DNA of 64,000 nucleotides from an uncultured Chlamydiae bacterium (GTDB lineage: Bacteria; Chlamydiota; Chlamydiia; Chlamydiales; JAJFMA01), in the NCBI GenBank assembly GCA_963713615.1, contig CAVQMM010000001.1, positions 2,336,001 to 2,400,000 on the forward strand, in the 5' to 3' direction. The translations under genes and the position numbers were made by a program. The notes beneath the pieces were generated by a model that saw only the letters and a list, made by a program, of their open reading frames with translations, ran no database searches and had not been told where the DNA came from. This document shows, in pieces, positions 1 to 64,000 of the stretch. How positions within the stretch are numbered: the first letter of the stretch is position 1; each line of letters begins with the position of its first letter.

Positions 1-109
1 CCATCTGAGTCCTCTAGAGTCGTCTTTCCTAGCTTATAGGACTTCTGAAATGCTTTCAAAAGGACATAAAAATCTCAAAGGACTTTTACAAATTTGTCTC
101 CTAAGTCCT

Positions 110-1489
110 TTATGTACGTGCGCTATGCCCTATCGCCTCAATGTAGTCTTCAGCAGGCAAGGGTACGCCTTTCCACTGCTGCAAGAGCTCCTGCGTGGGA
201 TAATAAAACTGCTGCGCTAACTCAAACTGCCTATCTTCTGAAACAGGCAATCCACTGATCTCAGCATAGGTCCTGCGGTCCATCGCCTGCAAGGCTTTCT
301 GTACCTCCGGCAAACTATCAGGCCCCGACGCATTCTTCAACGCAGCATAACAAAGATCCCGGGGATAGACAATGACCTCCACAGTCTTTGCATAACACAA
401 GGCATCAAAGATAAAGCGCTCACACTTCCACGCTTTCATAGGATGCACCTCGCCATCTTCCATCACCTGCACAGGTTTGTGAGCATAATGCACCGGAAAA
501 TTATCCAAATGATTCGAGGCCAATTTTCCGATAAAATCCATCGTAAAGCAAAAGATACTCAGATTCGCACACTTGTGCTTAATAGACCCATCCGCCAACA
601 CGGCCTGCTTTTCCTGACGTCGCAGTTCCGTATACTCCACAACCCTCACATAGCCGTCTTCAACCAAAATAACGCCTACGTGTTCGTCCACACGCTGTCG
701 CTGCGTCGCCTTTACCGTCACGTCACAGCCTTTGCGGCTATGGTATCCTATCAGACTGGGGTTAAAGGGAAAGGCCAGGGCATTATCAATCTGGATAAAA
801 CAAACCTCTGTGATTCCGGCAGCCTTCCACGTCTCCCAAATGCCGCTACTATGAAAATGATGCAGGGCTCCACCATTTCCATCCGGTCCCACAGCCATCT
901 GTCCACTATCCTGAAGCAGTAGCTGTCCCTGATCGCCCACAAAAGGCAGCATCCCCTGACAAAAGAAGCTTAACTGGCTGGAGCCGAGTCCAAAGTTACC
1001 GCACTCCTTGAAGTACTCGCGAGTGGTGGTATCATTCAGCGGTGAGGTCATAATCGCTATGGGAAGGACCTGCCCGGCCTGTTGGCTGGCTGCTAACGTC
1101 CGCTCGGCCAAAAGCTGAAATAAGGTCTTGTGTTTCATCGTAGTGACGGGACAGATGCCTTTGGGTCCATTAAGTCCCAAACGCGTCCCCTGTCCACCGG
1201 CGACGATGATGCAACCGACCTTGCCCTGTTTGAGCTTTTCCAGGCCTGCTTGATGATCTTCGGGATTCCCAAACAAACCAAAATGATCTAGGGGCTGTGT
1301 ATCGTGCTGTTCAATTCCATGGGGAGGCCGGATGAGGAAACGCTTCTGGGTTTCATACATCTCTAGGTCGAGATCTTCGATCTGCTGCAATAAACGCGCC
1401 TGCTGGGGCGCGGTGAGTGTTGCCCAGTGCTCTAGTAGATGCGCCTGACCAATCGAATCCAGCTTGTGCTGCGCGGCATTGAGATCCAT
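110..1489 (-). CDS. UDP-N-acetylglucosamine pyrophosphorylase, eukaryote/UAP1-like (UDPGP family)
   Basis: VAGGQGTRLG..GPKG, PDGNGG, VVEYTE, KCERFIFD and LKNA motifs; 459 aa. Confidence 0.9.
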   Translation of the reverse strand: MDLNAAQHKLDSIGQAHLLEHWATLTAPQQARLLQQIEDLDLEMYETQKRFLIRPPHGIEQHDTQPLDHFGLFGNPEDHQAGLEKLKQGKVGCIIVAGGQGTRLGLNGPKGICPVTTMKHKTLFQLLAERTLAASQQAGQVLPIAIMTSPLNDTTTREYFKECGNFGLGSSQLSFFCQGMLPFVGDQGQLLLQDSGQMAVGPDGNGGALHHFHSSGIWETWKAAGITEVCFIQIDNALAFPFNPSLIGYHSRKGCDVTVKATQRQRVDEHVGVILVEDGYVRVVEYTELRRQEKQAVLADGSIKHKCANLSIFCFTMDFIGKLASNHLDNFPVHYAHKPVQVMEDGEVHPMKAWKCERFIFDALCYAKTVEVIVYPRDLCYAALKNASGPDSLPEVQKALQAMDRRTYAEISGLPVSEDRQFELAQQFYYPTQELLQQWKGVPLPAEDYIEAIGHSART

Positions 1490-1556
1490 CTTAACTCCGA
1501 CGGCGTAAGATTAGTAATCGCTTGTACTTTTTCTAGGCAGAGGATAGCCTAAAGCT

Positions 1557-1606
1557 GGTATACCACAATCGGTCATAAATTTGGAATTTGGACCGATTGG
1601 GGTATC
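1557..1606. repeat. Short derivative of palindromic element B
   Basis: GTATACCACAATCGGTCATAAATTTGGAATTTGGACCG matches 16587-16624 with one mismatch; closes with inverted GACCGATTGGGGTAT. Confidence 0.7.
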
Positions 1607-1624
1607 AATGAGGGAAAGGACTCT

Positions 1625-2761
1625 ATGATTAAAGCCTTAGATTTTTTTTCGGGTAAGCGCGTTTTTATTACAGGTAGTACGGGATTTAAGGGCAGTTGGC
1701 TAAGCTTTGCCCTGGCGCAATCAGGCGCTCAGGTAACCGGTTATGCTCTTCCGCCGCATACGGAACCCAACCTGTTTACCATCTTGGGACTTCAAGATCG
1801 CATCAAGCAAATCATCGGTAATGTGGGTGATCTTCCGGGGTTGTCGCATGCTATGGTGCAGGCAAACCCAGACATCGTGATTCACATGGCTGCGCAGCCA
1901 ATCCTGCGAAAGGGCTATGAGGACCCCGTCGACACCTTTGCCACCAATACCATGGGAACGGTTCACTGCTTAGAGGCTGCCAGACTATGCCCTAAGCTAC
2001 GCTCGATTGTTGTTGTGACCACCGATAAGGTCTACAAAAATGCTAACTGGCACTGGGCCTATCGAGAAACCGATATCTTGGGTGGTCACGACCCATACAG
2101 CACTTCCAAAGCATGCAGCGAGATGATCGTAGAGTGCTACCGCGAGTCTTTCTTCCCACTGCCACGCTTTGGCGAGGACCACTATGTCTTGATGGCTAGT
2201 GCCAGAGCCGGCAATGTGATCGGCGGGGGAGACTGGTCTCCTTACCGCATCGTTCCCGACATCGTCCGCGGTGTTTTGGGGGCTGGCGACGAATTGGTGC
2301 TACGCAATGCTGAAGCGACACGTCCCTGGGAGCATGTCTTAGAGCCTTTAGCCGGATATCTGCTCCTAGCCAAAGGGCTTTATGAAGGAAATACGACGCT
2401 ATCGTCGGCATGGAACTTTGCTCCGGCCCCAGCGGCCTGCGTTCCGGTGGAACGTTTAGTGCAACAGGCTCTGCAGCACTTATCTAGTCCGCTGGAGTAT
2501 CGCGTGCAGGCTAACCCGCAAAAAGAAGACCAGCTGCTACAGTTGGATGCCTCCAAAGCACAACAAGTTTTAGGATGGCGTCCCCTTCTCAACCTGGAAG
2601 AGACCATCGCCTGGACATTTCAATGGTATTCGCAATACTACGCGAATAGTGACATGACAAGCTTTACCCATGAACAGATCAAAAATTATTTTGTTCGTCA
2701 GGGTGTTGTGACGGGAGAAAAGCATCGCCATCAATCTGAACCTATTAAATCACGGCTTTAG
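1625..2761 (+). CDS. rfbG: CDP-glucose 4,6-dehydratase
   Basis: ITGSTGFKGSWL, TDKVYKN, GGHDPYSTSK, RAGNVIGGGDW and RPWEHVLEPL motifs. Confidence 0.92.
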   Translation: MIKALDFFSGKRVFITGSTGFKGSWLSFALAQSGAQVTGYALPPHTEPNLFTILGLQDRIKQIIGNVGDLPGLSHAMVQANPDIVIHMAAQPILRKGYEDPVDTFATNTMGTVHCLEAARLCPKLRSIVVVTTDKVYKNANWHWAYRETDILGGHDPYSTSKACSEMIVECYRESFFPLPRFGEDHYVLMASARAGNVIGGGDWSPYRIVPDIVRGVLGAGDELVLRNAEATRPWEHVLEPLAGYLLLAKGLYEGNTTLSSAWNFAPAPAACVPVERLVQQALQHLSSPLEYRVQANPQKEDQLLQLDASKAQQVLGWRPLLNLEETIAWTFQWYSQYYANSDMTSFTHEQIKNYFVRQGVVTGEKHRHQSEPIKSRL

Positions 2762-2781
2762 TATACTGTCTCTTCCGACGG

Positions 2782-3855
2782 ATGAACAAGGCTATCGCCA
2801 TGCAACCAGACAAGCAGAAGACCTGGTGGGGATCAGAACCTCGCAATATCATTGTAAGGATGCCCAACTGGCTGGGTGACTTAGTGATGGCTACACCGGT
2901 GCTCGCCGATCTGCGGCAGCGCTTTCCCCATGCTAACATTACAGCGATGTGCGTCGAACCCATAGCGACATTGTTGGAGCAAGATCCGCATATTGACCAA
3001 TTATTCCGCTTTCGACGCATAAACAATTGGATTCATCATTTTCATAGCTATCAGATTCTTGAGCCCCTGCGTCACAACGAATATGACCTGGGTGTGCTTT
3101 TAACGAATTCGTTGTCATCGGCCTGGTGGTTTTGGCGGGGTAAGGTGCAGCATCGCCTCGGCTACATAGGGCACTGGCGTCGGTTGTTATTGAATAAGGC
3201 GTTGTCACTGCCGGCAAACCATGAGACACAGCACCTTGTTCTTACCTATAAGCAGCTTCTTGAGCCGCTAGCCATCCCCCTCTCTAACTCAACGCCTGCG
3301 CTATACATCAGTGATGAGGAAATGAGCGCCGCTCACGCCCTCCTGGCGAACAATGGTGTGAAGCCTGGAGATGTCATCATCGGTGTCAATCCCGGCGCGG
3401 CCTTTGGCTCGGCAAAATGTTGGTTACCAGACCGCTACCGCGAAGTCGCCGCTAGCCTTAGTGCCGATCCCAAACATCGCATGATCTTCTTTGGTGATCC
3501 GGCTGGAACGCCTTTGGTTAACGATATCTGTAATGGTATGCCCGATCAAGTCATTAACTTGGCCGGCAAGACAACCATCCGCGAGTTAGCAGCGCTCATC
3601 AAATGTTGCCGTGTCCTGCTCACCAATGACAGCGGTCCCATGCACATGGCTGCCGCTTTGGGAGTGCCTCCTTTAGCTCTGTTTGGATCCACGAATGATG
3701 TCAAGACAGGGCCCTATGGTCTGGGACGTGTTTTACATAAACACGTGGAATGTTCCCCTTGCTATAAGCGAGTGTGTCCGATCGACTTTCGCTGCATGAA
3801 GCGTATCGAAGTTGAAGAAGTCTTGCGCAACCTCCGCGAAATGCTGCAAGAGTAG
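2782..3855 (+). CDS. waaF: Lipopolysaccharide heptosyltransferase II-like (GT9)
   Basis: PNWLGDLVMATP, NPGAAFGSAKCW, TNDSGPMHMAAA and C-terminal CSPC..C...C motifs. Confidence 0.8.
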   Translation: MNKAIAMQPDKQKTWWGSEPRNIIVRMPNWLGDLVMATPVLADLRQRFPHANITAMCVEPIATLLEQDPHIDQLFRFRRINNWIHHFHSYQILEPLRHNEYDLGVLLTNSLSSAWWFWRGKVQHRLGYIGHWRRLLLNKALSLPANHETQHLVLTYKQLLEPLAIPLSNSTPALYISDEEMSAAHALLANNGVKPGDVIIGVNPGAAFGSAKCWLPDRYREVAASLSADPKHRMIFFGDPAGTPLVNDICNGMPDQVINLAGKTTIRELAALIKCCRVLLTNDSGPMHMAAALGVPPLALFGSTNDVKTGPYGLGRVLHKHVECSPCYKRVCPIDFRCMKRIEVEEVLRNLREMLQE

Positions 3856-3871
3856 AGCAGGAGGGCAGGAG

Positions 3872-4101
3872 AGGAATTTTACCACAGAGGACACCGAGAC
3901 GCCGAGATAGGAGAGAAAGGAAGGAATTTTTGGTTTTTATTTTGGATTCGTCCACATAGTCCATGATGTCCATTACTGTCCATATGGTCCATTCCTAAAT
4001 CCATCCTAAGATAGGTCTAGTAGACGATATGGACGAATCCAAAATAAAAACCAAAAATTCCTTCCTTTCTCTCCTATCTCGGTGTCTCTGGTAAAATTCC
4101 T
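3872..4101. repeat. Long intergenic inverted repeat (REP/MITE-like)
   Basis: Perfect 53-bp arms 3902-3954 and 4030-4082; outer AGGAATTTTACCA/TGGTAAAATTCCT arms. Confidence 0.85.
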
Positions 4102-4207
4102 AATCTCCTCTTCCCTTTCGTTTCCTCGCCCCCCTTCCTCCTTTCTCTTCTCCATTGAACTTCTAAGGCTAAACGCTTATCTTTTTCCCAAAAAGGGACG
4201 TTGCGCC

Positions 4208-5941
4208 ATGAAAATGTTTGGTCACGAGAATGATGAATCGGACTTCCTACAAACGATGTTTGAAGAGGACGATGCGCCTGCGCCAGTTCATAGCGAAGAG
4301 ACCTCCGCAGAACTCGAGGCTCTTGTTTCGCAGATCACTTCAATGAAAAGCCTCTTAACTAAGAGTCAGGCCGAAAGTCAACGACTGCGAAATGAAGCTG
4401 TCTCCTCGCAGCGAGACCGGCAGCGCTTTGGGGCTTTGCAACGCATGGCGCAGGAGAAGGAGCAACGCCTCAAGCAGCTTGAGGACTTCCAGGCCTTGTA
4501 CCATCGCGCTCAAGATCAGCTGCAGCAGGCGCAGCAGCGCAACGACGAAAGCGCTGAAGAGCTGCAGAGCTTGTATGGACAAATCGAAAGCCTGAAGAGC
4601 TCTGTTCGGGAAGGCGAGAAAGCTCGTGCGCAGATAGCCCAGAAGCTGGATCAGCGAACAGAGGCTTTGGAAGCCGCTCAAGAACAGTGCAGAGCCCGCA
4701 CTACCCAGTTAGAAGAGTTCAAGCAGGAGCTAGAGGCTCTTCATCATGACATTGCGGAAACGGTCCAAGTCATTCGCGATCTTGAGGCCCGTTATCAGGG
4801 AGCTATCAGAGAAAAAGCCGACCTGGTTGATCAGGCCGAACGTGCACGCCAACAGCTACTGGGGCTAAAAGAAGAGCTTAAAGCTAGAGATATCATTGTT
4901 ACAGAGGCGCAGACTAGCAAGCAGCGCTACAAGCAGCAGATTTCCGTGATGGAACAGCAGATCACCGAAACACAGCGTCAACAATGTCAGCTGCAGATGG
5001 CTCTCACGGATTTGCGGCGGGACCGAGAAGCCTTGCAGAGGTCTAAGTCCGGCGTAGAGGTCGATCTCAAAAAAGCCCAACAAGAGCGCATAGAGCTAGA
5101 GGGACGTCTACAGCAGCTTTCTGAGGAGAAAAACCGCAAGGTTGCAGAGCTGCAGCAACAAAATGACAAGGTCTCGCATGAGCAGCGTCAACGTGAGCAA
5201 TGTGAGAAGCAGGCTCAGGAGCTAGAAGAACACCTGCGAGCAGCCAATGAAGCCTTGAGCCACGGCACGGCACAGCAGCAAAAGCTGGCCGAGGATTTAG
5301 GTAACAAAGAAAGGCAGCTGGAAGAGCTCAACACACAGATTGTCCAACTAAGGCAAGCTAGAGATTTGGCTGAAGAAGAATTGTCCAAGTATCGCCGTAC
5401 TGCAGAAAGCCGTGACGCCGATCTGCAGCAGGCTCACCAACACCTGGCAAAAAAGGTTAAGGAATCCGCTCGTCTAGCAGAACGCTTGGAAGAAAGCGAA
5501 GGCCGCCAGCGTGACCTAGATCAGCTCTGTGAAGACCTTAAGCGACGTCTAATTGCTTCCGAAGCCGAAGTGGATCAGGCGCGCCGTAAAGAGACTGAGG
5601 TGGAAAATCGCTGTCAACAACGCATCTTGGAAGCCCAAGGGACCGCTAACCATTGGGAAAGAGAACATGGCAGAGTGTTGCAGCAGCTACAGCACGCTGA
5701 AGAGACTAATAAGCGTCTGCGCGAACTTGAGAGCAAATATAACCAGGTATCGGGACTCCTAGCAAACCTAGGACAGCTGTTTGACGGTTCTAAGATACAG
5801 GAAAAGGCTCCCGAGAGACCCAAGGTTATGCCCACAGAACAGCCAGCAGCTGAGAAGCCTGCGGTGCGGGCCGAGGAGCAAGATTTATTCTCGTCTCCGC
5901 CACCACAACGGCGCCCTAAACGTAACTTATTCGATAGCTAA
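4208..5941 (+). CDS. Long coiled-coil hypothetical protein
   Basis: E/Q/L/K/R-rich heptad pattern; ATG at 4208 preferred because the ORF-track start lies inside the inverted repeat. Confidence 0.75.
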   Translation: MKMFGHENDESDFLQTMFEEDDAPAPVHSEETSAELEALVSQITSMKSLLTKSQAESQRLRNEAVSSQRDRQRFGALQRMAQEKEQRLKQLEDFQALYHRAQDQLQQAQQRNDESAEELQSLYGQIESLKSSVREGEKARAQIAQKLDQRTEALEAAQEQCRARTTQLEEFKQELEALHHDIAETVQVIRDLEARYQGAIREKADLVDQAERARQQLLGLKEELKARDIIVTEAQTSKQRYKQQISVMEQQITETQRQQCQLQMALTDLRRDREALQRSKSGVEVDLKKAQQERIELEGRLQQLSEEKNRKVAELQQQNDKVSHEQRQREQCEKQAQELEEHLRAANEALSHGTAQQQKLAEDLGNKERQLEELNTQIVQLRQARDLAEEELSKYRRTAESRDADLQQAHQHLAKKVKESARLAERLEESEGRQRDLDQLCEDLKRRLIASEAEVDQARRKETEVENRCQQRILEAQGTANHWEREHGRVLQQLQHAEETNKRLRELESKYNQVSGLLANLGQLFDGSKIQEKAPERPKVMPTEQPAAEKPAVRAEEQDLFSSPPPQRRPKRNLFDS

Positions 5942-5960
5942 AATAGCTAAAAAGGCGCAT

Positions 5961-6473
5961 GTGACTCAAAAGCCCTTCAAAGTCCTTGGCATCGATCCAG
6001 GAACACGCATCACAGGCTACGGCGTCGTAGAAAGTGCAAACGGCCGCTTAAAGGTCTTGGACTATGGCTGTATTCGTCCACCAGCATCGGCAAGTCTGTC
6101 ACAGCGCTATAAAATCATCTACGATGGCTTATGTGCGTTGTTGGATAATTTTAAGCCCGATGCTGTAGCTGTGGAATCGCAGTACATGCGTGAAAACTTT
6201 CAAAGCTCTGTCAAGCTAGGCATGGCCAAAGGCATGGGCATTTTAGCAGTTTGTCAAAGAAATATTCCCATTTACGAATACTCCCCTAGCAAAGCTAAGC
6301 TGGCGGTCGTTGGCAATGGACGCGCTAGCAAGGAACAAGTGCAGGGGATGATTCAGCGTCTCCTTTTGTTGAGTAAACTGCCTGAACCCGCCGATGCCGC
6401 CGATGCTCTTGCTTTGGCTATTTGTCATATTCAGAATGCCAATCGTGCCGGCTATGTCGGTCAACCTATATAG
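5961..6473 (+). CDS. ruvC: Holliday junction resolvase RuvC
   Basis: VLGIDPG, GNGRASKEQV and DAADALALAICH motifs; GTG start at 5961 inferred. Confidence 0.93.
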   Translation: MTQKPFKVLGIDPGTRITGYGVVESANGRLKVLDYGCIRPPASASLSQRYKIIYDGLCALLDNFKPDAVAVESQYMRENFQSSVKLGMAKGMGILAVCQRNIPIYEYSPSKAKLAVVGNGRASKEQVQGMIQRLLLLSKLPEPADAADALALAICHIQNANRAGYVGQPI

Positions 6474-6482
6474 GATCATGCT

Positions 6483-7088
6483 ATGTTTGCATATATTAAG
6501 GGTCTTCTCGCTCAGGCTAATTCTCACCAGGCGATCATCGAAGCTAATGGTATCGGCTACCTGATCTTTATTCCCATCAGTGCTTTCGGCCAAATGCCCC
6601 ATGTAGGCTGTGAGACGATCCTGCATACCTCTTTAATCATTCGCGAACAAGCTCACACGCTATATGGCTTTCTGACCGCAGATGAACGAGACCTGTTTGA
6701 AGTCCTCGTTAGTATCAGCGGAGTAGGTCCTAAAACGGCCTTAAGCTTAATTGGTCATCTAAACGTCCACGACTTCGCCAAGGCCATCTCCGAAAATGAT
6801 ATCCGCACGATGTGTAAGGTTCCTGGTATCGGAAAAAAAACTGCAGAGCGGCTGCTCCTGGAGGTTCGCGACAAATTGCCGGCGATGTCTAGCCCATCGA
6901 TAGCGCATGTATCACTAAAAGGGCCACTGGACCCACGCGCACAAACCATTCATGATGCCATGAATGCTCTGATTCACCTAGGCTATAATCAGGGCACCGC
7001 CGAAAAGGCCATCAAGAAAAGTCTAGAGGCATTACCGGACCTTCCAGAGCTGCCGCTATTGATCACCACATCGCTTAAAAATGTGTGA
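6483..7088 (+). CDS. ruvA: Holliday junction branch migration protein RuvA
   Basis: LYGF, SGVGPKTAL, VPGIGKKTAERL and ALIHLGY motifs. Confidence 0.95.
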   Translation: MFAYIKGLLAQANSHQAIIEANGIGYLIFIPISAFGQMPHVGCETILHTSLIIREQAHTLYGFLTADERDLFEVLVSISGVGPKTALSLIGHLNVHDFAKAISENDIRTMCKVPGIGKKTAERLLLEVRDKLPAMSSPSIAHVSLKGPLDPRAQTIHDAMNALIHLGYNQGTAEKAIKKSLEALPDLPELPLLITTSLKNV

Positions 7089-7295
7089 GATGAAAGGATC
7101 GATTCTTTTCGGAAAAAAGGTTACCCTTTTTGCGAGAAGGCGATTCTAGAGAGCTCAGCTGGCATGCCATTATCTGGTCTGGAGACACAGGTTTTTACCC
7201 CCTCCTAGGCCCGATATTGCAACAGGCCAAGATATCGCCCCATAGGCCTCAACCAAAGCCCTCATAATCGTATCTCGGCGCGCAGCGCTTTGGAG

Positions 7296-9178
7296 CGGAA
7301 GTTCACCCCTGTTTTTGAAAAAAACACCTACCTAAAGTGTTGATTTTTCGAGCTTTTAGAGGCCTTTTCTTGTCCTGTGTTTAGTGACTACATTACTTGT
7401 GGCCACCTGGATTTGCTTTGGCATGGTAATTTGTAGAGCGCTCAAAATGTTAGTGGCCTCCTTGGAGGGGGCAGGGATCATTTCAATGGTCACCGCATCT
7501 GAGCACTTTATTGAATTTTGACATATAAGGCCTAACACTCGCAGGGCCTCTTCTGCAGTCATATTTACTTCAGCTAACCTTGAACGCAGCTCTCTTACAA
7601 TCATATGAGCCAGCATAGTGATAAATATGTGCCCCTTGGTGCTCTCTACTGTTCTTACATAAATCGGCCTGATTTCCAAAAAATTGCTCTTGAAGGTTCT
7701 GAAATCATCCTCAACGTATTTTAGGTCTTTGTATCGTTCGAAAATTTCTAGGTCAGAAGCTTCTTCCTTACCTAATTCCGTTGTCCATACGTAACAACCG
7801 TCAAACTTAGATTTTTCTTTTAGCCGCTCCTGGTCGATCTCTAAACGTAATTGCCTTTTTTCGACGGAAACACTGACCCACTCTGCAATGCATAGTTTTT
7901 TTAGATATTGTCGTATTCGATTCTTTGCCAACACCGCTGACATTGTAGGCTTAGACTCAAGTTTTTTGTTTTCTTGATCCACGCGCCTTTGAGCGGTAGA
8001 TAGGCGTTCTTCTCTTTGTGATTGGGTTTCTAAAGCACGTCCAGGATTGCGCCGATAGATGTATCTCTTGCCTTCAAGACAAATCGATTGAAGATCTTTC
8101 GTGAATGTATCCAGACAAAGAATCTCTGCGCCTATTAGCGATTTCATCTCAGGAAGAGTCAAGGCTGTGACATATCCAAACCCGTATTCCTTTAGCAATA
8201 GCTTCTGCTTGTTCCGAATCATTCCTCTATCACCAACTAGGACAACGTTCTTGCAGCCAAATCTGGCTTTAATTTTGTCTAACTGATTTTGAAAAGCTCA
8301 GAGTGTCCTGGGTATTGCCTGCAAAGGCCTCGACGGAGACTGGCATTCCATTATTGATGCTTAACAGCCCTATAACGACCTGCTTCTTTCTTTTCTTCTT
8401 GTCGCGGTTGTGTCCATAGGCAGCCAAGGCATTTTGCGTGCCCTCAAAGTATGAGCTTGTTACATCGTACCAGTAAAATTGCCCAGAATAACGCCTAAGC
8501 CTGAAAAGCGAATTCTCAATGGAACTTTGATTTTTGGCTACCCAATGCAGGCTTTGATAAAAGTCATTTTCATCAAAACCTGGTTGAGGTTGATTATGGA
8601 GGCAATATCATAGATTAGGACCAGTCTTGCCGCCGACAGGCGAGAGCCTTGCTCAAGAATCCTTGCGAAGACAAGCCAAAGGATAAGTTTAGCGTGGAAA
8701 CTATCACCTAGGGCTTTTGTGATCCCAAGACTGTCTGCCAATTGCTTTAGAACGAACACTCCTCCAACTGATCTGCCCTGAACAATGCTAAAACTGTCCT
8801 TGGACAAGATTGTAGGATTGTCCTTATGCATTTTTCAGACCTAGCCTAATAGCCTCAATATCACTCTTAGAACACCCTGAAAGATTAGCCAGTGTGCGGT
8901 TTTTAACCTTTGTGCCCTCTCTATATGATTCACGAAGCAAAATAGACTGGTAAACCTTTCCAAGAATTAACATTGGACGTTGATTTTGCAATGTACATAC
9001 AGTTTCCATCATATAACTGGACTACATTATACGCATAATAAATATATCTACAATATATTTTAGATGATATTTGAATAATTATTTTAGTGACTACATTTTT
9101 TCGGAAAAATAGTGATGCAAAGCATTTATATTCATCACAATACGATCAAAGTAGTGGGGAAATTAGGGTGAACTTCCG
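7296..9178 (-). mobile_element. IS1634-family element, copy 1 (transposase frameshifted)
   Basis: Terminal inverted repeat CGGAAGTTCACCC; TTGGAG duplicated at 7290-7295 and 9179-9184; nearly identical to 51913-53790 apart from small indels. Confidence 0.92.
7356..8996 (-). pseudogene. IS1634 transposase split into three ORF pieces
   Basis: ORFs 8824-9012, 8538-8831 and 7356-8222 match parts of the 545-aa transposase. Confidence 0.8.
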
Positions 9179-9229
9179 TTGGAGTGCGGTCGCTCGCGAC
9201 GTAAGCGTCAATTGAGGCCATCTGGCGAT

Positions 9230-10773
9230 TTATTCGGCAGTGGGGGCTGATGAGGTGGATGAGGCCTTTGCTTGTCGCCTGGCGGCAGCCCAAGCGTCGG
9301 GCAGAAGCTCGTGAAGTTTTTGAGAATTATGGGCTGGCAGGCGCCTCATCACATCCTCTAGGTATTCGTGGGGGTTGACTCCTATCGCGCGGCAGGTCTG
9401 TACCAGGCTTAGCAGTACGGCGGAAGCTTCCCACCCTCCTCGCTTCCAATAAACATCCAGTTCTTGCGGCCAATAGCTAGAGGGCGTATCGCTCGCTCCG
9501 CTACATTGTTGTCGAGACGCGCAAATGCATGTTGGGTGTAGTTTTTCAGATGGGGAATTAAGCTGCAATAATAGCCTAGAGCCTCCCTTAGATTCGATTT
9601 GGGAAGAGCCTTGCCATTAACCAGCCGGTCCTTGATGCGTGCAGTCAGCTCATCTATTATTGGAGCTTCTTTCTCTTGTCTTATCCGCAGACGTTCCTCT
9701 GGAGAACGTTCCCAAGCAACTCTCTCTAACATAAATAGATATTTTATCTTGCGCAGTACCCAGCTAACAAATTTTTTATCGCCACCTACAGCGTCGAAAA
9801 ACTTGCGCCGAATGTGACTCCAGCATGGACACCAAGTGAATTGCTTCTTATTAGCCAGTGCTTCATAGGCTCCATATTTATCCGAATGGACAACACCTTT
9901 ATATCCAGCTAGTATTTCCACAGCATGCTTGTGGCAGCGGTCCGTGCGAAAATGATAGACTCGATAAGGCGGATTTTTTTCCTGCCCTCCAACGATCACC
10001 CACATAAAAGCCTGGTGCACCTTTCCCTTACCAGGGACAAGCATGTCCACAGGAGATTCGTCCACAAAAACATTGTTGCTGCTGAGCACGCGAGCAATCA
10101 TTTCTTCATATAGCGCCTTTAAGGCATATCCACAGCGCATTACCCACTTGCAAAGTATTTGTCGGCTGATGAGAATGCCCTCGCGAGCTAAGATTTCCGA
10201 TTGACGAAATAAAGGAAGGTGATCGGCGAATTTTTTCACGATCACACTGGCTAAAAGACTCTCATCGGCTTGACAGCGAGGAAAAATGCTATCTGGTAAA
10301 TCTGCGATAAAAACGCCCTCTTCACTATGTGCTCTACATGCATACTTGGGACGTACTAGCTCCTTGACGTAGTAGCTACCTGGCGTATGCGCTATTTTGT
10401 GAGTGACTTCTTCGCCAATTTTGACGAGGGCTTCACCCGTTGTAGGGCAAACTTTTTGATCCTCTGGCAAATCTAAAATACAGCGTTGAACGGGAATATT
10501 GTCTGGAAGCGTAATTTTATCTTTGCCATTGCGCCCCTGCTTAACCCGTCGATGAGCAGGCACATTTATTGTCTCTTTTTGCTCTTCGGAACCAAGATTT
10601 TCGAAACCTTCCAGGTAGAGTTGTTGACCGCCATCGTCGACTACTTTTTCCGAACGTTTCCCAAAAATCTGACGCCTAAACCATTCAAGCTGCTCCTTGA
10701 GAAAGCTATTCTCATTTCGCAGGGAATAAATTTCCGATTGAAGCTGTTCTAGTGATAGTGTTGAGGTTTCCAT
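9230..10773 (-). pseudogene. tnpC: IS66 transposase TnpC, frameshifted near the C-terminus
   Basis: FGKRSEK, DHLPLFRQ, CWSHIRRKF and DNNVAERAIRP motifs; tail SLVQTCR..GVNP..YL lies in another frame (9230-9568). Confidence 0.85.
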
Positions 10774-10855
10774 ATGCTCTAAATCATATCACAGACCCCC
10801 TCTATTATCAAGTATTTTATCTAATAAAATGCACATTGTTTTTAGGATTTTAGGC

Positions 10856-11437
10856 TCAATGACTACTCTCCAACAACATTAGAAATTCTCGACGATCGAT
10901 AGCGGAATCTGGAATGCTTCCATTGCGAAAACTTCCTTTTTCAAGTCGCTTGTACCAGACGGCATGACCATTACCATCCCAGTAAAAGACCTTCACTAGA
11001 TTTCTACGACGATTTAAAAAAACGAAGTAGGCCCCGCAGGTAAATTCGCCCGAGAACGAACTGTCAACAAGATTGCTCAAGCACTCAAATCCCTTTCGCA
11101 TATCGATCGGCTCTTGATAGAGAAAGACACCCTTGTTTTTCTGATATGACGACCTCAGAGTTTTGCTCGCAGACTTTAGGGTTAGATAGACGCTCTTCTG
11201 ATCAAGCGAAAGCTTGAGCTCGGGCAGGGTAATGTCTATCCAACCCGTCGAGGAAATGTGGTCGGGCGGGCTAACTTTAAAGCGTTGGTACCAGTACAAG
11301 AGCTGCTGGTAGCTTATATTGTTCTCTAGGCACCACCTGCGGCCACTCTGACCGCTCGCCATCCATTGGTCTATGCGTCGAGCCCACTCAGAACGCTTCC
11401 TTTTGAAATCCATTAGTATCTCCATGGTTAGGGTCAT
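10856..11437 (-). CDS. IS66 accessory proteins TnpA and TnpB in one frame
   Basis: N-terminal SGQSGRRWC..YW HTH segment joined to IDMRKGF..FLNRRR..YWDGNG..KRLEKG. Confidence 0.75.
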   Translation of the reverse strand: MTLTMEILMDFKRKRSEWARRIDQWMASGQSGRRWCLENNISYQQLLYWYQRFKVSPPDHISSTGWIDITLPELKLSLDQKSVYLTLKSASKTLRSSYQKNKGVFLYQEPIDMRKGFECLSNLVDSSFSGEFTCGAYFVFLNRRRNLVKVFYWDGNGHAVWYKRLEKGSFRNGSIPDSAIDRREFLMLLESSH

Positions 11438-11779
11438 GGAGAAAACTTAGAACCTCGCGGAATTACGAAAAAGGTGGCTTCAATTGACGCTTACCTCGCG
11501 ACCGCTTTGGATTTGGGTGAACTAGGCATTGCAAGAAACGTAACCTTTCGCTCTAGGGGTAACTGTGGGGGTTTAAGCCTCCAAAGAACGGTGCGCGATT
11601 CAATAGGCTCGCCCAAATCCAAAGCGGTCGCGAGCGACACGCACTCCAAAGCGCTACGCGCCGAGTGATGTAAGGACAAGCCTAAAGGGCCTACGGGGCG
11701 ATGCCCTGACCTTTACCTCCTTTGATCCTTTAGTCCATTCGCGTAAACTCTCCTTTTCCGTGATAAAAATATTTCACAG

Positions 11780-11809
11780 TTGACCCCATGTAAGTATTTG
11801 AGGTATAAT
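11780..11809 (+). promoter_or_regulatory. Candidate sigma70-type promoter
   Basis: TTGACC-N18-TATAAT about 50 bp upstream of the ORF at 11861. Confidence 0.45.
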
Positions 11810-11860
11810 CGTTCGCAGGTTTAAAACTGTCCCATTGATTCAAGACAAAAGAGAGGCATT

Positions 11861-12934
11861 ATGCAGTTTCCATTATCCTTATCCCCTTGGATAGAAGCAT
11901 TGAAGCCTGTGGCACAGTGTGGCGCCAACAGCCCCACCTGTTCAAATAGCTTCTGGGACAGCGTAATCACGAACTTTCTCCTTGTTCCTACGATGCCATT
12001 TGCTACCTCATCGAATACCACGTGGACGGCGACGCGCATCATGGGTGGGCTATTCTTCCCTCCGATGCTCATTCCTTCGGTGGAAGGCGTTATTCGACAC
12101 ACCTATCGCCTAGTGAATTGTTTCGGGAAATCTGAGGAACCTGTGGCGAAGGCCGCAGGGTTGTTGGATAGTGTCAAAAGCATGGTGGTAGGAGTGGGAA
12201 CGCCAGCGCAACCAGCCGCCTCTGCCTTTAGATTAGGCAGTACCTTGAGTGCCATAGGCATCAACTTAGCGGGGACAATGCTATCATCGCTCATGGTTCT
12301 CGATACCTTAAGTAAACGCATTATGGCAAACTATCCTTCGGCTGATAACTATGCTCAGTCGATCTTTCAACTATCGAAGGGTGCCGCAATAGATCAATGC
12401 AATGCGCAAGCTCTAGAAGGTGCTGCATCGATAGGATTTGGATACTCCCTGTTTGCTAAGAGCATGGAGTACCTCGGTGCAGGCGTGTACTTGTGGCCTC
12501 TTCTGAAAGGCTATAGAGATGAAGGTATCGATGCTGTGTTGGGAGAACTACCCTACTACCTGACCTTTGCGGCCTATCACGATATGCTTCCAATGGCCGT
12601 TACTATGCCGGTAGGCCTTTTTGCTCAATCTATGGGCATGGGCCTGCTGTCGTCACGCAGCTCACATGAAATTGGTAGATATCTTCTGCTTTTGAGTCCA
12701 TTGCCAATCAAGTATATGCTGAAAGGCAGCTGGAAAATGCTGACGTTCTTCATATCGATGCCGCTCATTTCTATCCCTAAAATGATATGGGAAGAAGCTA
12801 AACTTTGCAGTTTCCATGGATTTGCTATCTGGAGGGTTAACTCCCTCAAAGCATCAATGCTTAATGGAGCTGTCTTGGCTGACAGTATCGTTAAACGCGG
12901 TTGGTCCTGCGCAATGCTGCCACAGATGGCTTAA
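11861..12934 (+). CDS. Hypothetical hydrophobic/membrane protein
   Basis: 357-aa ORF with AGAGG upstream and several hydrophobic segments; no recognised motif. Confidence 0.6.
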   Translation: MQFPLSLSPWIEALKPVAQCGANSPTCSNSFWDSVITNFLLVPTMPFATSSNTTWTATRIMGGLFFPPMLIPSVEGVIRHTYRLVNCFGKSEEPVAKAAGLLDSVKSMVVGVGTPAQPAASAFRLGSTLSAIGINLAGTMLSSLMVLDTLSKRIMANYPSADNYAQSIFQLSKGAAIDQCNAQALEGAASIGFGYSLFAKSMEYLGAGVYLWPLLKGYRDEGIDAVLGELPYYLTFAAYHDMLPMAVTMPVGLFAQSMGMGLLSSRSSHEIGRYLLLLSPLPIKYMLKGSWKMLTFFISMPLISIPKMIWEEAKLCSFHGFAIWRVNSLKASMLNGAVLADSIVKRGWSCAMLPQMA

Positions 12935-13545
12935 ATCCAAGAGCAGATGGGGCAATTTTCCGCAATATGCTGCTTCGCGCGGCAATATTCCCGCGCAAAA
13001 TAGATGATTTGTAGGTGAAGCTTGTTCCATGCATCTTTTGGAAAGACTTGCTTCAAATCAGCCTCCGTCTGTTCAACACTTTTGCCGTCGCTCAAACCCC
13101 AACGTTTTGCGCAGCGATGAATATGTGTATCTACTGGAAAGGCCGGCTGACCAAACGCCTGCGCCATGACTACCGAAGCGGTCTTATGACCCACACCTGG
13201 CAAGGCTTCCAAGTCGGCGAAATTATCCGGCACCTTGCCTCCATGTTTCTCCAGAAGGATTCTAGATAGATTCCAGATCGCCCTAGACTTTGTCGAAAAT
13301 AGTCCACAGGTTTGAATGATCTCCTTAATGTCATCTATGGTCAGCTTGACCATATCAGCTGGGTTGTCCGCCCTGGCAAACAAGGCTGGCGTCACCAAAT
13401 TGACCCGTGCATCCGTACACTGTGCCGACAGTAGCACGGCGATGAGTAGCGTATAGGCGTTATGATGCTGCAGAGGAATGGGTGGAGAGGGGTAGAGTTC
13501 GTCTAGAATACCTTGTATCTTTTTTGCTTTCGCCTTTCTGTTCAT
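12931..13545 (-). CDS. nth: Endonuclease III
   Basis: LLSAQCTD, LPGVGHKTA and FPVDTHIHR motifs. Confidence 0.95.
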   Translation of the reverse strand: MNRKAKAKKIQGILDELYPSPPIPLQHHNAYTLLIAVLLSAQCTDARVNLVTPALFARADNPADMVKLTIDDIKEIIQTCGLFSTKSRAIWNLSRILLEKHGGKVPDNFADLEALPGVGHKTASVVMAQAFGQPAFPVDTHIHRCAKRWGLSDGKSVEQTEADLKQVFPKDAWNKLHLQIIYFAREYCRAKQHIAENCPICSWI

Positions 13546-14921
13546 TATTTACCCACACAGAACTTCGAAAAGATAGCCGACAAGATATCTTCAGTGATAT
13601 CAGTACCAATGATACGTCCAAGCTCACGTAAACAGTGGCGCATATCAGCGGCAACGAACTCCGGTGACACCCCTTCCTTCAGTCCCTCTATAACAGCATG
13701 GCAGGCTTGAATGGCATTTCCAAGGGCTTCATGATGGCGTACGTTAGTGATTAATACCTCTTCGCGCGATGGAGGACCATGCTCCCAGATAACACTGTCG
13801 ATAATATAGCGCAGAGCATCGAGACCGAGCTTCTCTTTCGCCGATACCGCCACAATATGGGGAAGAGGCAGATCGGGGGGTGGTTCATATCCCAGATCAC
13901 ATTTGTTCAATACGACAATAGTCCGCTCTGGGGGTACAAGCTTAAGCAATACCTCCTCAGCAGCCCCTATGGGAGCTGTGATGTCGAGGACCAGTAGGAC
14001 TAAATCCGCATCTTTGAGCGCCTGTTTAGACCGACGAATCCCCTCCTGTTCGATCATCTCATCCGACTCGCGAATACCGGCCGTATCGGTGAGTTTGATG
14101 TTCAGACCATTCAGGCGTAGATGATCTTCGACAATATCTCGCGTAGTTCCAGGAATCGGCGAGACGATGGCGCGGTCTTTATCTAACAGTGCATTCATCA
14201 AAGATGATTTGCCGACGTTAGGGCTGCCTACAAGACATAGGGAGAGCCCATCATGGAGGATACGTCCATCATGAAAGGTATCCAAAAGCTGCTGCATCAA
14301 CGAAGCGGTATCGTTGAGGTGCGCACTTATTTCGTCTAAAGAAGCAAACTCCAAGCCCTCTTCGGGAAAATCCACCCAGGCTTCAAGGATCGCCGCAGTA
14401 TCGGTAAGAGCATGCTGGAAGGAACGGATCTTCTGACTTAACGCGCCTCTGAGCTGCTGCTCAGCAGCATCCACGGCTCTCTCATTCTTGGCGGCAATGA
14501 GTTCTTGGACAGCTTCAGCCTGAGCTAAATCAAGCTTTCCGTTAACAAAGGCCTTGAAGGTAAACTCTCCAGGAAATGCAGGCCGCGCTCCAGCCTTAAG
14601 GATGACCTCGAGAACACGCCTTGATATGAGACTTCCCCCATGGCAGTGAATCTCTACCGTATCTTCACCAGTATAGGAACGCCTTCCTAGCATCACAACA
14701 GCCAGGGCATCGTCCACATGGGCGCCTTGATCGTCTACGACATGGCCAAAATGGACCGTATGGCTTTGATACGAATAGATATCTCCGGAAAACGTTTTAG
14801 CAGCAACGGCAAGAGCTTCGTTCCCCGAGATACGAATAATCGCCACACCACCCTCTCCGGGAGCTGTTGCAATGGCGGCGACGGTGTCACCAGGCTGATA
14901 GGGTCTATCAACAAATGTCAT
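13545..14921 (-). CDS. mnmE: tRNA modification GTPase MnmE
   Basis: SYTGEDTVE, GSPNVGKSS, PGTTRD, DTAGIR, NKCD and C-terminal FCVGK motifs. Confidence 0.97.
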   Translation of the reverse strand: MTFVDRPYQPGDTVAAIATAPGEGGVAIIRISGNEALAVAAKTFSGDIYSYQSHTVHFGHVVDDQGAHVDDALAVVMLGRRSYTGEDTVEIHCHGGSLISRRVLEVILKAGARPAFPGEFTFKAFVNGKLDLAQAEAVQELIAAKNERAVDAAEQQLRGALSQKIRSFQHALTDTAAILEAWVDFPEEGLEFASLDEISAHLNDTASLMQQLLDTFHDGRILHDGLSLCLVGSPNVGKSSLMNALLDKDRAIVSPIPGTTRDIVEDHLRLNGLNIKLTDTAGIRESDEMIEQEGIRRSKQALKDADLVLLVLDITAPIGAAEEVLLKLVPPERTIVVLNKCDLGYEPPPDLPLPHIVAVSAKEKLGLDALRYIIDSVIWEHGPPSREEVLITNVRHHEALGNAIQACHAVIEGLKEGVSPEFVAADMRHCLRELGRIIGTDITEDILSAIFSKFCVGK

Positions 14922-15104
14922 GGATTACAAACTCAACAATCTGAAAACGATAACTATACATCAGCAAGACAAAGGTTTTCAATTCAGTTCGTGTTCGGGT
15001 TACCCACAGATCGAGGTGCAAGAAAATCCCCGTTTTAGGTTATTGTAGCGAGCTGTGATAGTCGGGGCAATCGTGCGATTACCGCCTCGACGATATCGCA
15101 ACCA

Positions 15105-15524
15105 ATGAAAACCACATATTTAGGGATTTCTATGAGCTTAGCACCTATATCTAGTGCATTCCACGCACAAAAAAATGCTGACAACGGCAATGTCAATATT
15201 ACCGTCAGCAGCGACCTTGCATCGATGGTAGCGACGGCAGCTCCCTTTGCGGGCGCTATCCTAGCCGCTTATTCTGCTCCTTTCTTCTTTGCCGTGGCCA
15301 CTGCTGGAGGCTTTATCCTAGCCGATCAACTCGCCTTCGCTAACTATCAAATCGATAAGATCTGGCACGCTCAAACTCTGCCTGTACAAATCTTGGCAAG
15401 TCTGGCCGCTGTGGTAGCCATTTTCCTAACGCCCATTTTGTCGGCTATCTTCGCAGGTCAACGCGCCGGAGCGTGGCTGCGTGATAATGGCCCATTGGTG
15501 ACAAATCCCCACCGCTTCGGTTAA
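15105..15524 (+). CDS. Small hydrophobic protein (Inc-like)
   Basis: Two long hydrophobic stretches; true start may be 15132. Confidence 0.55.
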   Translation: MKTTYLGISMSLAPISSAFHAQKNADNGNVNITVSSDLASMVATAAPFAGAILAAYSAPFFFAVATAGGFILADQLAFANYQIDKIWHAQTLPVQILASLAAVVAIFLTPILSAIFAGQRAGAWLRDNGPLVTNPHRFG

Positions 15525-15614
15525 TGAAATCTAAATCCCATCTTTGCCTTGGCTTGATACGTCAGTGATACCCTAATAGGTATAACTGACGTTATTAACC
15601 TTGGAGAGGATGAA

Positions 15615-16121
15615 ATGGACGCTTTAAAGCAATGTAGCGAACGTGCCGCTCAGATGATCAATGCGGGCACAGCACAGATCGCAAACCTTTGGGAAAATCG
15701 AGCAGACCCCAAAGCCCAAGGTCTTATCGCCAATGCTACTTGTACTGTTTTAACTACCGGCACAGTGGCGATAGCTATTCTCTTCGCATGGGAATATATC
15801 GTGATCGGCGTTGCTGCAGGAACATTCCTCGCTGCTGTCCTAGATGATTTTGAGTGTCTCGCGGGTTATACAGAACAATTCAATACCTTCTTTGATAGCC
15901 TACGCACCGGCAGAGCACCTGTCCTACAGGCGGCCCTCGATAGCGCTATTTTGGTAGCGAGCTACTCAATGCCAGCAGTCACTGCAGGTTTAATCGGACT
16001 GCGCCTTGGTACCGCTCTCGATAAAATGATGCGTCAGGACGACATTCAGCCAGAGAATGAGGTCCAGTCAGAAATAGAGCCTAACCTCGAGCCTTTTGAC
16101 AATAATCCAACCGAAAAGTAA
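15615..16121 (+). CDS. Small hydrophobic protein (Inc-like)
   Basis: RBS GGAGAGG; two hydrophobic stretches; acidic tail. Confidence 0.6.
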   Translation: MDALKQCSERAAQMINAGTAQIANLWENRADPKAQGLIANATCTVLTTGTVAIAILFAWEYIVIGVAAGTFLAAVLDDFECLAGYTEQFNTFFDSLRTGRAPVLQAALDSAILVASYSMPAVTAGLIGLRLGTALDKMMRQDDIQPENEVQSEIEPNLEPFDNNPTEK

Positions 16122-16166
16122 AGTTGATCGTTTCGGTATAGCTATGGAACAAAGCAGAGGTTTATC

Positions 16167-16580
16167 ATGAGACACATTTTTAACATATTATTCACTTCCG
16201 TAGTAATGGTCTTAGGGATTGCAGAGATGTCGGCAACACCCATCAATGCGACGACAACAGATCTGCCTCCTCTCGCCATGGCGCGTCCCGAAAGCAGCCC
16301 TTCTAGACAGCTGGATGATCTAATTATTGTTACGGAAAAGAGTCTGGCAGACCAAAAGCAGCTCAAGCGTCAGGTGACTGACTATTTGAAAGTCAAAGCA
16401 CGCTACCTTAAGGATCAGCAAAACAAGGATAATATTGTGCAGCTGGTCAAGGCGGCGCATCAGGTGCAGCAGTCCATCGAAACACAGCGCCTATCTTATG
16501 TTTTTGATTCTGAATTATTAGAAGAGCTAAAATTCTTCTCCCAAATAGCATCAAAGAAAGGTCTTCCACCCCCTCAATAA
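16167..16580 (+). CDS. Exported helical hypothetical protein
   Basis: N-terminal signal-like segment; RBS GAGG. Confidence 0.65.
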   Translation: MRHIFNILFTSVVMVLGIAEMSATPINATTTDLPPLAMARPESSPSRQLDDLIIVTEKSLADQKQLKRQVTDYLKVKARYLKDQQNKDNIVQLVKAAHQVQQSIETQRLSYVFDSELLEELKFFSQIASKKGLPPPQ

Positions 16581-16586
16581 CGGACG

Positions 16587-16753
16587 GTATACCACACTCG
16601 GTCATAAATTTGGAATTTGGACCGCGCCAAAGCCCCACGATTCAACGATCGCAAATGGGTCCATATTTTCTAATATTGACCCATTTGCGATCGTTGAATC
16701 GCGGGAGCTTTCGCGTGGGCCCAAATCCAAATTTATGACCGAGTGTGGTATAC
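16587..16753. repeat. Palindromic element B (MITE-like)
   Basis: GTATACCACACTCGGTCATAAATTTGGA and its reverse complement at the ends; inner CGATTCAACGATCGCAAATGGGTC arms. Confidence 0.88.
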
Positions 16754-17689
16754 ATGCCTGAAGAGACTATCTACTATATCGACAGGGTCTCCAGGCAACG
16801 ATGTGTTGAGACCGTGTTTGGTGAGCGGTTTATCCGTTTACTCTACGGTAAGGGCGTTGCCAGCCAATGGTTGGGGGTTCCGTTGCGGCATCTCGCTTCG
16901 CGATCTCCACTTTTTTCGATGCTGATGGGATGGTATCAAGGGTTAGAGATGACGCGACGTAATATCCGGCCCTTCATAAAAACCCACGGAATAGACCCAG
17001 GTGAGTTTCTCAAAGAGGTGGATCAATTCACCTCTTTTGCGGATTTTTTTTGTCGCAAGCTTAAGCCTGAGGCCAGGCCCATCACACCAGACTCTGATGT
17101 CGCGGTTATCCCGACGGACGGTCGTTTCTATTTCTTCGAAGATGTGAGTCGCATCGGTCCTTTTGATATTAAGGGTCATTCCTTTGATATCGTCAAGTTA
17201 CTGCAAGATGAGGGGCTGGCCAAGCGCTATGAACAAGCAAGCATGGTACTGGGACGTTTGTGTCCATCAGATTATCACCGCTTTCATTTTGCCGCTGAGG
17301 GAGTCCCATCGGCTAGTAAACTTATCGATGGATATCTCTATTCAGTCAACCCCTTAGCGGTGAGGCAGAATGTCTGCACCTTCTGGGAAAATAAACGAAC
17401 AATCAGTGTTTTAAAATCGCCACAGTTTGGTGAGGTACTCACCATTGAGATTGGGGCCACATCGGTGGGATCTATCAACCAGACCTATGAGGCCGATAGA
17501 TTCCAAGCTAAAGGCGCTGAGAAGGGATATTTTGCGTTTGGTGGATCGGCTATTGCCCTATTATTTCCGAAAGGTCGTATAGCCTTCGATGCTGACCTCC
17601 TAGCTGCCACCAAGCAGAATATCGAAATGCGCTGCCTCTTAGGCCAATCGATGGGCCGAGCCCAACCTATCATACCACGTACAGTATAA
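16754..17689 (+). CDS. psd: Phosphatidylserine decarboxylase
   Basis: FADFFCRKLKPEARP, RLCPSDYHRFHF and KGYFAFGGS self-cleavage motif; ATG 16754 preferred. Confidence 0.93.
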   Translation: MPEETIYYIDRVSRQRCVETVFGERFIRLLYGKGVASQWLGVPLRHLASRSPLFSMLMGWYQGLEMTRRNIRPFIKTHGIDPGEFLKEVDQFTSFADFFCRKLKPEARPITPDSDVAVIPTDGRFYFFEDVSRIGPFDIKGHSFDIVKLLQDEGLAKRYEQASMVLGRLCPSDYHRFHFAAEGVPSASKLIDGYLYSVNPLAVRQNVCTFWENKRTISVLKSPQFGEVLTIEIGATSVGSINQTYEADRFQAKGAEKGYFAFGGSAIALLFPKGRIAFDADLLAATKQNIEMRCLLGQSMGRAQPIIPRTV

Positions 17690-17694
17690 CCAGT

Positions 17695-18228
17695 TCATGG
17701 ATTGTTGCAGGGACAGTGCTTAGGGGATGTGGGAGGCCTCTGAAACCATAGTGTAGCACGTTGACCAAAGTTTTGTGCCGCTAAAGCTACCTCTTCACCA
17801 GCCCACCAGCCTACAAATACACCACAGAAGGGCACAAAAAATAGCGGATCATGACGTATGTGAGCCGCGACAAACAATGTCGTCACCACATGTGCAACCC
17901 ATGGAGAAAAGGCTCTTCCGGACAGAAATTCCATGTAACCTTGACCGCATAAAGGACGCAAAGTACCCCCACTGGTATCACAGCCTTGCGTGTAGATAAA
18001 ATATCCAATGGATGAGAGGACACCTACAGCAAAGCTAATTTGAAAAAGTAAGGGAAATATCATAGCGCTGAGAATAGCCAAGGCAATACGACAGACCTTA
18101 TCTAACATCTGCAGGATTTCCTCATGCTCAGATTTCTTGCCACAACAGGTTTTGTCTGATTTGCTAATTTCCCATAACGGCATCCATTCCGGTAAGACAC
18201 GCATGAGCTCTCCCTCTCTTGACAGCAA
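17695..18228 (-). CDS. Hypothetical membrane protein
   Basis: Multiple hydrophobic segments; start may be 18204. Confidence 0.6.
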   Translation of the reverse strand: MLSREGELMRVLPEWMPLWEISKSDKTCCGKKSEHEEILQMLDKVCRIALAILSAMIFPLLFQISFAVGVLSSIGYFIYTQGCDTSGGTLRPLCGQGYMEFLSGRAFSPWVAHVVTTLFVAAHIRHDPLFFVPFCGVFVGWWAGEEVALAAQNFGQRATLWFQRPPTSPKHCPCNNP

Positions 18229-18348
18229 TTCCCACTAATTCACTCCAACCCTGGGTTGGGGTGTTATGTCACTTTTTAGCGTGAATTGCTGCTCTCTTGA
18301 TAACATTAAAAATTCATCGACACATCATTTTCGGCTAGCGAGAGTCTT

Positions 18349-19929
18349 CTATAAGTGGGCCCCATTTTCTAGCAGATATTTGATAACAAGTTCATTGGCC
18401 CCTTTGACAGCACCTGAAAGAGGACTCGGCGTTGTTTCAAGCCTCGCTTTGTTATCGATAAATAGCTTGACCACTTCCAAGCGACCGGCCAGCGCAGCCA
18501 TATACAGGGGCGAGCGACCTAGGTTATCCACAACATCGATCGGGGCTCTACTTGTTACCAAGTCCTGTACCACAGGTAGCTTGCCAGTGCTAGCAGCATA
18601 GTGAAGAGCTGTGTCTCCAAGGTTATCAGCGGCAAAGAGATCGGCATTTTTGGATAACAGGTAATCGATCATTTCTACAGTACCACGAGAGCTGCCAGCC
18701 GCTAACATCAAGGGCGTAGCTCCCTTACCATTAATCGTATTTATAGCTGCCTGACCCTGTTCGATCAAAAACTTTACGGAATCCAAGTCATTATTCGCGG
18801 CAGCTAAGTGTAAGGGAGTATTTAAGTCAGGACCCGCCCTAAGGTTAGTCTGAGCACCACTTTGCACTAACAGAGCGACTACATCGAAGTAGTTGTTTTC
18901 GGCCGCCTGATGCAGAGGAGTGACACGAGCGGCATTTCGAGTATTCACAGCAACACCCGCTAGAATTAGCTCCATGGCCATTTCAACCTGATGATTGCTC
19001 AAAGCCACGCTCAGAGGTCTATCACCATTATTGTTCGGCACGTCAAGAGCTACCCTTCTGTCCAATAAAAAATTAAAGGCATCGGAATTTCCTGTTAAAA
19101 TCGTTATCTCTATTGGGGTATTTCCCTCAAAACCTGGTTTAGTGAGGCTAGCTCCCTGAGCTATCAGCAGGGCTGCAACATCCATCTGGCCATTTCTGAA
19201 AGCTGTATTGAGAGGTGTTTCCCCTTGAGACGTCATTGCATTGACATCCGCACCATCGCGGATGAGATAGCGCAATATCTCCAGGCCCTTTCCTCCCTTG
19301 TAAGAGTTGGTGATAGCCACCTCGATGGCCGTCTCGCCCTCACGAGAACGCTGATTAGGATTGATTCCCAAGCGTAGGGCTCTGATGACTTGATCTAGGC
19401 GTCCTTCCTTAACTGCCTCGATCAACAGAGAAGCGCGAAGAATGGGATGAAACTGCGGATGCCTTTGTTGCGGGGTGAAGTGCGGTTGAAGCTGCTCCTT
19501 GATCTGCTGTTCGATAAGCTGTTGCAGCTGGTTCACTGCAGGCTTAAGCGGTACTTTTATCGTTTTTGCAGTCTTCTGGGGCGTCTGACCCTTGTTTTTA
19601 TTAATTGTCTCCTGCAGCTGCTCTAGAGTCGACTGCGTAGCCTCCTGCGTCTCTCCCTCTATGACACCCTCTGGAGGCTGATAGGGAGTGATTAAGCCCC
19701 CTTGCGCTTCGCGCAATGTCTCCATTCGATTAGGTGGTGGAAGACGCAACTCGGGCTGTGTGGCATGCACCTTTTGCTGATACTGGTTCTGATAGTAGCT
19801 ATCCACTGCCGACGGTGTTTGAATCTGATCCTGCGGCTGATCGGCTAAAAGCTCGACGGTGGTGTTTGCCCTTAAGGTTGTGATTGCTGCCAAAAAGATC
19901 AAAAAATATCGCATGATCGCCATCATCAA
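18349..19929 (-). CDS. Ankyrin-repeat protein with N-terminal signal peptide
   Basis: Repeated G.TPLH.AA units; hydrophobic N-terminus; Q/P-rich linker. Confidence 0.9.
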   Translation of the reverse strand: MMMAIMRYFLIFLAAITTLRANTTVELLADQPQDQIQTPSAVDSYYQNQYQQKVHATQPELRLPPPNRMETLREAQGGLITPYQPPEGVIEGETQEATQSTLEQLQETINKNKGQTPQKTAKTIKVPLKPAVNQLQQLIEQQIKEQLQPHFTPQQRHPQFHPILRASLLIEAVKEGRLDQVIRALRLGINPNQRSREGETAIEVAITNSYKGGKGLEILRYLIRDGADVNAMTSQGETPLNTAFRNGQMDVAALLIAQGASLTKPGFEGNTPIEITILTGNSDAFNFLLDRRVALDVPNNNGDRPLSVALSNHQVEMAMELILAGVAVNTRNAARVTPLHQAAENNYFDVVALLVQSGAQTNLRAGPDLNTPLHLAAANNDLDSVKFLIEQGQAAINTINGKGATPLMLAAGSSRGTVEMIDYLLSKNADLFAADNLGDTALHYAASTGKLPVVQDLVTSRAPIDVVDNLGRSPLYMAALAGRLEVVKLFIDNKARLETTPSPLSGAVKGANELVIKYLLENGAHL

Positions 19930-20020
19930 AAAAAACGCAGTCTATGACAAATGACTATTTTTGAGCTCGCATCGAAGCAAAAAAAAAGCTATTTTATCTT
20001 AAAACAAAGGACAATACGTC

Positions 20021-20761
20021 ATGCAACGCAAATCTCGCAATGGAGTCCAATGGCTGCAATTCGACAACCTCACCGCAGCTGGTGTCACTCACGGTGTCTT
20101 CCTTCGCCATGGAGGTGTGGGGAACGCCCCTTACGATTCTCTAAATGTAGGAACTCTAGTAGGCGATGAAACACAAACAGTTATCAACAATATCGAACGC
20201 ATCAAAGAAGTTCTTAATCTGCCCTCCCTGCACTCCTTGGCACAGGTACACGGGAAGAACATTGTTGCAGTGGACGGCCCCCTACCATCAGAATGCCAAG
20301 GAGATGCTCTATTATGCAAATCTCCAGGACAAGCTCTCATGGTCAAACACGCCGACTGCCAAGTGGCTCTCTTCTATGATCCTGTCCAAAAAGTGATCGC
20401 AGGAGCTCATTCAGGGTGGCGTGGCAGTGTTCAAAATATCTATGCCGCTGTGATCGAACGCCTAGTGGAACTAGGATGCCATCCGGAGAACTTGCTAGTA
20501 GGCATCACGCCCAGCCTAGGTCCTTGCCACGCTGAATTCCGCAACTACCGCGAAGAACTGCCGGAGAGTTTTTGGCAGCATCAGGTTAGGCCCAATTATT
20601 TTGATTTTTGGGCCATTGCAACAGATCAGCTCATCCAGTGCGGCATTATGCCAAACCATATTGAAATCGCTCATCAGTGCACTTATGCCAACAGCGCCGA
20701 CTTCTTTTCTCACCGTCGCGATAAAATCACTGGAAGACACGCCACGGTTATTATGCTATGA
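20021..20761 (+). CDS. pgeF: YfiH/PgeF-family multicopper oxidase-like protein
   Basis: SLNVG, QVHG, ADCQ, HSGWRG and FFSHRR motifs. Confidence 0.88.
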   Translation: MQRKSRNGVQWLQFDNLTAAGVTHGVFLRHGGVGNAPYDSLNVGTLVGDETQTVINNIERIKEVLNLPSLHSLAQVHGKNIVAVDGPLPSECQGDALLCKSPGQALMVKHADCQVALFYDPVQKVIAGAHSGWRGSVQNIYAAVIERLVELGCHPENLLVGITPSLGPCHAEFRNYREELPESFWQHQVRPNYFDFWAIATDQLIQCGIMPNHIEIAHQCTYANSADFFSHRRDKITGRHATVIML

Positions 20762-20771
20762 ACCTCAAATG

Positions 20772-22556
20772 TTATCGCCTGGTAGGAATGCCATGCGCCT
20801 TAACCAAGGCGTTAAGAACATGATGGTTGAGCGTTGGCCACATCTTTCCTGCACCAACAGAACGCTTGTACTGATGGATAATCTCGGCATGCAACAGCTC
20901 TCGAAGCTTGTCCGAAGTGATCTCCTTAGGAACGTTATAACGCGCCGTCAATTCGGATAGACAGCGATCGCGCAAACTTAACGTCTCCTGATACAACACC
21001 CTCGCCATACGCACAATGGCTGGATCACTAACAGTCTTGGCCATAGCGACTCTTTCGACACCACGCGAATCTACTCTCAAGGTATCCTCGACGATGCTTT
21101 GGAAAAAGTCCATGATAGGATGTTGAGCCAGACCACTTTGACGAAGTAGAGCGCTGAAAACTGCAAGTCGATGGTTAGAAGCTTTGTACGCCAGATTGAT
21201 GATGCGATCTAATTCATACTTAGAGCCTTCAGCTAAAGGATACTGCAATTTAAGCTCGTGAGACGCATTAAACTTAAAGTCCTTCTCCATAAAAACAGGT
21301 GTCTTTGGCTGCTTACCCAAAGCACGCAACAACCCGGCTACCTGTTCAATAACAGGATGATCATCGGAGTCCAATACCGCATCAGTGCTGGCCCAATTCC
21401 ACTCGTCCACTGAAGTCATCAACCGCTCAATAAGGGCACATTTACCGCTGGACGCGATGACATTAACATGAGCGATGGGGACTGGACTAGTTTGTGTGGC
21501 TGCTTCGGCCATCTCTAAGCCCAAAATAGCTGCATTGATTCCCATGACGATAACCTTATCAGAATGCTCGCGAATGGGAAAAATCCAATGCGTGTCAACC
21601 CCACGACCATTCTCGATCAAACGGCGCTCTAGCTCAAAGGTTTTGCCGTTAATAGACACCTGTTTATCTCGCTCTCGCTCACGACGCCATCTCAGATAAT
21701 GAGGATCTGGACCATTAAAAGCTGTTAAGCCACGAGCACGCAAATGATACTCCAACAGAGCCAACTGGGAAGGCTGTCCACCCTTGCTAATAGTAGATAA
21801 GCCGATATGCTCCGACATAGCCTTTAGGCCCCGATGAAGCTTATAAATATCTATCCTCCAGCAACCATTGACACGCGCAACCCATTGCTTAAGGGTGTCT
21901 GTTTCCTCCACATCGAGTTCAAAATTACGATGACCAAGCTTTTTCAATACACCAATGGGCAAGGGAGCACCCAAATTCTCTTCGAGCTCGATAATATGCT
22001 GGCATCTCGCCACTTTTTCGAAAATTCCTTGGTATTGCACCAAACTTTCCGGCGCACTAAACAAAGATTCACGGCCTTTCCCTAGGGTCTTCAGCAAGAT
22101 CGCATAAGCTTTGTTAGCCTTGTCGATGATCTCTCGAAGCCGAAGGCCTCGAGGCGGATGCATAGCATTATTCCAATCGGTCAACACATGTCGCACCTCG
22201 CCAATGCTTTTGTTTTCTCCAGAACCACCTTTCTTTAAGTGATTTAAGTAGTTATGGTACTTCGCATAAGCCTGGGATACATGAACAATTTCACTAACAA
22301 AGGCCTCCTTGGTCTTTACCAGAGCCTCGAGTAAAAGCTTCTTGCGAAGGCTATCGCCAGATGCTCTTAAATAAGAATCGATAAAATGGAAGAGAATTTC
22401 CCAAACATAATTCACCAAACCGCCAGTGGATAGGCTGTTACCCCTAAAGCCAGGCGTGACCATAGGAATTCCATCTTTATCAAAAGAGGCCTGATGTAAT
22501 GCAAAAAATGTACTGCTAATATTTCCGATGCCAACGGATGGTGCCGATGCAGCCAT
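20772..22556 (-). CDS. Hypothetical protein
   Basis: 594-aa ORF with GAGG upstream; no recognised motif. Confidence 0.7.
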   Translation of the reverse strand: MAASAPSVGIGNISSTFFALHQASFDKDGIPMVTPGFRGNSLSTGGLVNYVWEILFHFIDSYLRASGDSLRKKLLLEALVKTKEAFVSEIVHVSQAYAKYHNYLNHLKKGGSGENKSIGEVRHVLTDWNNAMHPPRGLRLREIIDKANKAYAILLKTLGKGRESLFSAPESLVQYQGIFEKVARCQHIIELEENLGAPLPIGVLKKLGHRNFELDVEETDTLKQWVARVNGCWRIDIYKLHRGLKAMSEHIGLSTISKGGQPSQLALLEYHLRARGLTAFNGPDPHYLRWRRERERDKQVSINGKTFELERRLIENGRGVDTHWIFPIREHSDKVIVMGINAAILGLEMAEAATQTSPVPIAHVNVIASSGKCALIERLMTSVDEWNWASTDAVLDSDDHPVIEQVAGLLRALGKQPKTPVFMEKDFKFNASHELKLQYPLAEGSKYELDRIINLAYKASNHRLAVFSALLRQSGLAQHPIMDFFQSIVEDTLRVDSRGVERVAMAKTVSDPAIVRMARVLYQETLSLRDRCLSELTARYNVPKEITSDKLRELLHAEIIHQYKRSVGAGKMWPTLNHHVLNALVKAHGIPTRR

Positions 22557-22655
22557 GAAAACCTCTGGTCACAAAACCACAAATTGAGTGCGCGGTATAG
22601 ACATGTAACTCTTTTTATTGAAAAAGTCGATCATTATCCCCTCCCCTCTCTTTCC

Positions 22656-22694
22656 TAAATCTCTGTGTCCTCTGTGATCTCTGTGGTTAAAATC
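22656..22694. repeat. CTCTGTG 9-bp-period motif
   Basis: CTCTGTG three times at 9-bp spacing followed by GTTAAAAT; reverse complement resembles 3876-3898 and 26211-26235. Confidence 0.5.
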
Positions 22695-22781
22695 TAGGGC
22701 TTGGCTTAACGCAGTATTTCCCTTGATCTCGCGAGCCCCCGCGCAGTATCATTTCGGTCAATTCACATACTTGGAAAAACG

Positions 22782-23618
22782 ATGCCAGGCTATTCGGTAG
22801 TTATTGTTACGCATAACAGCCAACGATACATCCATAAAAACTTAGCGGCACTCAATGCGCAGACAACGCCCGCGGACAGCATCATCGTGATCGATAGTGG
22901 ATCCTGTGATGCTGCTTACCTACAGCCTTATGTCTCACAGCCCAATATTATCATGGAGCTGCATCCGACAGACATTGGCTTTTGCCGCGGTAACAACCTT
23001 GGTATCACCCACGTCTCGCCGCACAGCGAGTACATTCTTTTTCTCAACCCGGATGCCTTTCTGACACCGGCCTTTGCGGCCGATGCCATGGCCTTATTGG
23101 AGAAACCTGAACATCGGCCAGTAGGCGCACTATCAGGATATCTACTAGGTTATGACATCGAAGCCGATGCTCCTACGGGACGCTATGACTCCACAGGTGT
23201 TTTTCAAACGTGGTATGGCCATTGGTTCGATAGACATAAAGGCAAAGCAATTCAGCAGCCCCCCTCTCCAGCCCCTGAAGAGGTGCCAGCAATCTGTGGT
23301 GCACTGATGTTTTGCAGACGAAAGGCCCTCGAAGAAGCAGCCATACGTCATTCTGAGATATGGGACAATAGCTTTTGCATGTATAAAGACGACATCGACC
23401 TTTCGTTACGCATACGAAAGCAAGGTTGGAGATTGCTCATCGTTCCTTATTTGCAAGCTTATCACTGCCGTGGATGGAATGTAAACCGCCGCGCCATGCC
23501 CAGAACGTTACGTCTCATGTCTGCACGCAACGAGATCAGAGTCAATGCGCGCTATTGCTGGATGGGTCTGCCCTACTCCCTAGCAAAATATAGCGCAGTA
23601 AAGGCCTTAGATTGGTAA
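22782..23618 (+). CDS. Glycosyltransferase family 2
   Basis: SVVIVTHNS, IDSGS, FLNPD and FCMYKDDIDLS motifs. Confidence 0.88.
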   Translation: MPGYSVVIVTHNSQRYIHKNLAALNAQTTPADSIIVIDSGSCDAAYLQPYVSQPNIIMELHPTDIGFCRGNNLGITHVSPHSEYILFLNPDAFLTPAFAADAMALLEKPEHRPVGALSGYLLGYDIEADAPTGRYDSTGVFQTWYGHWFDRHKGKAIQQPPSPAPEEVPAICGALMFCRRKALEEAAIRHSEIWDNSFCMYKDDIDLSLRIRKQGWRLLIVPYLQAYHCRGWNVNRRAMPRTLRLMSARNEIRVNARYCWMGLPYSLAKYSAVKALDW

Positions 23619-24931
23619 CAACAATGGCCATTCGTGCAACAATTCCAGTAGCGGATGAACAGCGTCTCGCCCTGCATTGGATGGCCTGGCCATTTCTGAT
23701 GATGCTAGTGGTGAGTTTAGTAACACCCTCCGGAAAATTCCATGGCGCCTTACAACCCAAAGCACTAAGTCTAGCCTTCGCCATCCTGTTCACCACCCTT
23801 CACGCAATGACACGCAAACAGTGGACCAGACTACAACTGATCGTCTCCTTAGTCTGCATGGGGTTAGGGATGTTGGTCATTTTCAGCTTCCTAATAGGCA
23901 GTACTACCAGCGTCAACAATACCTTTGCTGAAGGAATCGACGAAGGGTTTGTCTTCGTAACCACCATATTAGCTGCTGGAATGACGGTCTATTGGCATAT
24001 TGATGGAGGCGTACCCTATGGAACGCTATTAAAGACCGTCTTAGGGGCTAATCTTATCTACAACATCCTGAAAATGTGCTTCATCGTTGCTGTATTAGCT
24101 GGTTGGCTCACTTTAGATGCCTTTCTAGACCTCGGCTATAGCGTGCAAACGACAACAATTAGCGGCCCTCTGTTCCGATTTCAGTCAGGCTCCGACGTTC
24201 CTACTCCTGTCCTACTCCTCTTTGCGCTCATGAGTTCGCGGCTGAAGGTGCCGATGAGTTGGACCTTTAAAGGCGCTTATATCATCATCGCCGCCATCTC
24301 CATCTTCTTTAGCTATTCACGCCTACAATGGACTATAGGGATGCTAGCGTATCCCATGTGGTTCTTCAGCGACTATTCTTGGAAGAAGGTTGTGCTCCAT
24401 GCGACGGGCTGGATGATCGTTCTAATGGCCTTCCTAGCGATTGTTGGAGTCGAAAAACCCATGCAAATCGCCACCCACCGTTTTTTTAGCGGTGAAGTGC
24501 AGCAGTCTGATTTAACTCGTCAAGTGCAGAGTGACGGATTGTTGAATCGGTTTCTGCAAGATCCCTATCTTGGCAATGGCATCGGAGGTGCTCCGGTACC
24601 TGGAGTGCTTGGACGATACTCATACCATTTCGAAGTCCAATGGTTGGCCTTTCTCATGCAGTTTGGGATCATCGGCATCACTGGGATTTTATTAGCCCTG
24701 GGGGCTATTGCCATTACTTACCTTAAGAGTCCTCTAAACTGGACCAAGATAGCCTTTCTGAGCATGTACCTTCTGTGGCTAGTATCGGGATTCACTAATC
24801 CCTTCCTCATATCTCTGAATAGCGGTATTCTTTATGGATTGTTCTTGGTAACTGCTCTAAGACTGAATAGCGAAAATGTAAGCCCCTATGCGCATTCTCA
24901 TCGTCACCTCCTACTTTCCACCGCTGAATAG
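23612..24931 (+). CDS. O-antigen ligase/polymerase-like membrane protein
   Basis: Many transmembrane segments; SYSR, P.LGNGIG and H......L.QFGIIG motifs; lies between glycosyltransferases. Confidence 0.72.
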   Translation: MVTTMAIRATIPVADEQRLALHWMAWPFLMMLVVSLVTPSGKFHGALQPKALSLAFAILFTTLHAMTRKQWTRLQLIVSLVCMGLGMLVIFSFLIGSTTSVNNTFAEGIDEGFVFVTTILAAGMTVYWHIDGGVPYGTLLKTVLGANLIYNILKMCFIVAVLAGWLTLDAFLDLGYSVQTTTISGPLFRFQSGSDVPTPVLLLFALMSSRLKVPMSWTFKGAYIIIAAISIFFSYSRLQWTIGMLAYPMWFFSDYSWKKVVLHATGWMIVLMAFLAIVGVEKPMQIATHRFFSGEVQQSDLTRQVQSDGLLNRFLQDPYLGNGIGGAPVPGVLGRYSYHFEVQWLAFLMQFGIIGITGILLALGAIAITYLKSPLNWTKIAFLSMYLLWLVSGFTNPFLISLNSGILYGLFLVTALRLNSENVSPYAHSHRHLLLSTAE

Positions 24932-26186
24932 TATCGCTAGTCTGCGCCCCTATTCCTGGGCACAGTATTGGCCGGCAGCTGGTCATGATGTCACTGTTAT
25001 CACCCCTTACCGCAGCGAGGAGCCTAGTACAGCTCTGACAATGTCTCTTTCGGGCTTTAAAATACTGAAAACACCTCCCATACCCTGGCTTGAAAAACTT
25101 AAAAGCGATTATCGACAGCACGACCCGGACCCCGTAAAGCCCGACAGTCTATTCCATCGTACCTTGCGCAGAGCCTTTGCAACAATACGTCAACGTAAAG
25201 GCATCTTGGCAGGTAGTCATATGCCTGACTTCACAGACCTCTGGGTTCCACAAGCGATGAAAACATTGCGCGATGCCCGTCCCTGGGATATCGTCGTTAC
25301 AACAGCTCCACCCTTTTCTGTTCATCGCTTAGGATACAAAATTAAAAGAGCCGGGTTAGCCAAATATTGGATCGCTGATTTCCGAGACCTCATCGTAGAT
25401 AGTCCCATCACGCCTGGATTATGGCCCTTTTCAACTCTGGAACGTTGGCTAGAACGGCGCTACATGCGACATATTGACCTCACCACAACGGTGAGCGATG
25501 GTCTTGCTACTAGTCTTCTCTCCAATTATCCCAAAGCACAGGTGCGAGTGATTGAAAACGGATACGAACCGGCTGATATGCAACAGCTGTCGACTCGTTC
25601 AGCCTTTCCCCAGGACAATCAATTTCGCCTCGTTTACTTGGGTACGATATATCCAGGCAAGCGCGATCCAAGTCTCCTCTTTCAAGCGATTAAAGAGATC
25701 AGTCAGGATGATACCCAACGTCATCTGCTTGACCGCCTGGAAGTACTATTTTATGGCCCTGAGATGGGTGATGTCCCTGATCTCATTGCACGCTATCAGG
25801 TAGATCAATGGGTAATAGTGAAGGGGTTTGTCAAACGCGAGGAATCCCTGCGCATTCAGAGAGATGCAGATGCTCTTTTGTTTATTTCGTGGTCGGATCC
25901 AACCGTTGAAGGTATTCTGACAGGCAAGCTATTTGAATATTTGTCCTGTGGAACACCGATAGTGGCCATTGGCGGACCTCGTCCAGACATTGCTGAAAAG
26001 CTCATTATCGACACCGAAGCCGGCGAGGTATTGGGAACGGATATTTCGGCGATACGACAGTATTTGGTGACGAAGCTAGCAAGTAGGGAAAAGACGGACA
26101 AAGAACCACGTCACACCAAACTGCAGGCCTATACAAGGCAAGCATTGGCAGAAAAGATGTTAGCAATGTTTCCGCTGGAAGAGTAA
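24888..26186 (+). CDS. Glycosyltransferase family 4
   Basis: YFPP, WIADFRD, IENGY and GKLFEYL motifs. Confidence 0.88.
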   Translation: MRILIVTSYFPPLNSIASLRPYSWAQYWPAAGHDVTVITPYRSEEPSTALTMSLSGFKILKTPPIPWLEKLKSDYRQHDPDPVKPDSLFHRTLRRAFATIRQRKGILAGSHMPDFTDLWVPQAMKTLRDARPWDIVVTTAPPFSVHRLGYKIKRAGLAKYWIADFRDLIVDSPITPGLWPFSTLERWLERRYMRHIDLTTTVSDGLATSLLSNYPKAQVRVIENGYEPADMQQLSTRSAFPQDNQFRLVYLGTIYPGKRDPSLLFQAIKEISQDDTQRHLLDRLEVLFYGPEMGDVPDLIARYQVDQWVIVKGFVKREESLRIQRDADALLFISWSDPTVEGILTGKLFEYLSCGTPIVAIGGPRPDIAEKLIIDTEAGEVLGTDISAIRQYLVTKLASREKTDKEPRHTKLQAYTRQALAEKMLAMFPLEE

Positions 26187-26238
26187 GGAGGCGAGGAAAG
26201 AGGATTAGGAATTTTAACCAAAGAGAACACAGAGACTG

Positions 26239-26408
26239 GCGGTTCGTGAAAAATTTTTACGCAAAGGCGCAAAGAAGAGCTCACACTCTTGTTTCACGAC
26301 ATCATTTTAATTAATAAAGAATAAAAATTTCGTTGTAATTAATGACTCTGTGAATCACAAAAGTGACCTCTTCTTTGCGCCTTTGCGTAAAAATTTTTCA
26401 CGAACCGC
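26239..26408. repeat. Long inverted repeat (REP/MITE-like)
   Basis: Perfect 41-bp arms 26239-26279 and 26368-26408 containing CGCAAAGGCGCAAAG. Confidence 0.85.
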
Positions 26409-26438
26409 TGGCGTGAGAGACGATTTGTCTATTTAGTT

Positions 26439-28146
26439 TTAAGTTTGACCCGCTACTAGATATGCTGCAACCATCTCCTGAATTTTTTCCCCGAGTTCAG
26501 GAAGTCTGCGCACTGTCAGTACCTTTTGGTCTCCTTCTGGATTTCGTATGTAAGAAATCAAGTCAGACTTAAACTCTTCATCTATAGTTTCTGCTTCAAG
26601 ACTAGTCAATTCTGGAATGCGAGATAGCCAAACGGTCCGCTTAATCGCTCCCTCTAGCACCTTTTTGAAATGAATATTCACCAATAGCCTGATGGCACAA
26701 GGAAAGCATGTCCTCAGCAAGTTTAGGGTCGTTTAAGCAATCTTCTATTTGAGTCATCTGCTCTTTGTTCAGCAGTTGATTACGGGGATATTCCGGAAAT
26801 CGGCGATCGCCGCCAAATAGAGCAAGAAGCTTACTGAGATTTGGGGAAATTGTTTTGGCGAGATCCACTTGCTGCTGCAGAAAACGCCATTTACATCCCC
26901 CATTCGCAACATCTTCATATAAGTAAAGTTTACAACGAGCACACCACGACTCAACCGCAGAATTGTCGCCAGTGGCAAGCAGTCGTTCAGAAGCCAGTTG
27001 CATGTGTTTCATATCGTTTGGTGTAAAAGACGGCCGTATGATCACAGTAAGATTTCGTTTTGTTTGATCATCGTCTGATTGTTGGATAAGGATTGCCTCT
27101 TCGTTCCCTTTTAAGGTCACTTGTCCATAACCTTTTTCTTTCAGATATGCAAGACGTTCGGGGGTAAAAATAATGTTGGAAAAATCACCAACTGATAACC
27201 GATCAAATTCGCCACACTGATTTAAAACAATCACAACGTGTTTGTGGCGCTCGTGAATTGCTACACAATCAATGAATTTACCCCAAGATGCAGGGTGGTG
27301 CGCATAGCCAGAATTAAACGAATAGCTGTCATAATCAGGCAACGATTTGTCATCGTGACAACTCATCGCACTTAAAATATCTTGGCGAAGTTCAGCATTC
27401 TGGATAAGAGAGATATATGAGGGACAACAATATGCCCGCGACAAAGGAGCCTCCATGCGATCTTTATCTAGGAGTACACCAGTTCCTGGTTGAAGACCCA
27501 TCGGTATTAAACCAGTCATCCAGCTTGATTGTCTGGGGAAAATACGCTCGTGAAGATTTCGATAAATTTTTGCGATACTATCCTCTAGCGTCGCCTTCTT
27601 AACCACCTCTACAGGTATGCTATGATAGAAGGAATGAAGCTCTTTAGCAATTTCCATAAAACCAAAAATAGGGCCGGCAATCTCTCTGTTGATAAGGGAT
27701 TCGCAAGCATCGGCGCTATACGTAAATGTGACGGGTCCTACAATCACCAAATCTGCGGGGTCTTTTTCGGGCGATTGCGATTTGAATTCTCTGATGCAAA
27801 TTTTGGAAGGATCGTTGTTAGACAAGAGGGATTTGGCAAAAGAAAGATAGTTGCTATCCAAAACCCAGTCAAATAATAGATTTGGGCTCTGCCGCATGAT
27901 ATCAACCGTTTTGGCCGCCGCTGAAACATCTCCTCTTCCTCCCTTAACCTCTGTCATGACAGCTATGTTCTGAATTTCGTCTAGCCAAGGAAGAGACCCG
28001 TAAAGAGCTTCGATTTTTCGATGAAGATAGAAAAGTGATTCGTCTAATTTCTTGATCTTCGCCGGAAGCACAACTTCAATCGCTTCGCAGGCAGCATTAC
28101 CTACTGAAAAGGAATGTGGAACGACTTGATTAATGGATAAGTGCAT
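26439..28146 (-). CDS. AT-rich hypothetical protein, probably one gene with a frameshift near 26665
   Basis: ORFs 26641-28146 and 26439-26720 overlap at a T5 run. Confidence 0.6.
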
Positions 28147-28585
28147 TTATATATTTCCTACTTGCATTTAAATCAAAGACAACTATATCATCATAAAAAT
28201 TTAAAAACAAGCTATTATATTTATTCTTTCTACCATCTTTATCCAAAAATATATTGATTAACAATTGTAAAAGCTTTCGTCTACCTGGCTATCTTTGACG
28301 CTTACCGTCTTATGGCAATCCTTCAGATCATCACTCGGTGCGTAGCGCTTTGGAGTCATAGGCATCAACTTAAGCAACTAACTGCGCCCTCACAATCGTA
28401 TCTCGGCGCGCAGCGCTTTGGAGTGCGTGTCGCTCGCGACCGCTTTGGGTTTGGGTGAGCCTATTGAATCGCGCACCGTTCTACGGAGGCTGCCCCCCCA
28501 CAGTTACCCCTAGAGAGAAGGGTTACGTTCTTGCAATGCCAACTTCGCCCAAATCCAAAGCGGTCGCGAGCGACGCGCACTCCAA

Positions 28586-30463
28586 CGAAAGTTCACCCCT
28601 AATTTCCCCACTACTTTGATCGTATTGTGATGAATATAAATGCTTTGCATCACTATTTTTCCGAAAAAATGTAGTCACTAAAATAATTATTCAAATATCA
28701 TCTAAAATATATTGTAGATATATTTATTATGCGTATAATGTAGTCCAGTTATATGATGGAAACTGTATGTACATTGCAAAATCAACGTCCAAGTCTAAGT
28801 CTGGAAAGGTTTACGAGTCTATTTTGCTTCGTGAATCATATAGAGAGGGCACAAAGGTTAAAAACCGCACACTGGCTAATCTTTCAGGGTGTTCTAAGAG
28901 TGATATTGAGGCTATTAGGCTAGGTCTGAAACATAAGGACAATCCTACAATCTTGTCCAAGGACAGTTTTAGCATTGTTCAGGGCAGATCAGTTGGAGGA
29001 GTGTTCGTTCTAAAGCAATTGGCAGACAGTCTTGGGATCACAAAAGCCCTAGGTGATAGTTTCCACGCTAAACTTATCCTTTGGCTTGTCTTCGCAAGGA
29101 TTCTTGAGCAAGGCTCTCGCCTGTCGGCGGCAAGACTGGTCCTAATCTATGATATTGCCTCCATAATCAACCTCAACCGAGGTTTTGATGAAAATGACTT
29201 TTATCAAAGCCTGCATTGGGTAGCCAAAAATCAAAGTTCCATTGAGAATTCGCTTTTCAGGCTTAGGCGTTATTCTGGGCAATTTTACTGGTACGATGTA
29301 ACAAGCTCATACTTTGAGGGCACGCAAAATGCCTTGGCTGCCTATGGACACAACCGCGACAAGAAGAAAAGAAAGAAGCAGGTCGTTATAGGACTGTTAA
29401 GCATCAATAATGGAATGCCAGTCTCCGTCGAGGCCTTTGCAGGCAATACCCAGGACACTCTGACTTTTCAAAATCAGTTAGACAAAATTAAAGCCAGATT
29501 TGGCTGCAAGAACGTTGTCCTAGTTGGTGATAGAGGAATGATTCGGAACAAGCAGAAGCTATTGCTAAAGGAATACGGGTTTGGATATGTCACAGCCTTG
29601 ACTCTTCCTGAGATGAAATCGCTAATAGGCGCAGAGATTCTTTGTCTGGATACATTCACGAAAGATCTTCAATCGATTTGTCTTGAAGGCAAGAGATACA
29701 TCTATCGGCGCAATCCTGGACGTGCTTTAGAAACCCAATCACAAAGAGAAGAACGCCTATCTACCGCTCAAAGGCGCGTGGATCAAGAAAACAAAAAACT
29801 TGAGTCTAAGCCTACAATGTCAGCGGTGCTGGCAAAGAATCGAATACGACAATATCTAAAAAAACTATGCATTGCAGAGTGGGTCAGTGTTTCCGTCGAA
29901 AAAAGGCAATTACGTTTAGAGATCGACCAGGAGCGGCTAAAAGAAAAATCTAAGTTTGACGGTTGTTACGTATGGACAACGGAATTAGGTAAGGAAGAAG
30001 CTTCTGACCTAGAAATTTTCGAACGATACAAAGACCTAAAATACGTTGAGGATGATTTCAGAACCTTCAAGAGCAATTTTTTGGAAATCAGGCCGATTTA
30101 TGTAAGAACAGTAGAGAGCACCAAGGGGCACATATTTATCACTATGCTGGCTCATATGATTGTAAGAGAGCTGCGTTCAAGGTTAGCTGAAGTAAATATG
30201 ACTGCAGAAGAGGCCCTGCGAGTGTTAGGCCTTATATGTCAAAATTCAATAAAGTGCTCAGATGCGGTGACCATTGAAATGATCCCTGCCCCCTCCAAGG
30301 AGGCCACTAACATTTTGAGCGCTCTACAAATTACCATGCCAAAGCAAATCCAGGTGGCCACAAGTAATGTAGTCACTAGACACAGGACAAGAAAAGGCCT
30401 CTAAAAGTCGAAAAATCAACACTTTAGGTAGGTGTTTTTTTCAAAAACAGGGGTGAACTTCCG
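28586..30463 (+). mobile_element. IS1634-family element, copy 2 (1878 bp)
   Basis: 15-bp terminal inverted repeat CG(A/G)AAGTTCACCCCT; CTCCAA duplicated on both sides. Confidence 0.95.
28767..30404 (+). CDS. IS1634-family DDE transposase
   Basis: LRESYRE..VK.RTLANL, YDVTSSYFEG, GDRGM and VE..FR..K....IRPIY motifs. Confidence 0.93.
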   Translation: MYIAKSTSKSKSGKVYESILLRESYREGTKVKNRTLANLSGCSKSDIEAIRLGLKHKDNPTILSKDSFSIVQGRSVGGVFVLKQLADSLGITKALGDSFHAKLILWLVFARILEQGSRLSAARLVLIYDIASIINLNRGFDENDFYQSLHWVAKNQSSIENSLFRLRRYSGQFYWYDVTSSYFEGTQNALAAYGHNRDKKKRKKQVVIGLLSINNGMPVSVEAFAGNTQDTLTFQNQLDKIKARFGCKNVVLVGDRGMIRNKQKLLLKEYGFGYVTALTLPEMKSLIGAEILCLDTFTKDLQSICLEGKRYIYRRNPGRALETQSQREERLSTAQRRVDQENKKLESKPTMSAVLAKNRIRQYLKKLCIAEWVSVSVEKRQLRLEIDQERLKEKSKFDGCYVWTTELGKEEASDLEIFERYKDLKYVEDDFRTFKSNFLEIRPIYVRTVESTKGHIFITMLAHMIVRELRSRLAEVNMTAEEALRVLGLICQNSIKCSDAVTIEMIPAPSKEATNILSALQITMPKQIQVATSNVVTRHRTRKGL

Positions 30464-30520
30464 CTCCAAAGCGCTGCGCGCCTATTTACGAAGTTAGTTG
30501 CTTAAGTTGATGCCTATGGC

Positions 30521-30598
30521 TTGACTACTCACGAAGTTATGCTGGATTTCTCAATCGAGCTCTCGTACGATGAACAAGTCGATAAGTTACGTCTGACC
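30521..30598. repeat. Palindromic element C, left end truncated
   Basis: Aligns by eye to 32855-32935. Confidence 0.6.
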
Positions 30599-30617
30599 TG
30601 GGCTAGCTCTCAGCTTG

Positions 30618-30860
30618 TTAAAGCAAATCGGAATCTGGTTCTATATCGTTTAATCCAATTAAATCTTGGCTTATTTCAAATGCATCTGCCTGTTGCTTCA
30701 TTAGGGAAAGCGTGTCATGCAGTGCCATAAGGTAACCTAACTTGTAATCTACATCCCAAAAATTTAGACATTCATCTTTCTCAAGCTTTGCCTCTCTGGC
30801 CTTTTCTTTTAGCAATATAGCTAAGTCATATATGTAGTTTTTCATTACATTGTCGTTCAT
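30618..30860 (-). CDS. Putative immunity protein (80 aa)
   Basis: Small AT-rich acidic ORF 8 bp after an Rhs toxin tip; ATG 30860 preferred. Confidence 0.72.
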   Translation of the reverse strand: MNDNVMKNYIYDLAILLKEKAREAKLEKDECLNFWDVDYKLGYLMALHDTLSLMKQQADAFEISQDLIGLNDIEPDSDLL

Positions 30861-30868
30861 TGAATATA

Positions 30869-32690
30869 TTATTCCGTGTGGTCCACAATCTGCTTCAGAA
30901 TGTCTCTTTGTTCGGTTTGTCTTTTTATATCGGAAGGCCATTTTTTTTCAATAAGAGCCTGTTGTTGACGCGGATCTAGATCAGCCCAATCTTTGATATA
31001 ACTTGAGGGATTATCAATTTTACTTTGATGTTGAGATATTTGCTTTTCCAATTTTGCAATCCCTTTCCTAAGCTCCTCGATGGATCGTGAAACGTTGTTA
31101 TTCAAAAATCCAGCATGCCGCCCCCCTTCCTTGGCAATACGAAATGCCTCATTAATGACAGTCGCGTCCATGGAGTCTTTTCCTATAGACGTAGAAGTAA
31201 GCTGTTCAATTGGGTTAAAAAGACCTTTCGAATGAGCTATCGTTCTTGCCACAACGCCTTCAAGCTTGGTAGCAAGGGGTTTAATCAGGGTAACATTTTT
31301 TATTGCGGCATATCCAGCCCGCATCCCCTTCCACATCAGGTTCTCAGCGGCAGCAAAAGGTATCATGCATGTCGATAATTCTATCACCTCATGTTGTCCA
31401 TCAGAGCCCAAAGCATTCCATTGCCTGTTAATGGCCTCGTAATCCCTCGATATCACCGCCTCGGCAAATGCACGCCGATCTTCGTCTCTTTTTCGAGCCT
31501 CAGCACGTTGAAGTGCTCTATTCTCTCGAAATGATCGCCACGATCTATAAACGTTAGCACACCAACGCCCACAATTCCGAATTCCTTGCCCCATGCTTCG
31601 CACATTGTCTCTAGTTGAAAATCGTTCGCGCACGCTCCAAAGCCCCCAAGGATCAATGAGGGTTAATGGGCGGTTATGGACATAGGCATAGAGATTGGGT
31701 CCATCAGCGTAGCCCTGAGGGTCGGGAGTCAACCAACGCCCTAGATTACGGTCGTAGTCGCGTCGACCAAACTGAAATAGGTCCGTATGCGCATCTAAAC
31801 GCTTACTTGCAAAGAGCCAGGGATTGCCTACCAAGGATTGGTCTAAAGAAATGCCTTGATGGTCATAAAGAACGAATTTCACCAAAGGCAGTATAGCAAT
31901 ACCCTTCTACAACGTTGCCGGTTGTGCTGTCTATCAAGCAGCACACGTTGCCGCGATGATCGTGAATGGGTGCATAGATTTGCCCACGGAGTTCTAAAGC
32001 GATAGCAGCGCCAAGTTCGGCTCCTCGTCCGTGACCCAATACACGCAATTGATCGATATGCCCCTCACGAAGCATCCCAATCTCTTTTTGCCCTTGATAC
32101 AAGTAAGAGACCGTTTCAGATTCGTTCCACTCACCATTCCAGGTACAAAGGGTTCGCGTCAGGCGTCTGCCAAACGCATCATAGCTGTAACGAACTTGCC
32201 AAGCGTTTGGCTGCTCAGCAACAATCAGGCGATTTAAGGCATCATAGACATACTGGGTTGAGGCTTGCGGCGCATCCTTTCGGATGCGATTACCATTTAA
32301 GTCATATGCATAGCTGGTCATTGAATCCGATGTAATCTGGTTTAAGCCATTCACTGCATAGGGTTGCATGTCCTTTTGGAGGCGATTTTGCAGCGAATCA
32401 TAAGCATACGTATGCGTCAAAGGCCCATCTTCGCCGATTAACTGATAGAGGTCATCGTAGTGATAATTCTCAGTAATCGCCCCAAAAATGTCTTTCTTGT
32501 GAATACAACGCAGATTTCCTACGCCGTCGTACCCATCTGGAGGAATTTGTTGAGACCAAGCCTTGGTGATGATTTGAGTGTTACGTCCAAGAGCATCCCA
32601 CACGCGTTGCTGCTGACCTGCCAGCCCGATCAGCTGCGCAGCAAGTTCACGTCCAGCCAAATCGTAATTCAAGTACTGATGCTGATATGC
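30869..32690 (-). pseudogene. Orphan Rhs core fragment plus helical toxin tip
   Basis: Core nearly identical to 57400-58390; +1 frameshift near 31875; YAYVHNRPLTLIDPWG followed by a distinct C-terminus. Confidence 0.85.
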
Positions 32691-32837
32691 AACGGGTAGA
32701 AATTAGAAAAAGTTAAGTTTTTTAATTTTTTCACGGCCACGTTGTAGTGCGAAAGACTTGTGACTATAACCAGGGTTTGCTAGCGCTTCGCGCTTTAGCA
32801 ACATTGGCTACCTGCAGGTTGAGGATAGCGCTTTAAA

Positions 32838-32964
32838 GGTCAGACGTGACTTATTGACTTCTCATCCGAAATTCAGCTCGATCTTTCATTCAAGGTCTCT
32901 AGTACAATGAACAAGTCAACAACTCACCTCTGACCCCTAGCAACAACTCACCTCTGACCCCTAG
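32838..32964. repeat. Palindromic element C with a tandemly duplicated 24-bp end
   Basis: Imperfect GGTCAGACGTGACTTATTGACTT...AAGTCAACAACTCACCTCTGACC hairpin; CAACAACTCACCTCTGACCCCTAG twice at 32917-32964. Confidence 0.7.
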
Positions 32965-33700
32965 CATCGTCCCTTGCTCAAAGGAGTGCCGATGTGTTTC
33001 CTGCGTTTGGTCGATACAATCCCTGATAGCACACTTTTCCTCGGATGGACATTCTGAATCCCATAGTCCTATATCGCAGAAGCAATCGCAGAAGCTATGA
33101 CAAACGGACAACCCAAAATCTGCTATACCGGCACATATCCCCTTACAAGCACTTGATGCACGGGAGTTTGAATAAGTGGACTCCCTTTGAACGTTATCAC
33201 CGCGTGATTCCCTGTTCTTTGAAGTGCTGGTCTTTCGCCCACTGTCCGCCGCTTTATTTCGGTCATACAAAGCACTGAGTCCCCAAAGATCCAAGAGGGT
33301 CAACGGATTATTGTGCACATAAGTATAGAGGTTAGGTCCGTCTGAAAAGCCCTGCGGATCGGGTGTTAGCCAGCGTCCTATCGAAGTATCGTAGTCGCGC
33401 TTGCCAAATTGGAATAACCCTGTATGCGAATCGAGGCGCTTACTAGCGAATAGCCATGGGTTAGCGATTGTTGAATGCGCTTGAGCAACATTGGCGGAAT
33501 CGTAAATTTTAAGTTCCCCAAATGCACTATAACGATAGCTTTCAACGGCAATGCCTGTTTCACTGTCCACAAGGCAGCAGACGTTTCCTCGATGGTCATG
33601 GATAGGCGCATATACTTTCTGATTTAGCTCTAATGCAATGGCAGCGCCGAGCTCGGCTCCCTTCCCACTTCCCAGCCTCTGAGCTGAATAATATGGTCAT
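32965..33700 (-). pseudogene. Truncated duplicate of the Rhs core end and linker
   Basis: Nearly identical to about 34713-35450; stops at EQGTM. Confidence 0.85.
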
Positions 33701-33831
33701 TTTATGTCATGATTAGCCACGACTTCGTGTAAACAATCTTATACGAGTATTGCTCTGCGTACAAGTTTGGACCGCACCCATTGAAGGTACAAAATTTGAC
33801 AATGAATACCGGTGCTAATAAGCGGCTCGAA

Positions 33832-34188
33832 TCAACACCCTACGTCTGACCCCTCGCCCCTCGCCCTTTGTAAGGACGAGTTGATGAGTTCCGGTTTATG
33901 AGCCATGATAAAACCAAATACTATTTTCTGAGCGAAAGGAATCATTTTTCGAAACTGACTTTCGAAAAACCGATTCAGACCAACAGATATTTCACCTATC
34001 GATTCCGCACAATTATCTATTATCAGGTCATCTTCATCAGGATTTGAAGCTACTTTTGTAAGAGCTTCTAAAGCTCGTAAATCCTTATATTCCCTAAGGT
34101 CAATAGCAGCATCGCTTCGTTCATCTTCTCTAGCCGATTTATCTAGTAAGATATCTATTAATAATTGAGTTCGATCTTTCATTTTCAC
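33832..34188 (-). CDS. Putative immunity protein (HEAT-like helical)
   Basis: 4-bp start/stop overlap with the toxin ORF; AT-rich; ER.DAA..L....D.RALEAL pattern. Confidence 0.72.
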   Translation of the reverse strand: MKMKDRTQLLIDILLDKSAREDERSDAAIDLREYKDLRALEALTKVASNPDEDDLIIDNCAESIGEISVGLNRFFESQFRKMIPFAQKIVFGFIMAHKPELINSSLQRARGEGSDVGC

Positions 34189-36779
34189 CTTGTATAGTCA
34201 AGTTCTAGAGGTAAATGAGAGCCAACCCGCCAATTTCCAATCTCTCCAGAAAACGGGTTTATATAACTTTGGCCCAACTTATCAGTTAACAACCTCGCAT
34301 CAAACCTTGGAATATTGCTTTCTTGATGAAGACCACTGCGAATACTAGCTTCAGGCTTTATGACAAGTCGCCATTCTAGTTTTCCGTCTACACAAACACC
34401 CCATTTTTCTGGTGCTCCTTGGGGATTTGGCAGTTTTTCCCATCCTTTGCTCTTGGCCCAGCCGCGTAGTATGCGAATATTGTTTTGGGCGGTGGGGGAA
34501 AGCTGGCTGGCATTGAAGTGAAAGCGGTTTAAAGTTACTGGCAACTTTGGTAACGCTGTAGAGACCCCTCTTATAGCGAATTTTCCAACAGACCAACCTA
34601 ACTTTGCTAAACCCCATCCACCCGATACTAGGGCTGCTGCCTCACAAGCCATTGTAGCACCATAGCGATAATTTTGATAAGTCATATCGGAGGGATCAAC
34701 ACCCAAGAAATTCATCGTCCCTTGCTCAAAGGATTGCCGATGTGTTTCCTGCGTTTGGTCGATACAATCCCTAATAGCACACTTTTCCTCGGATGGACAT
34801 TCTGAATCCCATAGTCCAACATTGCAGAAACAATCGCAGAAGCTATGACAAACGGACAACCCAAAATCTGCTATACCGGCACATATCCCCTTACAAGCAC
34901 TTGATGCACGGGAGTTTGAATAAGTGGACTCCCTTTGAACGTTATCACCGCGTGATTCCCTGTTCTTTGAAGTGCTGGTCTTTCGCCCACTGTCCGCCGC
35001 TTTATTTCGGTCATACAAAGCACTGAGTCCCCAAAGATCCAAGAGGGTCAATGGATTATTGTGCACATAAGCATAGAGGTTGGGTCCGTCTGAAAAGCCT
35101 TGTGGATCGGGTGTTAGCCAGCGTCCTATCGAAGTGTCGTAGTCGCGCTTGCCAAATTGGAACAACCCTGTATGTGAATCGAGACGCTTACTAGCGAATA
35201 GCCATGGGTTAGCGATTGTAGAGTACGCTTGAGCAACATTGGCGGAATCGTAAATTTTAAGTTCCCCAAATGCACTATAACGATAGCTTTCAACGGCAAT
35301 GCCTGTTTCACTGTCCACAAGGCAGCAGACGTTTCCTCTATGGTCATGAATAGGCGCATAGACTTTCTGATTTAGCTCTAATGCAATGGCAGCGCCGAGC
35401 TCGGCTCCTTTCCCATTTCCCAGTACTCTGAGCTGAATGATATGGCCATTCTCCATGGCTCCAATTTCCTTCTGGCCCTGATAGAGATAGGAAGTGGTTT
35501 GAGGGTCAGACCAGCCATTAATATTCCAGGTCGAAAGAGTGCGCGCTAAACGCCTTCCGAATGTGTCGTAGCTATAAGTTACCCGCCATTTCTGGCGTTG
35601 TTCTACGGAGGTCAAGCGGTTCAGTGCGTCATAGATATAGTGGGTCGTCGTGTCAGCTTCAGTTTTTCCTATCCGATTTCCATCCAGGTCATACTCATAG
35701 CGAGCTTCTGAACAGGAGAGTGTTTGATTTAATTCATTCACAGAATAGGGTTCAGCATCTTTTTGCCGTCTGTTTTGCAAGGAATCGTAAGCATAGGTGT
35801 GTGCTAAAGGTCCCTCTTCTGCAACTAGCTGGTAGAGATCGTCATAGTGATAATGTTCTTCTGCATGACCGAGAGGGTCTTTCTTGTAAATGTGGCTTAG
35901 GTTGCCTACAGGGTCAAAGCCATTCTCTGGAATATCTTGAGACCAGAAGGGGGTTTCTATTTTGGTATTGTGTCCTAACGCATCCCACTGCCTTGTCTGG
36001 TGACCAGCTTTCCCTATGAGCTGTGAGGCTAGTTCTCGTCCAACCAAATCATAATCCAAGTAGGCATGTTCGTAGAGCAGACGACCTTCAGGGTCGAACC
36101 GACTCACTTTGCTAAGCTCTAGACCATGGTAGGAATATTCAATGCTTCCTAAATCGGGCAGAGTCACGTGAGTGAGGCGTTCGAGATTATCATAGCGATA
36201 TCTAAAACATGTTTCGTTCGCCAATTTTTCAAAAATAAGATGGTTCCAAGCGTCATATTCACGCCTGGTAGATTTCTGTGAGCACAGGTCCGTGGTGGTA
36301 ATGGGATTATTGTGCAGGTCATAAGTATAGTGATAATCAATCGTTCCATCCGAAGAGGTTAGCGTGGCTAGACGACCTAGTGAGTCGTATTGGTGATGCA
36401 GGGTGATGCCATCGGGTTTTGTGAGGGTTTGCAGCCTACCCACGGAGTCGTAAGTATAGTTGGTGACTTTCGATAAAGCTCCTCCTTGCTCAGTCATTTT
36501 TAACGGACGCTGCATACTGTCATAACACCAGCTGATGATGTAGTCATGAGAGGGCTGTCCGAAGGTAATGACTTTTTCACGTTGGCGTACTTTCTCTCCA
36601 GTGGGGCTGTAGCAGACTTCTTGCAGAGCGGTCGTTAAGCCTTTGGTGATACTGGCTCCTGCAGTCGCGCCAGCACCATTACGGTCGTATAGGGTGGCCT
36701 CAAGCCCCCAGGGATCAAAGAGTGTTAAGGGTGAGTTGTGGACATAAGCATAGAGGTTTGGGCCATCCACAAAGCCCAT
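34185..36779 (-). CDS. Chimeric orphan Rhs core plus toxin tip
   Basis: YD repeats; two core-end motifs (DPWG at the start, DLWG later); distinct C-terminus; no N-terminal domain. Confidence 0.85.
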   Translation of the reverse strand: MGFVDGPNLYAYVHNSPLTLFDPWGLEATLYDRNGAGATAGASITKGLTTALQEVCYSPTGEKVRQREKVITFGQPSHDYIISWCYDSMQRPLKMTEQGGALSKVTNYTYDSVGRLQTLTKPDGITLHHQYDSLGRLATLTSSDGTIDYHYTYDLHNNPITTTDLCSQKSTRREYDAWNHLIFEKLANETCFRYRYDNLERLTHVTLPDLGSIEYSYHGLELSKVSRFDPEGRLLYEHAYLDYDLVGRELASQLIGKAGHQTRQWDALGHNTKIETPFWSQDIPENGFDPVGNLSHIYKKDPLGHAEEHYHYDDLYQLVAEEGPLAHTYAYDSLQNRRQKDAEPYSVNELNQTLSCSEARYEYDLDGNRIGKTEADTTTHYIYDALNRLTSVEQRQKWRVTYSYDTFGRRLARTLSTWNINGWSDPQTTSYLYQGQKEIGAMENGHIIQLRVLGNGKGAELGAAIALELNQKVYAPIHDHRGNVCCLVDSETGIAVESYRYSAFGELKIYDSANVAQAYSTIANPWLFASKRLDSHTGLFQFGKRDYDTSIGRWLTPDPQGFSDGPNLYAYVHNNPLTLLDLWGLSALYDRNKAADSGRKTSTSKNRESRGDNVQRESTYSNSRASSACKGICAGIADFGLSVCHSFCDCFCNVGLWDSECPSEEKCAIRDCIDQTQETHRQSFEQGTMNFLGVDPSDMTYQNYRYGATMACEAAALVSGGWGLAKLGWSVGKFAIRGVSTALPKLPVTLNRFHFNASQLSPTAQNNIRILRGWAKSKGWEKLPNPQGAPEKWGVCVDGKLEWRLVIKPEASIRSGLHQESNIPRFDARLLTDKLGQSYINPFSGEIGNWRVGSHLPLELDYTR

Positions 36780-37102
36780 AGGATCGGGGGTTAACCAACG
36801 TCCTAGGTTACTGTCATAGTCGCGTTTACCAAACTGAAATAGACCGGTATGTGGGTCTAGCCGTTTGCTAGAAAAATACCACGGGTTGCCAACTTGGTTG
36901 GTCTAGCATTTGTCCATATTGGTCATAAAGAGATCGTTCGCCAAAAGCCGTATAGCGGTATCCTTCGGACAGTTGGCCTGTTGCGTTATCCATGAGGCAG
37001 CATACATTGCCTCGATGATCGTGAAGGGGTGCAAAGATGCGTCCCTCAAGTTCTATCGCAATAGCAGCTCCTAATTCCGCTCCTTTACCATGCCCCAATA
37101 CA
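36780..37102 (-). pseudogene. Rhs core fragment, 3' side of the IS66 insertion
   Basis: VLGHGKGAELGAAIAIEL..HDHRGNV; continues from 42920-43340. Confidence 0.8.
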
Positions 37103-37190
37103 GTAAGCGTCAATGCTAGCCATATTTCGGTCGTTGATGTAATCAGCTAATGTGCCTTCAAAGTTAGGTAACACTTTGGAGGTAGGTCTG

Positions 37191-37505
37191 ATGAAAGAGA
37201 GAGATAAAGTTCGTGCGGAGCAGTGGGCAAAAACAATCCAGGAGTGGACTAAAAGCGGAAAGAGCGCCTCCTCTTGGTGTCGAGAGCAAAGTCTTTCTTA
37301 TGCCACGTTCAATTATTGGAAAAAACGATTTTTAAGCAATCAGTCGAAAAATCAGCCTGTGCATAAACCATGTAAGGAGTTACCAGAGGGCTGGTCTATA
37401 CCCGATTGGCTGCAGATGAATTTTCGAGGAGGCAAACTATCTCTGGCAAAAGATTATGACCGCACAGCTCTTCTGATGTGTCTTAGACTGTTTGAGGAGT
37501 CTTGA
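37191..37505 (+). CDS. tnpA: IS66 accessory protein TnpA
   Basis: W..SGKS...WC......TF.YW; RBS GGAGG before ATG 37191. Confidence 0.85.
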   Translation: MKERDKVRAEQWAKTIQEWTKSGKSASSWCREQSLSYATFNYWKKRFLSNQSKNQPVHKPCKELPEGWSIPDWLQMNFRGGKLSLAKDYDRTALLMCLRLFEES

Positions 37506-37840
37506 TGCTGACTTATCCAGGGAATGCGCGAATCTTCATTTTTCGTGAGACAACCGATTTAAGAAAGGGTTTTGAAGGCCTCTGCGCCTTAGTTGAGAGA
37601 GCTTTCGGCAGTGATGAGCTGATTAGTGGCGCCTTCTTTTCCTTTCTTAACCGTCGAAGAGATCGCATTAAAATACTCTATTGGGATAGTGATGGTTTTG
37701 CCATCTGGTATAAACGTCTTGAGCGGGGAAGCTTCCCTAAGAGAAAATTGGAAGAGGCCTTAGTTGATCGAAGGACCTTTTTGATGATGTTGGAAGGCGT
37801 CGTTCCGAAACGACTGCAAAAGCGTTTCAAGATAGTGTGA
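37505..37840 (+). CDS. tnpB: IS66 accessory protein TnpB
   Basis: DLRKGFEGL, FLNRRRD and YWDSDGF..WYKRLE motifs; TGATG coupling to tnpA. Confidence 0.9.
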   Translation: MLTYPGNARIFIFRETTDLRKGFEGLCALVERAFGSDELISGAFFSFLNRRRDRIKILYWDSDGFAIWYKRLERGSFPKRKLEEALVDRRTFLMMLEGVVPKRLQKRFKIV

Positions 37841-37888
37841 AAATGCATTTTTTGCATTCACATAAATTCATATTTTGAGTACAATGAT

Positions 37889-39469
37889 GTGCATATGGCA
37901 CCTACAACACGTACTCTCCAAGATCTGATTGCCGAAAGCGCTCGTAAGGACAGCATAATCGAGCAGCTACAGAATGAGCTGACTTATCTCAAGGAGCAAT
38001 TGGATTGGCTAAAAAGGCAGGTTTTTGGACAACGTGCCGAAAAATTTGTAGACCCAGTCAACGAAAGTCAACCCTTCTTACCCGGTTTTGAACCACCTAA
38101 GAATGTGAAACCGGAAAAGAAAACAACCATTCCTGCTCATGAGCGCCGACAACTCAAGCGTACTGGTAAAGACAAAATCACACTGCCCCCAGACCTACCC
38201 GTAGAACGTCAAATAATCGATCTACCGGAATCTGAAAAGATCTGTCCTGAGACTGGTCAGCAACTGATCAAGATCGGTGAAGAAGTCAGTCAAAAACTGG
38301 CTCATAAGCCAGGAAGCTATTTTATCAAAGAAATCATCCGGCCAAAATATGCTCTTCCTCAAGACAGTGAAGGTGGAATCCGAACTGCTCCCCTTCCAGA
38401 AGGTTTGCTTACGCGTTGTCAAGCAGATGAGAGCTTTTTAGCAGACATTTTAACAAAGAAATTTGCCGACCATCTACCGCTCTATAGAATTTCAGAAATT
38501 CTTGCTAGGGAAGGAATTGGGATCAGCAGGCAAGTCCTTTGTAATTGGGTTGTACGCTGTGGACAGGCATTAAAACCTCTTCATGAGGAACTAACAAAGC
38601 AAATTTTGCAAAGCGGAAATGTGTTTATCGATGAAAGTCCTGTGGATATGCTTTCTCCGGGAAAGGGCAAAGTCCATCAAGCTTACATGTGGGTGTTGGT
38701 TGGGGGCAAACATACGAACCCAGCCTATAGAGTCTACAATTTTCGGACGAACCGCAAACATGAAAATGCCTCGGAAATACTTGCAGGGTATACCGGAGTG
38801 GTACATTCAGATAAATATGGGGCTTATATTGATCTGGCAAATAAGAAGAAAATCATTTTATGTCCCTGCTGGTCGCATATTCGCAGAAAATTCATAGAGG
38901 CGGAAACTGGAGATCCCCCATTTCGCAAATGGGTTTTACGAAAGATTCGCTACCTCTTTATGCTAGAAAGAATTGCTTGGGCACGCTCTGAAGAAGAGCG
39001 ATTACGCATACGGCAGCTGAAAGAGGGGCCGATTATAGACGAGCTAATCAACGCCATCAAAAAACGTCTATCCGAAGGAAAAGTCCTGCCTAAATCCAAA
39101 TTTCGAGAAGCTCTAGGGTATTTTTTAGGTCTGATTCCTCATCTAAAAAACTACTTAAACCATCCATACGCACGCCTAGATAACAATGTAGCCGAACGTG
39201 CAGTTCGTCCATTGGCAATTGGCCGCAAGAATTGGCTATTTATTGGCAATGAAGAAGGGGGCGAAGCCGCAGCGGTAATACTGTCTTTAGTTCAAACCTG
39301 CCGGAATCTGGGAATAAACCCTCGAGACTATCTTGAAGATGTCATGCGTAGACTAATGAGTCACAGCTCACAAAAACTTTACGAACTACTACCAGATCAA
39401 TGGGCTAAATCACAGCAGGACCCTTCTGGCAATTCTTTTGAGAATTTCAAATCGGCTGTATCCCACTAA
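37889..39469 (+). CDS. tnpC: IS66 transposase TnpC
   Basis: DHLPLYR, CWSHIRRKF, DNNVAERAVRP and C-terminal LLP motifs. Confidence 0.93.
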   Translation: MHMAPTTRTLQDLIAESARKDSIIEQLQNELTYLKEQLDWLKRQVFGQRAEKFVDPVNESQPFLPGFEPPKNVKPEKKTTIPAHERRQLKRTGKDKITLPPDLPVERQIIDLPESEKICPETGQQLIKIGEEVSQKLAHKPGSYFIKEIIRPKYALPQDSEGGIRTAPLPEGLLTRCQADESFLADILTKKFADHLPLYRISEILAREGIGISRQVLCNWVVRCGQALKPLHEELTKQILQSGNVFIDESPVDMLSPGKGKVHQAYMWVLVGGKHTNPAYRVYNFRTNRKHENASEILAGYTGVVHSDKYGAYIDLANKKKIILCPCWSHIRRKFIEAETGDPPFRKWVLRKIRYLFMLERIAWARSEEERLRIRQLKEGPIIDELINAIKKRLSEGKVLPKSKFREALGYFLGLIPHLKNYLNHPYARLDNNVAERAVRPLAIGRKNWLFIGNEEGGEAAAVILSLVQTCRNLGINPRDYLEDVMRRLMSHSSQKLYELLPDQWAKSQQDPSGNSFENFKSAVSH

Positions 39470-39501
39470 AAAAACATTCAGGGCCAGCCAAGGGGCATTC
39501 A

Positions 39502-39816
39502 TTATAATCGTTTTAATGTTTGAAGGCAGCGTAGAAAGACCTGATCATCAAAGTCCGGGAATAGTCGAATAACGACGTCAGCGCAGGCAACCTCAATGTA
39601 GTTTTGCGCAGGTTTTGGCGATTCGACCAGTTCTACAAAGGAAGGAGATTTGCGTTGGCATTTTTTTTGTTTGCGGACTGGCAGTGTTTGTCGCCAATGA
39701 GCAAGGGTTGTATAGGAAATTCCCATCTCTTGGCACCATTTTGGAGCACTTTTACCACTAACTCGCCATTCATGTAACAATTGTTTGCGTTGCTTTAAGG
39801 TATATTTCTTTTTCAT
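39502..39816 (-). CDS. Second TnpA-like HTH protein inside the outer IS66
   Basis: W..SGKS...WC...GI...TL..W and FVEL..IEV pattern. Confidence 0.75.
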   Translation of the reverse strand: MKKKYTLKQRKQLLHEWRVSGKSAPKWCQEMGISYTTLAHWRQTLPVRKQKKCQRKSPSFVELVESPKPAQNYIEVACADVVIRLFPDFDDQVFLRCLQTLKRL

Positions 39817-39987
39817 AAGCCTTCCATACTTTTAAAAAAAGTGCTTTTAGGCGTCTCGAAAGATAGATAGGCCTAATACACGCCCACTTTTGACTGTTGA
39901 CTTGGAAGGCGTGTCCCTCCCGTGAGCGTGCGTGAAATAAAATATTCCGCCATGGCATGATACCCCTCATTAACGTAGGAGGGTATC

Positions 39988-40404
39988 ATGTCCTATCTGG
40001 ATAAATTGGCTAAAGTCGAGGCACTCCTTCAACGTGCTTCCTCTGAGGGAGAACGCCATGCAGCCGAGCTTGCCAAGCAACGAATCTTAGCCAGAATTTC
40101 CGATATACACACCAGTCGGCTCATCGAGTACAAGATCTCTCTGGATAGTCCATGGAAAAGACGGCTCTTTGCAACGCTCTGCTCCAAACATGGTTATAAA
40201 ACCTATCGATATGCACGCCAAAAGCGCACTACAGCTCATGTGATGATTTCTAAAAATTTGATGGAAGAGGTGCTTTGGCCTGAATTTTTGCGGTATGCAA
40301 AAATTCTGGAAGAACTCGTCGAGGAGATCTTAAAGGACTTAACGGCCAAGATCCATCATGTGGAAGAGGAAGAGTTAGAAATTGCTGGCGAGATCGCACA
40401 TTAA
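39988..40404 (+). CDS. Passenger hypothetical protein (DUF2786-like N-terminus)
   Basis: Strong RBS AGGAGGG; DKLAKV.ALL..A..EGE..AA pattern. Confidence 0.7.
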   Translation: MSYLDKLAKVEALLQRASSEGERHAAELAKQRILARISDIHTSRLIEYKISLDSPWKRRLFATLCSKHGYKTYRYARQKRTTAHVMISKNLMEEVLWPEFLRYAKILEELVEEILKDLTAKIHHVEEEELEIAGEIAH

Positions 40405-42014
40405 GGAGGAGCAAGATTGTGTGAATAATTCCAGGGCAACCAAGCCTTGGGATCCTCTAAAGCACTTTCAGTATTCTTTTGGATTGCTGTGAGATAGTTA
40501 TAGGGATTGATCTTATTTAGAGCGCAGGTTTCGATGACACTCATCAGAATATCAGCAATTTTGGCTCCAGTTTCATTTTTGAAAAAATAGGCGTTCTTAC
40601 GGTTAAGTACGGCCCTTTTGAGTTGACGCTCGTTGTCATTGTTTGAGACTGGAACTCCAGGAATACGTAAGAACAGTGTCAGCCCCTCCCAGTGATTATC
40701 AAGATATTGAATAGCCTTCCCAAAACTGCTATTGGGCTCTATTTGCTTGGAGTCTATAAGATCTTTGCAATAGGCTCTCATTTTGTTCATGATCGGAGCA
40801 CTTTTGTCTTGATGCCACTTTAGTCTATCTTCAGGAGCCAGTCTTTCTTTTTTTGCTATTTTGTCGTTCAGAAACACTAAGTCAAAGGATGAGACTACAT
40901 TTACGCACTCATTAGGCCAGTGCGATGCAATCTCATAGAAATTACGTCGTGCATGGGCATTACAATAGGCTAGTTGAGTCGAGTAATTCTTTGGAATGTT
41001 CCTTGATAGAGCATCGCAAGCTTGTATGGGTACTGGAAGAGCCTCGTCACGCATATCTAAAAGATCTTTTAAATTTTCTCCTGCGTGCTGTCTTCCAGTA
41101 AAAAACAAGGCGATCTCTTTGTCGTGTGCTTTTCCAAGAATGCCTGTTGTGAATATTCCCTTCCTTTCTGGATTGGCTACTTCATTTTCCTTCATAAGGC
41201 TAAGCACTCTTGCTATCGTATCGTCGTTATGAAGGCATTCACAGTTGGCGGCGAGTTGGCAAAGTTCTATGAAAACGGGCTCCATACACTCTGCAACATC
41301 ATGGGTCATGCCCCAAATTTCTGTATCTGAAATAGGGTTGCCCAAAATGGTCTGTATTTGCTCTTGACGATAGAAGGGCATGCCACCGCGATATTTAAGA
41401 ATCGAGACAATAGCCTTAGCTGACTTATCGACTCTTGACTCTTTGTAAAGCTCTTCGGGTAGTCTAGCGGTGAACACCTGTTGACAAATAGGACAGCGAA
41501 GTCTTTCAGGTTTGTAAATATGCACATTTAACCAGGGTTGCCCCACAATGCGAAGCACCGTTCCGGCAGCCAGATTGAATAATTTGCCTTTATCACACGC
41601 AGGACAGGTAGAGCCCTTTTTAAGGACCTCGTGGGCTACTTTTATGAGCTGCGCTTCTTGATAATCGCTTGCTGGTCGATGCCCGTGCCCTTTTGCCGGA
41701 CCTGCATCAGAAGGCTTCTCGTTTGAAGTATCCTCAGAAGTGTTCTTCCCTTTCTCGCTTCCATTTTTTTTTGGTCGCAGTAGATTCTTTAACTTCTGTG
41801 CGCTTTCCGTCTTTATTCCGAATACAGCTTTGAGCCTTGCAATACTCAAAGACTGCTCTCGAAGAGATCCCTCCATCCATATCATTGCCCTCACAAGATC
41901 GGCAAGCAAGGGAAAATCGTCTACATCAAGGGATTGACTCTCGATCCTCTGAATGAGGGATTCAATCTCTTCTGTAGTAAAATCTATGCGTTTAGGTCGC
42001 TTTACCATCTTCAA
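40401..42014 (-). CDS. tnpC: IS66-family transposase, divergent type
   Basis: CPAC/CPIC, PFYRQE, CNAHARRNF and NNDNERQLK motifs. Confidence 0.88.
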   Translation of the reverse strand: MKMVKRPKRIDFTTEEIESLIQRIESQSLDVDDFPLLADLVRAMIWMEGSLREQSLSIARLKAVFGIKTESAQKLKNLLRPKKNGSEKGKNTSEDTSNEKPSDAGPAKGHGHRPASDYQEAQLIKVAHEVLKKGSTCPACDKGKLFNLAAGTVLRIVGQPWLNVHIYKPERLRCPICQQVFTARLPEELYKESRVDKSAKAIVSILKYRGGMPFYRQEQIQTILGNPISDTEIWGMTHDVAECMEPVFIELCQLAANCECLHNDDTIARVLSLMKENEVANPERKGIFTTGILGKAHDKEIALFFTGRQHAGENLKDLLDMRDEALPVPIQACDALSRNIPKNYSTQLAYCNAHARRNFYEIASHWPNECVNVVSSFDLVFLNDKIAKKERLAPEDRLKWHQDKSAPIMNKMRAYCKDLIDSKQIEPNSSFGKAIQYLDNHWEGLTLFLRIPGVPVSNNDNERQLKRAVLNRKNAYFFKNETGAKIADILMSVIETCALNKINPYNYLTAIQKNTESALEDPKAWLPWNYSHNLAPP

Positions 42015-42056
42015 CTATCCCCAGGGCATCTATTTGAAAATAAAAAAACAATATTG

Positions 42057-42413
42057 TCATCCAATTTTTCGCCATGTATCTGAAAAACAGGCAAGACCCG
42101 GGTCTCCATTCCACAGAAGTGTTTGGAGCTCACGAGCCTCCAAAATCACTTCAACACCGCCACTTGCTGGTTTAGGCCACCAAGAAAACCTTCCCTTTGA
42201 AAGACGTTTAATGCAGAGCCAAAACCCCTGTCCATCGTACACTAAAACCTTTAGAGAGTTGACAGACCGGTTTCGAAAGAGAAAAACCGCACCACCAAAG
42301 GGATCTTTGCCTAAGATTTGTTTACAACAGGATGCAAGGCCATCGATTCCTTTACGAAAGTCAACAGGAGCAATAGCAACATAGATAAGCATTTGAGGGG
42401 TGATTTGAATCAT
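42057..42413 (-). CDS. tnpB: IS66 accessory protein TnpB
   Basis: VDFRKGIDGL, FRNR and YDGQGFWL..KRL..GRF.W motifs. Confidence 0.9.
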   Translation of the reverse strand: MIQITPQMLIYVAIAPVDFRKGIDGLASCCKQILGKDPFGGAVFLFRNRSVNSLKVLVYDGQGFWLCIKRLSKGRFSWWPKPASGGVEVILEARELQTLLWNGDPGLACFSDTWRKIG

Positions 42414-42805
42414 GAGAACTCCCCTCTAAAGAGTTTACTAATAAGGGCAGGCAGATCCTTAACAGGCCCAGTCCAGCGAAGAGTAAGAGGCCCTGCTTGG
42501 TGCTTAAGAGTAATTTCAACAAATGAATGGGATTCACTAGGTAGAGGGCGTACTTGAGCAAAATCTTGGATGGTTTGTTTTCCACGCGCTAAGCGCTTCT
42601 TAAAGTACTGGACAGAGACGCCTATGGCAGATGCAATTTCAGCAACAGAGTAAGTCATCGTAAGATTGAACGCAGCTTGCCAGAGCTCCTTGGAGAAGCG
42701 TGGATGGCCCTTTTTTTGGGATCTAACGCGATGAAATTCTTGAGCGACTTGTTCGAGCGAAAGTGTAGCAGCTTTCATGAGCAACCTCCTTGGTTGTTTG
42801 CTCAC
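42410..42805 (-). CDS. IS66 TnpA-position HTH protein
   Basis: ATGA-coupled to tnpB; ELWQAA..VAEIA..IGVS HTH-like segment. Confidence 0.7.
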   Translation of the reverse strand: MSKQPRRLLMKAATLSLEQVAQEFHRVRSQKKGHPRFSKELWQAAFNLTMTYSVAEIASAIGVSVQYFKKRLARGKQTIQDFAQVRPLPSESHSFVEITLKHQAGPLTLRWTGPVKDLPALISKLFRGEFS

Positions 42806-42919
42806 GAATTTCGCTCAACCTTGTTTCAAAATCACGCACGCTCACAGGAGGGACACGACTTGGAAGGCACATTAGCCGATTACCTCAATGATAGAAATAT
42901 GGCTAGCATTGACGCTTAC

Positions 42920-43340
42920 CCAATACACGCAATTGCATCACCTGGTCGCCTCGATAGGCTCCAATCTCTTTTTGCCCTTGGTACAGATAGGAGAGCGATT
43001 CTTGAGGCACCCATTGATCGATCCAGGTACACAGATTGCGCGTTAAACGCCTGCCAAAAGAGTCGTAGCTGTAGGTCACTTGCCAATGAGCGGGTTCTTC
43101 GACAGCCATCAGCCTGTTCAAGGCATCATAGCGATAGAGTGTTGTTGTTCCGCCATCGCTCTTTTGAATGAGGTTGCCATTCAGGTCGTAGACATAACTC
43201 TTTTCCGAATCGGATGTAATTTGGTTTAGTCCATTCACCGCGTAGGGTTGCATATCCTTCTGCAAACGGTTTTGCAGCGAATCATAGGCATAGGTATGAG
43301 CCACAGGGCCATCTTCAGCGATGAGTTGATACAAGTCATC
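42920..43340 (-). pseudogene. Rhs core fragment, 5' side of the IS66 insertion
   Basis: DDLYQLIAEDGP..YAYDSLQNR..QLRVLG. Confidence 0.8.
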
Positions 43341-43359
43341 TAGAACATCTGTTGTGATT

Positions 43360-43884
43360 CTATTTATTTTTTTTCATATTTTTACTTGTAGATTCATTTC
43401 TATCCATTAACGCTTTTTTATGTCGCAAACTTTCTTCCCCATACGTCAGTACCTCCGAAGCAAATTGATGTGCCAGTAGCTTCATAAGACTCAACTGATT
43501 AGAATACACTTCAAAATAAGTAGTATCAAAGGCTCGAATCTCTAAAATTGCCTCTTCCATATCGCGAAAAGGCTCATCCTCAGTAGAAAACTCTCGATTC
43601 CAGACCTCCCCTAAGTCATATGGTACAGCAAAAAACACGCCGCATAGAAATTGGTCGGAGTTGTTAGCAATATCAATTACTCGATTAATATCACCAATTC
43701 GCTTAGGAATCCTGCCCTGCAATCCCCACCTAAAGGCTCCATAACCGTTCAATTCGACATCAACACCGTACCATATGCATGACTCTACAAATGGTTTTAC
43801 AACAGTGATAATTTGTAAAAGTTGTTCTCCCAAACAACACACGGGATCAAGAGAAATTCGAGTTAAATATTGCGGTTTATTCAT
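43360..43884 (-). CDS. Putative immunity protein (174 aa)
   Basis: Overlaps the toxin stop codon by 8 bp; AT-rich. Confidence 0.75.
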   Translation of the reverse strand: MNKPQYLTRISLDPVCCLGEQLLQIITVVKPFVESCIWYGVDVELNGYGAFRWGLQGRIPKRIGDINRVIDIANNSDQFLCGVFFAVPYDLGEVWNREFSTEDEPFRDMEEAILEIRAFDTTYFEVYSNQLSLMKLLAHQFASEVLTYGEESLRHKKALMDRNESTSKNMKKNK

Positions 43885-46800
43885 CAGGATTCAATTTCCC
43901 CTTTCCTCTTTTTGGCGTTCCACCTGTAGGATTTGGAATCGTGGGATGATCATGGGGATTAGAATGCACTCCAGGCCTCCCATGATCAGTCCAATCTGTT
44001 GTCTTAACTTGTTGTCCATCATATCCCCATTCCCGAGTTTGGCGATATGACCCTTTACTACCTTCACGCATCCCCAACTGAGTGTGAGGTGTTTCCGCTG
44101 AAGGAATGTTCTGTCCATGTGGGTTTCTTGGTAGGGGCAACGGACGTCCTGTATTTGGACATATTGGAACGTAGAAATCCCCCTCAACGACTGAGACTCC
44201 TGGTTGCTGCGTGGCCACTGGACTTGAAGCACTTACTCCTGGTAATTCCGCAGGTATGTCGATCTCTGAGAATTTCTTATCACCTCTTGAAGATGATCCT
44301 TTTGACTCTTTGAGAATTCGGTTCGAAACCTGTGATACATCTCCTCTAAGACCTCGTGTTAGATTATGCGCGGTATATAAATATCTGCCAACAATAACTA
44401 CCTCGCGAAGAAATGGGATTTGAGCAGCTATCGACAAAGTTCCATAAATGGCTATCTCTTGCTGCTCATTACTTAGTAGATTCCATGAATACTTTGTTGC
44501 ATAATATCCTTTTTTACACCTTTCAAAGAAAGAACTCGGGCCCACCCATGCGGAGCCAGACGCAGAACGATCCCTCTCCTGATTGTTCCCTGAGGATGCT
44601 TTCACCACGCGGGAACCACCACAAAGCCGAGAGCCTGCACTCACGCCAGCCCGACTGCGGTCGTATAGGCTGGCCTCAAGCCCCCAGGGATCAAAGAGTG
44701 TTAAGGGTGAGTTGTGGACATAAGCATAGAGGTTTGGGCCATCCACAAAGCCCATAGGATCGGGGGTTAACCAACGTCCTAGGTTACGGTCGTAGTCGCG
44801 TCGACCAAACTGAAATAGGTCCGTATGCGCATCTAAACGCTTACTAGCGAATAGCCATGGGTTAGCGATTGTAGAGTACGCTTGAGCAACATTGGCGGAA
44901 TCGTAAATTTTAAGTTCCCCAAATGCACTATAACGATAGCTTTCAACGGCAATGCCTGTTTCACTGTCCACAAGGCAGCAGACGTTTCCTCTATGGTCAT
45001 GAATAGGCGCATAGACTTTCTGATTTAGCTCTAATGCAATGGCAGCGCCGAGCTCTGCTCCTTTCCCATTTCCCAGTACCCTGAGCTGAATGATATGGCC
45101 ATTCTCCATGGCTCCAATTTCCTTCTGCCCCTGATAGAGGTAGGAAGTGGTTTGAGGGTCAGACCAGCCATTAATATTCCAGGTCGAAAGAGTGCGCGCT
45201 AAACGCCTTCCGAATGTGTCGTAGCTATAAGTTACCCGCCATTTCTGGCGTTGTTCTACGGAGGTCAAGCGGTTCAGTGCGTCATAGATATAGTGGGTCG
45301 TCGTGTCAGCTTCAGTTTTTCCTATCCGATTTCCATCCAGGTCATACTCATAGCGAGCTTCTGAACAGGAGAGTGTTTGATTTAATTCATTCACAGAATA
45401 GGGTTCAGCATCTTTTTGCCGTCTGTTTTGCAAGGAATCGTAAGCATAGGTGTGTGCTAAAGGTCCCTCTTCTGCAACTAGCTGGTAGAGATCGTCATAG
45501 TGATAATGTTCTTCCGCAGAGCCAAGAGGGTCTTTCTTGTAAACGTGGCTTAGGTTGCCTACATGGTCAAAGCCATTCTCTGGAATATCTTGAGACCAGA
45601 AGGGGGTTTCTATTTTGGTATTGTGTCCTAACGCATCCCACTGCCTTGTCTGGTGACCAGCTTTCCCTATGAGCTGTGAGGCTAGTTCTCGTCCAACCAA
45701 ATCATAATCCAAGTAGGCATGTTCGTAGAGCAGACGACCTTGAGGGTCGAACCGACTCACTTTGCTAAGCTCTAGACCATGGTAGGAATATTCAATGCTT
45801 CCTAAATCGGGCAGAGTCACTTGAGTGAGGCGTTCGAGATTATCATAGCGATATCTAAAACATGTTTCGTTAGCCAATTTTTCAAAAACAAGATGGTTCC
45901 AAGCGTCATATTCACGCCTGGTGGATCTCTGTGAGCATAGGTCGGTGGTGGTAATGGGATTATTGTGCAGGTCATAAGTATAGTGATAGTCAATCGTTCC
46001 ATCCGAAGAGGTTAGCCTGGCTAGACGACCTAGCGAGTCGTATTGGTGATGCAGGGTGATGCCATCGGGTTTGGTGAGGGTTTGCAGTCTCCCCACGGAG
46101 TCGTAAGTATAGTTGGTGACTTTCGATAAAGCTCCTCCTTGCTCAGTCATTTTTAACGGACGTTGCATGCTGTCATAACACCAGCTGATGATGTAGTCAT
46201 GAGAGGGTTGTCCGAAAGTAATGACTTTTTCACGTTGCCGTACTTTCTCTCCAGCGGGGCTGTAGCAGACTTCTTGCAGAGCGGTCGTTAAGCCTTTGGT
46301 ATTACGCTTTTCGACGCATACCAAGCGGTACAAAGCATCAAAGGTTTCGACGGTCTGATTGCCAAGTGGATCTGTGGTGGTTTTTTGCAGAACTTTCTGA
46401 TTGTGGGCATTGCGATATTCATAATTATAGGCAATCTGGGTGATGTTGCCTAAGGCATCAATCTGCTGGATGGGCATGCCATGCGAGTCATAGAGTGTTT
46501 GTGTGGTACTGCAAACATTCTCCGATGAATAAACGTGTGTTTGTGTTCGGTTGCCCAATCGATCGTAAGCATAGGTCTCACGTCGCAAAATAGTTCCTGT
46601 AGCATCTTCAATGCGTGTCTCAATGACCCTATCGAGAAAATCGTATTCCTGGATTTGCGCGATGTAGTCAGGCTCGGCACTTCCAAAATACTGCCGAGTA
46701 GTCCTCAATCTTCCCAGAGAATCATAGGCGAAGGTGGATAGGCTAAATGCTCCCGTGCCCTCCTTGCGTTCATTTATTTTGCGTCCAGCGAAGTCGTACT

Positions 46801-49415
46801 CAAAGGTGGTGGAATAACCCAGAGCGTCAGTTTCCCTCGTGAGATGGGCTCCCGTATATTCCTTTTCAAGCGAGTATTGCAGAATACCCAGGCTGTCATA
46901 GGTATCGGTGCGAATCAGGCGACTAAACCCATCGTAGGTATAGTGATGACACAGTCCCTCTTTCTCCCATTTTTTTGCTAGGACTCCGTTGAGGTGATAC
47001 TGACAGCGTTCTTGGGTTCCATCGGGATAGGTGATGCAAATGGGCTGCCCCCGTACATTGTAGGAGGTGGTTGTTTTGTGCCCCTTTTGATCAATGACTG
47101 CTGTGAGCTGGTCAAGGACATTGTACTCCTTTCGAACCCAAGAGGGCTGGTATCCCTGTCCTAGTGTTGCACAGGGAGGATACTGGACCTCGATTTCTCT
47201 TCCAAACTCATCATATTTGAAGTGGGTTGTTGTCCCAGTGCCATCGGCATGTTCTGAACCGATGGAATTGTAGGACTCCACCTGAGCTATCCTGTTGCCC
47301 ACAAGGTCATAGCAATATTCTGTGATAAAGCAGGGGCCATCATCATGTTTCTCGACCCGCTTAATGAGACGATCCATCAAATCGTATGAGAAGAGCGTAT
47401 GGAATCCAGAACCCTCTAGCTTTTCACGGATTTTGTTCTTGTTTTCGTCATAGGCCATGGTGGTGGTTTGACCCAGAGCATCGGTCTGACGGATGAGATT
47501 GCGTTTGTTGTCATAGTCGAACGCTAGTGTGTAGCAAAACTGGTCGTTGGCATCGTAGAGGTCTTGGCGAATCAAGAGCTCGCTGGCGTTGTAAATGTTT
47601 TCAATGCGTCTCAGTTGTTTTTGTTCACCCGTGGTCAAGTCGAGGTAGCTTTCGATGGTTGTTTGCGGAAAACCCACGGCTGGAGCAGTAAGACGGGGCA
47701 CGATCGTAGTGATTTTACGACAGGTAACATCAGTGAGATCCTCTTGGTGCGTGCCTGAGCCATCATCGGTGATCATTTCAATGAGCAGGTGATTGGAGTC
47801 ATAAGAGCGAAATTCTCTCTGGTACCATTTTTGATGGTCTCCAAGGAGTTTGGAGGTCAGCAGGTTTGTTTCGGGTAGGTAGGCCATGGCGATGACCTTG
47901 CCATCGCTGCATTCTTCACGCACAGGAAGATTGAAGCGATCATTGGAGTAGGACATTATTCGACTGAAGCATTCGACGGGTCGATCAGGACGATGGTCCG
48001 CCCTAAGTTCAAAGCTGGCATCGTTATTGCCAGAGAGATTGCCGTAAAAGTCTTCGCTGATGAGGTTGTTGCGATCATCGTATGCTCCTACAGTGATATA
48101 TAGACAGGGATTTCTAGGAACAGGGATGAATAGGCCTTTGGCGAGTAGATTTCCTAAATTTACCCCCTCCTTGCACCAGTAATAACGCATGGTGGAGTAG
48201 TACTGATTGTGCCTCGTGAATTTATCGATCGCCACGATCCGTTTTTCGGGTGATCTAGCGTAGGCGGTACGAATGCCATGGGCATCGTAGACGTCTGTAT
48301 ACGTATCCTTGTACTCAAACCTTGCTAGGGTGATCCGTTTTTTCCTCTTAGGACCCTGGGGATAAGGAATCTGTAGATCGGACACCTTGCCATCTCCGTG
48401 GTAATTGATGTAAAGGTGATGATTCTCTGGCTTTTCGAGTTTTCGTAATTTGCAATAATACTCTGCTTCCGAATCGCTCGTCTTGTACTGATAGGTTAAC
48501 GTCACTGGCGGTCCATTAGAGGGGATGATTTGCCGAATGAATGGGCAAGGTCCTCTTTCCCCCTTCTTCTTGTTCTTGCAGTAGATCGCTTCGATGACAT
48601 AAGAAGTGGATAGGCCATTACTCGCTGTTACTTTAAAGCCATTGTCAACTTTGTCAACTTTGAGGGTATAGGTCGCCGTTCGCGTTGGTGCTTCGTATCT
48701 CAGTCAGGAGATTTCCAGAATCGTACTCGAAATACCGCTGATGACCATTGGGCTGCGATTCATGCTTCAAGTACCACGAGCTATGGTAGTGGGTATCGTG
48801 TGATAGCCAAGAGTAGGTTCGGTGGGCTCCTGAGCCAAATGACATCTCACATTGACCGAGATTGCAGCATTTAGACGTGTTGAGGCGTGGGCTGAGTCCT
48901 GTGAAATGTAGCTTGATGTTCTTAACGGTATCAGCGCCACAAATACCCCCGCCGGCATAATTGGTTTGACCATGTTTGGTGTAAATGGCTTCATCGACAG
49001 TCGCTAAAACCGCATCGCCGCCCAATGACACGCCAAGGTACTTTGTAGCGGACCCTTCTCGCTCTTCTAAGAACACTTCATAAGGTCTATCTTTGATTCC
49101 TGAAGCGGATAGTCCACTCAGTTTGAGTGGAAAATCCATGCCGAAGCCATATCCATGAGGACTATGTGTGATATACTTACTCCTAGAAGAGCTGTCATAG
49201 CAATGTGAATAAAGCAGTGCGTTAGGACCTTCTGTAGCTACCGTTGTATCGGAGAGAAAAAACTCACCTGTAATGACGTTTACACAGTCGTATACCGTGG
49301 CTAGGGGCAGCGCATCAGGGCCTAAGCGCATCTCCAAAGGTGGTTTTTCCTGAGAATATGTCGTTACAGAGCATGCCAAAAGGGCAATAAGTAGTAGACG
49401 AAGGATACGAAACAT
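43877..49415 (-). pseudogene. Rhs protein B, split by an 8-bp deletion near 48669
   Basis: ORFs 48654-49415 and 43877-48505 match the Rhs A N-terminus; TGAAGGTT present at 61336-61343 is missing here; different toxin tip. Confidence 0.88.
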
Positions 49416-49489
49416 GGCCTTACCTCCAAAATTTTTACTTTGGAGAAGCTAATTTATTTGTTGATTGATGACAAGGGATTTTTTGTGGA

Positions 49490-49535
49490 TGTCAAGGCTA
49501 AGTAGAAATAGAGACATTTCTACTTAGCCTTGACA
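49490..49535. repeat. Perfect 20-bp-arm hairpin upstream of Rhs B
   Basis: TGTCAAGGCTAAGTAGAAAT-AGAGAC-ATTTCTACTTAGCCTTGACA. Confidence 0.8.
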
Positions 49536-49619
49536 GTTATTTTTTGTGGATCTGTGTGTTATTCGATGGTGTGTGTAGCACAAGACTTCTGCAAAAACCT
49601 TATAAACTCCATTCTATTC

Positions 49620-51878
49620 CTAGGGAATGACTGCTGCGCACACCAATTCCAAGTCACTACCCTCGAGACGATAGCGCTCTCCTGTCACCGGACACTCGGC
49701 TTCACGATCATGCCCCTCAGGGAGGCTCGCAGGCAGCTCAAGACGTTCTCCATGACGGCTAACCCATCCTTCTTGACGAGCCGGGTTGCCATAAACCAAG
49801 GCATAGGACTTCACATCCTTTGTGACGACCGTACCAGCCCCCACCAAACAATAAGCGCCTAGCTCAACTCCACAAACAATCGTCGCATTCGCCCCAACAG
49901 TAGCTCCTTGACGTAAAATCGTAGGAAGAAATTCGTCTTTGCGACTCACCGCACTTCTAGGATTCAAAATATTGGTGAAGACAGCGCTAGGACCGATGAA
50001 GACATCATCTTCACAAGATACACCCGTATACAAGCTGACGTTGTTCTGAACCTTTACATTGCGCCCCAAAGAGACTCCAGGAGATATCACAACATTCTGC
50101 CCTAAATTACAGCAAGGGCCCACACTAGCGCCCTTCATGATATGACTGAAATGCCACACCTTGGTGCCTGGTCCCACTTGAGCTCCTGCATCCACCACAG
50201 CGCTAGGGTGAATGAAAGTCTCCTCAAAGCTAGGAGCATGCTCACGGCGTATAGGAAATTTGGAGGCTCCGTCGTCATCCATGCTTTGCTGCGCGGCCTC
50301 AAAAATGCGCTGTTCCACCAAGAGCTCTCTTTCGTCGTAGATGTGCTCGATGCGTTTTAAGGGCATCCTTTGACCTGTAGGGAGATCGATGTATCCCTCA
50401 ACGATGGTTTGAGGGAATCCTACAGCCCGTCCATCCAGGCGTGGAGTAATGCAGGTAAACTTCTGGCAGGTCACGCCGGTGTAGTCTTCTTTGGCTGCTT
50501 CGCAGCCATCATCCGTAAGAATTTCGACAAGAAGATGCTCTTCATTATAAGTGCGAAATTCTCTTTGGTAGATTTTAGAATGGTCTCCAGTAAGCCTAGA
50601 GGTTAGTAAGTTGGTTCCAGGTAGGTAAGCGCATTGGATGACCTGACCTCCAGTATGTTCTTCTCGGATGGGAAGATTAAAGCCATCGTTAGAATAGACG
50701 ATTAACCGCCTGAAACATTCCACGGATTCATTGGGACGATGATCGCTGCCTAGCTGAAAAGGTCCACGTCCAGAACCAGAGAGATCCCCATAAAGATCAT
50801 CCTGGATGACATTACCGAAGGAGTCGTAGCTGCCTGCATTGCAGCAGTAAAATTCTCCCTGAGAGTTCGTCACCCCTTTTGCCAGCAGGTTCCCAAGATT
50901 CTCTCCAGAGGTACCCCAAAAGAACTTTGTGGAGCAGTAGGGATGATAGTTGTTTTGATAAGTCATTCTTCCGCGACGTTGTCTAACAACGGCTCGGCTT
51001 GTCTCATACCTATCGATGGCGGTGATGCGCTTCTCTGGAGAGATGCGATAAACTGTGCGATTACTAAGCGCATCATCGACAACCGTGCTGTCATCGCTGT
51101 AGTGAAAATCTGCTATCAGCACCTCTTCTTTAGAATTCTCTTTTAGAGGTGCTTTTAAAGCATGTATTCTTCCTTCTTGGTCATTGTGGTAGTAAATAAC
51201 TAGGTAGCGGTCCTCTGGGCGCGAAATTCTTCGCAGCTTGAGATGGTACTTCTCTTCATTCTTGCCGACTTTATAGTGATAGTCTAAGCGCATCCAGGGT
51301 TGGTGAGAAGAGGTTATTTCCTTGACGAAAGATAAATGCCGGCGGAATTCGGGAGCCTTGCAGTGTTCGCCTCCGAGATGATAGCAGGTAAACTGTCCAT
51401 TGTTAGCGGATATAGTAAAATGACGGTAAGTATCCCTGCTGATGTCTGCTCTACCAAACATTAGCTTTCCCGTGGGACTCGTCAACCGTATCTTTGTTAG
51501 GAGGCTCAGGATGAAGTCGTCGTTGTACTCAAATATTCTCTGATTTCCGCCGGGTTGCAGTTCATTGTTCAGGTACCAATAGCAGTGTTCCTGTGATTGA
51601 TGAGGCAACCACGTATAGATACGCTGCATGCCTGAGCCAAAGAAGACCTGGCAGAGACCCCGATTGCGACATCTCCTCACGTTCGTTTGAGGGTTAAGAC
51701 CGGAAAATTGCAGTTTTCGATTCTTAACATGATGGGCCCCTTGAATCCCATCGCTGGAGTAATTGGTTTGTCCATATTTGGTATAGATCTCTGGATCCAC
51801 TGAGCTACTTATTGAAGTATCTGAGGGACTGAAGGGAGCTAGATAGCGCATGGAAGCCATAGGCATCAACTTAAGCAA
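49620..51878 (-). CDS. Rhs N-terminal/YD region fused to a WbpD/WlbB-type hexapeptide N-acetyltransferase
   Basis: First ~530 aa align to the Rhs A N-terminal region; C-terminus has FIHPSAVVD..VWHFSH..LGQNV..VKVQNNVS..FTNILNPRS..GNPAR. Confidence 0.85.
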   Translation of the reverse strand: MLKLMPMASMRYLAPFSPSDTSISSSVDPEIYTKYGQTNYSSDGIQGAHHVKNRKLQFSGLNPQTNVRRCRNRGLCQVFFGSGMQRIYTWLPHQSQEHCYWYLNNELQPGGNQRIFEYNDDFILSLLTKIRLTSPTGKLMFGRADISRDTYRHFTISANNGQFTCYHLGGEHCKAPEFRRHLSFVKEITSSHQPWMRLDYHYKVGKNEEKYHLKLRRISRPEDRYLVIYYHNDQEGRIHALKAPLKENSKEEVLIADFHYSDDSTVVDDALSNRTVYRISPEKRITAIDRYETSRAVVRQRRGRMTYQNNYHPYCSTKFFWGTSGENLGNLLAKGVTNSQGEFYCCNAGSYDSFGNVIQDDLYGDLSGSGRGPFQLGSDHRPNESVECFRRLIVYSNDGFNLPIREEHTGGQVIQCAYLPGTNLLTSRLTGDHSKIYQREFRTYNEEHLLVEILTDDGCEAAKEDYTGVTCQKFTCITPRLDGRAVGFPQTIVEGYIDLPTGQRMPLKRIEHIYDERELLVEQRIFEAAQQSMDDDGASKFPIRREHAPSFEETFIHPSAVVDAGAQVGPGTKVWHFSHIMKGASVGPCCNLGQNVVISPGVSLGRNVKVQNNVSLYTGVSCEDDVFIGPSAVFTNILNPRSAVSRKDEFLPTILRQGATVGANATIVCGVELGAYCLVGAGTVVTKDVKSYALVYGNPARQEGWVSRHGERLELPASLPEGHDREAECPVTGERYRLEGSDLELVCAAVIP

Positions 51879-51912
51879 CTAACTTCGTAAATAGGCGCGC
51901 AGCGCTTTGGAG

Positions 51913-53790
51913 CGGAAGTTCACCCCTGTTTTTGAAAAAAACACCTACCTAAAGTGTTGATTTTTCGACTTTTAGAGGCCTTTTCTTGTCCTGTGTTTAG
52001 TGACTACATTACTTGTGGCCACCTGGATTTGCTTTGGCATGGTAATTTGTAGAGCGCTCAAAATGTTAGTGGCCTCCTTGGAGGGGGCAGGGATCATTTC
52101 AATGGTCACCGCATCTGAGCACTTTATTGAATTTTGACATATAAGGCCTAACACTCGCAGGGCCTCTTCTGCAGTCATATTTACTTCAGCTAACCTTGAA
52201 CGCAGCTCTCTTACAATCATATGAGCCAGCATAGTGATAAATATGTGCCCCTTGGTGCTCTCTACTGTTCTTACATAAATCGGCCTGATTTCCAAAAAAT
52301 TGCTCTTGAAGGTTCTGAAATCATCCTCAACGTATTTTAGGTCTTTGTATCGTTCGAAAATTTCTAGGTCAGAAGCTTCTTCCTTACCTAATTCCGTTGT
52401 CCATACGTAACAACCGTCAAACTTAGATTTTTCTTTTAGCCGCTCCTGGTCGATCTCTAAACGTAATTGCCTTTTTTCGACGGAAACACTGACCCACTCT
52501 GCAATGCATAGTTTTTTTAGATATTGTCGTATTCGATTCTTTGCCAACACCGCTGACATTGTAGGCTTAGACTCAAGTTTTTTGTTTTCTTGATCCACGC
52601 GCCTTTGAGCGGTAGATAGGCGTTCTTCTCTTTGTGATTGGGTTTCTAAAGCACGTCCAGGATTGCGCCGATAGATGTATCTCTTGCCTTCAAGACAAAT
52701 CGATTGAAGATCTTTCGTGAATGTATCCAGACAAAGAATCTCTGCGCCTATTAGCGATTTCATCTCAGGAAGAGTCAAGGCTGTGACATATCCAAACCCG
52801 TATTCCTTTAGCAATAGCTTCTGCTTGTTCCGAATCATTCCTCTATCACCAACTAGGACAACGTTCTTGCAGCCAAATCTGGCTTTAATTTTGTCTAACT
52901 GATTTTGAAAAGTCAGAGTGTCCTGGGTATTGCCTGCAAAGGCCTCGACGGAGACTGGCATTCCATTATTGATGCTTAACAGCCCTATAACGACCTGCTT
53001 CTTTCTTTTCTTCTTGTCGCGGTTGTGTCCATAGGCAGCCAAGGCATTTTGCGTGCCCTCAAAGTATGAGCTTGTTACATCGTACCAGTAAAATTGCCCA
53101 GAATAACGCCTAAGCCTGAAAAGCGAATTCTCAATGGAACTTTGATTTTTGGCTACCCAATGCAGGCTTTGATAAAAGTCATTTTCATCAAAACCTCGGT
53201 TGAGGTTGATTATGGAGGCAATATCATAGATTAGGACCAGTCTTGCCGCCGACAGGCGAGAGCCTTGCTCAAGAATCCTTGCGAAGACAAGCCAAAGGAT
53301 AAGTTTAGCGTGGAAACTATCACCTAGGGCTTTTGTGATCCCAAGACTGTCTGCCAATTGCTTTAGAACGAACACTCCTCCAACTGATCTGCCCTGAACA
53401 ATGCTAAAACTGTCCTTGGACAAGATTGTAGGATTGTCCTTATGTTTCAGACCTAGCCTAATAGCCTCAATATCACTCTTAGAACACCCTGAAAGATTAG
53501 CCAGTGTGCGGTTTTTAACCTTTGTGCCCTCTCTATATGATTCACGAAGCAAAATAGACTCGTAAACCTTTCCAGACTTAGACTTGGACGTTGATTTTGC
53601 AATGTACATACAGTTTCCATCATATAACTGGACTACATTATACGCATAATAAATATATCTACAATATATTTTAGATGATATTTGAATAATTATTTTAGTG
53701 ACTACATTTTTTCGGAAAAATAGTGATGCAAAGCATTTATATTCATCACAATACGATCAAAGTAGTGGGGAAATTAGGGGTGAACTTCCG
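51913..53790 (-). mobile_element. IS1634-family element, copy 3 (1878 bp)
   Basis: Perfect 15-bp terminal inverted repeat; flanked by the two outer arm stubs of element A. Confidence 0.95.
51972..53609 (-). CDS. IS1634-family DDE transposase
   Basis: Same protein as 28767-30404 except K/R near the C-terminus. Confidence 0.93.
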   Translation of the reverse strand: MYIAKSTSKSKSGKVYESILLRESYREGTKVKNRTLANLSGCSKSDIEAIRLGLKHKDNPTILSKDSFSIVQGRSVGGVFVLKQLADSLGITKALGDSFHAKLILWLVFARILEQGSRLSAARLVLIYDIASIINLNRGFDENDFYQSLHWVAKNQSSIENSLFRLRRYSGQFYWYDVTSSYFEGTQNALAAYGHNRDKKKRKKQVVIGLLSINNGMPVSVEAFAGNTQDTLTFQNQLDKIKARFGCKNVVLVGDRGMIRNKQKLLLKEYGFGYVTALTLPEMKSLIGAEILCLDTFTKDLQSICLEGKRYIYRRNPGRALETQSQREERLSTAQRRVDQENKKLESKPTMSAVLAKNRIRQYLKKLCIAEWVSVSVEKRQLRLEIDQERLKEKSKFDGCYVWTTELGKEEASDLEIFERYKDLKYVEDDFRTFKSNFLEIRPIYVRTVESTKGHIFITMLAHMIVRELRSRLAEVNMTAEEALRVLGLICQNSIKCSDAVTIEMIPAPSKEATNILSALQITMPKQIQVATSNVVTKHRTRKGL

Positions 53791-53903
53791 CTCCAAAGCG
53801 CTGCGCGCCGAGTGATGATGATTGTGAGGTCCCATTGCATTCTCAATGGCTGGTTGACCCTGAGAAGACGTTACCGAAGATCTAATTTGGTCTAAAACGC
53901 CTT

Positions 53904-55030
53904 TCAATGAGCTGTCGTGCTTGCCACAACGCCTTCAAGCTTGGTAGCAAGGGGTTTTATCAAGGTAACATTTTTTATTGCGGCATATCCAGCCCGCATC
54001 CCCTTCCACATCAGGTTCTCAGCAGCAGCTAAAAAGGTATCATGAGGCATAGAGATTGGGTCCATCAGCGTAGCCCGAGGGTCGGGAGTCAACCAACGTC
54101 CTAGATTACGGTCGTAGTCGCGTCGACCAAACTGAAACAGGTCCGTATGCGGATCTACACGCTTACTTGCAAAGAGCCAGGGATTGCCTACCAAGGATTG
54201 GTCTAAGGAAATGCCTTGATGGTCATAAAGACTGAATTCACCAACGGACTTGCCAGGCGTTTGGCTGCTCAGCAACAACCAGGCGATTTAAGCCATCATA
54301 GACACACTGGGTTGAGGCTTGCGGCGCATCCTTTCGGATGCGATTACCATTCAAATCATATGCATAGCTCGTGATTGAATCCGATGTAATCTGGTTTAAG
54401 CCATTCACTGCATAGGGTTGCATGTCCTTTTGAAGGCGATTTTGCAGCGAATCATAAGCATACGTATGCGTCAAAGGTCCATCTTCACCGATTAGCTGAT
54501 AGAGGTCATCGTAGTGATAATTCTCAGTAATCGCCCCAAAAATGTCTTTCTTGTGAATACAACGCAGATTTCCTACGCCGTCGTACCCATCTGGAGGAAT
54601 TTGTTGAGACCAAGCTTTGGTGATGATTTGAGTGTTACGTCCAAGAGCATCCCACACGCGTTGCTGCTGACCTGCCAACCCGATCAGCTGCGCAGCAAGT
54701 TCACGTCCAGCCAAATCGTAATTCAAATAATGATGCTGATATTGAGAGTTCCCCTGAGTATCGTGTCGATCAATGGTACGGATTTCAAGGCCATTCTAGG
54801 CATATTCAATGCCCGAATGGTGAGGAAGCGTCACACTTATCACACGCCCTAACGAATCGTAGGCATAGTGAAAGATCATGCCATTCGCCAATTGATCACT
54901 CACCATACGGTTCCAGGGATCGTACTGACGCCTGGTGGTGAGTTGGGTTGTTAGATCCGTCGTTTCAATCGGGTTGCCATGCAGGTCATAAACATAGCGA
55001 TACGCAAGGGTATTGTCTGAGGAGGTTAGG
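53904..55030 (-). pseudogene. Decayed Rhs core and partial toxin linker
   Basis: Matches the Rhs A core with internal deletions; AAAENLMWKGMRAGY segment shared with the 30869 cassette. Confidence 0.82.
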
Positions 55031-55172
55031 GTCCCTTGACTCCCGGTGCAGTCGCTGGATCAATGCGTAGTCGCTCTAAAAATTTCGCCAAAACCAAACC
55101 GTAGGTTCGCTGCTACCTGGGTGAACATTTACATCGAATAGCCCTTTTGATGTCTCTTAGACTTTTGAGAAG

Positions 55173-55553
55173 TTACTCTGAACCCTTATCTTCGATCATA
55201 AAATCAAAAGCATATATTTTAATAACGCTACCGGTGGAATTGGTAATTATTTGGTAGCATTTGATTCCATCAAGATCAATGGTCATTTTTAACCATTTAG
55301 CCTTAAGAGCGTCAAGTTCATCAGATGCAGTAATGCACTCAGCTGCTAAAATGCACTCACACGTATGGATACCGAAGTTCATATGCGCGGTTAACCCATA
55401 ACATTTACCAAATTCGATGAATGAAGAAGGTCCATCGTCAGGCCAATCAATCACAAATCTAACCGTGTCGTTGTCACCTGGCCTTGATCTATCTATAGAC
55501 AGAGATTTCAGTATGGCATCATGCCAAGGTAAACTATTGAAATCATATTTCAT
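55173..55553 (-). CDS. Putative immunity protein (126 aa)
   Basis: ATGA overlap with a hidden toxin-tip frame; F.SL.WHDA N-terminus; AT-rich. Confidence 0.75.
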   Translation of the reverse strand: MKYDFNSLPWHDAILKSLSIDRSRPGDNDTVRFVIDWPDDGPSSFIEFGKCYGLTAHMNFGIHTCECILAAECITASDELDALKAKWLKMTIDLDGIKCYQIITNSTGSVIKIYAFDFMIEDKGSE

Positions 55554-55806
55554 TCGACAAATCCTGGATCTAATTCGCCCATACGAGGACTGTAGTGTAC
55601 CCGTTTTCCATTTAGATGATAATGAGAATAATTTGGTCCTTTCAGCCCTGGAGCCGTCGCCGGATCGATTCTTAACTTTTCAATAAATATTCCGTCTACT
55701 TTTACGCCATAGCACCCCGCTCTAAACTGGTTTTCAATATAGTTTTTAGGGATATCATACTTTCCCCAGGAGGCAATGCAACGCCCTGAGGAGTCACATG
55801 AACTAC
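55550..55806 (-). pseudogene. Toxin tip absent from the ORF track
   Basis: Manual translation: VVHVTPQGVALPPG, frameshift, then KYDIPKNYIENQFRAGCYG..LRIDPATAPGLKGPNYSHYHLNGKRVHYSP..GFVE*. Confidence 0.7.
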
Positions 55807-56343
55807 CTAATGGTGATGATAGACAGTTCTGTTCCCGCTTGGTTCAGCAGAGCTGGTGCTGCTGCTGCCACTTCGATCAGAATCTTCTCTGCTTGCGGAC
55901 CTACAACCGACACTAGCTCTTGCATGCACTCCAGCCCTATCGCGGTCGTATAAGTTAGCCTTCAGCCCCCAAAGGTCCAAAAACATCAGAGGGCTGTTGT
56001 GGACATAGGCATAGAGATTAGGCCCATCAGCGTAGCCTTGAGGGTCGGGAGTCAACCAACGCCCTAGATTACGGTCGTAGTCGCGTCGACCAAACTGAAA
56101 TAGGTCCGTATGCGAATCTAAACGCTTACTTGCAAAGAGCCAGGGATTGCCAACCAAGGATTGGTCTAAAGAAGCGCCTTGATGGTCATAAAGACTGAAT
56201 TCATCAAAGGCAGTATAGCGATACCCTTCTACAACGTTGCCGGTTGTACTGTCTATCAAACAGCAAACGTTGCCGCGATGGTCGTGGATGGGTGCATAGA
56301 CACGCCCACCGAGTTCTAAAGCGATAGCAGCTTTTAATTCCAT
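55807..56343 (-). pseudogene. Orphan Rhs core end
   Basis: Nearly identical to 57195-57715 up to TVYHHH, then a stop codon. Confidence 0.82.
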
Positions 56344-56591
56344 TCCTTCTGGAGCCTGAGCTCTACAAACAATTTCGGAATTTCTAACGCTTCTCCATTA
56401 CTGAACTCAACTAAATATAGTATGGATTGCATTGGTTGATCAAAAGCTTCGGATACTTGTGCAGATTCAATATTGCGAATACCACAAATACAGCCAATCT
56501 GACCGGGTTTGTAACGCTTAGGAGCATTGTGTCTAACCAGTATCGTATCTCCCCAACTAAGAATAGGATCTAGTGATTTATCGAAAGCCAT
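56334..56591 (-). CDS. Putative immunity protein for Rhs A (85 aa)
   Basis: Overlaps the Rhs A stop by 22 bp; AT-rich. Confidence 0.72.
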   Translation of the reverse strand: MAFDKSLDPILSWGDTILVRHNAPKRYKPGQIGCICGIRNIESAQVSEAFDQPMQSILYLVEFSNGEALEIPKLFVELRLQKEWN

Positions 56592-59500
56592 GGTGTGCCA
56601 TCTGGGTTAATGATTCCTGGAACGTGAGCATGTGGTTGCAGCGAACGCCGGTCAATATGACCCGGAGGACTATGACGACCATCTTTCCGCAAACCTGTTG
56701 GATTGCCTATATGGTCCCTGACTTGTACCCATTTACCATCCGGCGAGCCCGTTAAGTGTTCTCCCACTCTTACCGGTATAGTATTTCCGTTAGAATCCAC
56801 AATCATTACATCTATGGTGACGTTGCCGTTAAAGGGATTGGTGTTAGTTTGTGTTCCATTCCTGATAGGAATACCCGCCACGGATTCTGTTCTTTCGGCA
56901 ACTTGCCCACATTCTATCGAATTGCGGAAAACAGTTCTAGGAGAGTCAACCTTTGGAGTTTGTTGGATAGTTCTAAGGGCGATCCCCGTGGTTACTCGAA
57001 CCGGTGCAGCTACAAGGCGAAGAGCCGGAAAAGCCAACGCCGCCGAACACATTATGTTTGAGCTTTCATTCAGGCATTCTAGACAAAATGTCATCCTCTC
57101 ATACTCATCCCACTGACTCCAACTACTTTTAAAGCCCCGATAGCTCCACACAGCATCGCTGACCCAACTCGTTCCATAGTCTGGCGAGTTGGAATGGTGA
57201 TGATAGACAGTTCTGTTCCCGCTTGGTCCAGCAGAGCTGGTGCTGCTGCTGCCGCTTCGATCAGAATCTTCTCTGCTTGCGGACCTACAACCGACACTAG
57301 CTCTTGCATGCACTCCAGCCCTATTGCGGTCGTATAAGTTAGCCTTAAGCCCCCAGAGGTCCAAAAACATCAGGGGGCTGTTGTGGACATAGGCATAGAG
57401 ATTAGGCCCATCAGCGTAGCCTTGAGGGTCGGGAGTCAACCAACGCCCTAGATTACGGTCGTAGTCGCGTCGACCAAACTGAAATAGGTCCGTATGCGCA
57501 TCTAAACGCTTACTTGCAAAGAGCCAGGGATTGCCTACCAAGGATTGGTCTAAAGAAATGCCTTGATGGTCATAAAGAATGAATTCACCAAAGGCAGTAT
57601 AGCGATACCCTTCTACAACGTTGCCGGTTGTGCTGTCTATCAAGCAGCACACGTTGCCGCGATGATCGTGAATGGGTGCATAGATTTGCCCACGGAGTTC
57701 TAAAGCGATAGCGGCGCCTAGTTCCGCTCCTTGTCCGTGACCCAATACACGCAATTGATCGATATGCCCCTCACGAAGCATGCCAATCTCTTTTTGCCCT
57801 TGATACAAGTAAGAGACCGTTTCAGATTCGTTCCACTCACCATTCCAGGTACAAAGGGTTCGCGTCAGGCGTCTGCCAAACGCATCATAGCTGTAACGAA
57901 CTTGCCAAGCGTTTGGCTGCTCAGCAACAACCAGGCGATTTAAGGCATCATAGACATACTGGGTTGAGGCTTGCGGCGCATCCTTTCGGATGCGATTACC
58001 ATTTAAGTCATATGCATAGCTGGTCATTGAATCCGATGTAATCTGGTTTAAGCCATTCACTGCATAGGGTTGCATGTCCTTTTGAAGGCGATTTTGCAGC
58101 GAATCATAAGCATACGTATGCGTCAAAGGTCCATCTTCACCGATTAGCTGATAGAGGTCATCGTAGTGATAATTCTCAGTAATCGCTCCAAAAATGTCTT
58201 TCTTGTGAATACAACGCAGATTTCCCACGCCGTCGTATCCATCTGGAGGAATTTGTTGAGACCAAGCCTTGGTGATGATTTGAGTGTTACGTCCAAGAGC
58301 ATCCCACACGCGTTGCTGCTGACCTGCCGACCCGATCAGCTGCGCAGCAAGTTCACGTCCAGCCAAATCGTAATTCAAATAATGATGCTGATATTGAGAG
58401 TTCCCCTGAGTATCGTGTCGATCAATGGTACGGATTTCAAGGCCATTGTAGGTATATTCAATGCTCGAATGGTCAGGCAGAGACATGTTTGTTAGACGGC
58501 CTAATGAATCATAGGCATAGTGACAGATCATGCCATTCGCCAATTGATCGCTCACCATACGGTTCCAGGGATCGTACTGACGCCTGGTGGTGAGTTGGGT
58601 TGTTAGATCCGTCGTTTCAATCGGGTTGCCATGCAGGTCATAAACATAGCGATACGCAAGAGTATTGTCTGAGGAGGTGAGGGTCGCAAGTCGTCCTAGG
58701 GCATCGTAGGTGTGGTGCAAGGTAACCCCATCGGGCTTGGTGAGCTCTGAAAGGCGTCCATAGACATCGTAGGCATAGCTCGTGGCTTTGAAGAGCGCAT
58801 CGCCCTGCTCAAGCATTGTTAGGGGACGCTGCATGCTGTCGTATTCCCAGCTCACGATGTAGTCTCGGGAGGGCGTACCAAAGGTAATCACTTTCTCGCG
58901 CTGGCGGATTTTCTGCCCAACAGAATCATAACAGACTTCTTGTAAGGCTGTGGTAAGGCCTTTGACATTGCGTCTTTCGACACAGGCGACACGATGCAGA
59001 GCATCATAGGTCTCCACAGTCATGTTACCCAAAGGATCCGTGGTGGTTTTTTGCAGAACTTTCTGATTGTGTGCATTGCGATATTCATAATTATAGGCAA
59101 TCTGGGTGATGTTGCCTAAGGCATCAATCTGCTGGATGGGCATGCCATGCGAGTCATAGAGTGTTTGTGTGGTACTGCAAACATTCTCCGAAGAATAAAC
59201 GTGTGTTTGTGTTCGGTTGCCAAGTCGATCAAAGAGGTGGGTTTCTTTACGAAGGATTTTTCCTGAGGAGTCTTCAATGCGTGTCTCAATGACCCTATCG
59301 AGAAAATCGTATTCCTGGATTTGCGCGATGTAGTCAGGCTCGGCACTTCCAAAATACTGCCGAGTAGTCCTCAATCTTCCCAGAGAATCATAGGCGAAGG
59401 TGGATAGGCTAAATGCTCCCGTGCCCTCCTTGCGTTCATTTATTTTGCGTCCAGCGAAGTCGTACTCAAAGGTGGTGGAATAACCCAGAGCGTCAGTTTC

Positions 59501-62089
59501 CCTCGTGGGATGGGCTCCCGTATATTCCTTTTCAAGCGAGTATTGCAGAATACCCAGGCTGTCATAGGTATCGGTGCGAATCAGGCGACTAAACCCATCG
59601 TAGGTATAGTGATGACACAGTCCCTCTTTCTCCCATTTTTTTGCTAGGACTCCGTTGAGGTGATACTGACAGCGTTCTTGGGTTCCATCGGGATAGGTGA
59701 TGCAAACGGGCTGCCCCCGTACATTGTAGGAGGTGGTTGTTTTGTGCCCCTTTTGATCAATGACTGCTGTGAGCTGGTCAAGGACATTGTACTCCTTTCG
59801 AACCCAAGAGGGCTGGTATCCCTGTCCTAGTGTTGCACAGGGAGGATACTGGACCTCGATTTCTCTTCCAAACTCATCATATTTGAAGTGGGTTGTTGTC
59901 CCAGTGCCATCGGCATGTTCTGAACCGATGGAATTGTAGGACTCCACCTGAGCTATCCTGTTGCCCACAAGGTCATAGCAATATTCTGTGATAAAGCAGG
60001 GGCCATCATCATGTTTCTCGACCCGCTTAATGAGACGATCCATCAAATCGTATGAGAAGAGCGTATGGAATCCAGAACCCTCTAGCTTTTCACGGATTTT
60101 GTTCTTGTTTTCGTCATAGGCCATGGTGGTGGTTTGACCCAGAGCATCGGTCTGACGGATGAGATTGCGTTTGTTGTCATAGTCGAACGCTAGTGTGTAG
60201 CAAAACTGGTCGTTGGCATCGTAGAGGTCTTGGCGAATCAAGAGCTCGCTAGCGTTGTAAATGTTTTCAATGCGTCTCAGTTGTTTTTGTTCACCCGTGG
60301 TCAAGTCGAGGTAGCTTTCGATGGTTGTTTGCGGAAAACCCACGGCTGGAGCAGTAAGACGGGGCACGATCGTAGTGATTTTACGACAGGTAACATCAGT
60401 GAGATCCTCTTGGTGCGTGCCTGAGCCATCATCGGTGATCATTTCAATGAGCAGGTGATTGGAGTCATAAGAGCGAAATTCTCTCTGGTACCATTTTTGA
60501 TGGTCTCCAAGGAGTTTGGAGGTCAGCAGGTTTGTTTCGGGTAGGTAGGCCATGGCGATGACCTTGCCATCGCTGCATTCTTCACGCACAGGAAGATTGA
60601 AGCGATCATTGGAGTAGGACATTATTCGACTGAAGCATTCGACGGGTCGATCAGGACGATGGTCCGCCCTAAGTTCAAAGCTGGCATCGTTATTGCCAGA
60701 GAGATTGCCGTAAAAGTCTTCGCTGATGAGGTTGTTGCGATCATCGTATGCTCCTACAGTGATATATAGACAGGGATTTCTAGGAACAGGGATGAATAGG
60801 CCTTTGGCGAGTAGATTTCCTAAATTTACCCCCTCCTTGCACCAGTAATAACGCATGGTGGAGTAGTACTGATTGTGCCTCGTGAATTTATCGATCGCCA
60901 CGATCCGTTTTTCGGGTGATCTAGCGTAGGCGGTACGAATGCCATGGGCATCGTAGACGTCTGTATACGTATCCTTGTACTCAAACCTTGCTAGGGTGAT
61001 CCGTTTTTTCCTCTTAGGACCCTGGGGATAAGGAATCTGTAGATCGGACACCTTGCCATCTCCGTGGTAATTGATGTAAAGGTGATGATTCTCTGGCTTT
61101 TCGAGTTTTCGTAATTTGCAATAATACTCTGCTTCCGAATCGCTCGTCTTGTACTGATAGGTTAACGTCACTGGCGGTCCATTAGAGGGGATGATTTGCC
61201 GAATGAATGGGCAAGGTCCTCTTTCCCCCTTCTTCTTGTTCTTGCAGTAGATCGCTTCGATGACATAAGAAGTGGATAGGCCATTACTCGCTGTTACTTT
61301 AAAGCCATTGTCAACTTTGTCAACTTTGAGGGTATTGAAGGTTAGGTCGCCGTTCGCGTTGGTGCTTCGTATCTCAGTCAGGAGATTTCCAGAATCGTAC
61401 TCGAAATACCGCTGATGACCATTGGGCTGCGATTCATGCTTCAAGTACCACGAGCTATGGTAGTGGGTATCGTGTGATAGCCAAGAGTAGGTTCGGTGGG
61501 CTCCTGAGCCAAATGACATCTCACATTGACCGAGATTGCAGCATTTAGACGTGTTGAGGCGTGGGCTGAGTCCTGTGAAATGTAGCTTGATGTTCTTAAC
61601 GGTATCAGCGCCACAAATACCCCCGCCGGCATAATTGGTTTGACCATGTTTGGTGTAAATGGCTTCATCGACAGTCGCTAAAACCGCATCGCCGCCCAAT
61701 GACACGCCAAGGTACTTTGTAGCGGACCCTTCTCGCTCTTCTAAGAACACTTCATAAGGTCTATCTTTGATTCCTGAAGCGGATAGTCCACTCAGTTTGA
61801 GTGGAAAATCCATGCCGAAGCCATATCCATGAGGACTATGTGTGATATACTTACTCCTAGAAGAGCTGTCATAGCAATGTGAATAAAGCAGTGCGTTAGG
61901 ACCTTCTGTAGCTACCGTTGTATCGGAGAGAAAAAACTCACCTGTAATGACGTTTACACAGTCGTATACCGTGGCTAGGGGCAGCGCATCAGGGCCTAAG
62001 CGCATCTCCAAAGGTGGTTTTTCCTGAGAATATGTCGTTACAGAGCATGCCAAAAGGGCAATAAGTAGTAGACGAAGGATACGAAACAT
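56570..62089 (-). CDS. Full-length Rhs/YD-repeat polymorphic toxin A with signal peptide
   Basis: RBS GGAGG; MFRILRLLLIALLAC leader; many YD repeats; GRWLTPDP.G..DGPNLYAYVHNSP...DLWG; variable tip. Confidence 0.93.
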   Translation of the reverse strand: MFRILRLLLIALLACSVTTYSQEKPPLEMRLGPDALPLATVYDCVNVITGEFFLSDTTVATEGPNALLYSHCYDSSSRSKYITHSPHGYGFGMDFPLKLSGLSASGIKDRPYEVFLEEREGSATKYLGVSLGGDAVLATVDEAIYTKHGQTNYAGGGICGADTVKNIKLHFTGLSPRLNTSKCCNLGQCEMSFGSGAHRTYSWLSHDTHYHSSWYLKHESQPNGHQRYFEYDSGNLLTEIRSTNANGDLTFNTLKVDKVDNGFKVTASNGLSTSYVIEAIYCKNKKKGERGPCPFIRQIIPSNGPPVTLTYQYKTSDSEAEYYCKLRKLEKPENHHLYINYHGDGKVSDLQIPYPQGPKRKKRITLARFEYKDTYTDVYDAHGIRTAYARSPEKRIVAIDKFTRHNQYYSTMRYYWCKEGVNLGNLLAKGLFIPVPRNPCLYITVGAYDDRNNLISEDFYGNLSGNNDASFELRADHRPDRPVECFSRIMSYSNDRFNLPVREECSDGKVIAMAYLPETNLLTSKLLGDHQKWYQREFRSYDSNHLLIEMITDDGSGTHQEDLTDVTCRKITTIVPRLTAPAVGFPQTTIESYLDLTTGEQKQLRRIENIYNASELLIRQDLYDANDQFCYTLAFDYDNKRNLIRQTDALGQTTTMAYDENKNKIREKLEGSGFHTLFSYDLMDRLIKRVEKHDDGPCFITEYCYDLVGNRIAQVESYNSIGSEHADGTGTTTHFKYDEFGREIEVQYPPCATLGQGYQPSWVRKEYNVLDQLTAVIDQKGHKTTTSYNVRGQPVCITYPDGTQERCQYHLNGVLAKKWEKEGLCHHYTYDGFSRLIRTDTYDSLGILQYSLEKEYTGAHPTRETDALGYSTTFEYDFAGRKINERKEGTGAFSLSTFAYDSLGRLRTTRQYFGSAEPDYIAQIQEYDFLDRVIETRIEDSSGKILRKETHLFDRLGNRTQTHVYSSENVCSTTQTLYDSHGMPIQQIDALGNITQIAYNYEYRNAHNQKVLQKTTTDPLGNMTVETYDALHRVACVERRNVKGLTTALQEVCYDSVGQKIRQREKVITFGTPSRDYIVSWEYDSMQRPLTMLEQGDALFKATSYAYDVYGRLSELTKPDGVTLHHTYDALGRLATLTSSDNTLAYRYVYDLHGNPIETTDLTTQLTTRRQYDPWNRMVSDQLANGMICHYAYDSLGRLTNMSLPDHSSIEYTYNGLEIRTIDRHDTQGNSQYQHHYLNYDLAGRELAAQLIGSAGQQQRVWDALGRNTQIITKAWSQQIPPDGYDGVGNLRCIHKKDIFGAITENYHYDDLYQLIGEDGPLTHTYAYDSLQNRLQKDMQPYAVNGLNQITSDSMTSYAYDLNGNRIRKDAPQASTQYVYDALNRLVVAEQPNAWQVRYSYDAFGRRLTRTLCTWNGEWNESETVSYLYQGQKEIGMLREGHIDQLRVLGHGQGAELGAAIALELRGQIYAPIHDHRGNVCCLIDSTTGNVVEGYRYTAFGEFILYDHQGISLDQSLVGNPWLFASKRLDAHTDLFQFGRRDYDRNLGRWLTPDPQGYADGPNLYAYVHNSPLMFLDLWGLKANLYDRNRAGVHARASVGCRSASREDSDRSGSSSTSSAGPSGNRTVYHHHSNSPDYGTSWVSDAVWSYRGFKSSWSQWDEYERMTFCLECLNESSNIMCSAALAFPALRLVAAPVRVTTGIALRTIQQTPKVDSPRTVFRNSIECGQVAERTESVAGIPIRNGTQTNTNPFNGNVTIDVMIVDSNGNTIPVRVGEHLTGSPDGKWVQVRDHIGNPTGLRKDGRHSPPGHIDRRSLQPHAHVPGIINPDGTPWLSINH

Positions 62090-62119
62090 GGCCTTACCTC
62101 CAAAATTTTTACTTTGGAG

Positions 62120-62148
62120 AAGCTAATTTATTTGTTGATTGATGACAA
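62120..62148 (-). promoter_or_regulatory. Candidate promoter of Rhs A (same sequence at 49446-49474)
   Basis: TTGTCA-N17-TAGCTT on the minus strand. Confidence 0.35.
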
Positions 62149-62163
62149 GGGATTTTTTGTGGA

Positions 62164-62209
62164 TGTCAAGGCTAAGTAGAAATAGAGACATTTCTACTTA
62201 GCCTTGACA
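62164..62209. repeat. Perfect 20-bp-arm hairpin upstream of Rhs A
   Basis: Same sequence as 49490-49535. Confidence 0.8.
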
Positions 62210-62293
62210 GTTATTTTTTGTGGATCTGTGTGTTATTCGATGGTGTGTGTAGCACAAGACTTCTGCAAAAACCTTATAAACTCCATTCTATTC

Positions 62294-63772
62294 CTAGGGA
62301 ATGACTGCTGCGCACACCAATTCCAAGTCACTACCCTCGAGACGATAGCGCTCTCCTGTCACCGGACACTCGGCTTCACGATCATGCCCCTCAGGGAGGC
62401 TCGCAGGCAGCTCAAGACGTTCTCCATGACGGCTAACCCATCCTTCTTGACGAGCCGGGTTGCCATAAACCAAGGCATAGGACTTCACATCCTTTGTGAC
62501 GACCGTACCAGCCCCCACCAAACAATAAGCGCCTAGCTCAACTCCACAAACAATCGTCGCATTCGCCCCAACAGTAGCTCCTTGACGTAAAATCGTAGGA
62601 AGAAATTCGTCTTTGCGACTCACCGCACTTCTAGGATTCAAAATATTGGTGAAGACAGCGCTAGGACCGATGAAGACATCATCTTCACAAGATACACCCG
62701 TATACAAGCTGACGTTGTTCTGAACCTTTACATTGCGCCCCAAAGAGACTCCAGGAGATATCACAACATTCTGCCCTAAATTACAGCAAGGGCCCACACT
62801 AGCGCCCTTCATGATATGACTGAAATGCCACACCTTGGTGCCTGGTCCCACTTGAGCTCCTGCATCCACCACAGCGCTAGGGTGAATGAAACCCTCCTCA
62901 AAGCTAGGAGCATGCTCACGGCGTATAGGAAATTTGGAGGCTCCGTCGTCATCCATGCTTTGCTGCGCGGCCTCAAAAATGCGCTGTTCCACCAAGAGCT
63001 CTCTTTCGTCGTAGATGTGCTCGATGCGTTTTAAGGGCATCCTTTGACCTGTAGAGAGATCGATGTATCCCTCAACGATGGTTTGAGGGAATCCTACAGC
63101 CCGTCCATCCAGGCGTGGAGTAATGCAGGTAAACTTCTGGCAGGTCACGCCGGTGTAGTCTTCTTTGGCTGCTTCGCAGCCATCATCCGTAAGAATTTCG
63201 ACAAGAAGATGCTCTTCATTATAAGTGCGAAATTCTCTTTGGTAGATTTTAGAATGGTCTCCAGCAAGCCTAGAGGTTAGTAAGTTGGTTCCAGTGTTTG
63301 CGGATATAGTAAAATGACGGTAAATATCCCTGCTGATGTCTGCTCTACCAAACGTTAGCTTTCCCGTGGGACTCGTCAACCGTATCTTTGTTAGGAGGCT
63401 CAGAATGAAGTCGTCGTTGTACTGAAATATTCTCTGATTTCCGTCGGGTTGCAGTTCATTGTTCAGGTACCAATAGCAGTGTTCCTGTAATTGATGAGGC
63501 AACCACGTATAGATACACTGCATGCCTGAGCCAAAGAAGACCTGGCAGAGATCCCGATTGCGACATCTCCGCACGTTCGGTTGAGGGTTAAGACCGGAAA
63601 ATTACAGTTTTCGATTCTTAACATGATGGGCCCCTTGAATCCCATCGCTGGAGTAATTGGTTTGTCCATATTTGGTATAGATCGCTGGATCCACTGAGCT
63701 ACTTATTGAAGTATCTGAGGGACTGAAGAGAGCTAGATAGCGCATGGAAGCCATAGGCATCAACTTAAGCAA
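62294..63772 (-). pseudogene. Second, damaged copy of the Rhs::acetyltransferase fusion
   Basis: CAA>TAA at 63602-63604; in-frame 780-bp deletion at 63294/63295; acetyltransferase domain intact. Confidence 0.85.
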
Positions 63773-63796
63773 CTAACTGCACCCTCACAATCGTAT

Positions 63797-64000
63797 CTCG
63801 GCGCGCAGCGCTTTGGAGTGCGTGTCGCTCGCGACCGCTTTGGATTTGGGCGAAGTTGGCATTGCAAGAAACGTAACCCTTCTCTCTAGGGGTAACTGTG
63901 GGGGGGGGGCAGCCTCCGTAGAACGGTGCGCGATTCAATAGGCTCGCCCAAATCCAAAGCGGTCGCGAGCGACACGCACTCCAAAGCGCTGCGCGCCGAG
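63797..64000. repeat. Palindromic element A, uninterrupted copy
   Basis: Perfect 57-bp arms around a 90-bp core with a G run; outer repeat at 63752-63778. Confidence 0.93.

Follow-up and report, generated by a model that had tools for sequence, protein, structure and literature searches.

Insertion sequences (ISs) that land in REP elements are known from several families. The list in PMC1525189 comprises IS1397, ISKpn1 and ISPsy8 (IS3), IS621, ISPa11, ISPpu9, ISPpu10 and ISRm19 (IS110), and furthermore ISRm22 (IS4), ISRm5 (IS256) and ISNm1106 (IS5); an IS481 of P. fluorescens SBW25 that targets REP is described in PMC11708052. De novo transposition into REP was shown for IS1397 and ISKpn1 (PMC1525189). 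Neither IS1634 nor IS66 appears in the lists that these two papers give, and our literature search found REP targeting for neither of them. What is described for the IS1634 family is a length of 1500-2000 bp, one ORF, inverted ends of the pattern C-----YT and insertion into AT-rich tracts of 5-6 bp; long variable repeats at the target are given for IS1549 and IS1634 (PMC2266710), and 6-bp direct repeats for ISPfe2 (1884 bp, 13-bp IR; PMC3281130) and ISGka5 (PMC8024623).

REPtron systems consist of hundreds of short hairpins, mostly inverted doublets, together with a single Y1 HUH transposase gene between inverted REPs, and their canonical 5' tag is GT[AG]G (PMC2817692, PMC3733652, PMC6006769); the portions of these papers used here report no chlamydial REPIN-RAYT. 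The window analyzed in this study is a stretch of 64,000 nucleotides from an uncultured Chlamydiae bacterium, in which three copies of an IS1634 element, here IS1634-A, lie in arms of a dispersed palindrome, element A.

IS1634-A and its copies in the window

IS1634-A measures 1878 bp and carries a 14-bp TIR (CGGAAGTTCACCCC, in accordance with C-----YT) and one ORF for a 545-aa DDE transposase, which scores 290.1 bits against the IS1634 family HMM NF033559 (cut-off 100). Residues D177, D255, Y421, E428 and K435 are invariant in 64 sequences, and L424 occupies the position of R in the YREK motif. In length, in having one long DDE ORF and ends that begin with C, in a YREK without R and in the 6-bp duplication, IS1634-A agrees with the described family (PMC2266710, PMC3281130, PMC8024623). 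The best fold match of the transposase is the Tn5 transposase (E 2.4e-6, TM 0.37), a match too loose for mapping target contacts, and we listed clade-specific columns of the transposase, none of which could be linked to target choice. The non-coding ends of the element (181 and 59 bp) fold weakly.

Copy 1 (7296..9178, minus strand, 1883 bp; longest ORF 7356-8222, 288 aa) has TTGGAG on both sides. To its left stands an outer REP arm (7274..7295, plus strand) ending in the target hexamer (7290-7295); to its right, the duplicated hexamer (9179-9184) begins a segment (9179..9200, plus strand) that continues with the 5' part of the REP stem-loop. Within this stem-loop lies IS66-A (tnpA/tnpB/tnpC; 9201..11494, minus strand, 2294 bp), whose left 8-bp duplication is 9193-9200; the remainder of the struck REPIN (11495..11665) holds the right 8-bp duplication, the spacer and the second inverted arm. 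The first-pass annotation of the IS1634 sites had not mentioned this IS66. In the present assembly copy 1 differs from copy 2 by several indels. Contigs from public runs (8 of the 21 listed) lack them, but all copies are collapsed there, and decay or assembly error may fit these contigs alike.

The REPIN that houses copy 2 (28402..28585) retains an intact left arm (TTGGAG at 28418-28423), the spacer and the right arm up to CTCCAA (28580-28585). Copy 2 itself (28586..30463, plus strand, 1878 bp) has CTCCAA on both sides and, in its left TIR, an A in place of G at position 3. It encodes the 545-aa transposase with D177, D255, E428 and the Tn5-like fold (28767..30404, plus strand), and is followed by the duplicated CTCCAA (30464-30469) and the outer arm (30464..30482, plus strand). 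Copy 3 (51913..53790, minus strand, 1878 bp, intact ORF 51972-53609) has no target duplication: an outer arm on the left (51894..51912, plus strand) ends in TTGGAG (51907-51912), another on the right (53791..53812, minus strand) starts with CTCCAA (53791-53796), and the whole REPIN inside is replaced. An empty REPIN at 63797..64000 consists of inverted arms of 57 nt, 100% complementary, around a spacer, with TTGGAG at 63813 on the plus and 63984 on the minus strand; its outer repeats run past the window end at 64000. These exact coordinates bear out what had been read from the letters alone, namely that all three copies adjoin a hexamer in an element A arm, that copies 1 and 2 duplicate the same 6 bp in the same orientation relative to it, and that an empty palindrome lies at 63797-64000.

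Element A, a REPIN family with a predicted RAYT gene

Element A is a REPIN composed of two inverted REP hairpins tagged with GGAG. The genome contains about 365 REP arms, and on contig C1 an inverted partner lies no more than 350 nt from 146 of the 178 plus-strand arms; element A is thus a high-copy short hairpin occurring chiefly as inverted doublets, as in REPtron systems. A single-copy gene (L006, G000:C1:3256780, 176 aa) matches the RAYT model NF047646 with 83.9 bits (cut-off 80), and this predicted RAYT is flanked by 3+3 inverted REPs of the element A type. The other five Y1 matches in the genome show no such REP flanks. The foot of the hairpin reads TTGGAG-T, which differs from the canonical GT[AG]G; because RAYT classes with atypical feet have been described (PMC6006769), we file element A as a non-canonical REP. 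For the stretch 63740-64000 (261 nt) the predicted folding energy is -100.6 kcal/mol (z -14.6), and none of 200 shuffles was as stable. A known RNA family was considered for element A and rejected, since the Rfam scan of the window gave no match.

Insertion sites in the genome

Genome-wide, IS1634-A is present in eight copies, seven of full length and one without the first 1108 bp. The flanks of all eight adjoin the hexamer TTGGAG in REP arms, so the alternative that other copies might have unrelated flanks failed. Perfect 6-bp duplications accompany six of the seven full-length copies, in keeping with the 5-6 bp of the family. In contrast to the AT-rich, non-specific tracts described for IS1634 (PMC2266710), the target is one fixed hexamer with 50% GC. 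Given 400 arms among 3277 TTGGAG hexamers, the chance of eight out of eight is P = 5e-8, or 2.7e-5 if only five events are independent. The orientation that copies 1 and 2 share is not fixed across the genome: five copies face one way relative to the arm, two the other way, and one is a hybrid. Four of four junctions at which public-run contigs cross an IS end by at least 8 letters (X1, X2 twice, X5) enter REP; because these contigs may come from the source strain, they carry little weight.

Two further observations concern possible traces of insertion. At C1:109822 an IS-like end follows the same hexamer, with 13 of 14 letters matching CGGATGTTCACCCC; past the terminal repeat this remnant shows no significant likeness to IS ends (30 and 211 of 300 shuffles reach its score). 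Small duplications occur in 6 of 341 intact arms, all at the hexamer, and because four of the six repeat 8 bp and not 6, they may not be scars of IS1634-A.

Independently of IS1634-A, an IS66 makes use of this REP as well. IS66-A breaks the stem-loop at one position in 17 of 18 genomic copies, 16 bp further along the REP than the IS1634-A site, and the one outlier is found at a partial linear match without an obvious REP. Two arms hold both elements. In this respect both ISs resemble the known REP-targeting elements, of which all or most copies break the REP at one fixed position (PMC1525189, PMC11708052), and the chlamydial REPIN-RAYT system houses 25 insertions of two IS families. Inspected by eye, homologs of IS66 from 28 other genomes show the REP at none of 21 loci with a readable flank; hence the targeting is so far specific to IS66-A. 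A second IS1634 element, IS1634-B, serves as an untargeted control: one of its nine copies is in a REPIN, at another position, and the other eight occupy non-REP sites, one of them within another IS.

Relatives and phylogeny

Five relatives within the clade (46-64% identity) have a readable flank, and every one of them lies at WTGGAR: three occupy the same REP class, two a different hairpin repeat. The first group contains G004/L075 (46%), at ATGGAG of a 72-copy REP; L148 (57%), which has duplicated CTCCAA within a perfect REPIN; and the G355 element (64%), likewise at ATGGAG, in a family of REPs with 151 WTGGARTGCG against 6 controls, in a genome whose RAYT homolog shows 48-57% identity. In G408, two elements (L067 and L068; 55% and 52%) adjoin TTGGAA within a hairpin repeat of 48 copies and strike the loop of this other hairpin, not a GGAG REP; the RAYT-family match of G408 is very weak (21 bits). 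The target proposed in the first pass needs correction here: what is conserved is the hexamer with the TG(CG) that follows, and the outer GCGCT varies among relatives.

IS1634-A and its relatives at WTGGAR fall into one clade with support values of 99 and 100 in two FastTree phylogenies (88 of 289 sequences, then all 289), in which a long branch (0.85) leads to the G004 element. The clade comprises 109 of the 289 sequences; readable flanks come from 6 of the 109, most of which derive from fragmented MAGs and contribute one or two junctions apiece. Outside the clade the site is a loose NTNNAN; of 238 junction hexamers there, 10 are WTGGAR. No more than this loose preference is seen in the wider group, whose ends read CGGAWGTTC; the outgroup site is AT-leaning, and at eight chlamydial outgroup loci (44-47%) the insertion sites are unrelated. 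Matching hexamers were found in 26 of 103 loci with both ends, unmatched ends being counted singly; the number is probably this low because assemblies collapse copies. A scan of 401 genomes of the phylum for the TIR pattern added a junction only from G355; two other matches were not IS ends, and the candidates of G062 were left unscored. No relatives turned up in the viral contigs searched or, at E 1e-100, among plasmids. As far as sequence comparison goes, site-specificity holds at the level of the IS1634 clade.

Target choice by IS1634-A

The suggestion of a site-specific IS1634 with a repeat as its landing pad is supported, and the pad is a REP/REPIN family with a RAYT. Most likely (at a probability of roughly 0.8), the transposase itself picks the WTGGAR-TG site at the foot of the REP hairpin and cuts with a 6-bp stagger. 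It may read either a linear motif of 8-10 bp or the hairpin itself. An ancestor with a loose T2/A5 preference probably narrowed it to some 8-10 bp, to a site found above all in these repeats, and the gain would have been hundreds of mostly harmless intergenic landing sites. Guidance by RNA as in IS110/IS1111 was rejected: the enzyme is a DDE transposase, and the longest match between IS1634-A and its target is 7 nt, with none of at least 8 nt.

One explanation that needs weighing, though we think it rather unlikely, is that the loose NTNNAN chemistry was kept and that an extruded hairpin or cruciform, or a bound protein (RAYT or a host DNA-binding protein), draws the transposase, which then cuts the nearest T-N-N-A hexamer. 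All six elements of the clade with known flanks are in palindromes, including the unrelated hairpin family of G408, and the unrelated IS66 converges on the same hairpin. In addition, CG follows 408 of 1228 WTGGARTG sites, and the eight copies use none of the roughly 820 without it (about 1.5e-4). Since CG follows 382 of 485 TTGGAGTG octamers, a plain reader of this octamer would be expected to give eight out of eight about 15% of the time, and this genome cannot separate sequence from structure. Yet WTGGAR is retained whether the hexamer stands at the foot of the hairpin or in its loop, IS1634-B and other elements of the genome are not attracted, the IS66 outlier sits in its linear match, and a RAYT as the attractant fits poorly with the faint match in G408.

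Two historical accounts fare far worse. It is highly improbable that the copies go back to one or two chance events multiplied by segmental duplication, gene conversion or RAYT-driven movement of a REPIN with the IS inside, even though a segmental duplication (99.5% over 2628 bp) includes both copy 3 and the empty site, copies 2 and 3 have about 60 bp of right flank in common, and REPINs are thought to be mobile (PMC3116915). Descent from a single insertion, which the first-pass annotation had named as a way to be wrong, is already contradicted by the occurrence of both orientations and by the recurrence of this position in four further genomes or contigs whose REP sequences differ. Moreover, the seven copies with an inner flank show differing REP variants, subtypes or arms, the outer flanks 350-1500 bp out have only other repeats in common, and the left-hand DNA of copy 3 is paralogous to that of the empty REPIN, and the paralog of copy 3's site is empty. 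Least probable of all is random insertion at NTNNAN followed by the persistence of only harmless copies in intergenic repeats. It is true that the REPINs of the window lie between genes (ORFs of at least 150 aa) and that purifying selection acts against gene disruption in host-associated bacteria. This account leaves one identical base in eight of eight copies unexplained, however, and IS1634-B persists at eight of nine sites outside REPs, while the arms make up only about 0.5% of the YTNNAR sites.

Copy 3 may go back to a REPIN with an IS in one arm; this IS would have struck the opposite arm, or recombined with another copy located there, and the REPIN sequence in between would have been lost. 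A similar event, recombination or adjacent deletion, is invoked for copies without matching repeats of ISRm22, the nearest known case, an IS4-type DDE element with 6-bp repeats and all copies in REPs (PMC1525189). The symmetry axis is the insertion point of ISRm22 and ISPsy8, whereas IS1634-A cuts at the tag, the foot of the hairpin; IS110 elements use an RNA guide, and none is evident for IS1634-A. Differences from the REP-targeting ISs listed in PMC1525189 are also the chlamydial host and the untargeted sister group available for comparison.

Implications

Our results add IS1634 and, via its neighbor, IS66 to the families that land in REPs. The IS1634 clade and its close relatives provide matched pairs that agree in their ends and in the 6-bp stagger, loose NTNNAN on one side and fixed WTGGAR-TG on the other; the gain of target specificity by a simple DDE transposase is therefore directly testable. 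We tentatively entertain a broader scenario: a clade of single-protein Tn5-like transposases (109 of 289) might have gone from loose NTNNAN to palindrome specialists that read WTGGAR-TG only in hairpin context, following two unrelated repeat families across chlamydial hosts, with IS66 converging on the same REP. If true, it would offer a traceable natural path to site-specific DDE integration without an RNA guide or targeting subunit. A chlamydial REPIN-RAYT system with that many insertions also bears on the role of REPINs as IS sinks and rearrangement hubs.

Insertion of IS1634-A at the REP hexamer

IS1634-A, the insertion sequence with three copies in the window (7296-9178, 28586-30463 and 51913-53790), is bounded by 14-bp terminal repeats (CGGAAGTTCACCCC) and carries a 545-aa ORF that matches NF033559 with 290 bits in a profile search. 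D177, D255 and E428 are invariant in the transposase alignment, and the structural model (pLDDT 86) has the Tn5 transposase as its best match. The window corresponds to G000:C1:2336001-2400000 in a chlamydial genome of 3.97 Mb. This source genome, G000, possesses eight copies, and all eight adjoin the TTGGAG hexamer in an arm of the dispersed palindrome element A. Given TTGGAG (3277 sites in G000, about 400 of them in arms), the probability of this outcome is 5e-8. The site specificity for element A proposed in the first-pass annotation is supported genome-wide, with no copy in unrelated flanks. As also stated there, copies 1 and 2 duplicate 6 bp, each lying between direct 6-bp repeats, and an empty palindrome lies at 63797-64000, which repeat and fold analysis confirms; its left-hand flank and that of copy 3 are paralogous. 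The target duplication is perfect in six of the seven full-length copies and absent from copy 3, which has an outer arm at both ends. Relative to the arm, five copies are oriented one way and two the opposite way, copy 3 being a hybrid. A truncated copy (G000:C1:3104660-3105429) lacks the left end and exactly the first 1108 bp, and has kept the hexamer; its arm also contains an IS66, as does that of window copy 1.

The same distribution could have arisen from one insertion multiplied by segmental duplication. However, the seven copies for which an inner flank exists lie in REP variants, subtypes or arms that differ, and the sequences 350-1500 bp away have nothing in common except IS66 or another repeat of 9 copies; one insertion multiplied by duplication is therefore excluded. 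Survival bias, or a general attraction of insertion sequences to REPINs, is argued against by a second element of the genome, IS1634-B (G000:C1:1455832 and eight further copies), with ends (CCTCATTTCC) unlike those of IS1634-A and 5-6-bp duplications: only one of its nine copies lies in a REPIN, and at another position. One IS1634-B copy is inserted in an IS66. A third, long type (type C) is present once (C1:155648).

Element A as a REPIN family

The commonest 16-mers of G000 belong to element A, whose 365 arms read, in order, outer part, TTGGAG, T, a GC-rich stem-loop and TTT. On contig C1, 146 of the 178 plus-strand arms have an inverted partner at most 350 nt away. One of six Y1-transposase matches in the genome, L006 (176 aa), exceeds the RAYT model threshold (83.9 versus 80 bits) and is flanked by three arms per side in inverted orientation, forming a REPtron at G000:C1:3256585-3257112. 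A REPIN family and its RAYT are arranged in this way, with the arms in inverted pairs, and we regard element A as such a family, on which L006 probably acts. The tag of element A is the non-canonical GGAG, whereas the canonical REP tag is GT[AG]G; atypical REP feet are on record in excerpts of PMC6006769, and parts of PMC2817692 and PMC3733652 provide the REP/REPIN-RAYT comparison.

A second repeat type, at about 20-29 sites of G000:C1 (e.g. 1232060 and 1962530), has the outer arm in common with element A as far as TTGGAG and then continues with CCCCAACCGAC; none of these sites contains IS1634-A. Further dispersed palindromic families occur in the window (3896-4088, 16587-16753, 26239-26408, 49490-49535, 62164-62209), with 16-mers such as GAAGGGTCGATATTGC reaching about 255 copies genome-wide; one such family often wraps around element A.

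IS66-A and candidate traces in the arms

The stem-loop of the arm holding IS1634-A copy 1 is itself interrupted by IS66-A (window 9201-11494). Seventeen of its 18 copies on G000:C1 occupy one stem-loop position, in both orientations, 16 of them with an 8-bp duplication; the single outlier has a partial linear match and likewise an 8-bp duplication. Among IS66 homologues of 28 other genomes, no REP flank was found in the 21 loci with a readable end. In the arm right of C1:2333292, the 8-bp duplication of IS66 is present together with one further base, IS66 itself being absent; this is possibly an excision scar.

Small duplications are present in six of 341 intact arms, every one at the hexamer (G000:C1:452537, 1244328, 3118150, 3191204, 3688201 and 3688400), with a repeat length of 8 bp in four. 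Grouped with these sites is a REPIN without its whole inside between both hexamers (G000:C1:1373368-1373414). At G000:C1:109822, a lone IS-like end, apparently of a related IS1634, directly follows the REP hexamer and agrees with 13 of 14 letters of an outgroup-type terminal repeat; similarity to IS ends past this repeat is not significant.

Target sites of related elements

We compared 160 loci coding for related transposases. These elements have CGGAWGTTC-like ends, and the hexamers at their junctions follow a loose rule, with T at position 2 in 208/220 and A at position 5 in 213/220, to which TTGGAG conforms. FastTree phylogenies place the window enzyme in a single clade with five elements whose flanks are readable (support 99 in the 88-row tree; 100 in the 289-row tree, 109 members). 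All five lie at WTGGAR within repeats. The element of genome G004, a same-family relative of G000 (L075, 46% identity), is found at ATGGAG of a 72-copy REP, that of the contig locus L148 (57%) inside a perfect REPIN where CTCCAA is duplicated, and that of G355 (64%) at ATGGAG of a REP family. In G355, WTGGARTGCG occurs 151 times versus 6 in controls; this genome also holds a RAYT homologue of L006 (48-57% identity), in two pieces at contig ends. Two distinct IS1634 of G408 (55% and 52%) interrupt the loop of another hairpin repeat at TTGGAA-TG; this repeat (L275-L294) has 48 copies, with TTGGAA or TCGGAA in the loop. A doubled, scar-like hexamer is present in at least one of its empty copies (L294).

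Outside the clade, WTGGAR accounts for 10 of 238 junction hexamers, and no REP was seen by eye at the eight loci concerned. Sites at eight chlamydial outgroup loci (44-47% identity) are unrelated, and strong REP-motif enrichment was not found in three of the genomes concerned (11, 6 and 21 matches versus 7, 2 and 4 in controls). The clade targets have in common a core of WTGGAR followed by TG; the outer GCGCT stressed in the first-pass annotation is not conserved among relatives.

Other features of the window

Duplicated and fragmented RHS-repeat genes with interleaved insertion sequences form a cluster at 30869-62089, including a 1839-aa ORF with PF05593 (56570-62089). Two hexapeptide-repeat genes (49620-51878 and 62294-63574) are interleaved in it within a segmental duplication. 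An ankyrin-repeat protein (18349-19929) scores under every curated effector cut-off, and a DUF562 protein is encoded at 26641-28146.

Relation to known systems and a model of targeting

Targeting of REPs is established for IS3, IS110, IS4, IS256 and IS5 (excerpts of PMC1525189) and for an IS481 (excerpts of PMC11708052). For IS1634, the targets on record in the corresponding part of PMC2266710 are either AT-rich tracts of 5-6 bp or long repeats of variable length; excerpts of PMC3281130 and PMC8024623 report 6-bp repeats and name no specific site. In the literature covered, neither IS1634 nor IS66 is reported to target REPs, subscription journals, ISfinder entries and supplements lying outside the search. 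The insertion of IS1634-A at the REP hexamer is real; REP targeting as such is already established in other IS families.

Copy 3 is best explained by an adjacent deletion or by recombination between both arms, processes likewise invoked for ISRm22 (excerpts of PMC1525189); the outer-outer layout recurs in the G004 copy. What the enzyme reads could be a linear motif or the hairpin. CG continues 382 of 485 TTGGAGTG octamers but only 408 of 1228 WTGGARTG sites in G000; by our arithmetic, 8/8 is expected about 15% of the time for an exact-octamer reader and with a probability of about 1.5e-4 for a degenerate-octamer reader. Because 382/485 octamers go on with CG, this genome does not separate the linear from the hairpin reading. 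An RNA guide is unlikely. In the most likely model, the enzyme picks out about 8-10 bp, WTGGAR-TG(CG), and cuts there with a 6-bp stagger; the target is nearly symmetric at T2/A5, which would fit the two insertion orientations. The specificity probably represents a narrowing of the ancestral NTNNAN rule.

Follow-up and report, generated by a model that had tools for sequence, protein, structure and literature searches.

The Rhs locus described here lies within a 64-kb window (the whole stretch of DNA analysed) of an uncultured bacterium, and its features are collected in Table 1. On sequence grounds the source organism is a chlamydia, as originally proposed: its full-length SctV matches named Chlamydiae MAGs at 67–69 % and the remaining full-length matches at about 50 % or less, the genome has 12 nucleotide-transporter matches, and Pfam places a DUF562 domain within the window; an OmcB-like protein is a weak match. 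The five tips of the window, ending at 56570, 55550, 43877, 34185 and 30869, are all on the minus strand, and each is followed by a small ORF. The predicted five-pair locus is real in having five ends with partners, but only one Rhs of the window, at 62089–56570, has a complete, full-length gene. The array runs on for ~36 kb past the window, with five more core-linked tip ORFs (one truncated), and the source genome (G000, 99.1 % complete) holds 31 Rhs cores and eight intact Rhs genes with a leader.

Table 1. Features of the chlamydial Rhs array, in minus-strand order
Feature	Position	Strand	Remarks
Shorter copy of Rhs-fragment/acetyltransferase fusion	62294..63574	-	Upstream of intact Rhs
Predicted Sec/SPase-I signal peptide, aa 1–21 of intact Rhs	62027..62089	-	Basic n-region, hydrophobic h-region
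Rhs/YD shell, aa 22–1581	57347..62026	-	Weak DUF6531 at start, YD repeats, Rhs core
Tip 1 (258 aa)	56570..57346	-	Shared N-terminal half with hydrophobic helix; putative nuclease domain of ~95 aa behind it
Predicted immunity protein of tip 1 (85 aa)	56334..56591	-	Without signal peptide
Orphan module 2: core end and broken tip	55550..56349	-	Internally deleted, frameshifted
Predicted immunity gene of module 2 (126 aa)	55173..55553	-	Intact
Rhs core fragments without intact tip	53904..55074	-	
IS element with DDE transposase	51913..53790	-	Presumably IS1634-like; second copy 28586–30463
Rhs N-terminal fragment, in-frame fusion to hexapeptide-repeat acetyltransferase	49620..51878	-	Within duplicated unit
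Second full-size Rhs copy carrying tip 3 (266 aa)	43877..49415	-	Identical leader; frameshift near 48,670
Predicted immunity protein of tip 3 (174 aa)	43360..43884	-	
Two IS66 elements, one inserted at the other's end	37103..42857		Split orphan core
Orphan module 4: ~580 aa core and tip 4 (279 aa)	34185..36779	-	
Predicted HEAT-repeat-like immunity protein of tip 4	33832..34188	-	Weak HEAT_2 match
Truncated duplicate of module 4	32899..33701	-	Core end, tip N-terminal half only
Orphan module 5: core fragment and intact tip 5 (256 aa)	30869..32687	-	Helical toxin domain; frameshift near 31,875
Predicted immunity protein of tip 5 (80 aa)	30618..30860	-	

The leader of the intact Rhs looks like a signal-peptidase-I type rather than a lipoprotein type. 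It is hydrophobic, and 102 of 114 homologs carry a similar one by a hydrophobicity heuristic, in keeping with the Sec-like leader of the original prediction. The accompanying suggestion that LLAC (leader residues 12–15) may be a lipobox did not hold up, a lipobox-like string occurring in four of the 114 homologs, two of which are the source genome's own protein, and the alignment of the closest relatives puts cleavage behind residue ~21. Shell strands start ~30 residues past the leader, and the AF2 model of aa 22–1200 is a continuous beta-meander (pLDDT 88.5) that contains no anchor domain and has T6SS Rhs cores as its best matches in a fold search. TIGR03696 (Rhs core) scores over its cut-off, and the core motif, PLMFLDLWGL, is of the PxxxxDPxGL type, with DLWGL as the predicted cleavage motif and D1554 and D1577 lying 23 apart. 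The intact Rhs has no PAAR or VgrG-binding domain and no Pfam match to NHL or FN domains.

Tips and partners are tightly coupled, with gaps of -22, -4, -8, -4 and +8 nt in the order given above (the last counted from the ATG at 30860, where the alignment of the Simkania homolog begins), and the partners have a GC content of 0.35–0.39, compared with 0.466 ± 0.043 in the genome's 1,117 small ORFs, 5.1 % of which are equally low; their description as AT-rich, closely coupled minus-strand genes stands. Calling the tips unrelated was correct for the toxin domains, in that mutual BLAST at E<0.05, with an intact paralog in place of the broken 55550 tip, found no similarity among the five toxin domains or among the five partners, but the N-terminal halves group into shared families. 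The tip ending at 55550 is, moreover, a remnant rather than an ORF: compared with its paralog at C1:2418476, it has an internal deletion and is frameshifted. The partner gene at 55173 alone remains intact next to it, an observation counted for an antibacterial reading. No tip or partner of the window passes Pfam, NCBIfam or PHROG cut-offs, and all five couples are found together elsewhere. The partner of module 2 has 44 % identity to the gene following the homologous tip of a Leptospira plasmid Rhs, the tip 3 couple recurs on Protochlamydia plasmid pPNK and in another genome (G023), and Simkania plasmid pSn carries a homolog of tip 5 followed by a gene with 42 % identity to the tip 5 partner. 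Plasmid searches matched neither tip 1 nor tip 4. Tip 4 has 11 more near-full paralogs of its toxin domain in the source genome, as does its partner (11 paralogs), and the same couple occurs in a further genome (G001); within the source genome the toxin domains of this family are 65–79 % identical and the partners 37–68 %. The tip 5 domain is also borne by LXG/T7SS, PAAR, VgrG/GPD, SitA5 and RHS carriers.

Tip 1 has a toxin domain with invariant R, D and three H residues, its homologs ride on other Rhs and HINT carriers, and in 16 of 17 other genomes a homolog of its partner adjoins that of the tip. The complex of tip 1 and its partner, the sole couple modelled, scored 0.83 against 0.01 for the best control; the mark for such scores is reached by 116 of 157 solved pairs and by two of 215 mismatched pairs. 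At least 67 % of contacts were common to runs, partner pLDDT was at least 78, and the modelled interface takes in the invariant R68, D70, H73 and H89. Together with the 5/5 conserved couples, this predicted complex supports the toxin/immunity logic of the original prediction. The best hit of a fold search with tip 1, PT7 DNase, is weak (Z 4.2, rmsd 3.7, 63 aligned), and Foldseek gave no match at E<=0.001, which does not show a new fold. Apart from one WTIP match, none of 38 family members matches the Ntox Pfams; in the Atlas, Ntox24 lies on 12 % of a cluster at 0.85, and a metagenome scan with tip 1 returned one weak locus.

As predicted, the window contains no PAAR, VgrG or Hcp gene, and the absence extends to the whole 99.1 %-complete genome, in which PAAR, VgrG/GPD, TssC, Hcp and phage sheath gave no match (the TssC, GPD/VgrG, Hcp and sheath searches included positive controls). 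The proposed T6SS independence is supported by these zero genome-wide matches. Of 61 genomes sampled from the order, 53 have Rhs cores, one has TssC and two have PAAR, and in none does GPD score over cut-off. Full-size Rhs genes with a leader occur across the order, and the locus is one expanded case of this order-wide Sec-leader Rhs class, which went unremarked in the original prediction. A scan of named genomes with the Rhs N-terminus gave no match, and a genus of 1.0–1.2 Mb genomes, likely Chlamydia, had Rhs matches in 0/24. For the delivery route, which the original prediction left open, a T2SS gene cluster in the source genome makes that system the obvious candidate; a predicted Sec signal and a T2SS in the same genome are necessary, not sufficient, for a T2SS substrate. 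GspE is found in 59 of the 61 genomes, including genomes without Rhs, and therefore does not discriminate. No conserved transport gene lies next to the Rhs genes among the matches listed. An Rhs 1.4 kb behind a 2,758-aa secretin was considered as a delivery clue and rejected, because no such neighbour is seen in the relatives' stretches listed. The search for ShlB/CdiB (a CdiB-type transporter) gave a match in none of its controls and is therefore uninformative.

Across the order-wide class, the commonest sampled form is a hydrolase tip with an exported partner. Signal-peptide-like partners accompany 25 of 26 hydrolase tips and three of 31 other tips (57 tips in all), the other 28 having partners predicted to be cytoplasmic, in a split drawn by a hydrophobicity heuristic, with kin rows included, from 40 hand-picked stretches. 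Partner location tracks tip chemistry, as is expected for antibacterial pairs. The class of tip switches at least five times on a quick shell tree, and the catalytic residues of the tips are invariant. In a PDB sequence search with the hydrolase tips, lipase/hydrolase rows were weak (best E 0.012) and fell below chance matches to flavodoxin and mannosidase; for the family of exported partners, neither Pfam nor PDB gave a match. Eight of 31 hydrolase-tip members match DUF687 (best E 4e-16), a domain in putative Inc proteins (PMC3048545).

The reading that we favour, with a probability of roughly 0.7, is that of a T6SS-free Rhs array whose full-length protein is likely exported by Sec and in which a tip predicted to be caged and self-cleaving likely poisons rival bacteria and the downstream genes likely protect the producer. 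Interbacterial killing is what we infer, and its targets would probably be other chlamydiae or co-resident bacteria. Signal peptidase I is predicted to cleave after residue 21, the ~1,560-aa shell to fold in the periplasm, and the tip to be released by cleavage after L1581 via D1554/D1577. For passage of the outer membrane, the chlamydial T2SS would lead at slightly short of even odds, ahead of vesicles or release at lysis, with some other route a shade less likely again. The N-terminal half of the tip, which is common to different toxin domains and has a hydrophobic helix, may be an entry domain into the target cytoplasm, the last ~100 aa may act as a nuclease, and the partner is predicted by the model to cover the tip active site. 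Tips may be exchanged as units duplicate and recombine, at the core as well as behind the hydrophobic helix, and orphan modules would supply chiefly immunity and spare tips. Counted against this scheme, the free 170-kDa shell would have to get across inclusion membranes into a bacterial cytoplasm.

The strongest competitor, itself unlikely, is that Rhs goes to the inclusion or host cytosol as a host-directed effector, hydrolase tips hitting membranes and nucleases host nucleic acid, with the partners protecting the producer only during synthesis and export. Cytosol fractionation of infected cells yielded 19 proteins, Waddlia Rhs11 (200 kDa, with a signal peptide) among them, but ribosomal proteins and chaperones are also in that proteomic set (PMC7143554). 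One study reads the Waddlia toxins as aimed at the host (PMC3482391), the hydrolase tip matches the Inc-associated DUF687, a Sec-exported lipase requires a periplasmic inhibitor whatever its target, and a preprint describes some polymorphic toxins as lethal to yeast as well as to bacteria (10.1101/2021.10.19.465003). On the other hand, quick tip turnover, orphan immunity and tips common to LXG, PAAR and SitA carriers fit bacterial rivalry, and the small-genome genus, likely Chlamydia, has no Rhs match. Cytoplasmic partners likewise fit a target in the bacterial cytoplasm, although they could instead guard against orphan tips from internal starts rather than against neighbours.

Less probable again is a decaying or selfish island of IS-riddled repeats that actively exports little and is retained by toxin/antitoxin-like addiction or as a store of immunity genes. 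An intact full-length gene underlies only one of the five window tips, four IS elements are inside the array or next to it, as are several frameshifts (one orphan core, 43340–42909, resumes at 37107, past the IS66 pair), and related arrays occur on Protochlamydia, Simkania and Leptospira plasmids. Against decay stand the eight intact leader-bearing Rhs genes of the source genome, leader-bearing full-size genes throughout the order, and the invariance of the tip catalytic residues. In four DNA runs from three studies of peat and soil, contigs cover shell pieces and hardly the tip region, at low depth, and the sequencing-run search listed no RNA runs. A lipoprotein toxin shown on the outer membrane and handed over by membrane contact, as is the myxobacterial SitA lipoprotein toxin, is very improbable, its one attraction, LLAC, being offset by the rarity of such a string among the homologs and by the aligned cleavage site of the nearest relatives.

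Several known systems resemble the array under the favoured antibacterial reading. Bacillus WapA/WapI, which involves no T6SS, pairs a YD protein that is exported by Sec and ends in a variable nuclease tip with an immunity protein in the cytoplasm; WapA has a single membrane to cross and bears wall-binding repeats, whereas the chlamydial Rhs, which shares the Sec leader, YD repeats, tip plus immunity and lack of T6SS, faces an outer membrane and has no anchor domain in the model. CdiA-CT is likewise a two-part tip, with an entry half and a toxin half, but the chlamydial Rhs has no filamentous haemagglutinin stalk; Tle/Tli pairs a lipase with exported immunity, as the hydrolase tips are paired with exported partners, though no Pfam or PDB entry matches the chlamydial partner family. 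T6SS Rhs effectors (RhsA 7Q97, Tse5 8CP6, Salmonella and Advenella Rhs 8QJA-D, Tse15 8UY4) have a similar DUF6531-like start and YD beta-shell, core aspartates 22 apart in Tse15 (PDB title) versus 23 here, and the same variable tip, downstream immunity and orphan modules (PMC3150448). Unlike them, the chlamydial Rhs lacks PAAR, VgrG, Hcp and TssC, both within the gene and elsewhere in the genome. Its shell follows a Sec leader with almost nothing in between and measures ~1,560 aa as opposed to ~1,020–1,080 resolved residues in most T6SS Rhs cores, and its tips are two-part and 250–300 aa long. Bacterial teneurin-like proteins are Sec-signal YD-shell toxins with demonstrated immunity; the resemblance lies in a signal peptide and YD shell joined to a polymorphic toxic C-terminus, in the presence of immunity and in the lack of an obvious delivery machine (PMC13018210; 9IFO). 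As presented there, they are defined by FN-plug, NHL and YD shell, the Gram-negative ones are predicted lipoproteins, and the six phyla listed do not include chlamydiae (PMC13018210); in the chlamydial Rhs no propeller or FN domain is evident in secondary structure, and 9IFO ranks 23rd in the shell fold search (TM 0.32).

Chlamydial Rhs proteins and one Waddlia pair are already published, but we found no description of an order-wide, Sec-exported, immunity-paired class. For Waddlia chondrophila, the D6YTT8 rhs/small-ORF pair was earlier proposed as toxin/immunity (PMC3150448), and rhs9 (PMC4989314) and Rhs11 (PMC7143554) are in print; these single mentions, also of ~200 kDa proteins with a predicted signal peptide, are set beside the locus by description only, and the papers contain no order-wide class, hydrolase/exported-partner default or tip switching. 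A tentative and, taken whole, rather doubtful extension is that an ancestral T2SS-secreted Rhs weapon of the order is used against bacteria in the same protist, with a periplasmic lipase and exported inhibitor as the default, that several lineages independently reloaded it with cytoplasmic nucleases having their own entry domain, and that small-genome pathogens lost the shell and kept a dead lipase tip as the DUF687 Inc-like proteins.

In one earlier publication, obligate intracellular chlamydiae are described as toxin-bearing with hardly any immunity genes, and therefore read as not fighting other bacteria (PMC3482391). In contrast, nearly all intact tips here have a coupled partner whose predicted location fits the tip chemistry, across many families. 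The class supplies several unnamed predicted toxin/immunity families and offers a possible origin for DUF687. Chlamydial symbionts of amoebae inhibit co-infecting bacteria by a mechanism that is not known, polymorphic toxins having been raised as an option (PMC6520448). If the antibacterial reading is true, the Rhs class would be a concrete candidate for that inhibition, and a diderm case of Rhs delivery without a T6SS.

The Rhs proteins of this locus are best read as exported, self-cleaving toxins whose tips enter rival bacteria while the adjacent small genes protect the producer, a reading to which we assign a probability of roughly two-thirds. The Rhs chain would be exported by Sec, fold and cleave itself in the periplasm, and then cross the outer membrane; the tip would be taken up by a rival bacterium, and the partner (the small ORF directly 3' of each tip, the predicted immunity gene) would sit in the compartment where the tip acts, thereby protecting the producer. 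WapA, the CdiA entry domains, Tle/Tli and SitA serve as comparison systems.

The source genome (3.97 Mb, 99.1 % complete) is indeed chlamydial, as its SctV shares 67-69 % full-length identity with that of named Chlamydiae MAGs, versus about 50 % or less for other full-length matches (best 80 of 600 candidates). It also contains 12 nucleotide-transporter matches, a sub-threshold OmcB-like match and, adjoining the Rhs locus, a DUF562 chlamydia-specific protein (window 26641-28146). The sole SctV gene lies off the main contig (C1), on a 16.8-kb contig (C2:13417-15456).

The ORF positions of the original prediction were confirmed in the sequence, as was the AT-richness of the partners (GC 35-39 % versus 46.6 +/- 4.3 % across 1,117 small ORFs); of the five tip/partner pairs, all partners are present, but the module 2 tip is broken.

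Features of the Rhs array in minus-strand reading order
Feature	Position	Strand
Rhs-fragment/acetyltransferase fusion	63574-62294	minus
Sole intact Rhs in window, 1,839 aa (tip 1)	62089-56570	minus
Partner of tip 1	56591-56334	minus
Orphan (module 2), tip internally deleted and frameshifted	56349-55550	minus
Intact partner of module 2	55553-55173	minus
Core fragments, then IS	between module 2 partner and second fusion	
Second Rhs-fragment/acetyltransferase fusion	49620-51878	minus
Second full-size Rhs, tip differing from the first (tip 3)	frameshift near 48,670	minus
Partner of tip 3	43884-43360	minus
Core fragment split by two IS66 elements	beyond tip 3 partner	
Orphan 4 with HEAT-like partner, then truncated duplicate		
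Orphan 5 and partner, then closing IS		

By window self-comparison, 44636-50620 duplicates 57305-63294 at 89.6 %, and the array extends to about C1:2,436,000, with five further core-linked tip ORFs, one truncated. This layout is ordinary for Rhs, for which orphan modules are established (PMC3150448). That the array is simply a decaying or selfish island is improbable. A 211-aa hexapeptide-repeat acetyltransferase is joined in frame to the Rhs N-terminal fragment in both fusions and at C1:2426707, 2436029 and 3070925, upstream of each of the five full-size members of this Rhs subfamily (one partial); no further copies were found in the genome at E<1e-8, and the enzyme may merely travel with the duplication unit or may modify target or surface. 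The window also holds a strongly self-complementary, MITE- or REP-like dispersed repeat of ~200 bp (28386-28585 and 63740-64000; about 79 sites in the genome) and a 170-bp imperfect palindrome (26239-26408).

The leader of the intact Rhs is MFRILRLLLIALLACSVTTYS-QEK. Of 150 homologs listed for the N-terminal 480 aa, 114 were kept (Met start and conserved start motif), and heuristic calls found a hydrophobic leader in 102 of them, in keeping with the predicted Sec-like leader, and a lipobox-like string in four, two being this genome's own protein; the suggested lipobox (LLAC) is accordingly not supported, and a lipoprotein toxin, which that string had favoured, is very improbable. Long Rhs frames from relatives (44, in 40 stretches) are concordant on the leader where the N-terminus is intact, and organism-named homolog clusters (3/10 clusters looked up) are all chlamydial. 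A single query matched 93/201 genomes of the phylum and 0/24 in a genus with 1.0-1.2 Mb genomes, by inference Chlamydia. Another genome, G023, also encodes longer YD proteins (2,500-3,285 aa; L109, G023:C1:2208938 region) whose N-terminus differs and which appear to form a separate Rhs class. In an AF2 model of aa 22-1200 (62 rows, pLDDT 88.5, pTM 0.82), a near-continuous beta-meander starts about 30 residues past the leader, which, with the core terminus D1554...D1577-LWGL, indicates a design of leader, shell (the Rhs/YD-repeat part) and tip, without spike adaptor or anchor. Structure comparison places T6SS Rhs cores nearest (E about 1e-42, TM 0.3-0.5); relative to most of the solved ones, the shell here has about 500 extra residues.

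The absence of T6SS genes, first claimed for the window, extends to the whole genome, where TssC, GPD/VgrG, PAAR, Hcp and phage sheath gave no match (positive controls for each). Among 61 genomes of the order, this one included, Rhs cores occur in 53, GspE in 59, PAAR in two, TssC in one and GPD over cut-off in none (one weak match). A strong TssC match in G052 (C4:120816-121751) and PAAR genes in G034 (C47) and G019 (C186), rare among chlamydial genomes, possibly point to an acquired T6SS, an acquired contractile system or contaminating DNA. The source genome has 31 Rhs cores, eight intact Rhs genes with leader, and two secretins, one of which clusters with GspE and with ORFs that, from their motifs, we take to be GspF and pseudopilins; outer-membrane passage through the T2SS is put at slightly below even odds. 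The second secretin (C1:3335524-3343800; L008, L142), 2,758 aa and extended at its N-terminus by a very long stretch of low complexity, is probably the T3SS SctC, and an intact Rhs begins 1.4 kb downstream.

Window tips and partners received no name from Pfam, NCBIfam or PHROG. The tip 5 domain is carried by 31 longer proteins, its own included, with LXG, pre-toxin TG, PAAR, GPD, SitA5 and RHS carriers among them, and the tip 1 domain by 33, chiefly Rhs and HINT carriers. Couples recur for tip 1 in 16 of the 17 other genomes with a tip match (351 covered, 18 with match), for module 2 on a Leptospira plasmid, for tip 3 on Protochlamydia pPNK and in G023, for tip 4 in G001 and 11 more times in the source genome, and for tip 5 on Simkania pSn; neighbours of the Leptospira homologs of tips 3 (BLAST) and 5 did not match the respective partners. 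Partners of tip-4 paralogs diverge faster than toxin domains (37-68 % versus 65-79 % identity), and the paralog arrays with HEAT-like partners (C1:385000-399000, L135; 3071000-3086000, L134) are a ready-made set for cross-immunity work. The tips, originally called unrelated, do differ in toxin-domain family, but they are two-part: five tips of this genome, whose toxin domains belong to four different families, have N-halves of a single family, a pattern suggestive of an entry domain and of a second point of swapping. Tip 1 is confidently modelled (pLDDT 84.9), with R68, D70, H73, H87 and H89 invariant in 38/38 rows; because its closest fold, the DNase PT7 (10.1101/2021.10.19.465003), is a weak match (Z 4.2), it is termed a putative nuclease. 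Its modelled complex with the partner scored 0.83 versus 0.01 for the best control (116/157 solved and 2/215 mismatched pairs pass the mark), with at least 67 % of contacts in common between runs, partner pLDDT of at least 78 and an interface spanning R68, D70, H73 and H89, and thus supports predicted binding.

Among 64 intact tips (23 from this genome, 41 from the 40 stretches topping the Rhs-core match list), 57 have an adjacent partner and seven have none. Signal-peptide-like partners lie beside 25/26 hydrolase-type tips (HSxG, Asp and His conserved; profile seeded by 16 of them) and 3/31 others, rows that are kin, so that Fisher significance is overstated; two of the three exceptions are HEAT-family proteins whose signal-peptide calls are probably false. 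On a quick tree, the hydrolase/other label must change at least five times, at branches with strong support. The exported partners belong to a single family, present in 104/120 genomes, often in tandem, and dominated by Chlamydiota in the Atlas. DUF687, presented in PMC11878206 as a chlamydial alpha/beta hydrolase that has lost catalysis and bears a membrane bundle, and found in putative Inc proteins (PMC3048545), is matched by 8/31 hydrolase-tip members (alignment A5; L136:2590-3468, L137, L139, L140) with intact catalytic residues, and such tips are a possible origin of that family. Since a chain bound for export by Sec should stay unfolded in the cytoplasm of its producer, cytoplasmic partners point to an incoming toxin, an argument weakened by internal starts in orphans. 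Effectors directed at the host, with which the report of signal-peptide-bearing Rhs11 in a host-cytosol fraction (PMC7143554) would agree, are unlikely.

In earlier papers, one Waddlia rhs/small-ORF pair was proposed as toxin/immunity (PMC3150448), the rhs9 promoter is bound by Euo (PMC4989314), an Rhs cluster is counted among predicted outer-membrane proteins (PMC2811131), symbiont defence is of unknown mechanism (PMC6520448), and teneurin-like toxins with a Sec signal are described in text that does not mention chlamydiae (PMC13018210). Chlamydiae are entered under many toxin domains, Waddlia with hardly any immunity proteins (PMC3482391), and Additional File 1 of that paper may already include some of these pairs. 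No description of an order-wide chlamydial Sec-Rhs class was found in the literature searched, most subscription journals lying outside it. What stands out is a leader-on-shell design without T6SS, present across the order, and compartment-matched predicted immunity in obligate intracellular bacteria.

Follow-up and report, generated by a model that had tools for sequence, protein, structure and literature searches.

Rhs gene duplication in an environmental chlamydia-like genome has most likely left an open Rhs-acetyltransferase reading frame as a decaying by-product

The window analysed here, 64,000 nucleotides of a contig from an uncultured Chlamydiae bacterium (CAVQMM010000001.1, positions 2,336,001 to 2,400,000), holds an array made up of Rhs genes, insertion sequence (IS) elements and orphan C-terminal pieces of Rhs. 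Set in this array is a 752-codon frame, taken from the list of open reading frames, in which an Rhs-like part runs without a stop into a complete acetyltransferase, as the original prediction had described. This chimera and its neighbours are arranged as follows.

49620..51878, minus strand: chimeric ORF, copy 1, 752 aa; an IS end, a fragment of an Rhs paralogue, and the linker and acetyltransferase half of a parent gene
51854..51878, minus strand: TTG start and first 7 codons of copy 1, within the terminal bases of an IS (from comparison of IS copies)
50311..51853, minus strand: RhsX, a divergent Rhs paralogue fragment equivalent to about Rhs residues 122-624 (from alignment to intact Rhs)
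50303..50310, minus strand: recombination junction, a 7-base microhomology (GCGCATT) plus one diagnostic base (from comparison of RhsX with the parent)
49620..50302, minus strand: acetyltransferase segment, the last ~226 parent codons (end of the oxidoreductase domain, linker, complete N-acetyltransferase), with 0 differences from the parent
49416..49619, minus strand: intergenic stretch from acetyltransferase stop to Rhs start, identical in 4 of 5 copies
43877..49415, minus strand: Rhs gene A, downstream of copy 1; an 8-bp deletion near codon 250 leaves frames of 253 aa and 1542 aa
51854..53790, minus strand: insertion sequence truncating RhsX, one of three copies in the window
56570..62089, minus strand: intact Rhs gene B (1839 aa), immediately downstream of chimeric copy 2
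62294..63778, minus strand: chimeric copy 2, same junction, damaged; longest ORF 426 aa (62294..63574)

Residues 8-531 of copy 1 align with residues 122-628 of the product of Rhs gene B (235/530 identical, 44%, E 2e-136). The C-terminal rest is a complete WlbB/WbpD-like hexapeptide acetyltransferase of the left-handed beta-helix type, matching residues 5-185 of 192 in the solved WlbB chain 3mqg_A (E 6e-67) in an alignment made with the parent protein, to which this part of copy 1 is identical at the nucleotide level. According to PMC10622841, WlbB/WbpD is the N-acetyltransferase of the UDP-ManNAc3NAcA pathway. The chimera has the left-handed beta-helix in common with WlbB, which is, in contrast, a stand-alone protein of 192 aa; acetyltransferase activity of the chimera is predicted from its sequence. 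Pfam searches of the 752-aa ORF matched hexapeptide families only, at about aa 556-687 (PF00132, 7.6e-18; PF14602, 1.4e-12). RHS_repeat (PF05593, the YD/RHS shell), which scores at about 1e-47 in both neighbouring Rhs genes, was absent from the ORF, and the ORF contains no DPxG core-end motif, as had been stated originally; intact Rhs reads PDPQG at aa 1554. The NAD-binding Rossmann domain PF01408, found in the parent at 2e-21, was likewise absent from the 752-aa and 426-aa ORFs.

The 5′ end of copy 1 is of IS origin. Three IS copies are alike down to 51854/51857 and their flanks diverge past there; an in-frame TAG lies immediately 5′ of the TTG start, and the transposase of the element (545 aa, DDE_Tnp_1) spans 51972..53609. 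Because its start codon sits in the IS end, copy 1 has no native start or signal peptide. The alignment to Rhs begins at residue 122, and the absence of the first ~120 Rhs residues, also noticed in the first reading of the locus, is thus explained by the insertion sequence having cut off the Rhs start.

The linker EAAQQSMDDDG had been likened to the last helix of a Gfo/Idh/MocA oxidoreductase, with the suggestion that Rhs DNA had taken the place of the dehydrogenase half in a fusion of the WbpB-WbpD type. Both ideas stand. Indeed, the same genome carries an intact 552-aa Gfo/Idh/MocA oxidoreductase-acetyltransferase gene 36 kb past the window.

G000:C1:2436026-2437684, equivalent to L002 1498..3156 (minus strand) and L018 8727..10385 (minus strand): parent gene, 552-aa ORF

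Its Pfam domains are GFO_IDH_MocA, GFO_IDH_MocA_C (aa 174-335) and Hexapep; upstream lie a DegT aminotransferase gene (WbpE-like) and a UDP-glucose/GDP-mannose dehydrogenase-family gene (WbpA-like), and the parent stands directly in front of an Rhs gene from the same family as those preceded by chimeras. Over chimera nt 1569-2259, identity to the parent is 99.86%, with 1, 3 and 2 differences from the last 691 nt of the parent in copies 1, 2 and 3, respectively. Therefore the last ~226 residues of the chimera copy this genome's own member of the fused WbpB-WbpD type known from environmental chlamydiae (Gfo/Idh/MocA oxidoreductase/UDP-2-acetamido-3-amino-2,3-dideoxy-glucuronate N-acetyltransferase), and an Rhs fragment stands in place of the oxidoreductase half (PF01408). 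Since the parent is still whole, the replacement took place in a copy. A Wbp-type neighbourhood is found at the parent gene only, whereas each chimeric copy is preceded by an IS or Rhs debris and followed by an Rhs gene.

The sequence GCGCATT is common to RhsX and the parent gene, and the base next to it (50303 in copy 1) is T in all three chimeras and C in the parent; it is the single position at which copy 1 differs from the parent. Across this point the parent reads RVMRILEAAQQSMDDDGASK and the chimera LLVEQRIFEAAQQSMDDDGASK. The junction corresponds to parent residue 327, within the GFO_IDH_MocA_C match. It was the same string in all three chimeric copies, each of which has a different upstream context.

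The region of the chimeras is filled with repeats of 96-100% identity and abundant IS copies, and the genome is probably metagenome-derived, so that an assembly error might have created the joint. Among public sequencing runs, the best share of sampled words was 0.34 and none reached half; eight runs were compared with the window. The contigs from these eight runs, DNA runs included, were all short and of low depth, such that copy number and expression level are unreadable from them, and uncovered parts, for example 50618..51139 in X1-X4, are uninformative. However, one contig of 182 nt (X20, record 2), derived from an RNA library of a different study, spans 50246..50427 and bridges the junction near 50300 with flanks of 64 and 117 nt, and two more contigs cross it with short sides of 26 nt (X7) and 10 nt (X2). 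Run X4 yielded a contig with the parental junction instead, and together these contigs indicate that both forms exist in nature. Given also the threefold recurrence of one junction in three contexts, an assembly error is extremely unlikely: the junction is real.

The fusion had been reported to occur twice, upstream of each Rhs gene. A second copy is indeed present, with 329/332 identical residues across the last 332 aa relative to copy 1, but it is damaged by an in-frame deletion of 780 bp (equivalent to window positions 50621..51400) and by a nonsense codon (CAA>TAA, codon 57); an IS-end-like repeat lies upstream of it. The genome contains a third chimera as well, which retains RhsX only from nt 1387, about 61 Rhs codons. 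A fifth copy of the acetyltransferase is a fragment of 433 nt without RhsX (residues 70-216 of a 216-aa query) that precedes another Rhs copy. The association with Rhs genes thus holds for all five members of one Rhs family, whose 5′ sides carry three chimeras, one fragment and one intact parent, but it does not extend to the other 10 Rhs loci listed, which are more distant. A genome-wide acetyltransferase search returned these five strong matches and one weak, LpxD-like match, with no further strong match. The oxidoreductase half and the adjacent aminotransferase are single-copy in this genome, and the acetyltransferase 3′ part is present in five copies.

One reading of these data is that the chimera is a working gene with a new architecture, whose Rhs-derived N-terminus would direct the acetyltransferase to a different site, partner or substrate. 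Copy 1 is open over its 752 codons and its acetyltransferase domain is complete and identical to the parent's, which makes a stable, active product conceivable as judged from the sequence. The X20 contig across the junction suggests that the chimera may be transcribed, and a second metatranscriptome contig covers the 3′ end of the acetyltransferase, but such libraries can contain DNA. The frame, however, starts in an IS end, and its Rhs piece, cut at both ends relative to relatives of 1.6-1.9 k aa, has neither a YD-repeat Pfam match nor a core-end motif. Disabling changes also differ among the sister copies, with the nonsense codon and 780-bp deletion in copy 2 and larger deletions in copy 3 and the fifth copy. 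In the 5′ 483 nt of RhsX, copies 1 and 2 differ by 11 nonsynonymous, 3 synonymous and 1 nonsense change, giving a dN/dS of 1.02, a neutral pattern from a small sample of just 15 differences; a dN/dS of 0.1 was rejected (p 7e-5).

A search for the same architecture in other genomes also argues against a working fusion. The Rhs-acetyltransferase arrangement was not found among 40 relatives, in which all 10 orthologous loci have a full colinear oxidoreductase-acetyltransferase, and none of the 10 has an Rhs start in the downstream flank (up to 1.5 kb). In the part corresponding to the last ~226 residues of the chimera, relatives show 57-72% identity. Most of the RhsX-like N-terminal regions listed from the 40 genomes belong to long Rhs frames, of about 1270-1930 aa where the match is stronger; shorter frames are seen where it is weak or fragmentary. 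None of these regions lay in a frame that strongly matched the acetyltransferase. In a protein collection of 5.8 billion clusters, the oxidoreductase-acetyltransferase form was common and no Rhs-acetyltransferase fusion was found. Among the best 120 of 6077 acetyltransferase matches of 413-1316 aa, 119 have Gfo/Idh/MocA domains and 1 has DegT, with none lacking an N-terminal enzyme domain; proteins longer than 1316 aa gave one match, without RHS_repeat, and the Rhs-side search gave two matches, both Rhs fragments without Hexapep. Entries in this collection bear names such as 'Gfo/Idh/MocA family oxidoreductase [Parachlamydia]' and 'UDP-2-acetamido-3-amino-2,3-dideoxy-glucuronate N-acetyltransferase'. 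We therefore regard a working gene as very unlikely. The choice had been put as one between a new architecture and a recent deletion product; the evidence favours a rearrangement product, possibly a recent one, over the new architecture, and gene conversion blurs the age of the event.

A second reading holds that only the acetyltransferase half matters, with extra copies raising dosage, either via the chimera or from an internal ATG at residue 533, and with Rhs as a passive partner. The four full acetyltransferase copies show just 0-2 differences per 683 nt, and this ATG lies in frame 6 codons past the junction. However, the copies are just as similar in ~310 nt of RhsX before the junction, in the intergenic stretch, which is non-coding, and in over 1.3 kb of the Rhs sequence that follows. 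Such a pattern speaks for concerted evolution, or for a long tract having been copied recently, and not for selection on the enzyme. Moreover, the fifth copy is a fragment, the nearest GAGG lies ~14 nt before the ATG at residue 533, a poor spacing that makes for no convincing ribosome-binding site, and the enzyme in the parent and in all 10 orthologous loci is a fused oxidoreductase-acetyltransferase. A dosage effect is consequently improbable.

The copied tract also includes sequences that could bear on Rhs expression. The intergenic stretch contains a hairpin (49490..49535) with a perfect 20-bp stem, which scores as a terminator for the plus strand only, and a GGAGG ahead of the Rhs ATG; the copy at 3.07 Mb is gapped, with 23 and 27 gapped columns in two 100-column bins. 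Scans of 49300..52100 returned 1 promoter-like site where 3.3 were expected and 2 terminator-like sites where 2.5 were expected, which provides no evidence of a promoter driving either the chimera or Rhs. There is a slim chance that the chimera is expressed and that the copied block (acetyltransferase 3′ half, hairpin and ribosome-binding site) serves as a portable 5′ expression module of the Rhs family, with transcription and translation through the chimera driving the duplicated Rhs genes; in that case the chimeric protein might itself act as an acetyltransferase whose N-terminal extension derives from Rhs.

Taken together, we consider it likely that the chimera is an IS-truncated Rhs fragment joined at a microhomology to a copy of the parent, a recombination joint that is likely non-functional and probably arose by tandem duplication. 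Most likely, the long open frame represents no new kind of protein but arose as a by-product when Rhs genes were duplicated and is now decaying. A single microhomology-mediated illegitimate recombination would have joined RhsX at about codon 526 to parent codon 327, and by chance both genes encode R-I-(F/L)-E/D-A there in matching phase, which is why the joint stayed in frame. A tandem duplication with one end in mid-parent and the other midway through a downstream RhsX would yield such a joint and leave the parent whole; alternatively, a deletion following an earlier duplication may have produced it. Homologous recombination or gene conversion would then have carried the unit of acetyltransferase 3′ half, intergenic hairpin and Rhs to further places and would keep the tract from ~310 nt before the junction to the first part of Rhs almost identical, while the RhsX part would drift neutrally and the joint would be copied along with the downstream Rhs gene.

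Chimeric 'novel joint' ORFs occur at tandem-duplication boundaries. The present case resembles them in its intact parent, its single short-microhomology joint and the repetition of this joint at the head of each later unit, but differs in lacking the intact RhsX that would be expected at the distal end. In DNA- and protein-level searches of the genome, including the array end where the simplest form of this model places it, we did not find an intact RhsX or its 3′ remainder, so that we only infer the tandem-duplication route. The best DNA-level match of RhsX in this genome is 200 nt at 74.5%, to the main Rhs family, and the best protein-level match is 44-47%.

For annotation, the 552-aa parent, which lies outside the window, is to be treated as the working gene; neither the 752-aa nor the 426-aa frame should be named a new Rhs-acetyltransferase architecture or counted as an additional Wbp-pathway enzyme. 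The locus offers a clean, datable example of Rhs array growth in an environmental chlamydia-like genome, in which one microhomology joint appears to have travelled with Rhs into 4-5 units and to a second locus, its copies being worn down by IS elements and deletions. Beyond annotation and this example of array growth, it alters no open question.

Rhs polymorphic-toxin loci diversify via recombination with downstream cassettes, as described in PMC3482391, in whose tables chlamydiae are among the holders of RHS toxins. In Pfam searches of the Rhs C-terminal tips and small downstream ORFs, no toxin or immunity family was found in any of the five pieces. Like such loci, the chimera lies in a duplicated and recombined Rhs array; unlike Rhs polymorphic toxins, it has no YD shell, core-end motif or toxin. 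Rhs loci usually exchange their C-terminal toxin tips, whereas here the Rhs 5′ side is combined with an unrelated housekeeping-type sugar gene.

The 752-codon frame at 49620..51878 is a real feature of this genome. Residues 8-531 align with residues 122-628 of an intact 1839-aa Rhs protein encoded nearby (Rhs gene B, 56570..62089, minus strand; 235/530 identical, E 2e-136), and this fragment of a divergent Rhs paralogue, hereafter RhsX, runs in frame into an acetyltransferase, as had been read from the sequence. Pfam detected hexapeptide-repeat families only, at about aa 556-687, and did not find RHS_repeat in the ORF, a family that each of the neighbouring Rhs genes matches at about 1e-47. 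The Rhs core-end DPxG motif is absent from the ORF, again as described, and the fusion does occur a second time in the window. When the last 216 residues were compared with the genome, five matches were strong and a sixth, LpxD-like, was weak. The relevant loci are:

49620..51878, minus strand: chimeric ORF copy 1, 752 codons, TTG start
62294..63778, minus strand: chimeric copy 2, longest frame 426 aa, last 332 residues 329/332 identical to copy 1
G000:C1:2426704-2427576 (same contig): chimeric copy 3, RhsX kept only from nt 1387
G000:C1:2436026-2437684: parent gene, intact 552-aa frame, 36 kb past the window end, one of the five strong matches
G000:C1:3070936-3071368: fifth copy, 433 nt of acetyltransferase only

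The acetyltransferase part is derived from the parent, a Gfo/Idh/MocA oxidoreductase-acetyltransferase fusion. Indeed, chimera nt 1569-2259 match it at 99.86% at the DNA level, with 1, 3 and 2 differences among 691 positions from junction to stop in copies 1, 2 and 3, and 0/433 in the partial fifth copy. This supports the origin put forward in the original prediction, in which Rhs DNA took the place of the dehydrogenase half of a WbpB-WbpD-type fusion. Side by side, the chimera reads ...GAACAGCGCATTTTTGAGGCC... and the parent ...GTCATGCGCATTCTTGAGGCC...; GCGCATT (50304-50310) is common to both, at 50303 the three chimeras have T where the parent has C, and the sequences are identical from there on. 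In protein, ...LLVEQRIF|EAAQQSMDDDG... in the chimera corresponds to ...RVMRIL|EAAQQSMDDDG... in the parent, so that the linker suspected of oxidoreductase ancestry is found as the same string in the intact gene. The main Rhs family has ...LLIRQDLYDANDQ... at the equivalent place. Judging from these alignments, RhsX probably read R-I-F-(D/E)-A at the junction; this shares its frame with R-I-L-E-A of the parent, and the joint would be in frame for that reason. Because the junction is identical in all three chimeric copies, it had a single origin.

The parent protein comprises a GFO_IDH_MocA Rossmann domain, Gfo/Idh/MocA C-terminal domains (to aa 335) and a hexapeptide domain, and its acetyltransferase half aligns with residues 5-185 of 192 of the solved chain 3mqg_A (E 6e-67). 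A DegT/DnrJ/EryC1 aminotransferase gene and one of the UDP-glucose/GDP-mannose dehydrogenase family lie upstream of the parent; the three together make up the WbpA, WbpE and fused WbpB-WbpD set of the UDP-ManNAc3NAcA pathway described in PMC10622841. The oxidoreductase half and the adjacent aminotransferase each occur once in the genome. Among 40 relatives, the best acetyltransferase match is the same fused form (529-575 aa) in nine (G001, G002, G005, G006, G011, G026, G028, G032 and G037), G004 has a weaker fused match of 516 aa, and the whole parent protein is colinear with all ten loci. Similarly, in a collection of 5.8 billion protein clusters the best 120 of 6077 hits (413-1316 aa) were 119 Gfo/Idh/MocA plus hexapeptide proteins and one DegT plus hexapeptide protein; names among the acetyltransferase hits include Parachlamydia, Chlamydiales and Parachlamydiales. 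Therefore, the oxidoreductase-acetyltransferase is the normal architecture, with one intact copy here. P0124, a 1374-aa protein from another source, combines a WbpD-like acetyltransferase (66% identical to the query part, 73% of which is covered) with Flg_new, NAGPA and Bsp-repeat domains, an unusual surface-protein setting for the enzyme.

The suggestion of a new domain architecture is not favoured. The Rhs plus acetyltransferase combination was absent from the relatives and the collection searches. Most RhsX-like N-terminal matches in the 40 relatives belong to long Rhs frames, of about 1270-1930 aa where the match is stronger, shorter frames giving weak or fragmentary matches only, and no such place coincides with an acetyltransferase match of the same genomes. 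Searched from the Rhs side, the collection gave two hits in the 413-1316 aa range, each of them an Rhs fragment and neither with a hexapeptide domain; above 1316 aa, one protein has a similar acetyltransferase, with surface-repeat and glycosidase domains and no RHS_repeat. The parent from this contig is present as P0002 (543 aa), and the 752-aa frame has no entry in these results.

Parts of the stretch were found in 20 public runs from soil and peat metagenomes, none with half of the sampled words, and the junction was inspected in contigs from eight. A 182-nt contig from an RNA library (X20 record 2, 50246..50427) bridges it, reaching 64 nt to one side and 117 nt to the other, and has a single difference, which is the copy 2/3 allele; this hints that the chimera is transcribed. 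Contigs from X7 and X2 also cross it but extend just 26 and 10 nt into the acetyltransferase, and one from X4 stops at 50310 and continues into sequence whose reverse complement is the parent's oxidoreductase sequence. Thus both joints exist in environmental DNA or RNA, and an assembly artefact is ruled out.

At its 5′ end the frame begins within an insertion sequence (IS). Sequence common to three IS copies extends to 51854/51857, past which the flanks diverge, so the TTG at 51878, immediately preceded by an in-frame TAG, and the first seven codons are IS sequence. As Rhs homology starts at residue 8, this accounts for the reported lack of the first ~120 Rhs residues and signal peptide. Copy 2 shares 28 IS-end bases with copy 1, after which comes a variant IS-end-like repeat; copy 2 has also lost 780 bp (260 codons) in frame, with a 5-nt overlap at the deletion ends, and acquired CAA>TAA at codon 57. 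The repeats are:

7240..9200, 28563..30522, 51854..53790: IS copies, 1.94 kb, 98.5-99.8% identical, 545-aa DDE_Tnp_1 transposase
63738..64000, 28343..28585, 11495..11665: shorter repeat, about 170-240 bp, containing inverted repeats; 91-96% identity from site to site

The shorter repeat is in part akin to the IS end and could be a MITE-like derivative. Genes for IS66-family transposases are present at 37889..39469 (plus) and 40401..42014 (minus).

Copies 1 and 2 have 15 differences in the 5′ 483 nt of RhsX, of which 11 are nonsynonymous, 3 synonymous and 1 nonsense, giving for this small sample of two copies a dN/dS of 1.02, with 0.1 rejected (p 7e-5). Identity among the copies is 99.6-100% over a tract that starts about 310 nt upstream of the junction, takes in the acetyltransferase and the intergenic stretch, and extends >1.3 kb into Rhs; because this near-identity also covers non-coding DNA and the RhsX piece, its source is recent copying or gene conversion of that long tract rather than selection on the enzyme. 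All five acetyltransferase pieces are followed, after about 200 nt, by an Rhs gene, and these Rhs genes form one family (83-100% identity across aa 1-950); the genome-wide search placed no acetyltransferase beside ten more distant Rhs loci (28-51% identity), so the predicted pairing with each Rhs gene stands for that family only. The Rhs gene behind the parent is broken by another IS, the upstream side of copy 3 abuts sequence similar to the C-terminal tip of Rhs gene A (43877..49415, minus; downstream of copy 1), and the fifth copy sits between an epimerase-like gene and another main-family Rhs gene.

The most economical route to this arrangement would be one microhomology-mediated illegitimate recombination producing a tandem duplication with one end midway through the parent and the other midway through a downstream RhsX. 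It would leave the parent whole and make exactly one RhsX-5′::parent-3′ joint, heading the second unit. Unequal exchange between units, together with IS insertions and deletions, would afterwards have given today's 4-5 units as well as the copy at 3.07 Mb. This route predicts an intact distal RhsX, which the genome lacks, and deletion after an earlier duplication would yield the same joint. The chimera is an ordinary product of Rhs-array turnover, and the frame is probably a chimeric remnant, not a new functional architecture; its main use is as an annotation warning.

Several further features accompany the array. The spacer of about 200 nt between acetyltransferase stop and Rhs start holds a perfect 20-bp-stem hairpin (49490..49535), bordered by CCACAAAAAAT on both sides and kept in all five copies. 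The 3.97-Mb genome has at least 15 Rhs loci (five main-family, ten distant) along with numerous orphan C-terminal fragments, which is a high proportion for a chlamydia-like genome. Pfam gave no family for the Rhs tips (43877..44650, 56570..57301) or the small ORFs after them (43360..43884, 56334..56591, 55173..55553), which may be undescribed toxin and immunity domains. Relative to gene B, Rhs gene A lacks 8 bp near codon 250 (48640..48680, minus), leaving 253-aa and 1542-aa frames, either a frameshifted pseudogene or a sequencing error. Beyond the window, an asparagine-synthase-like gene (L018 14793..16717, G000:C1:2442092-2444016, minus) is split into overlapping frames of 414 aa (GATase_7 and the first part of Asn_synthase) and 310 aa (the remainder of Asn_synthase), which may reflect a frameshift.
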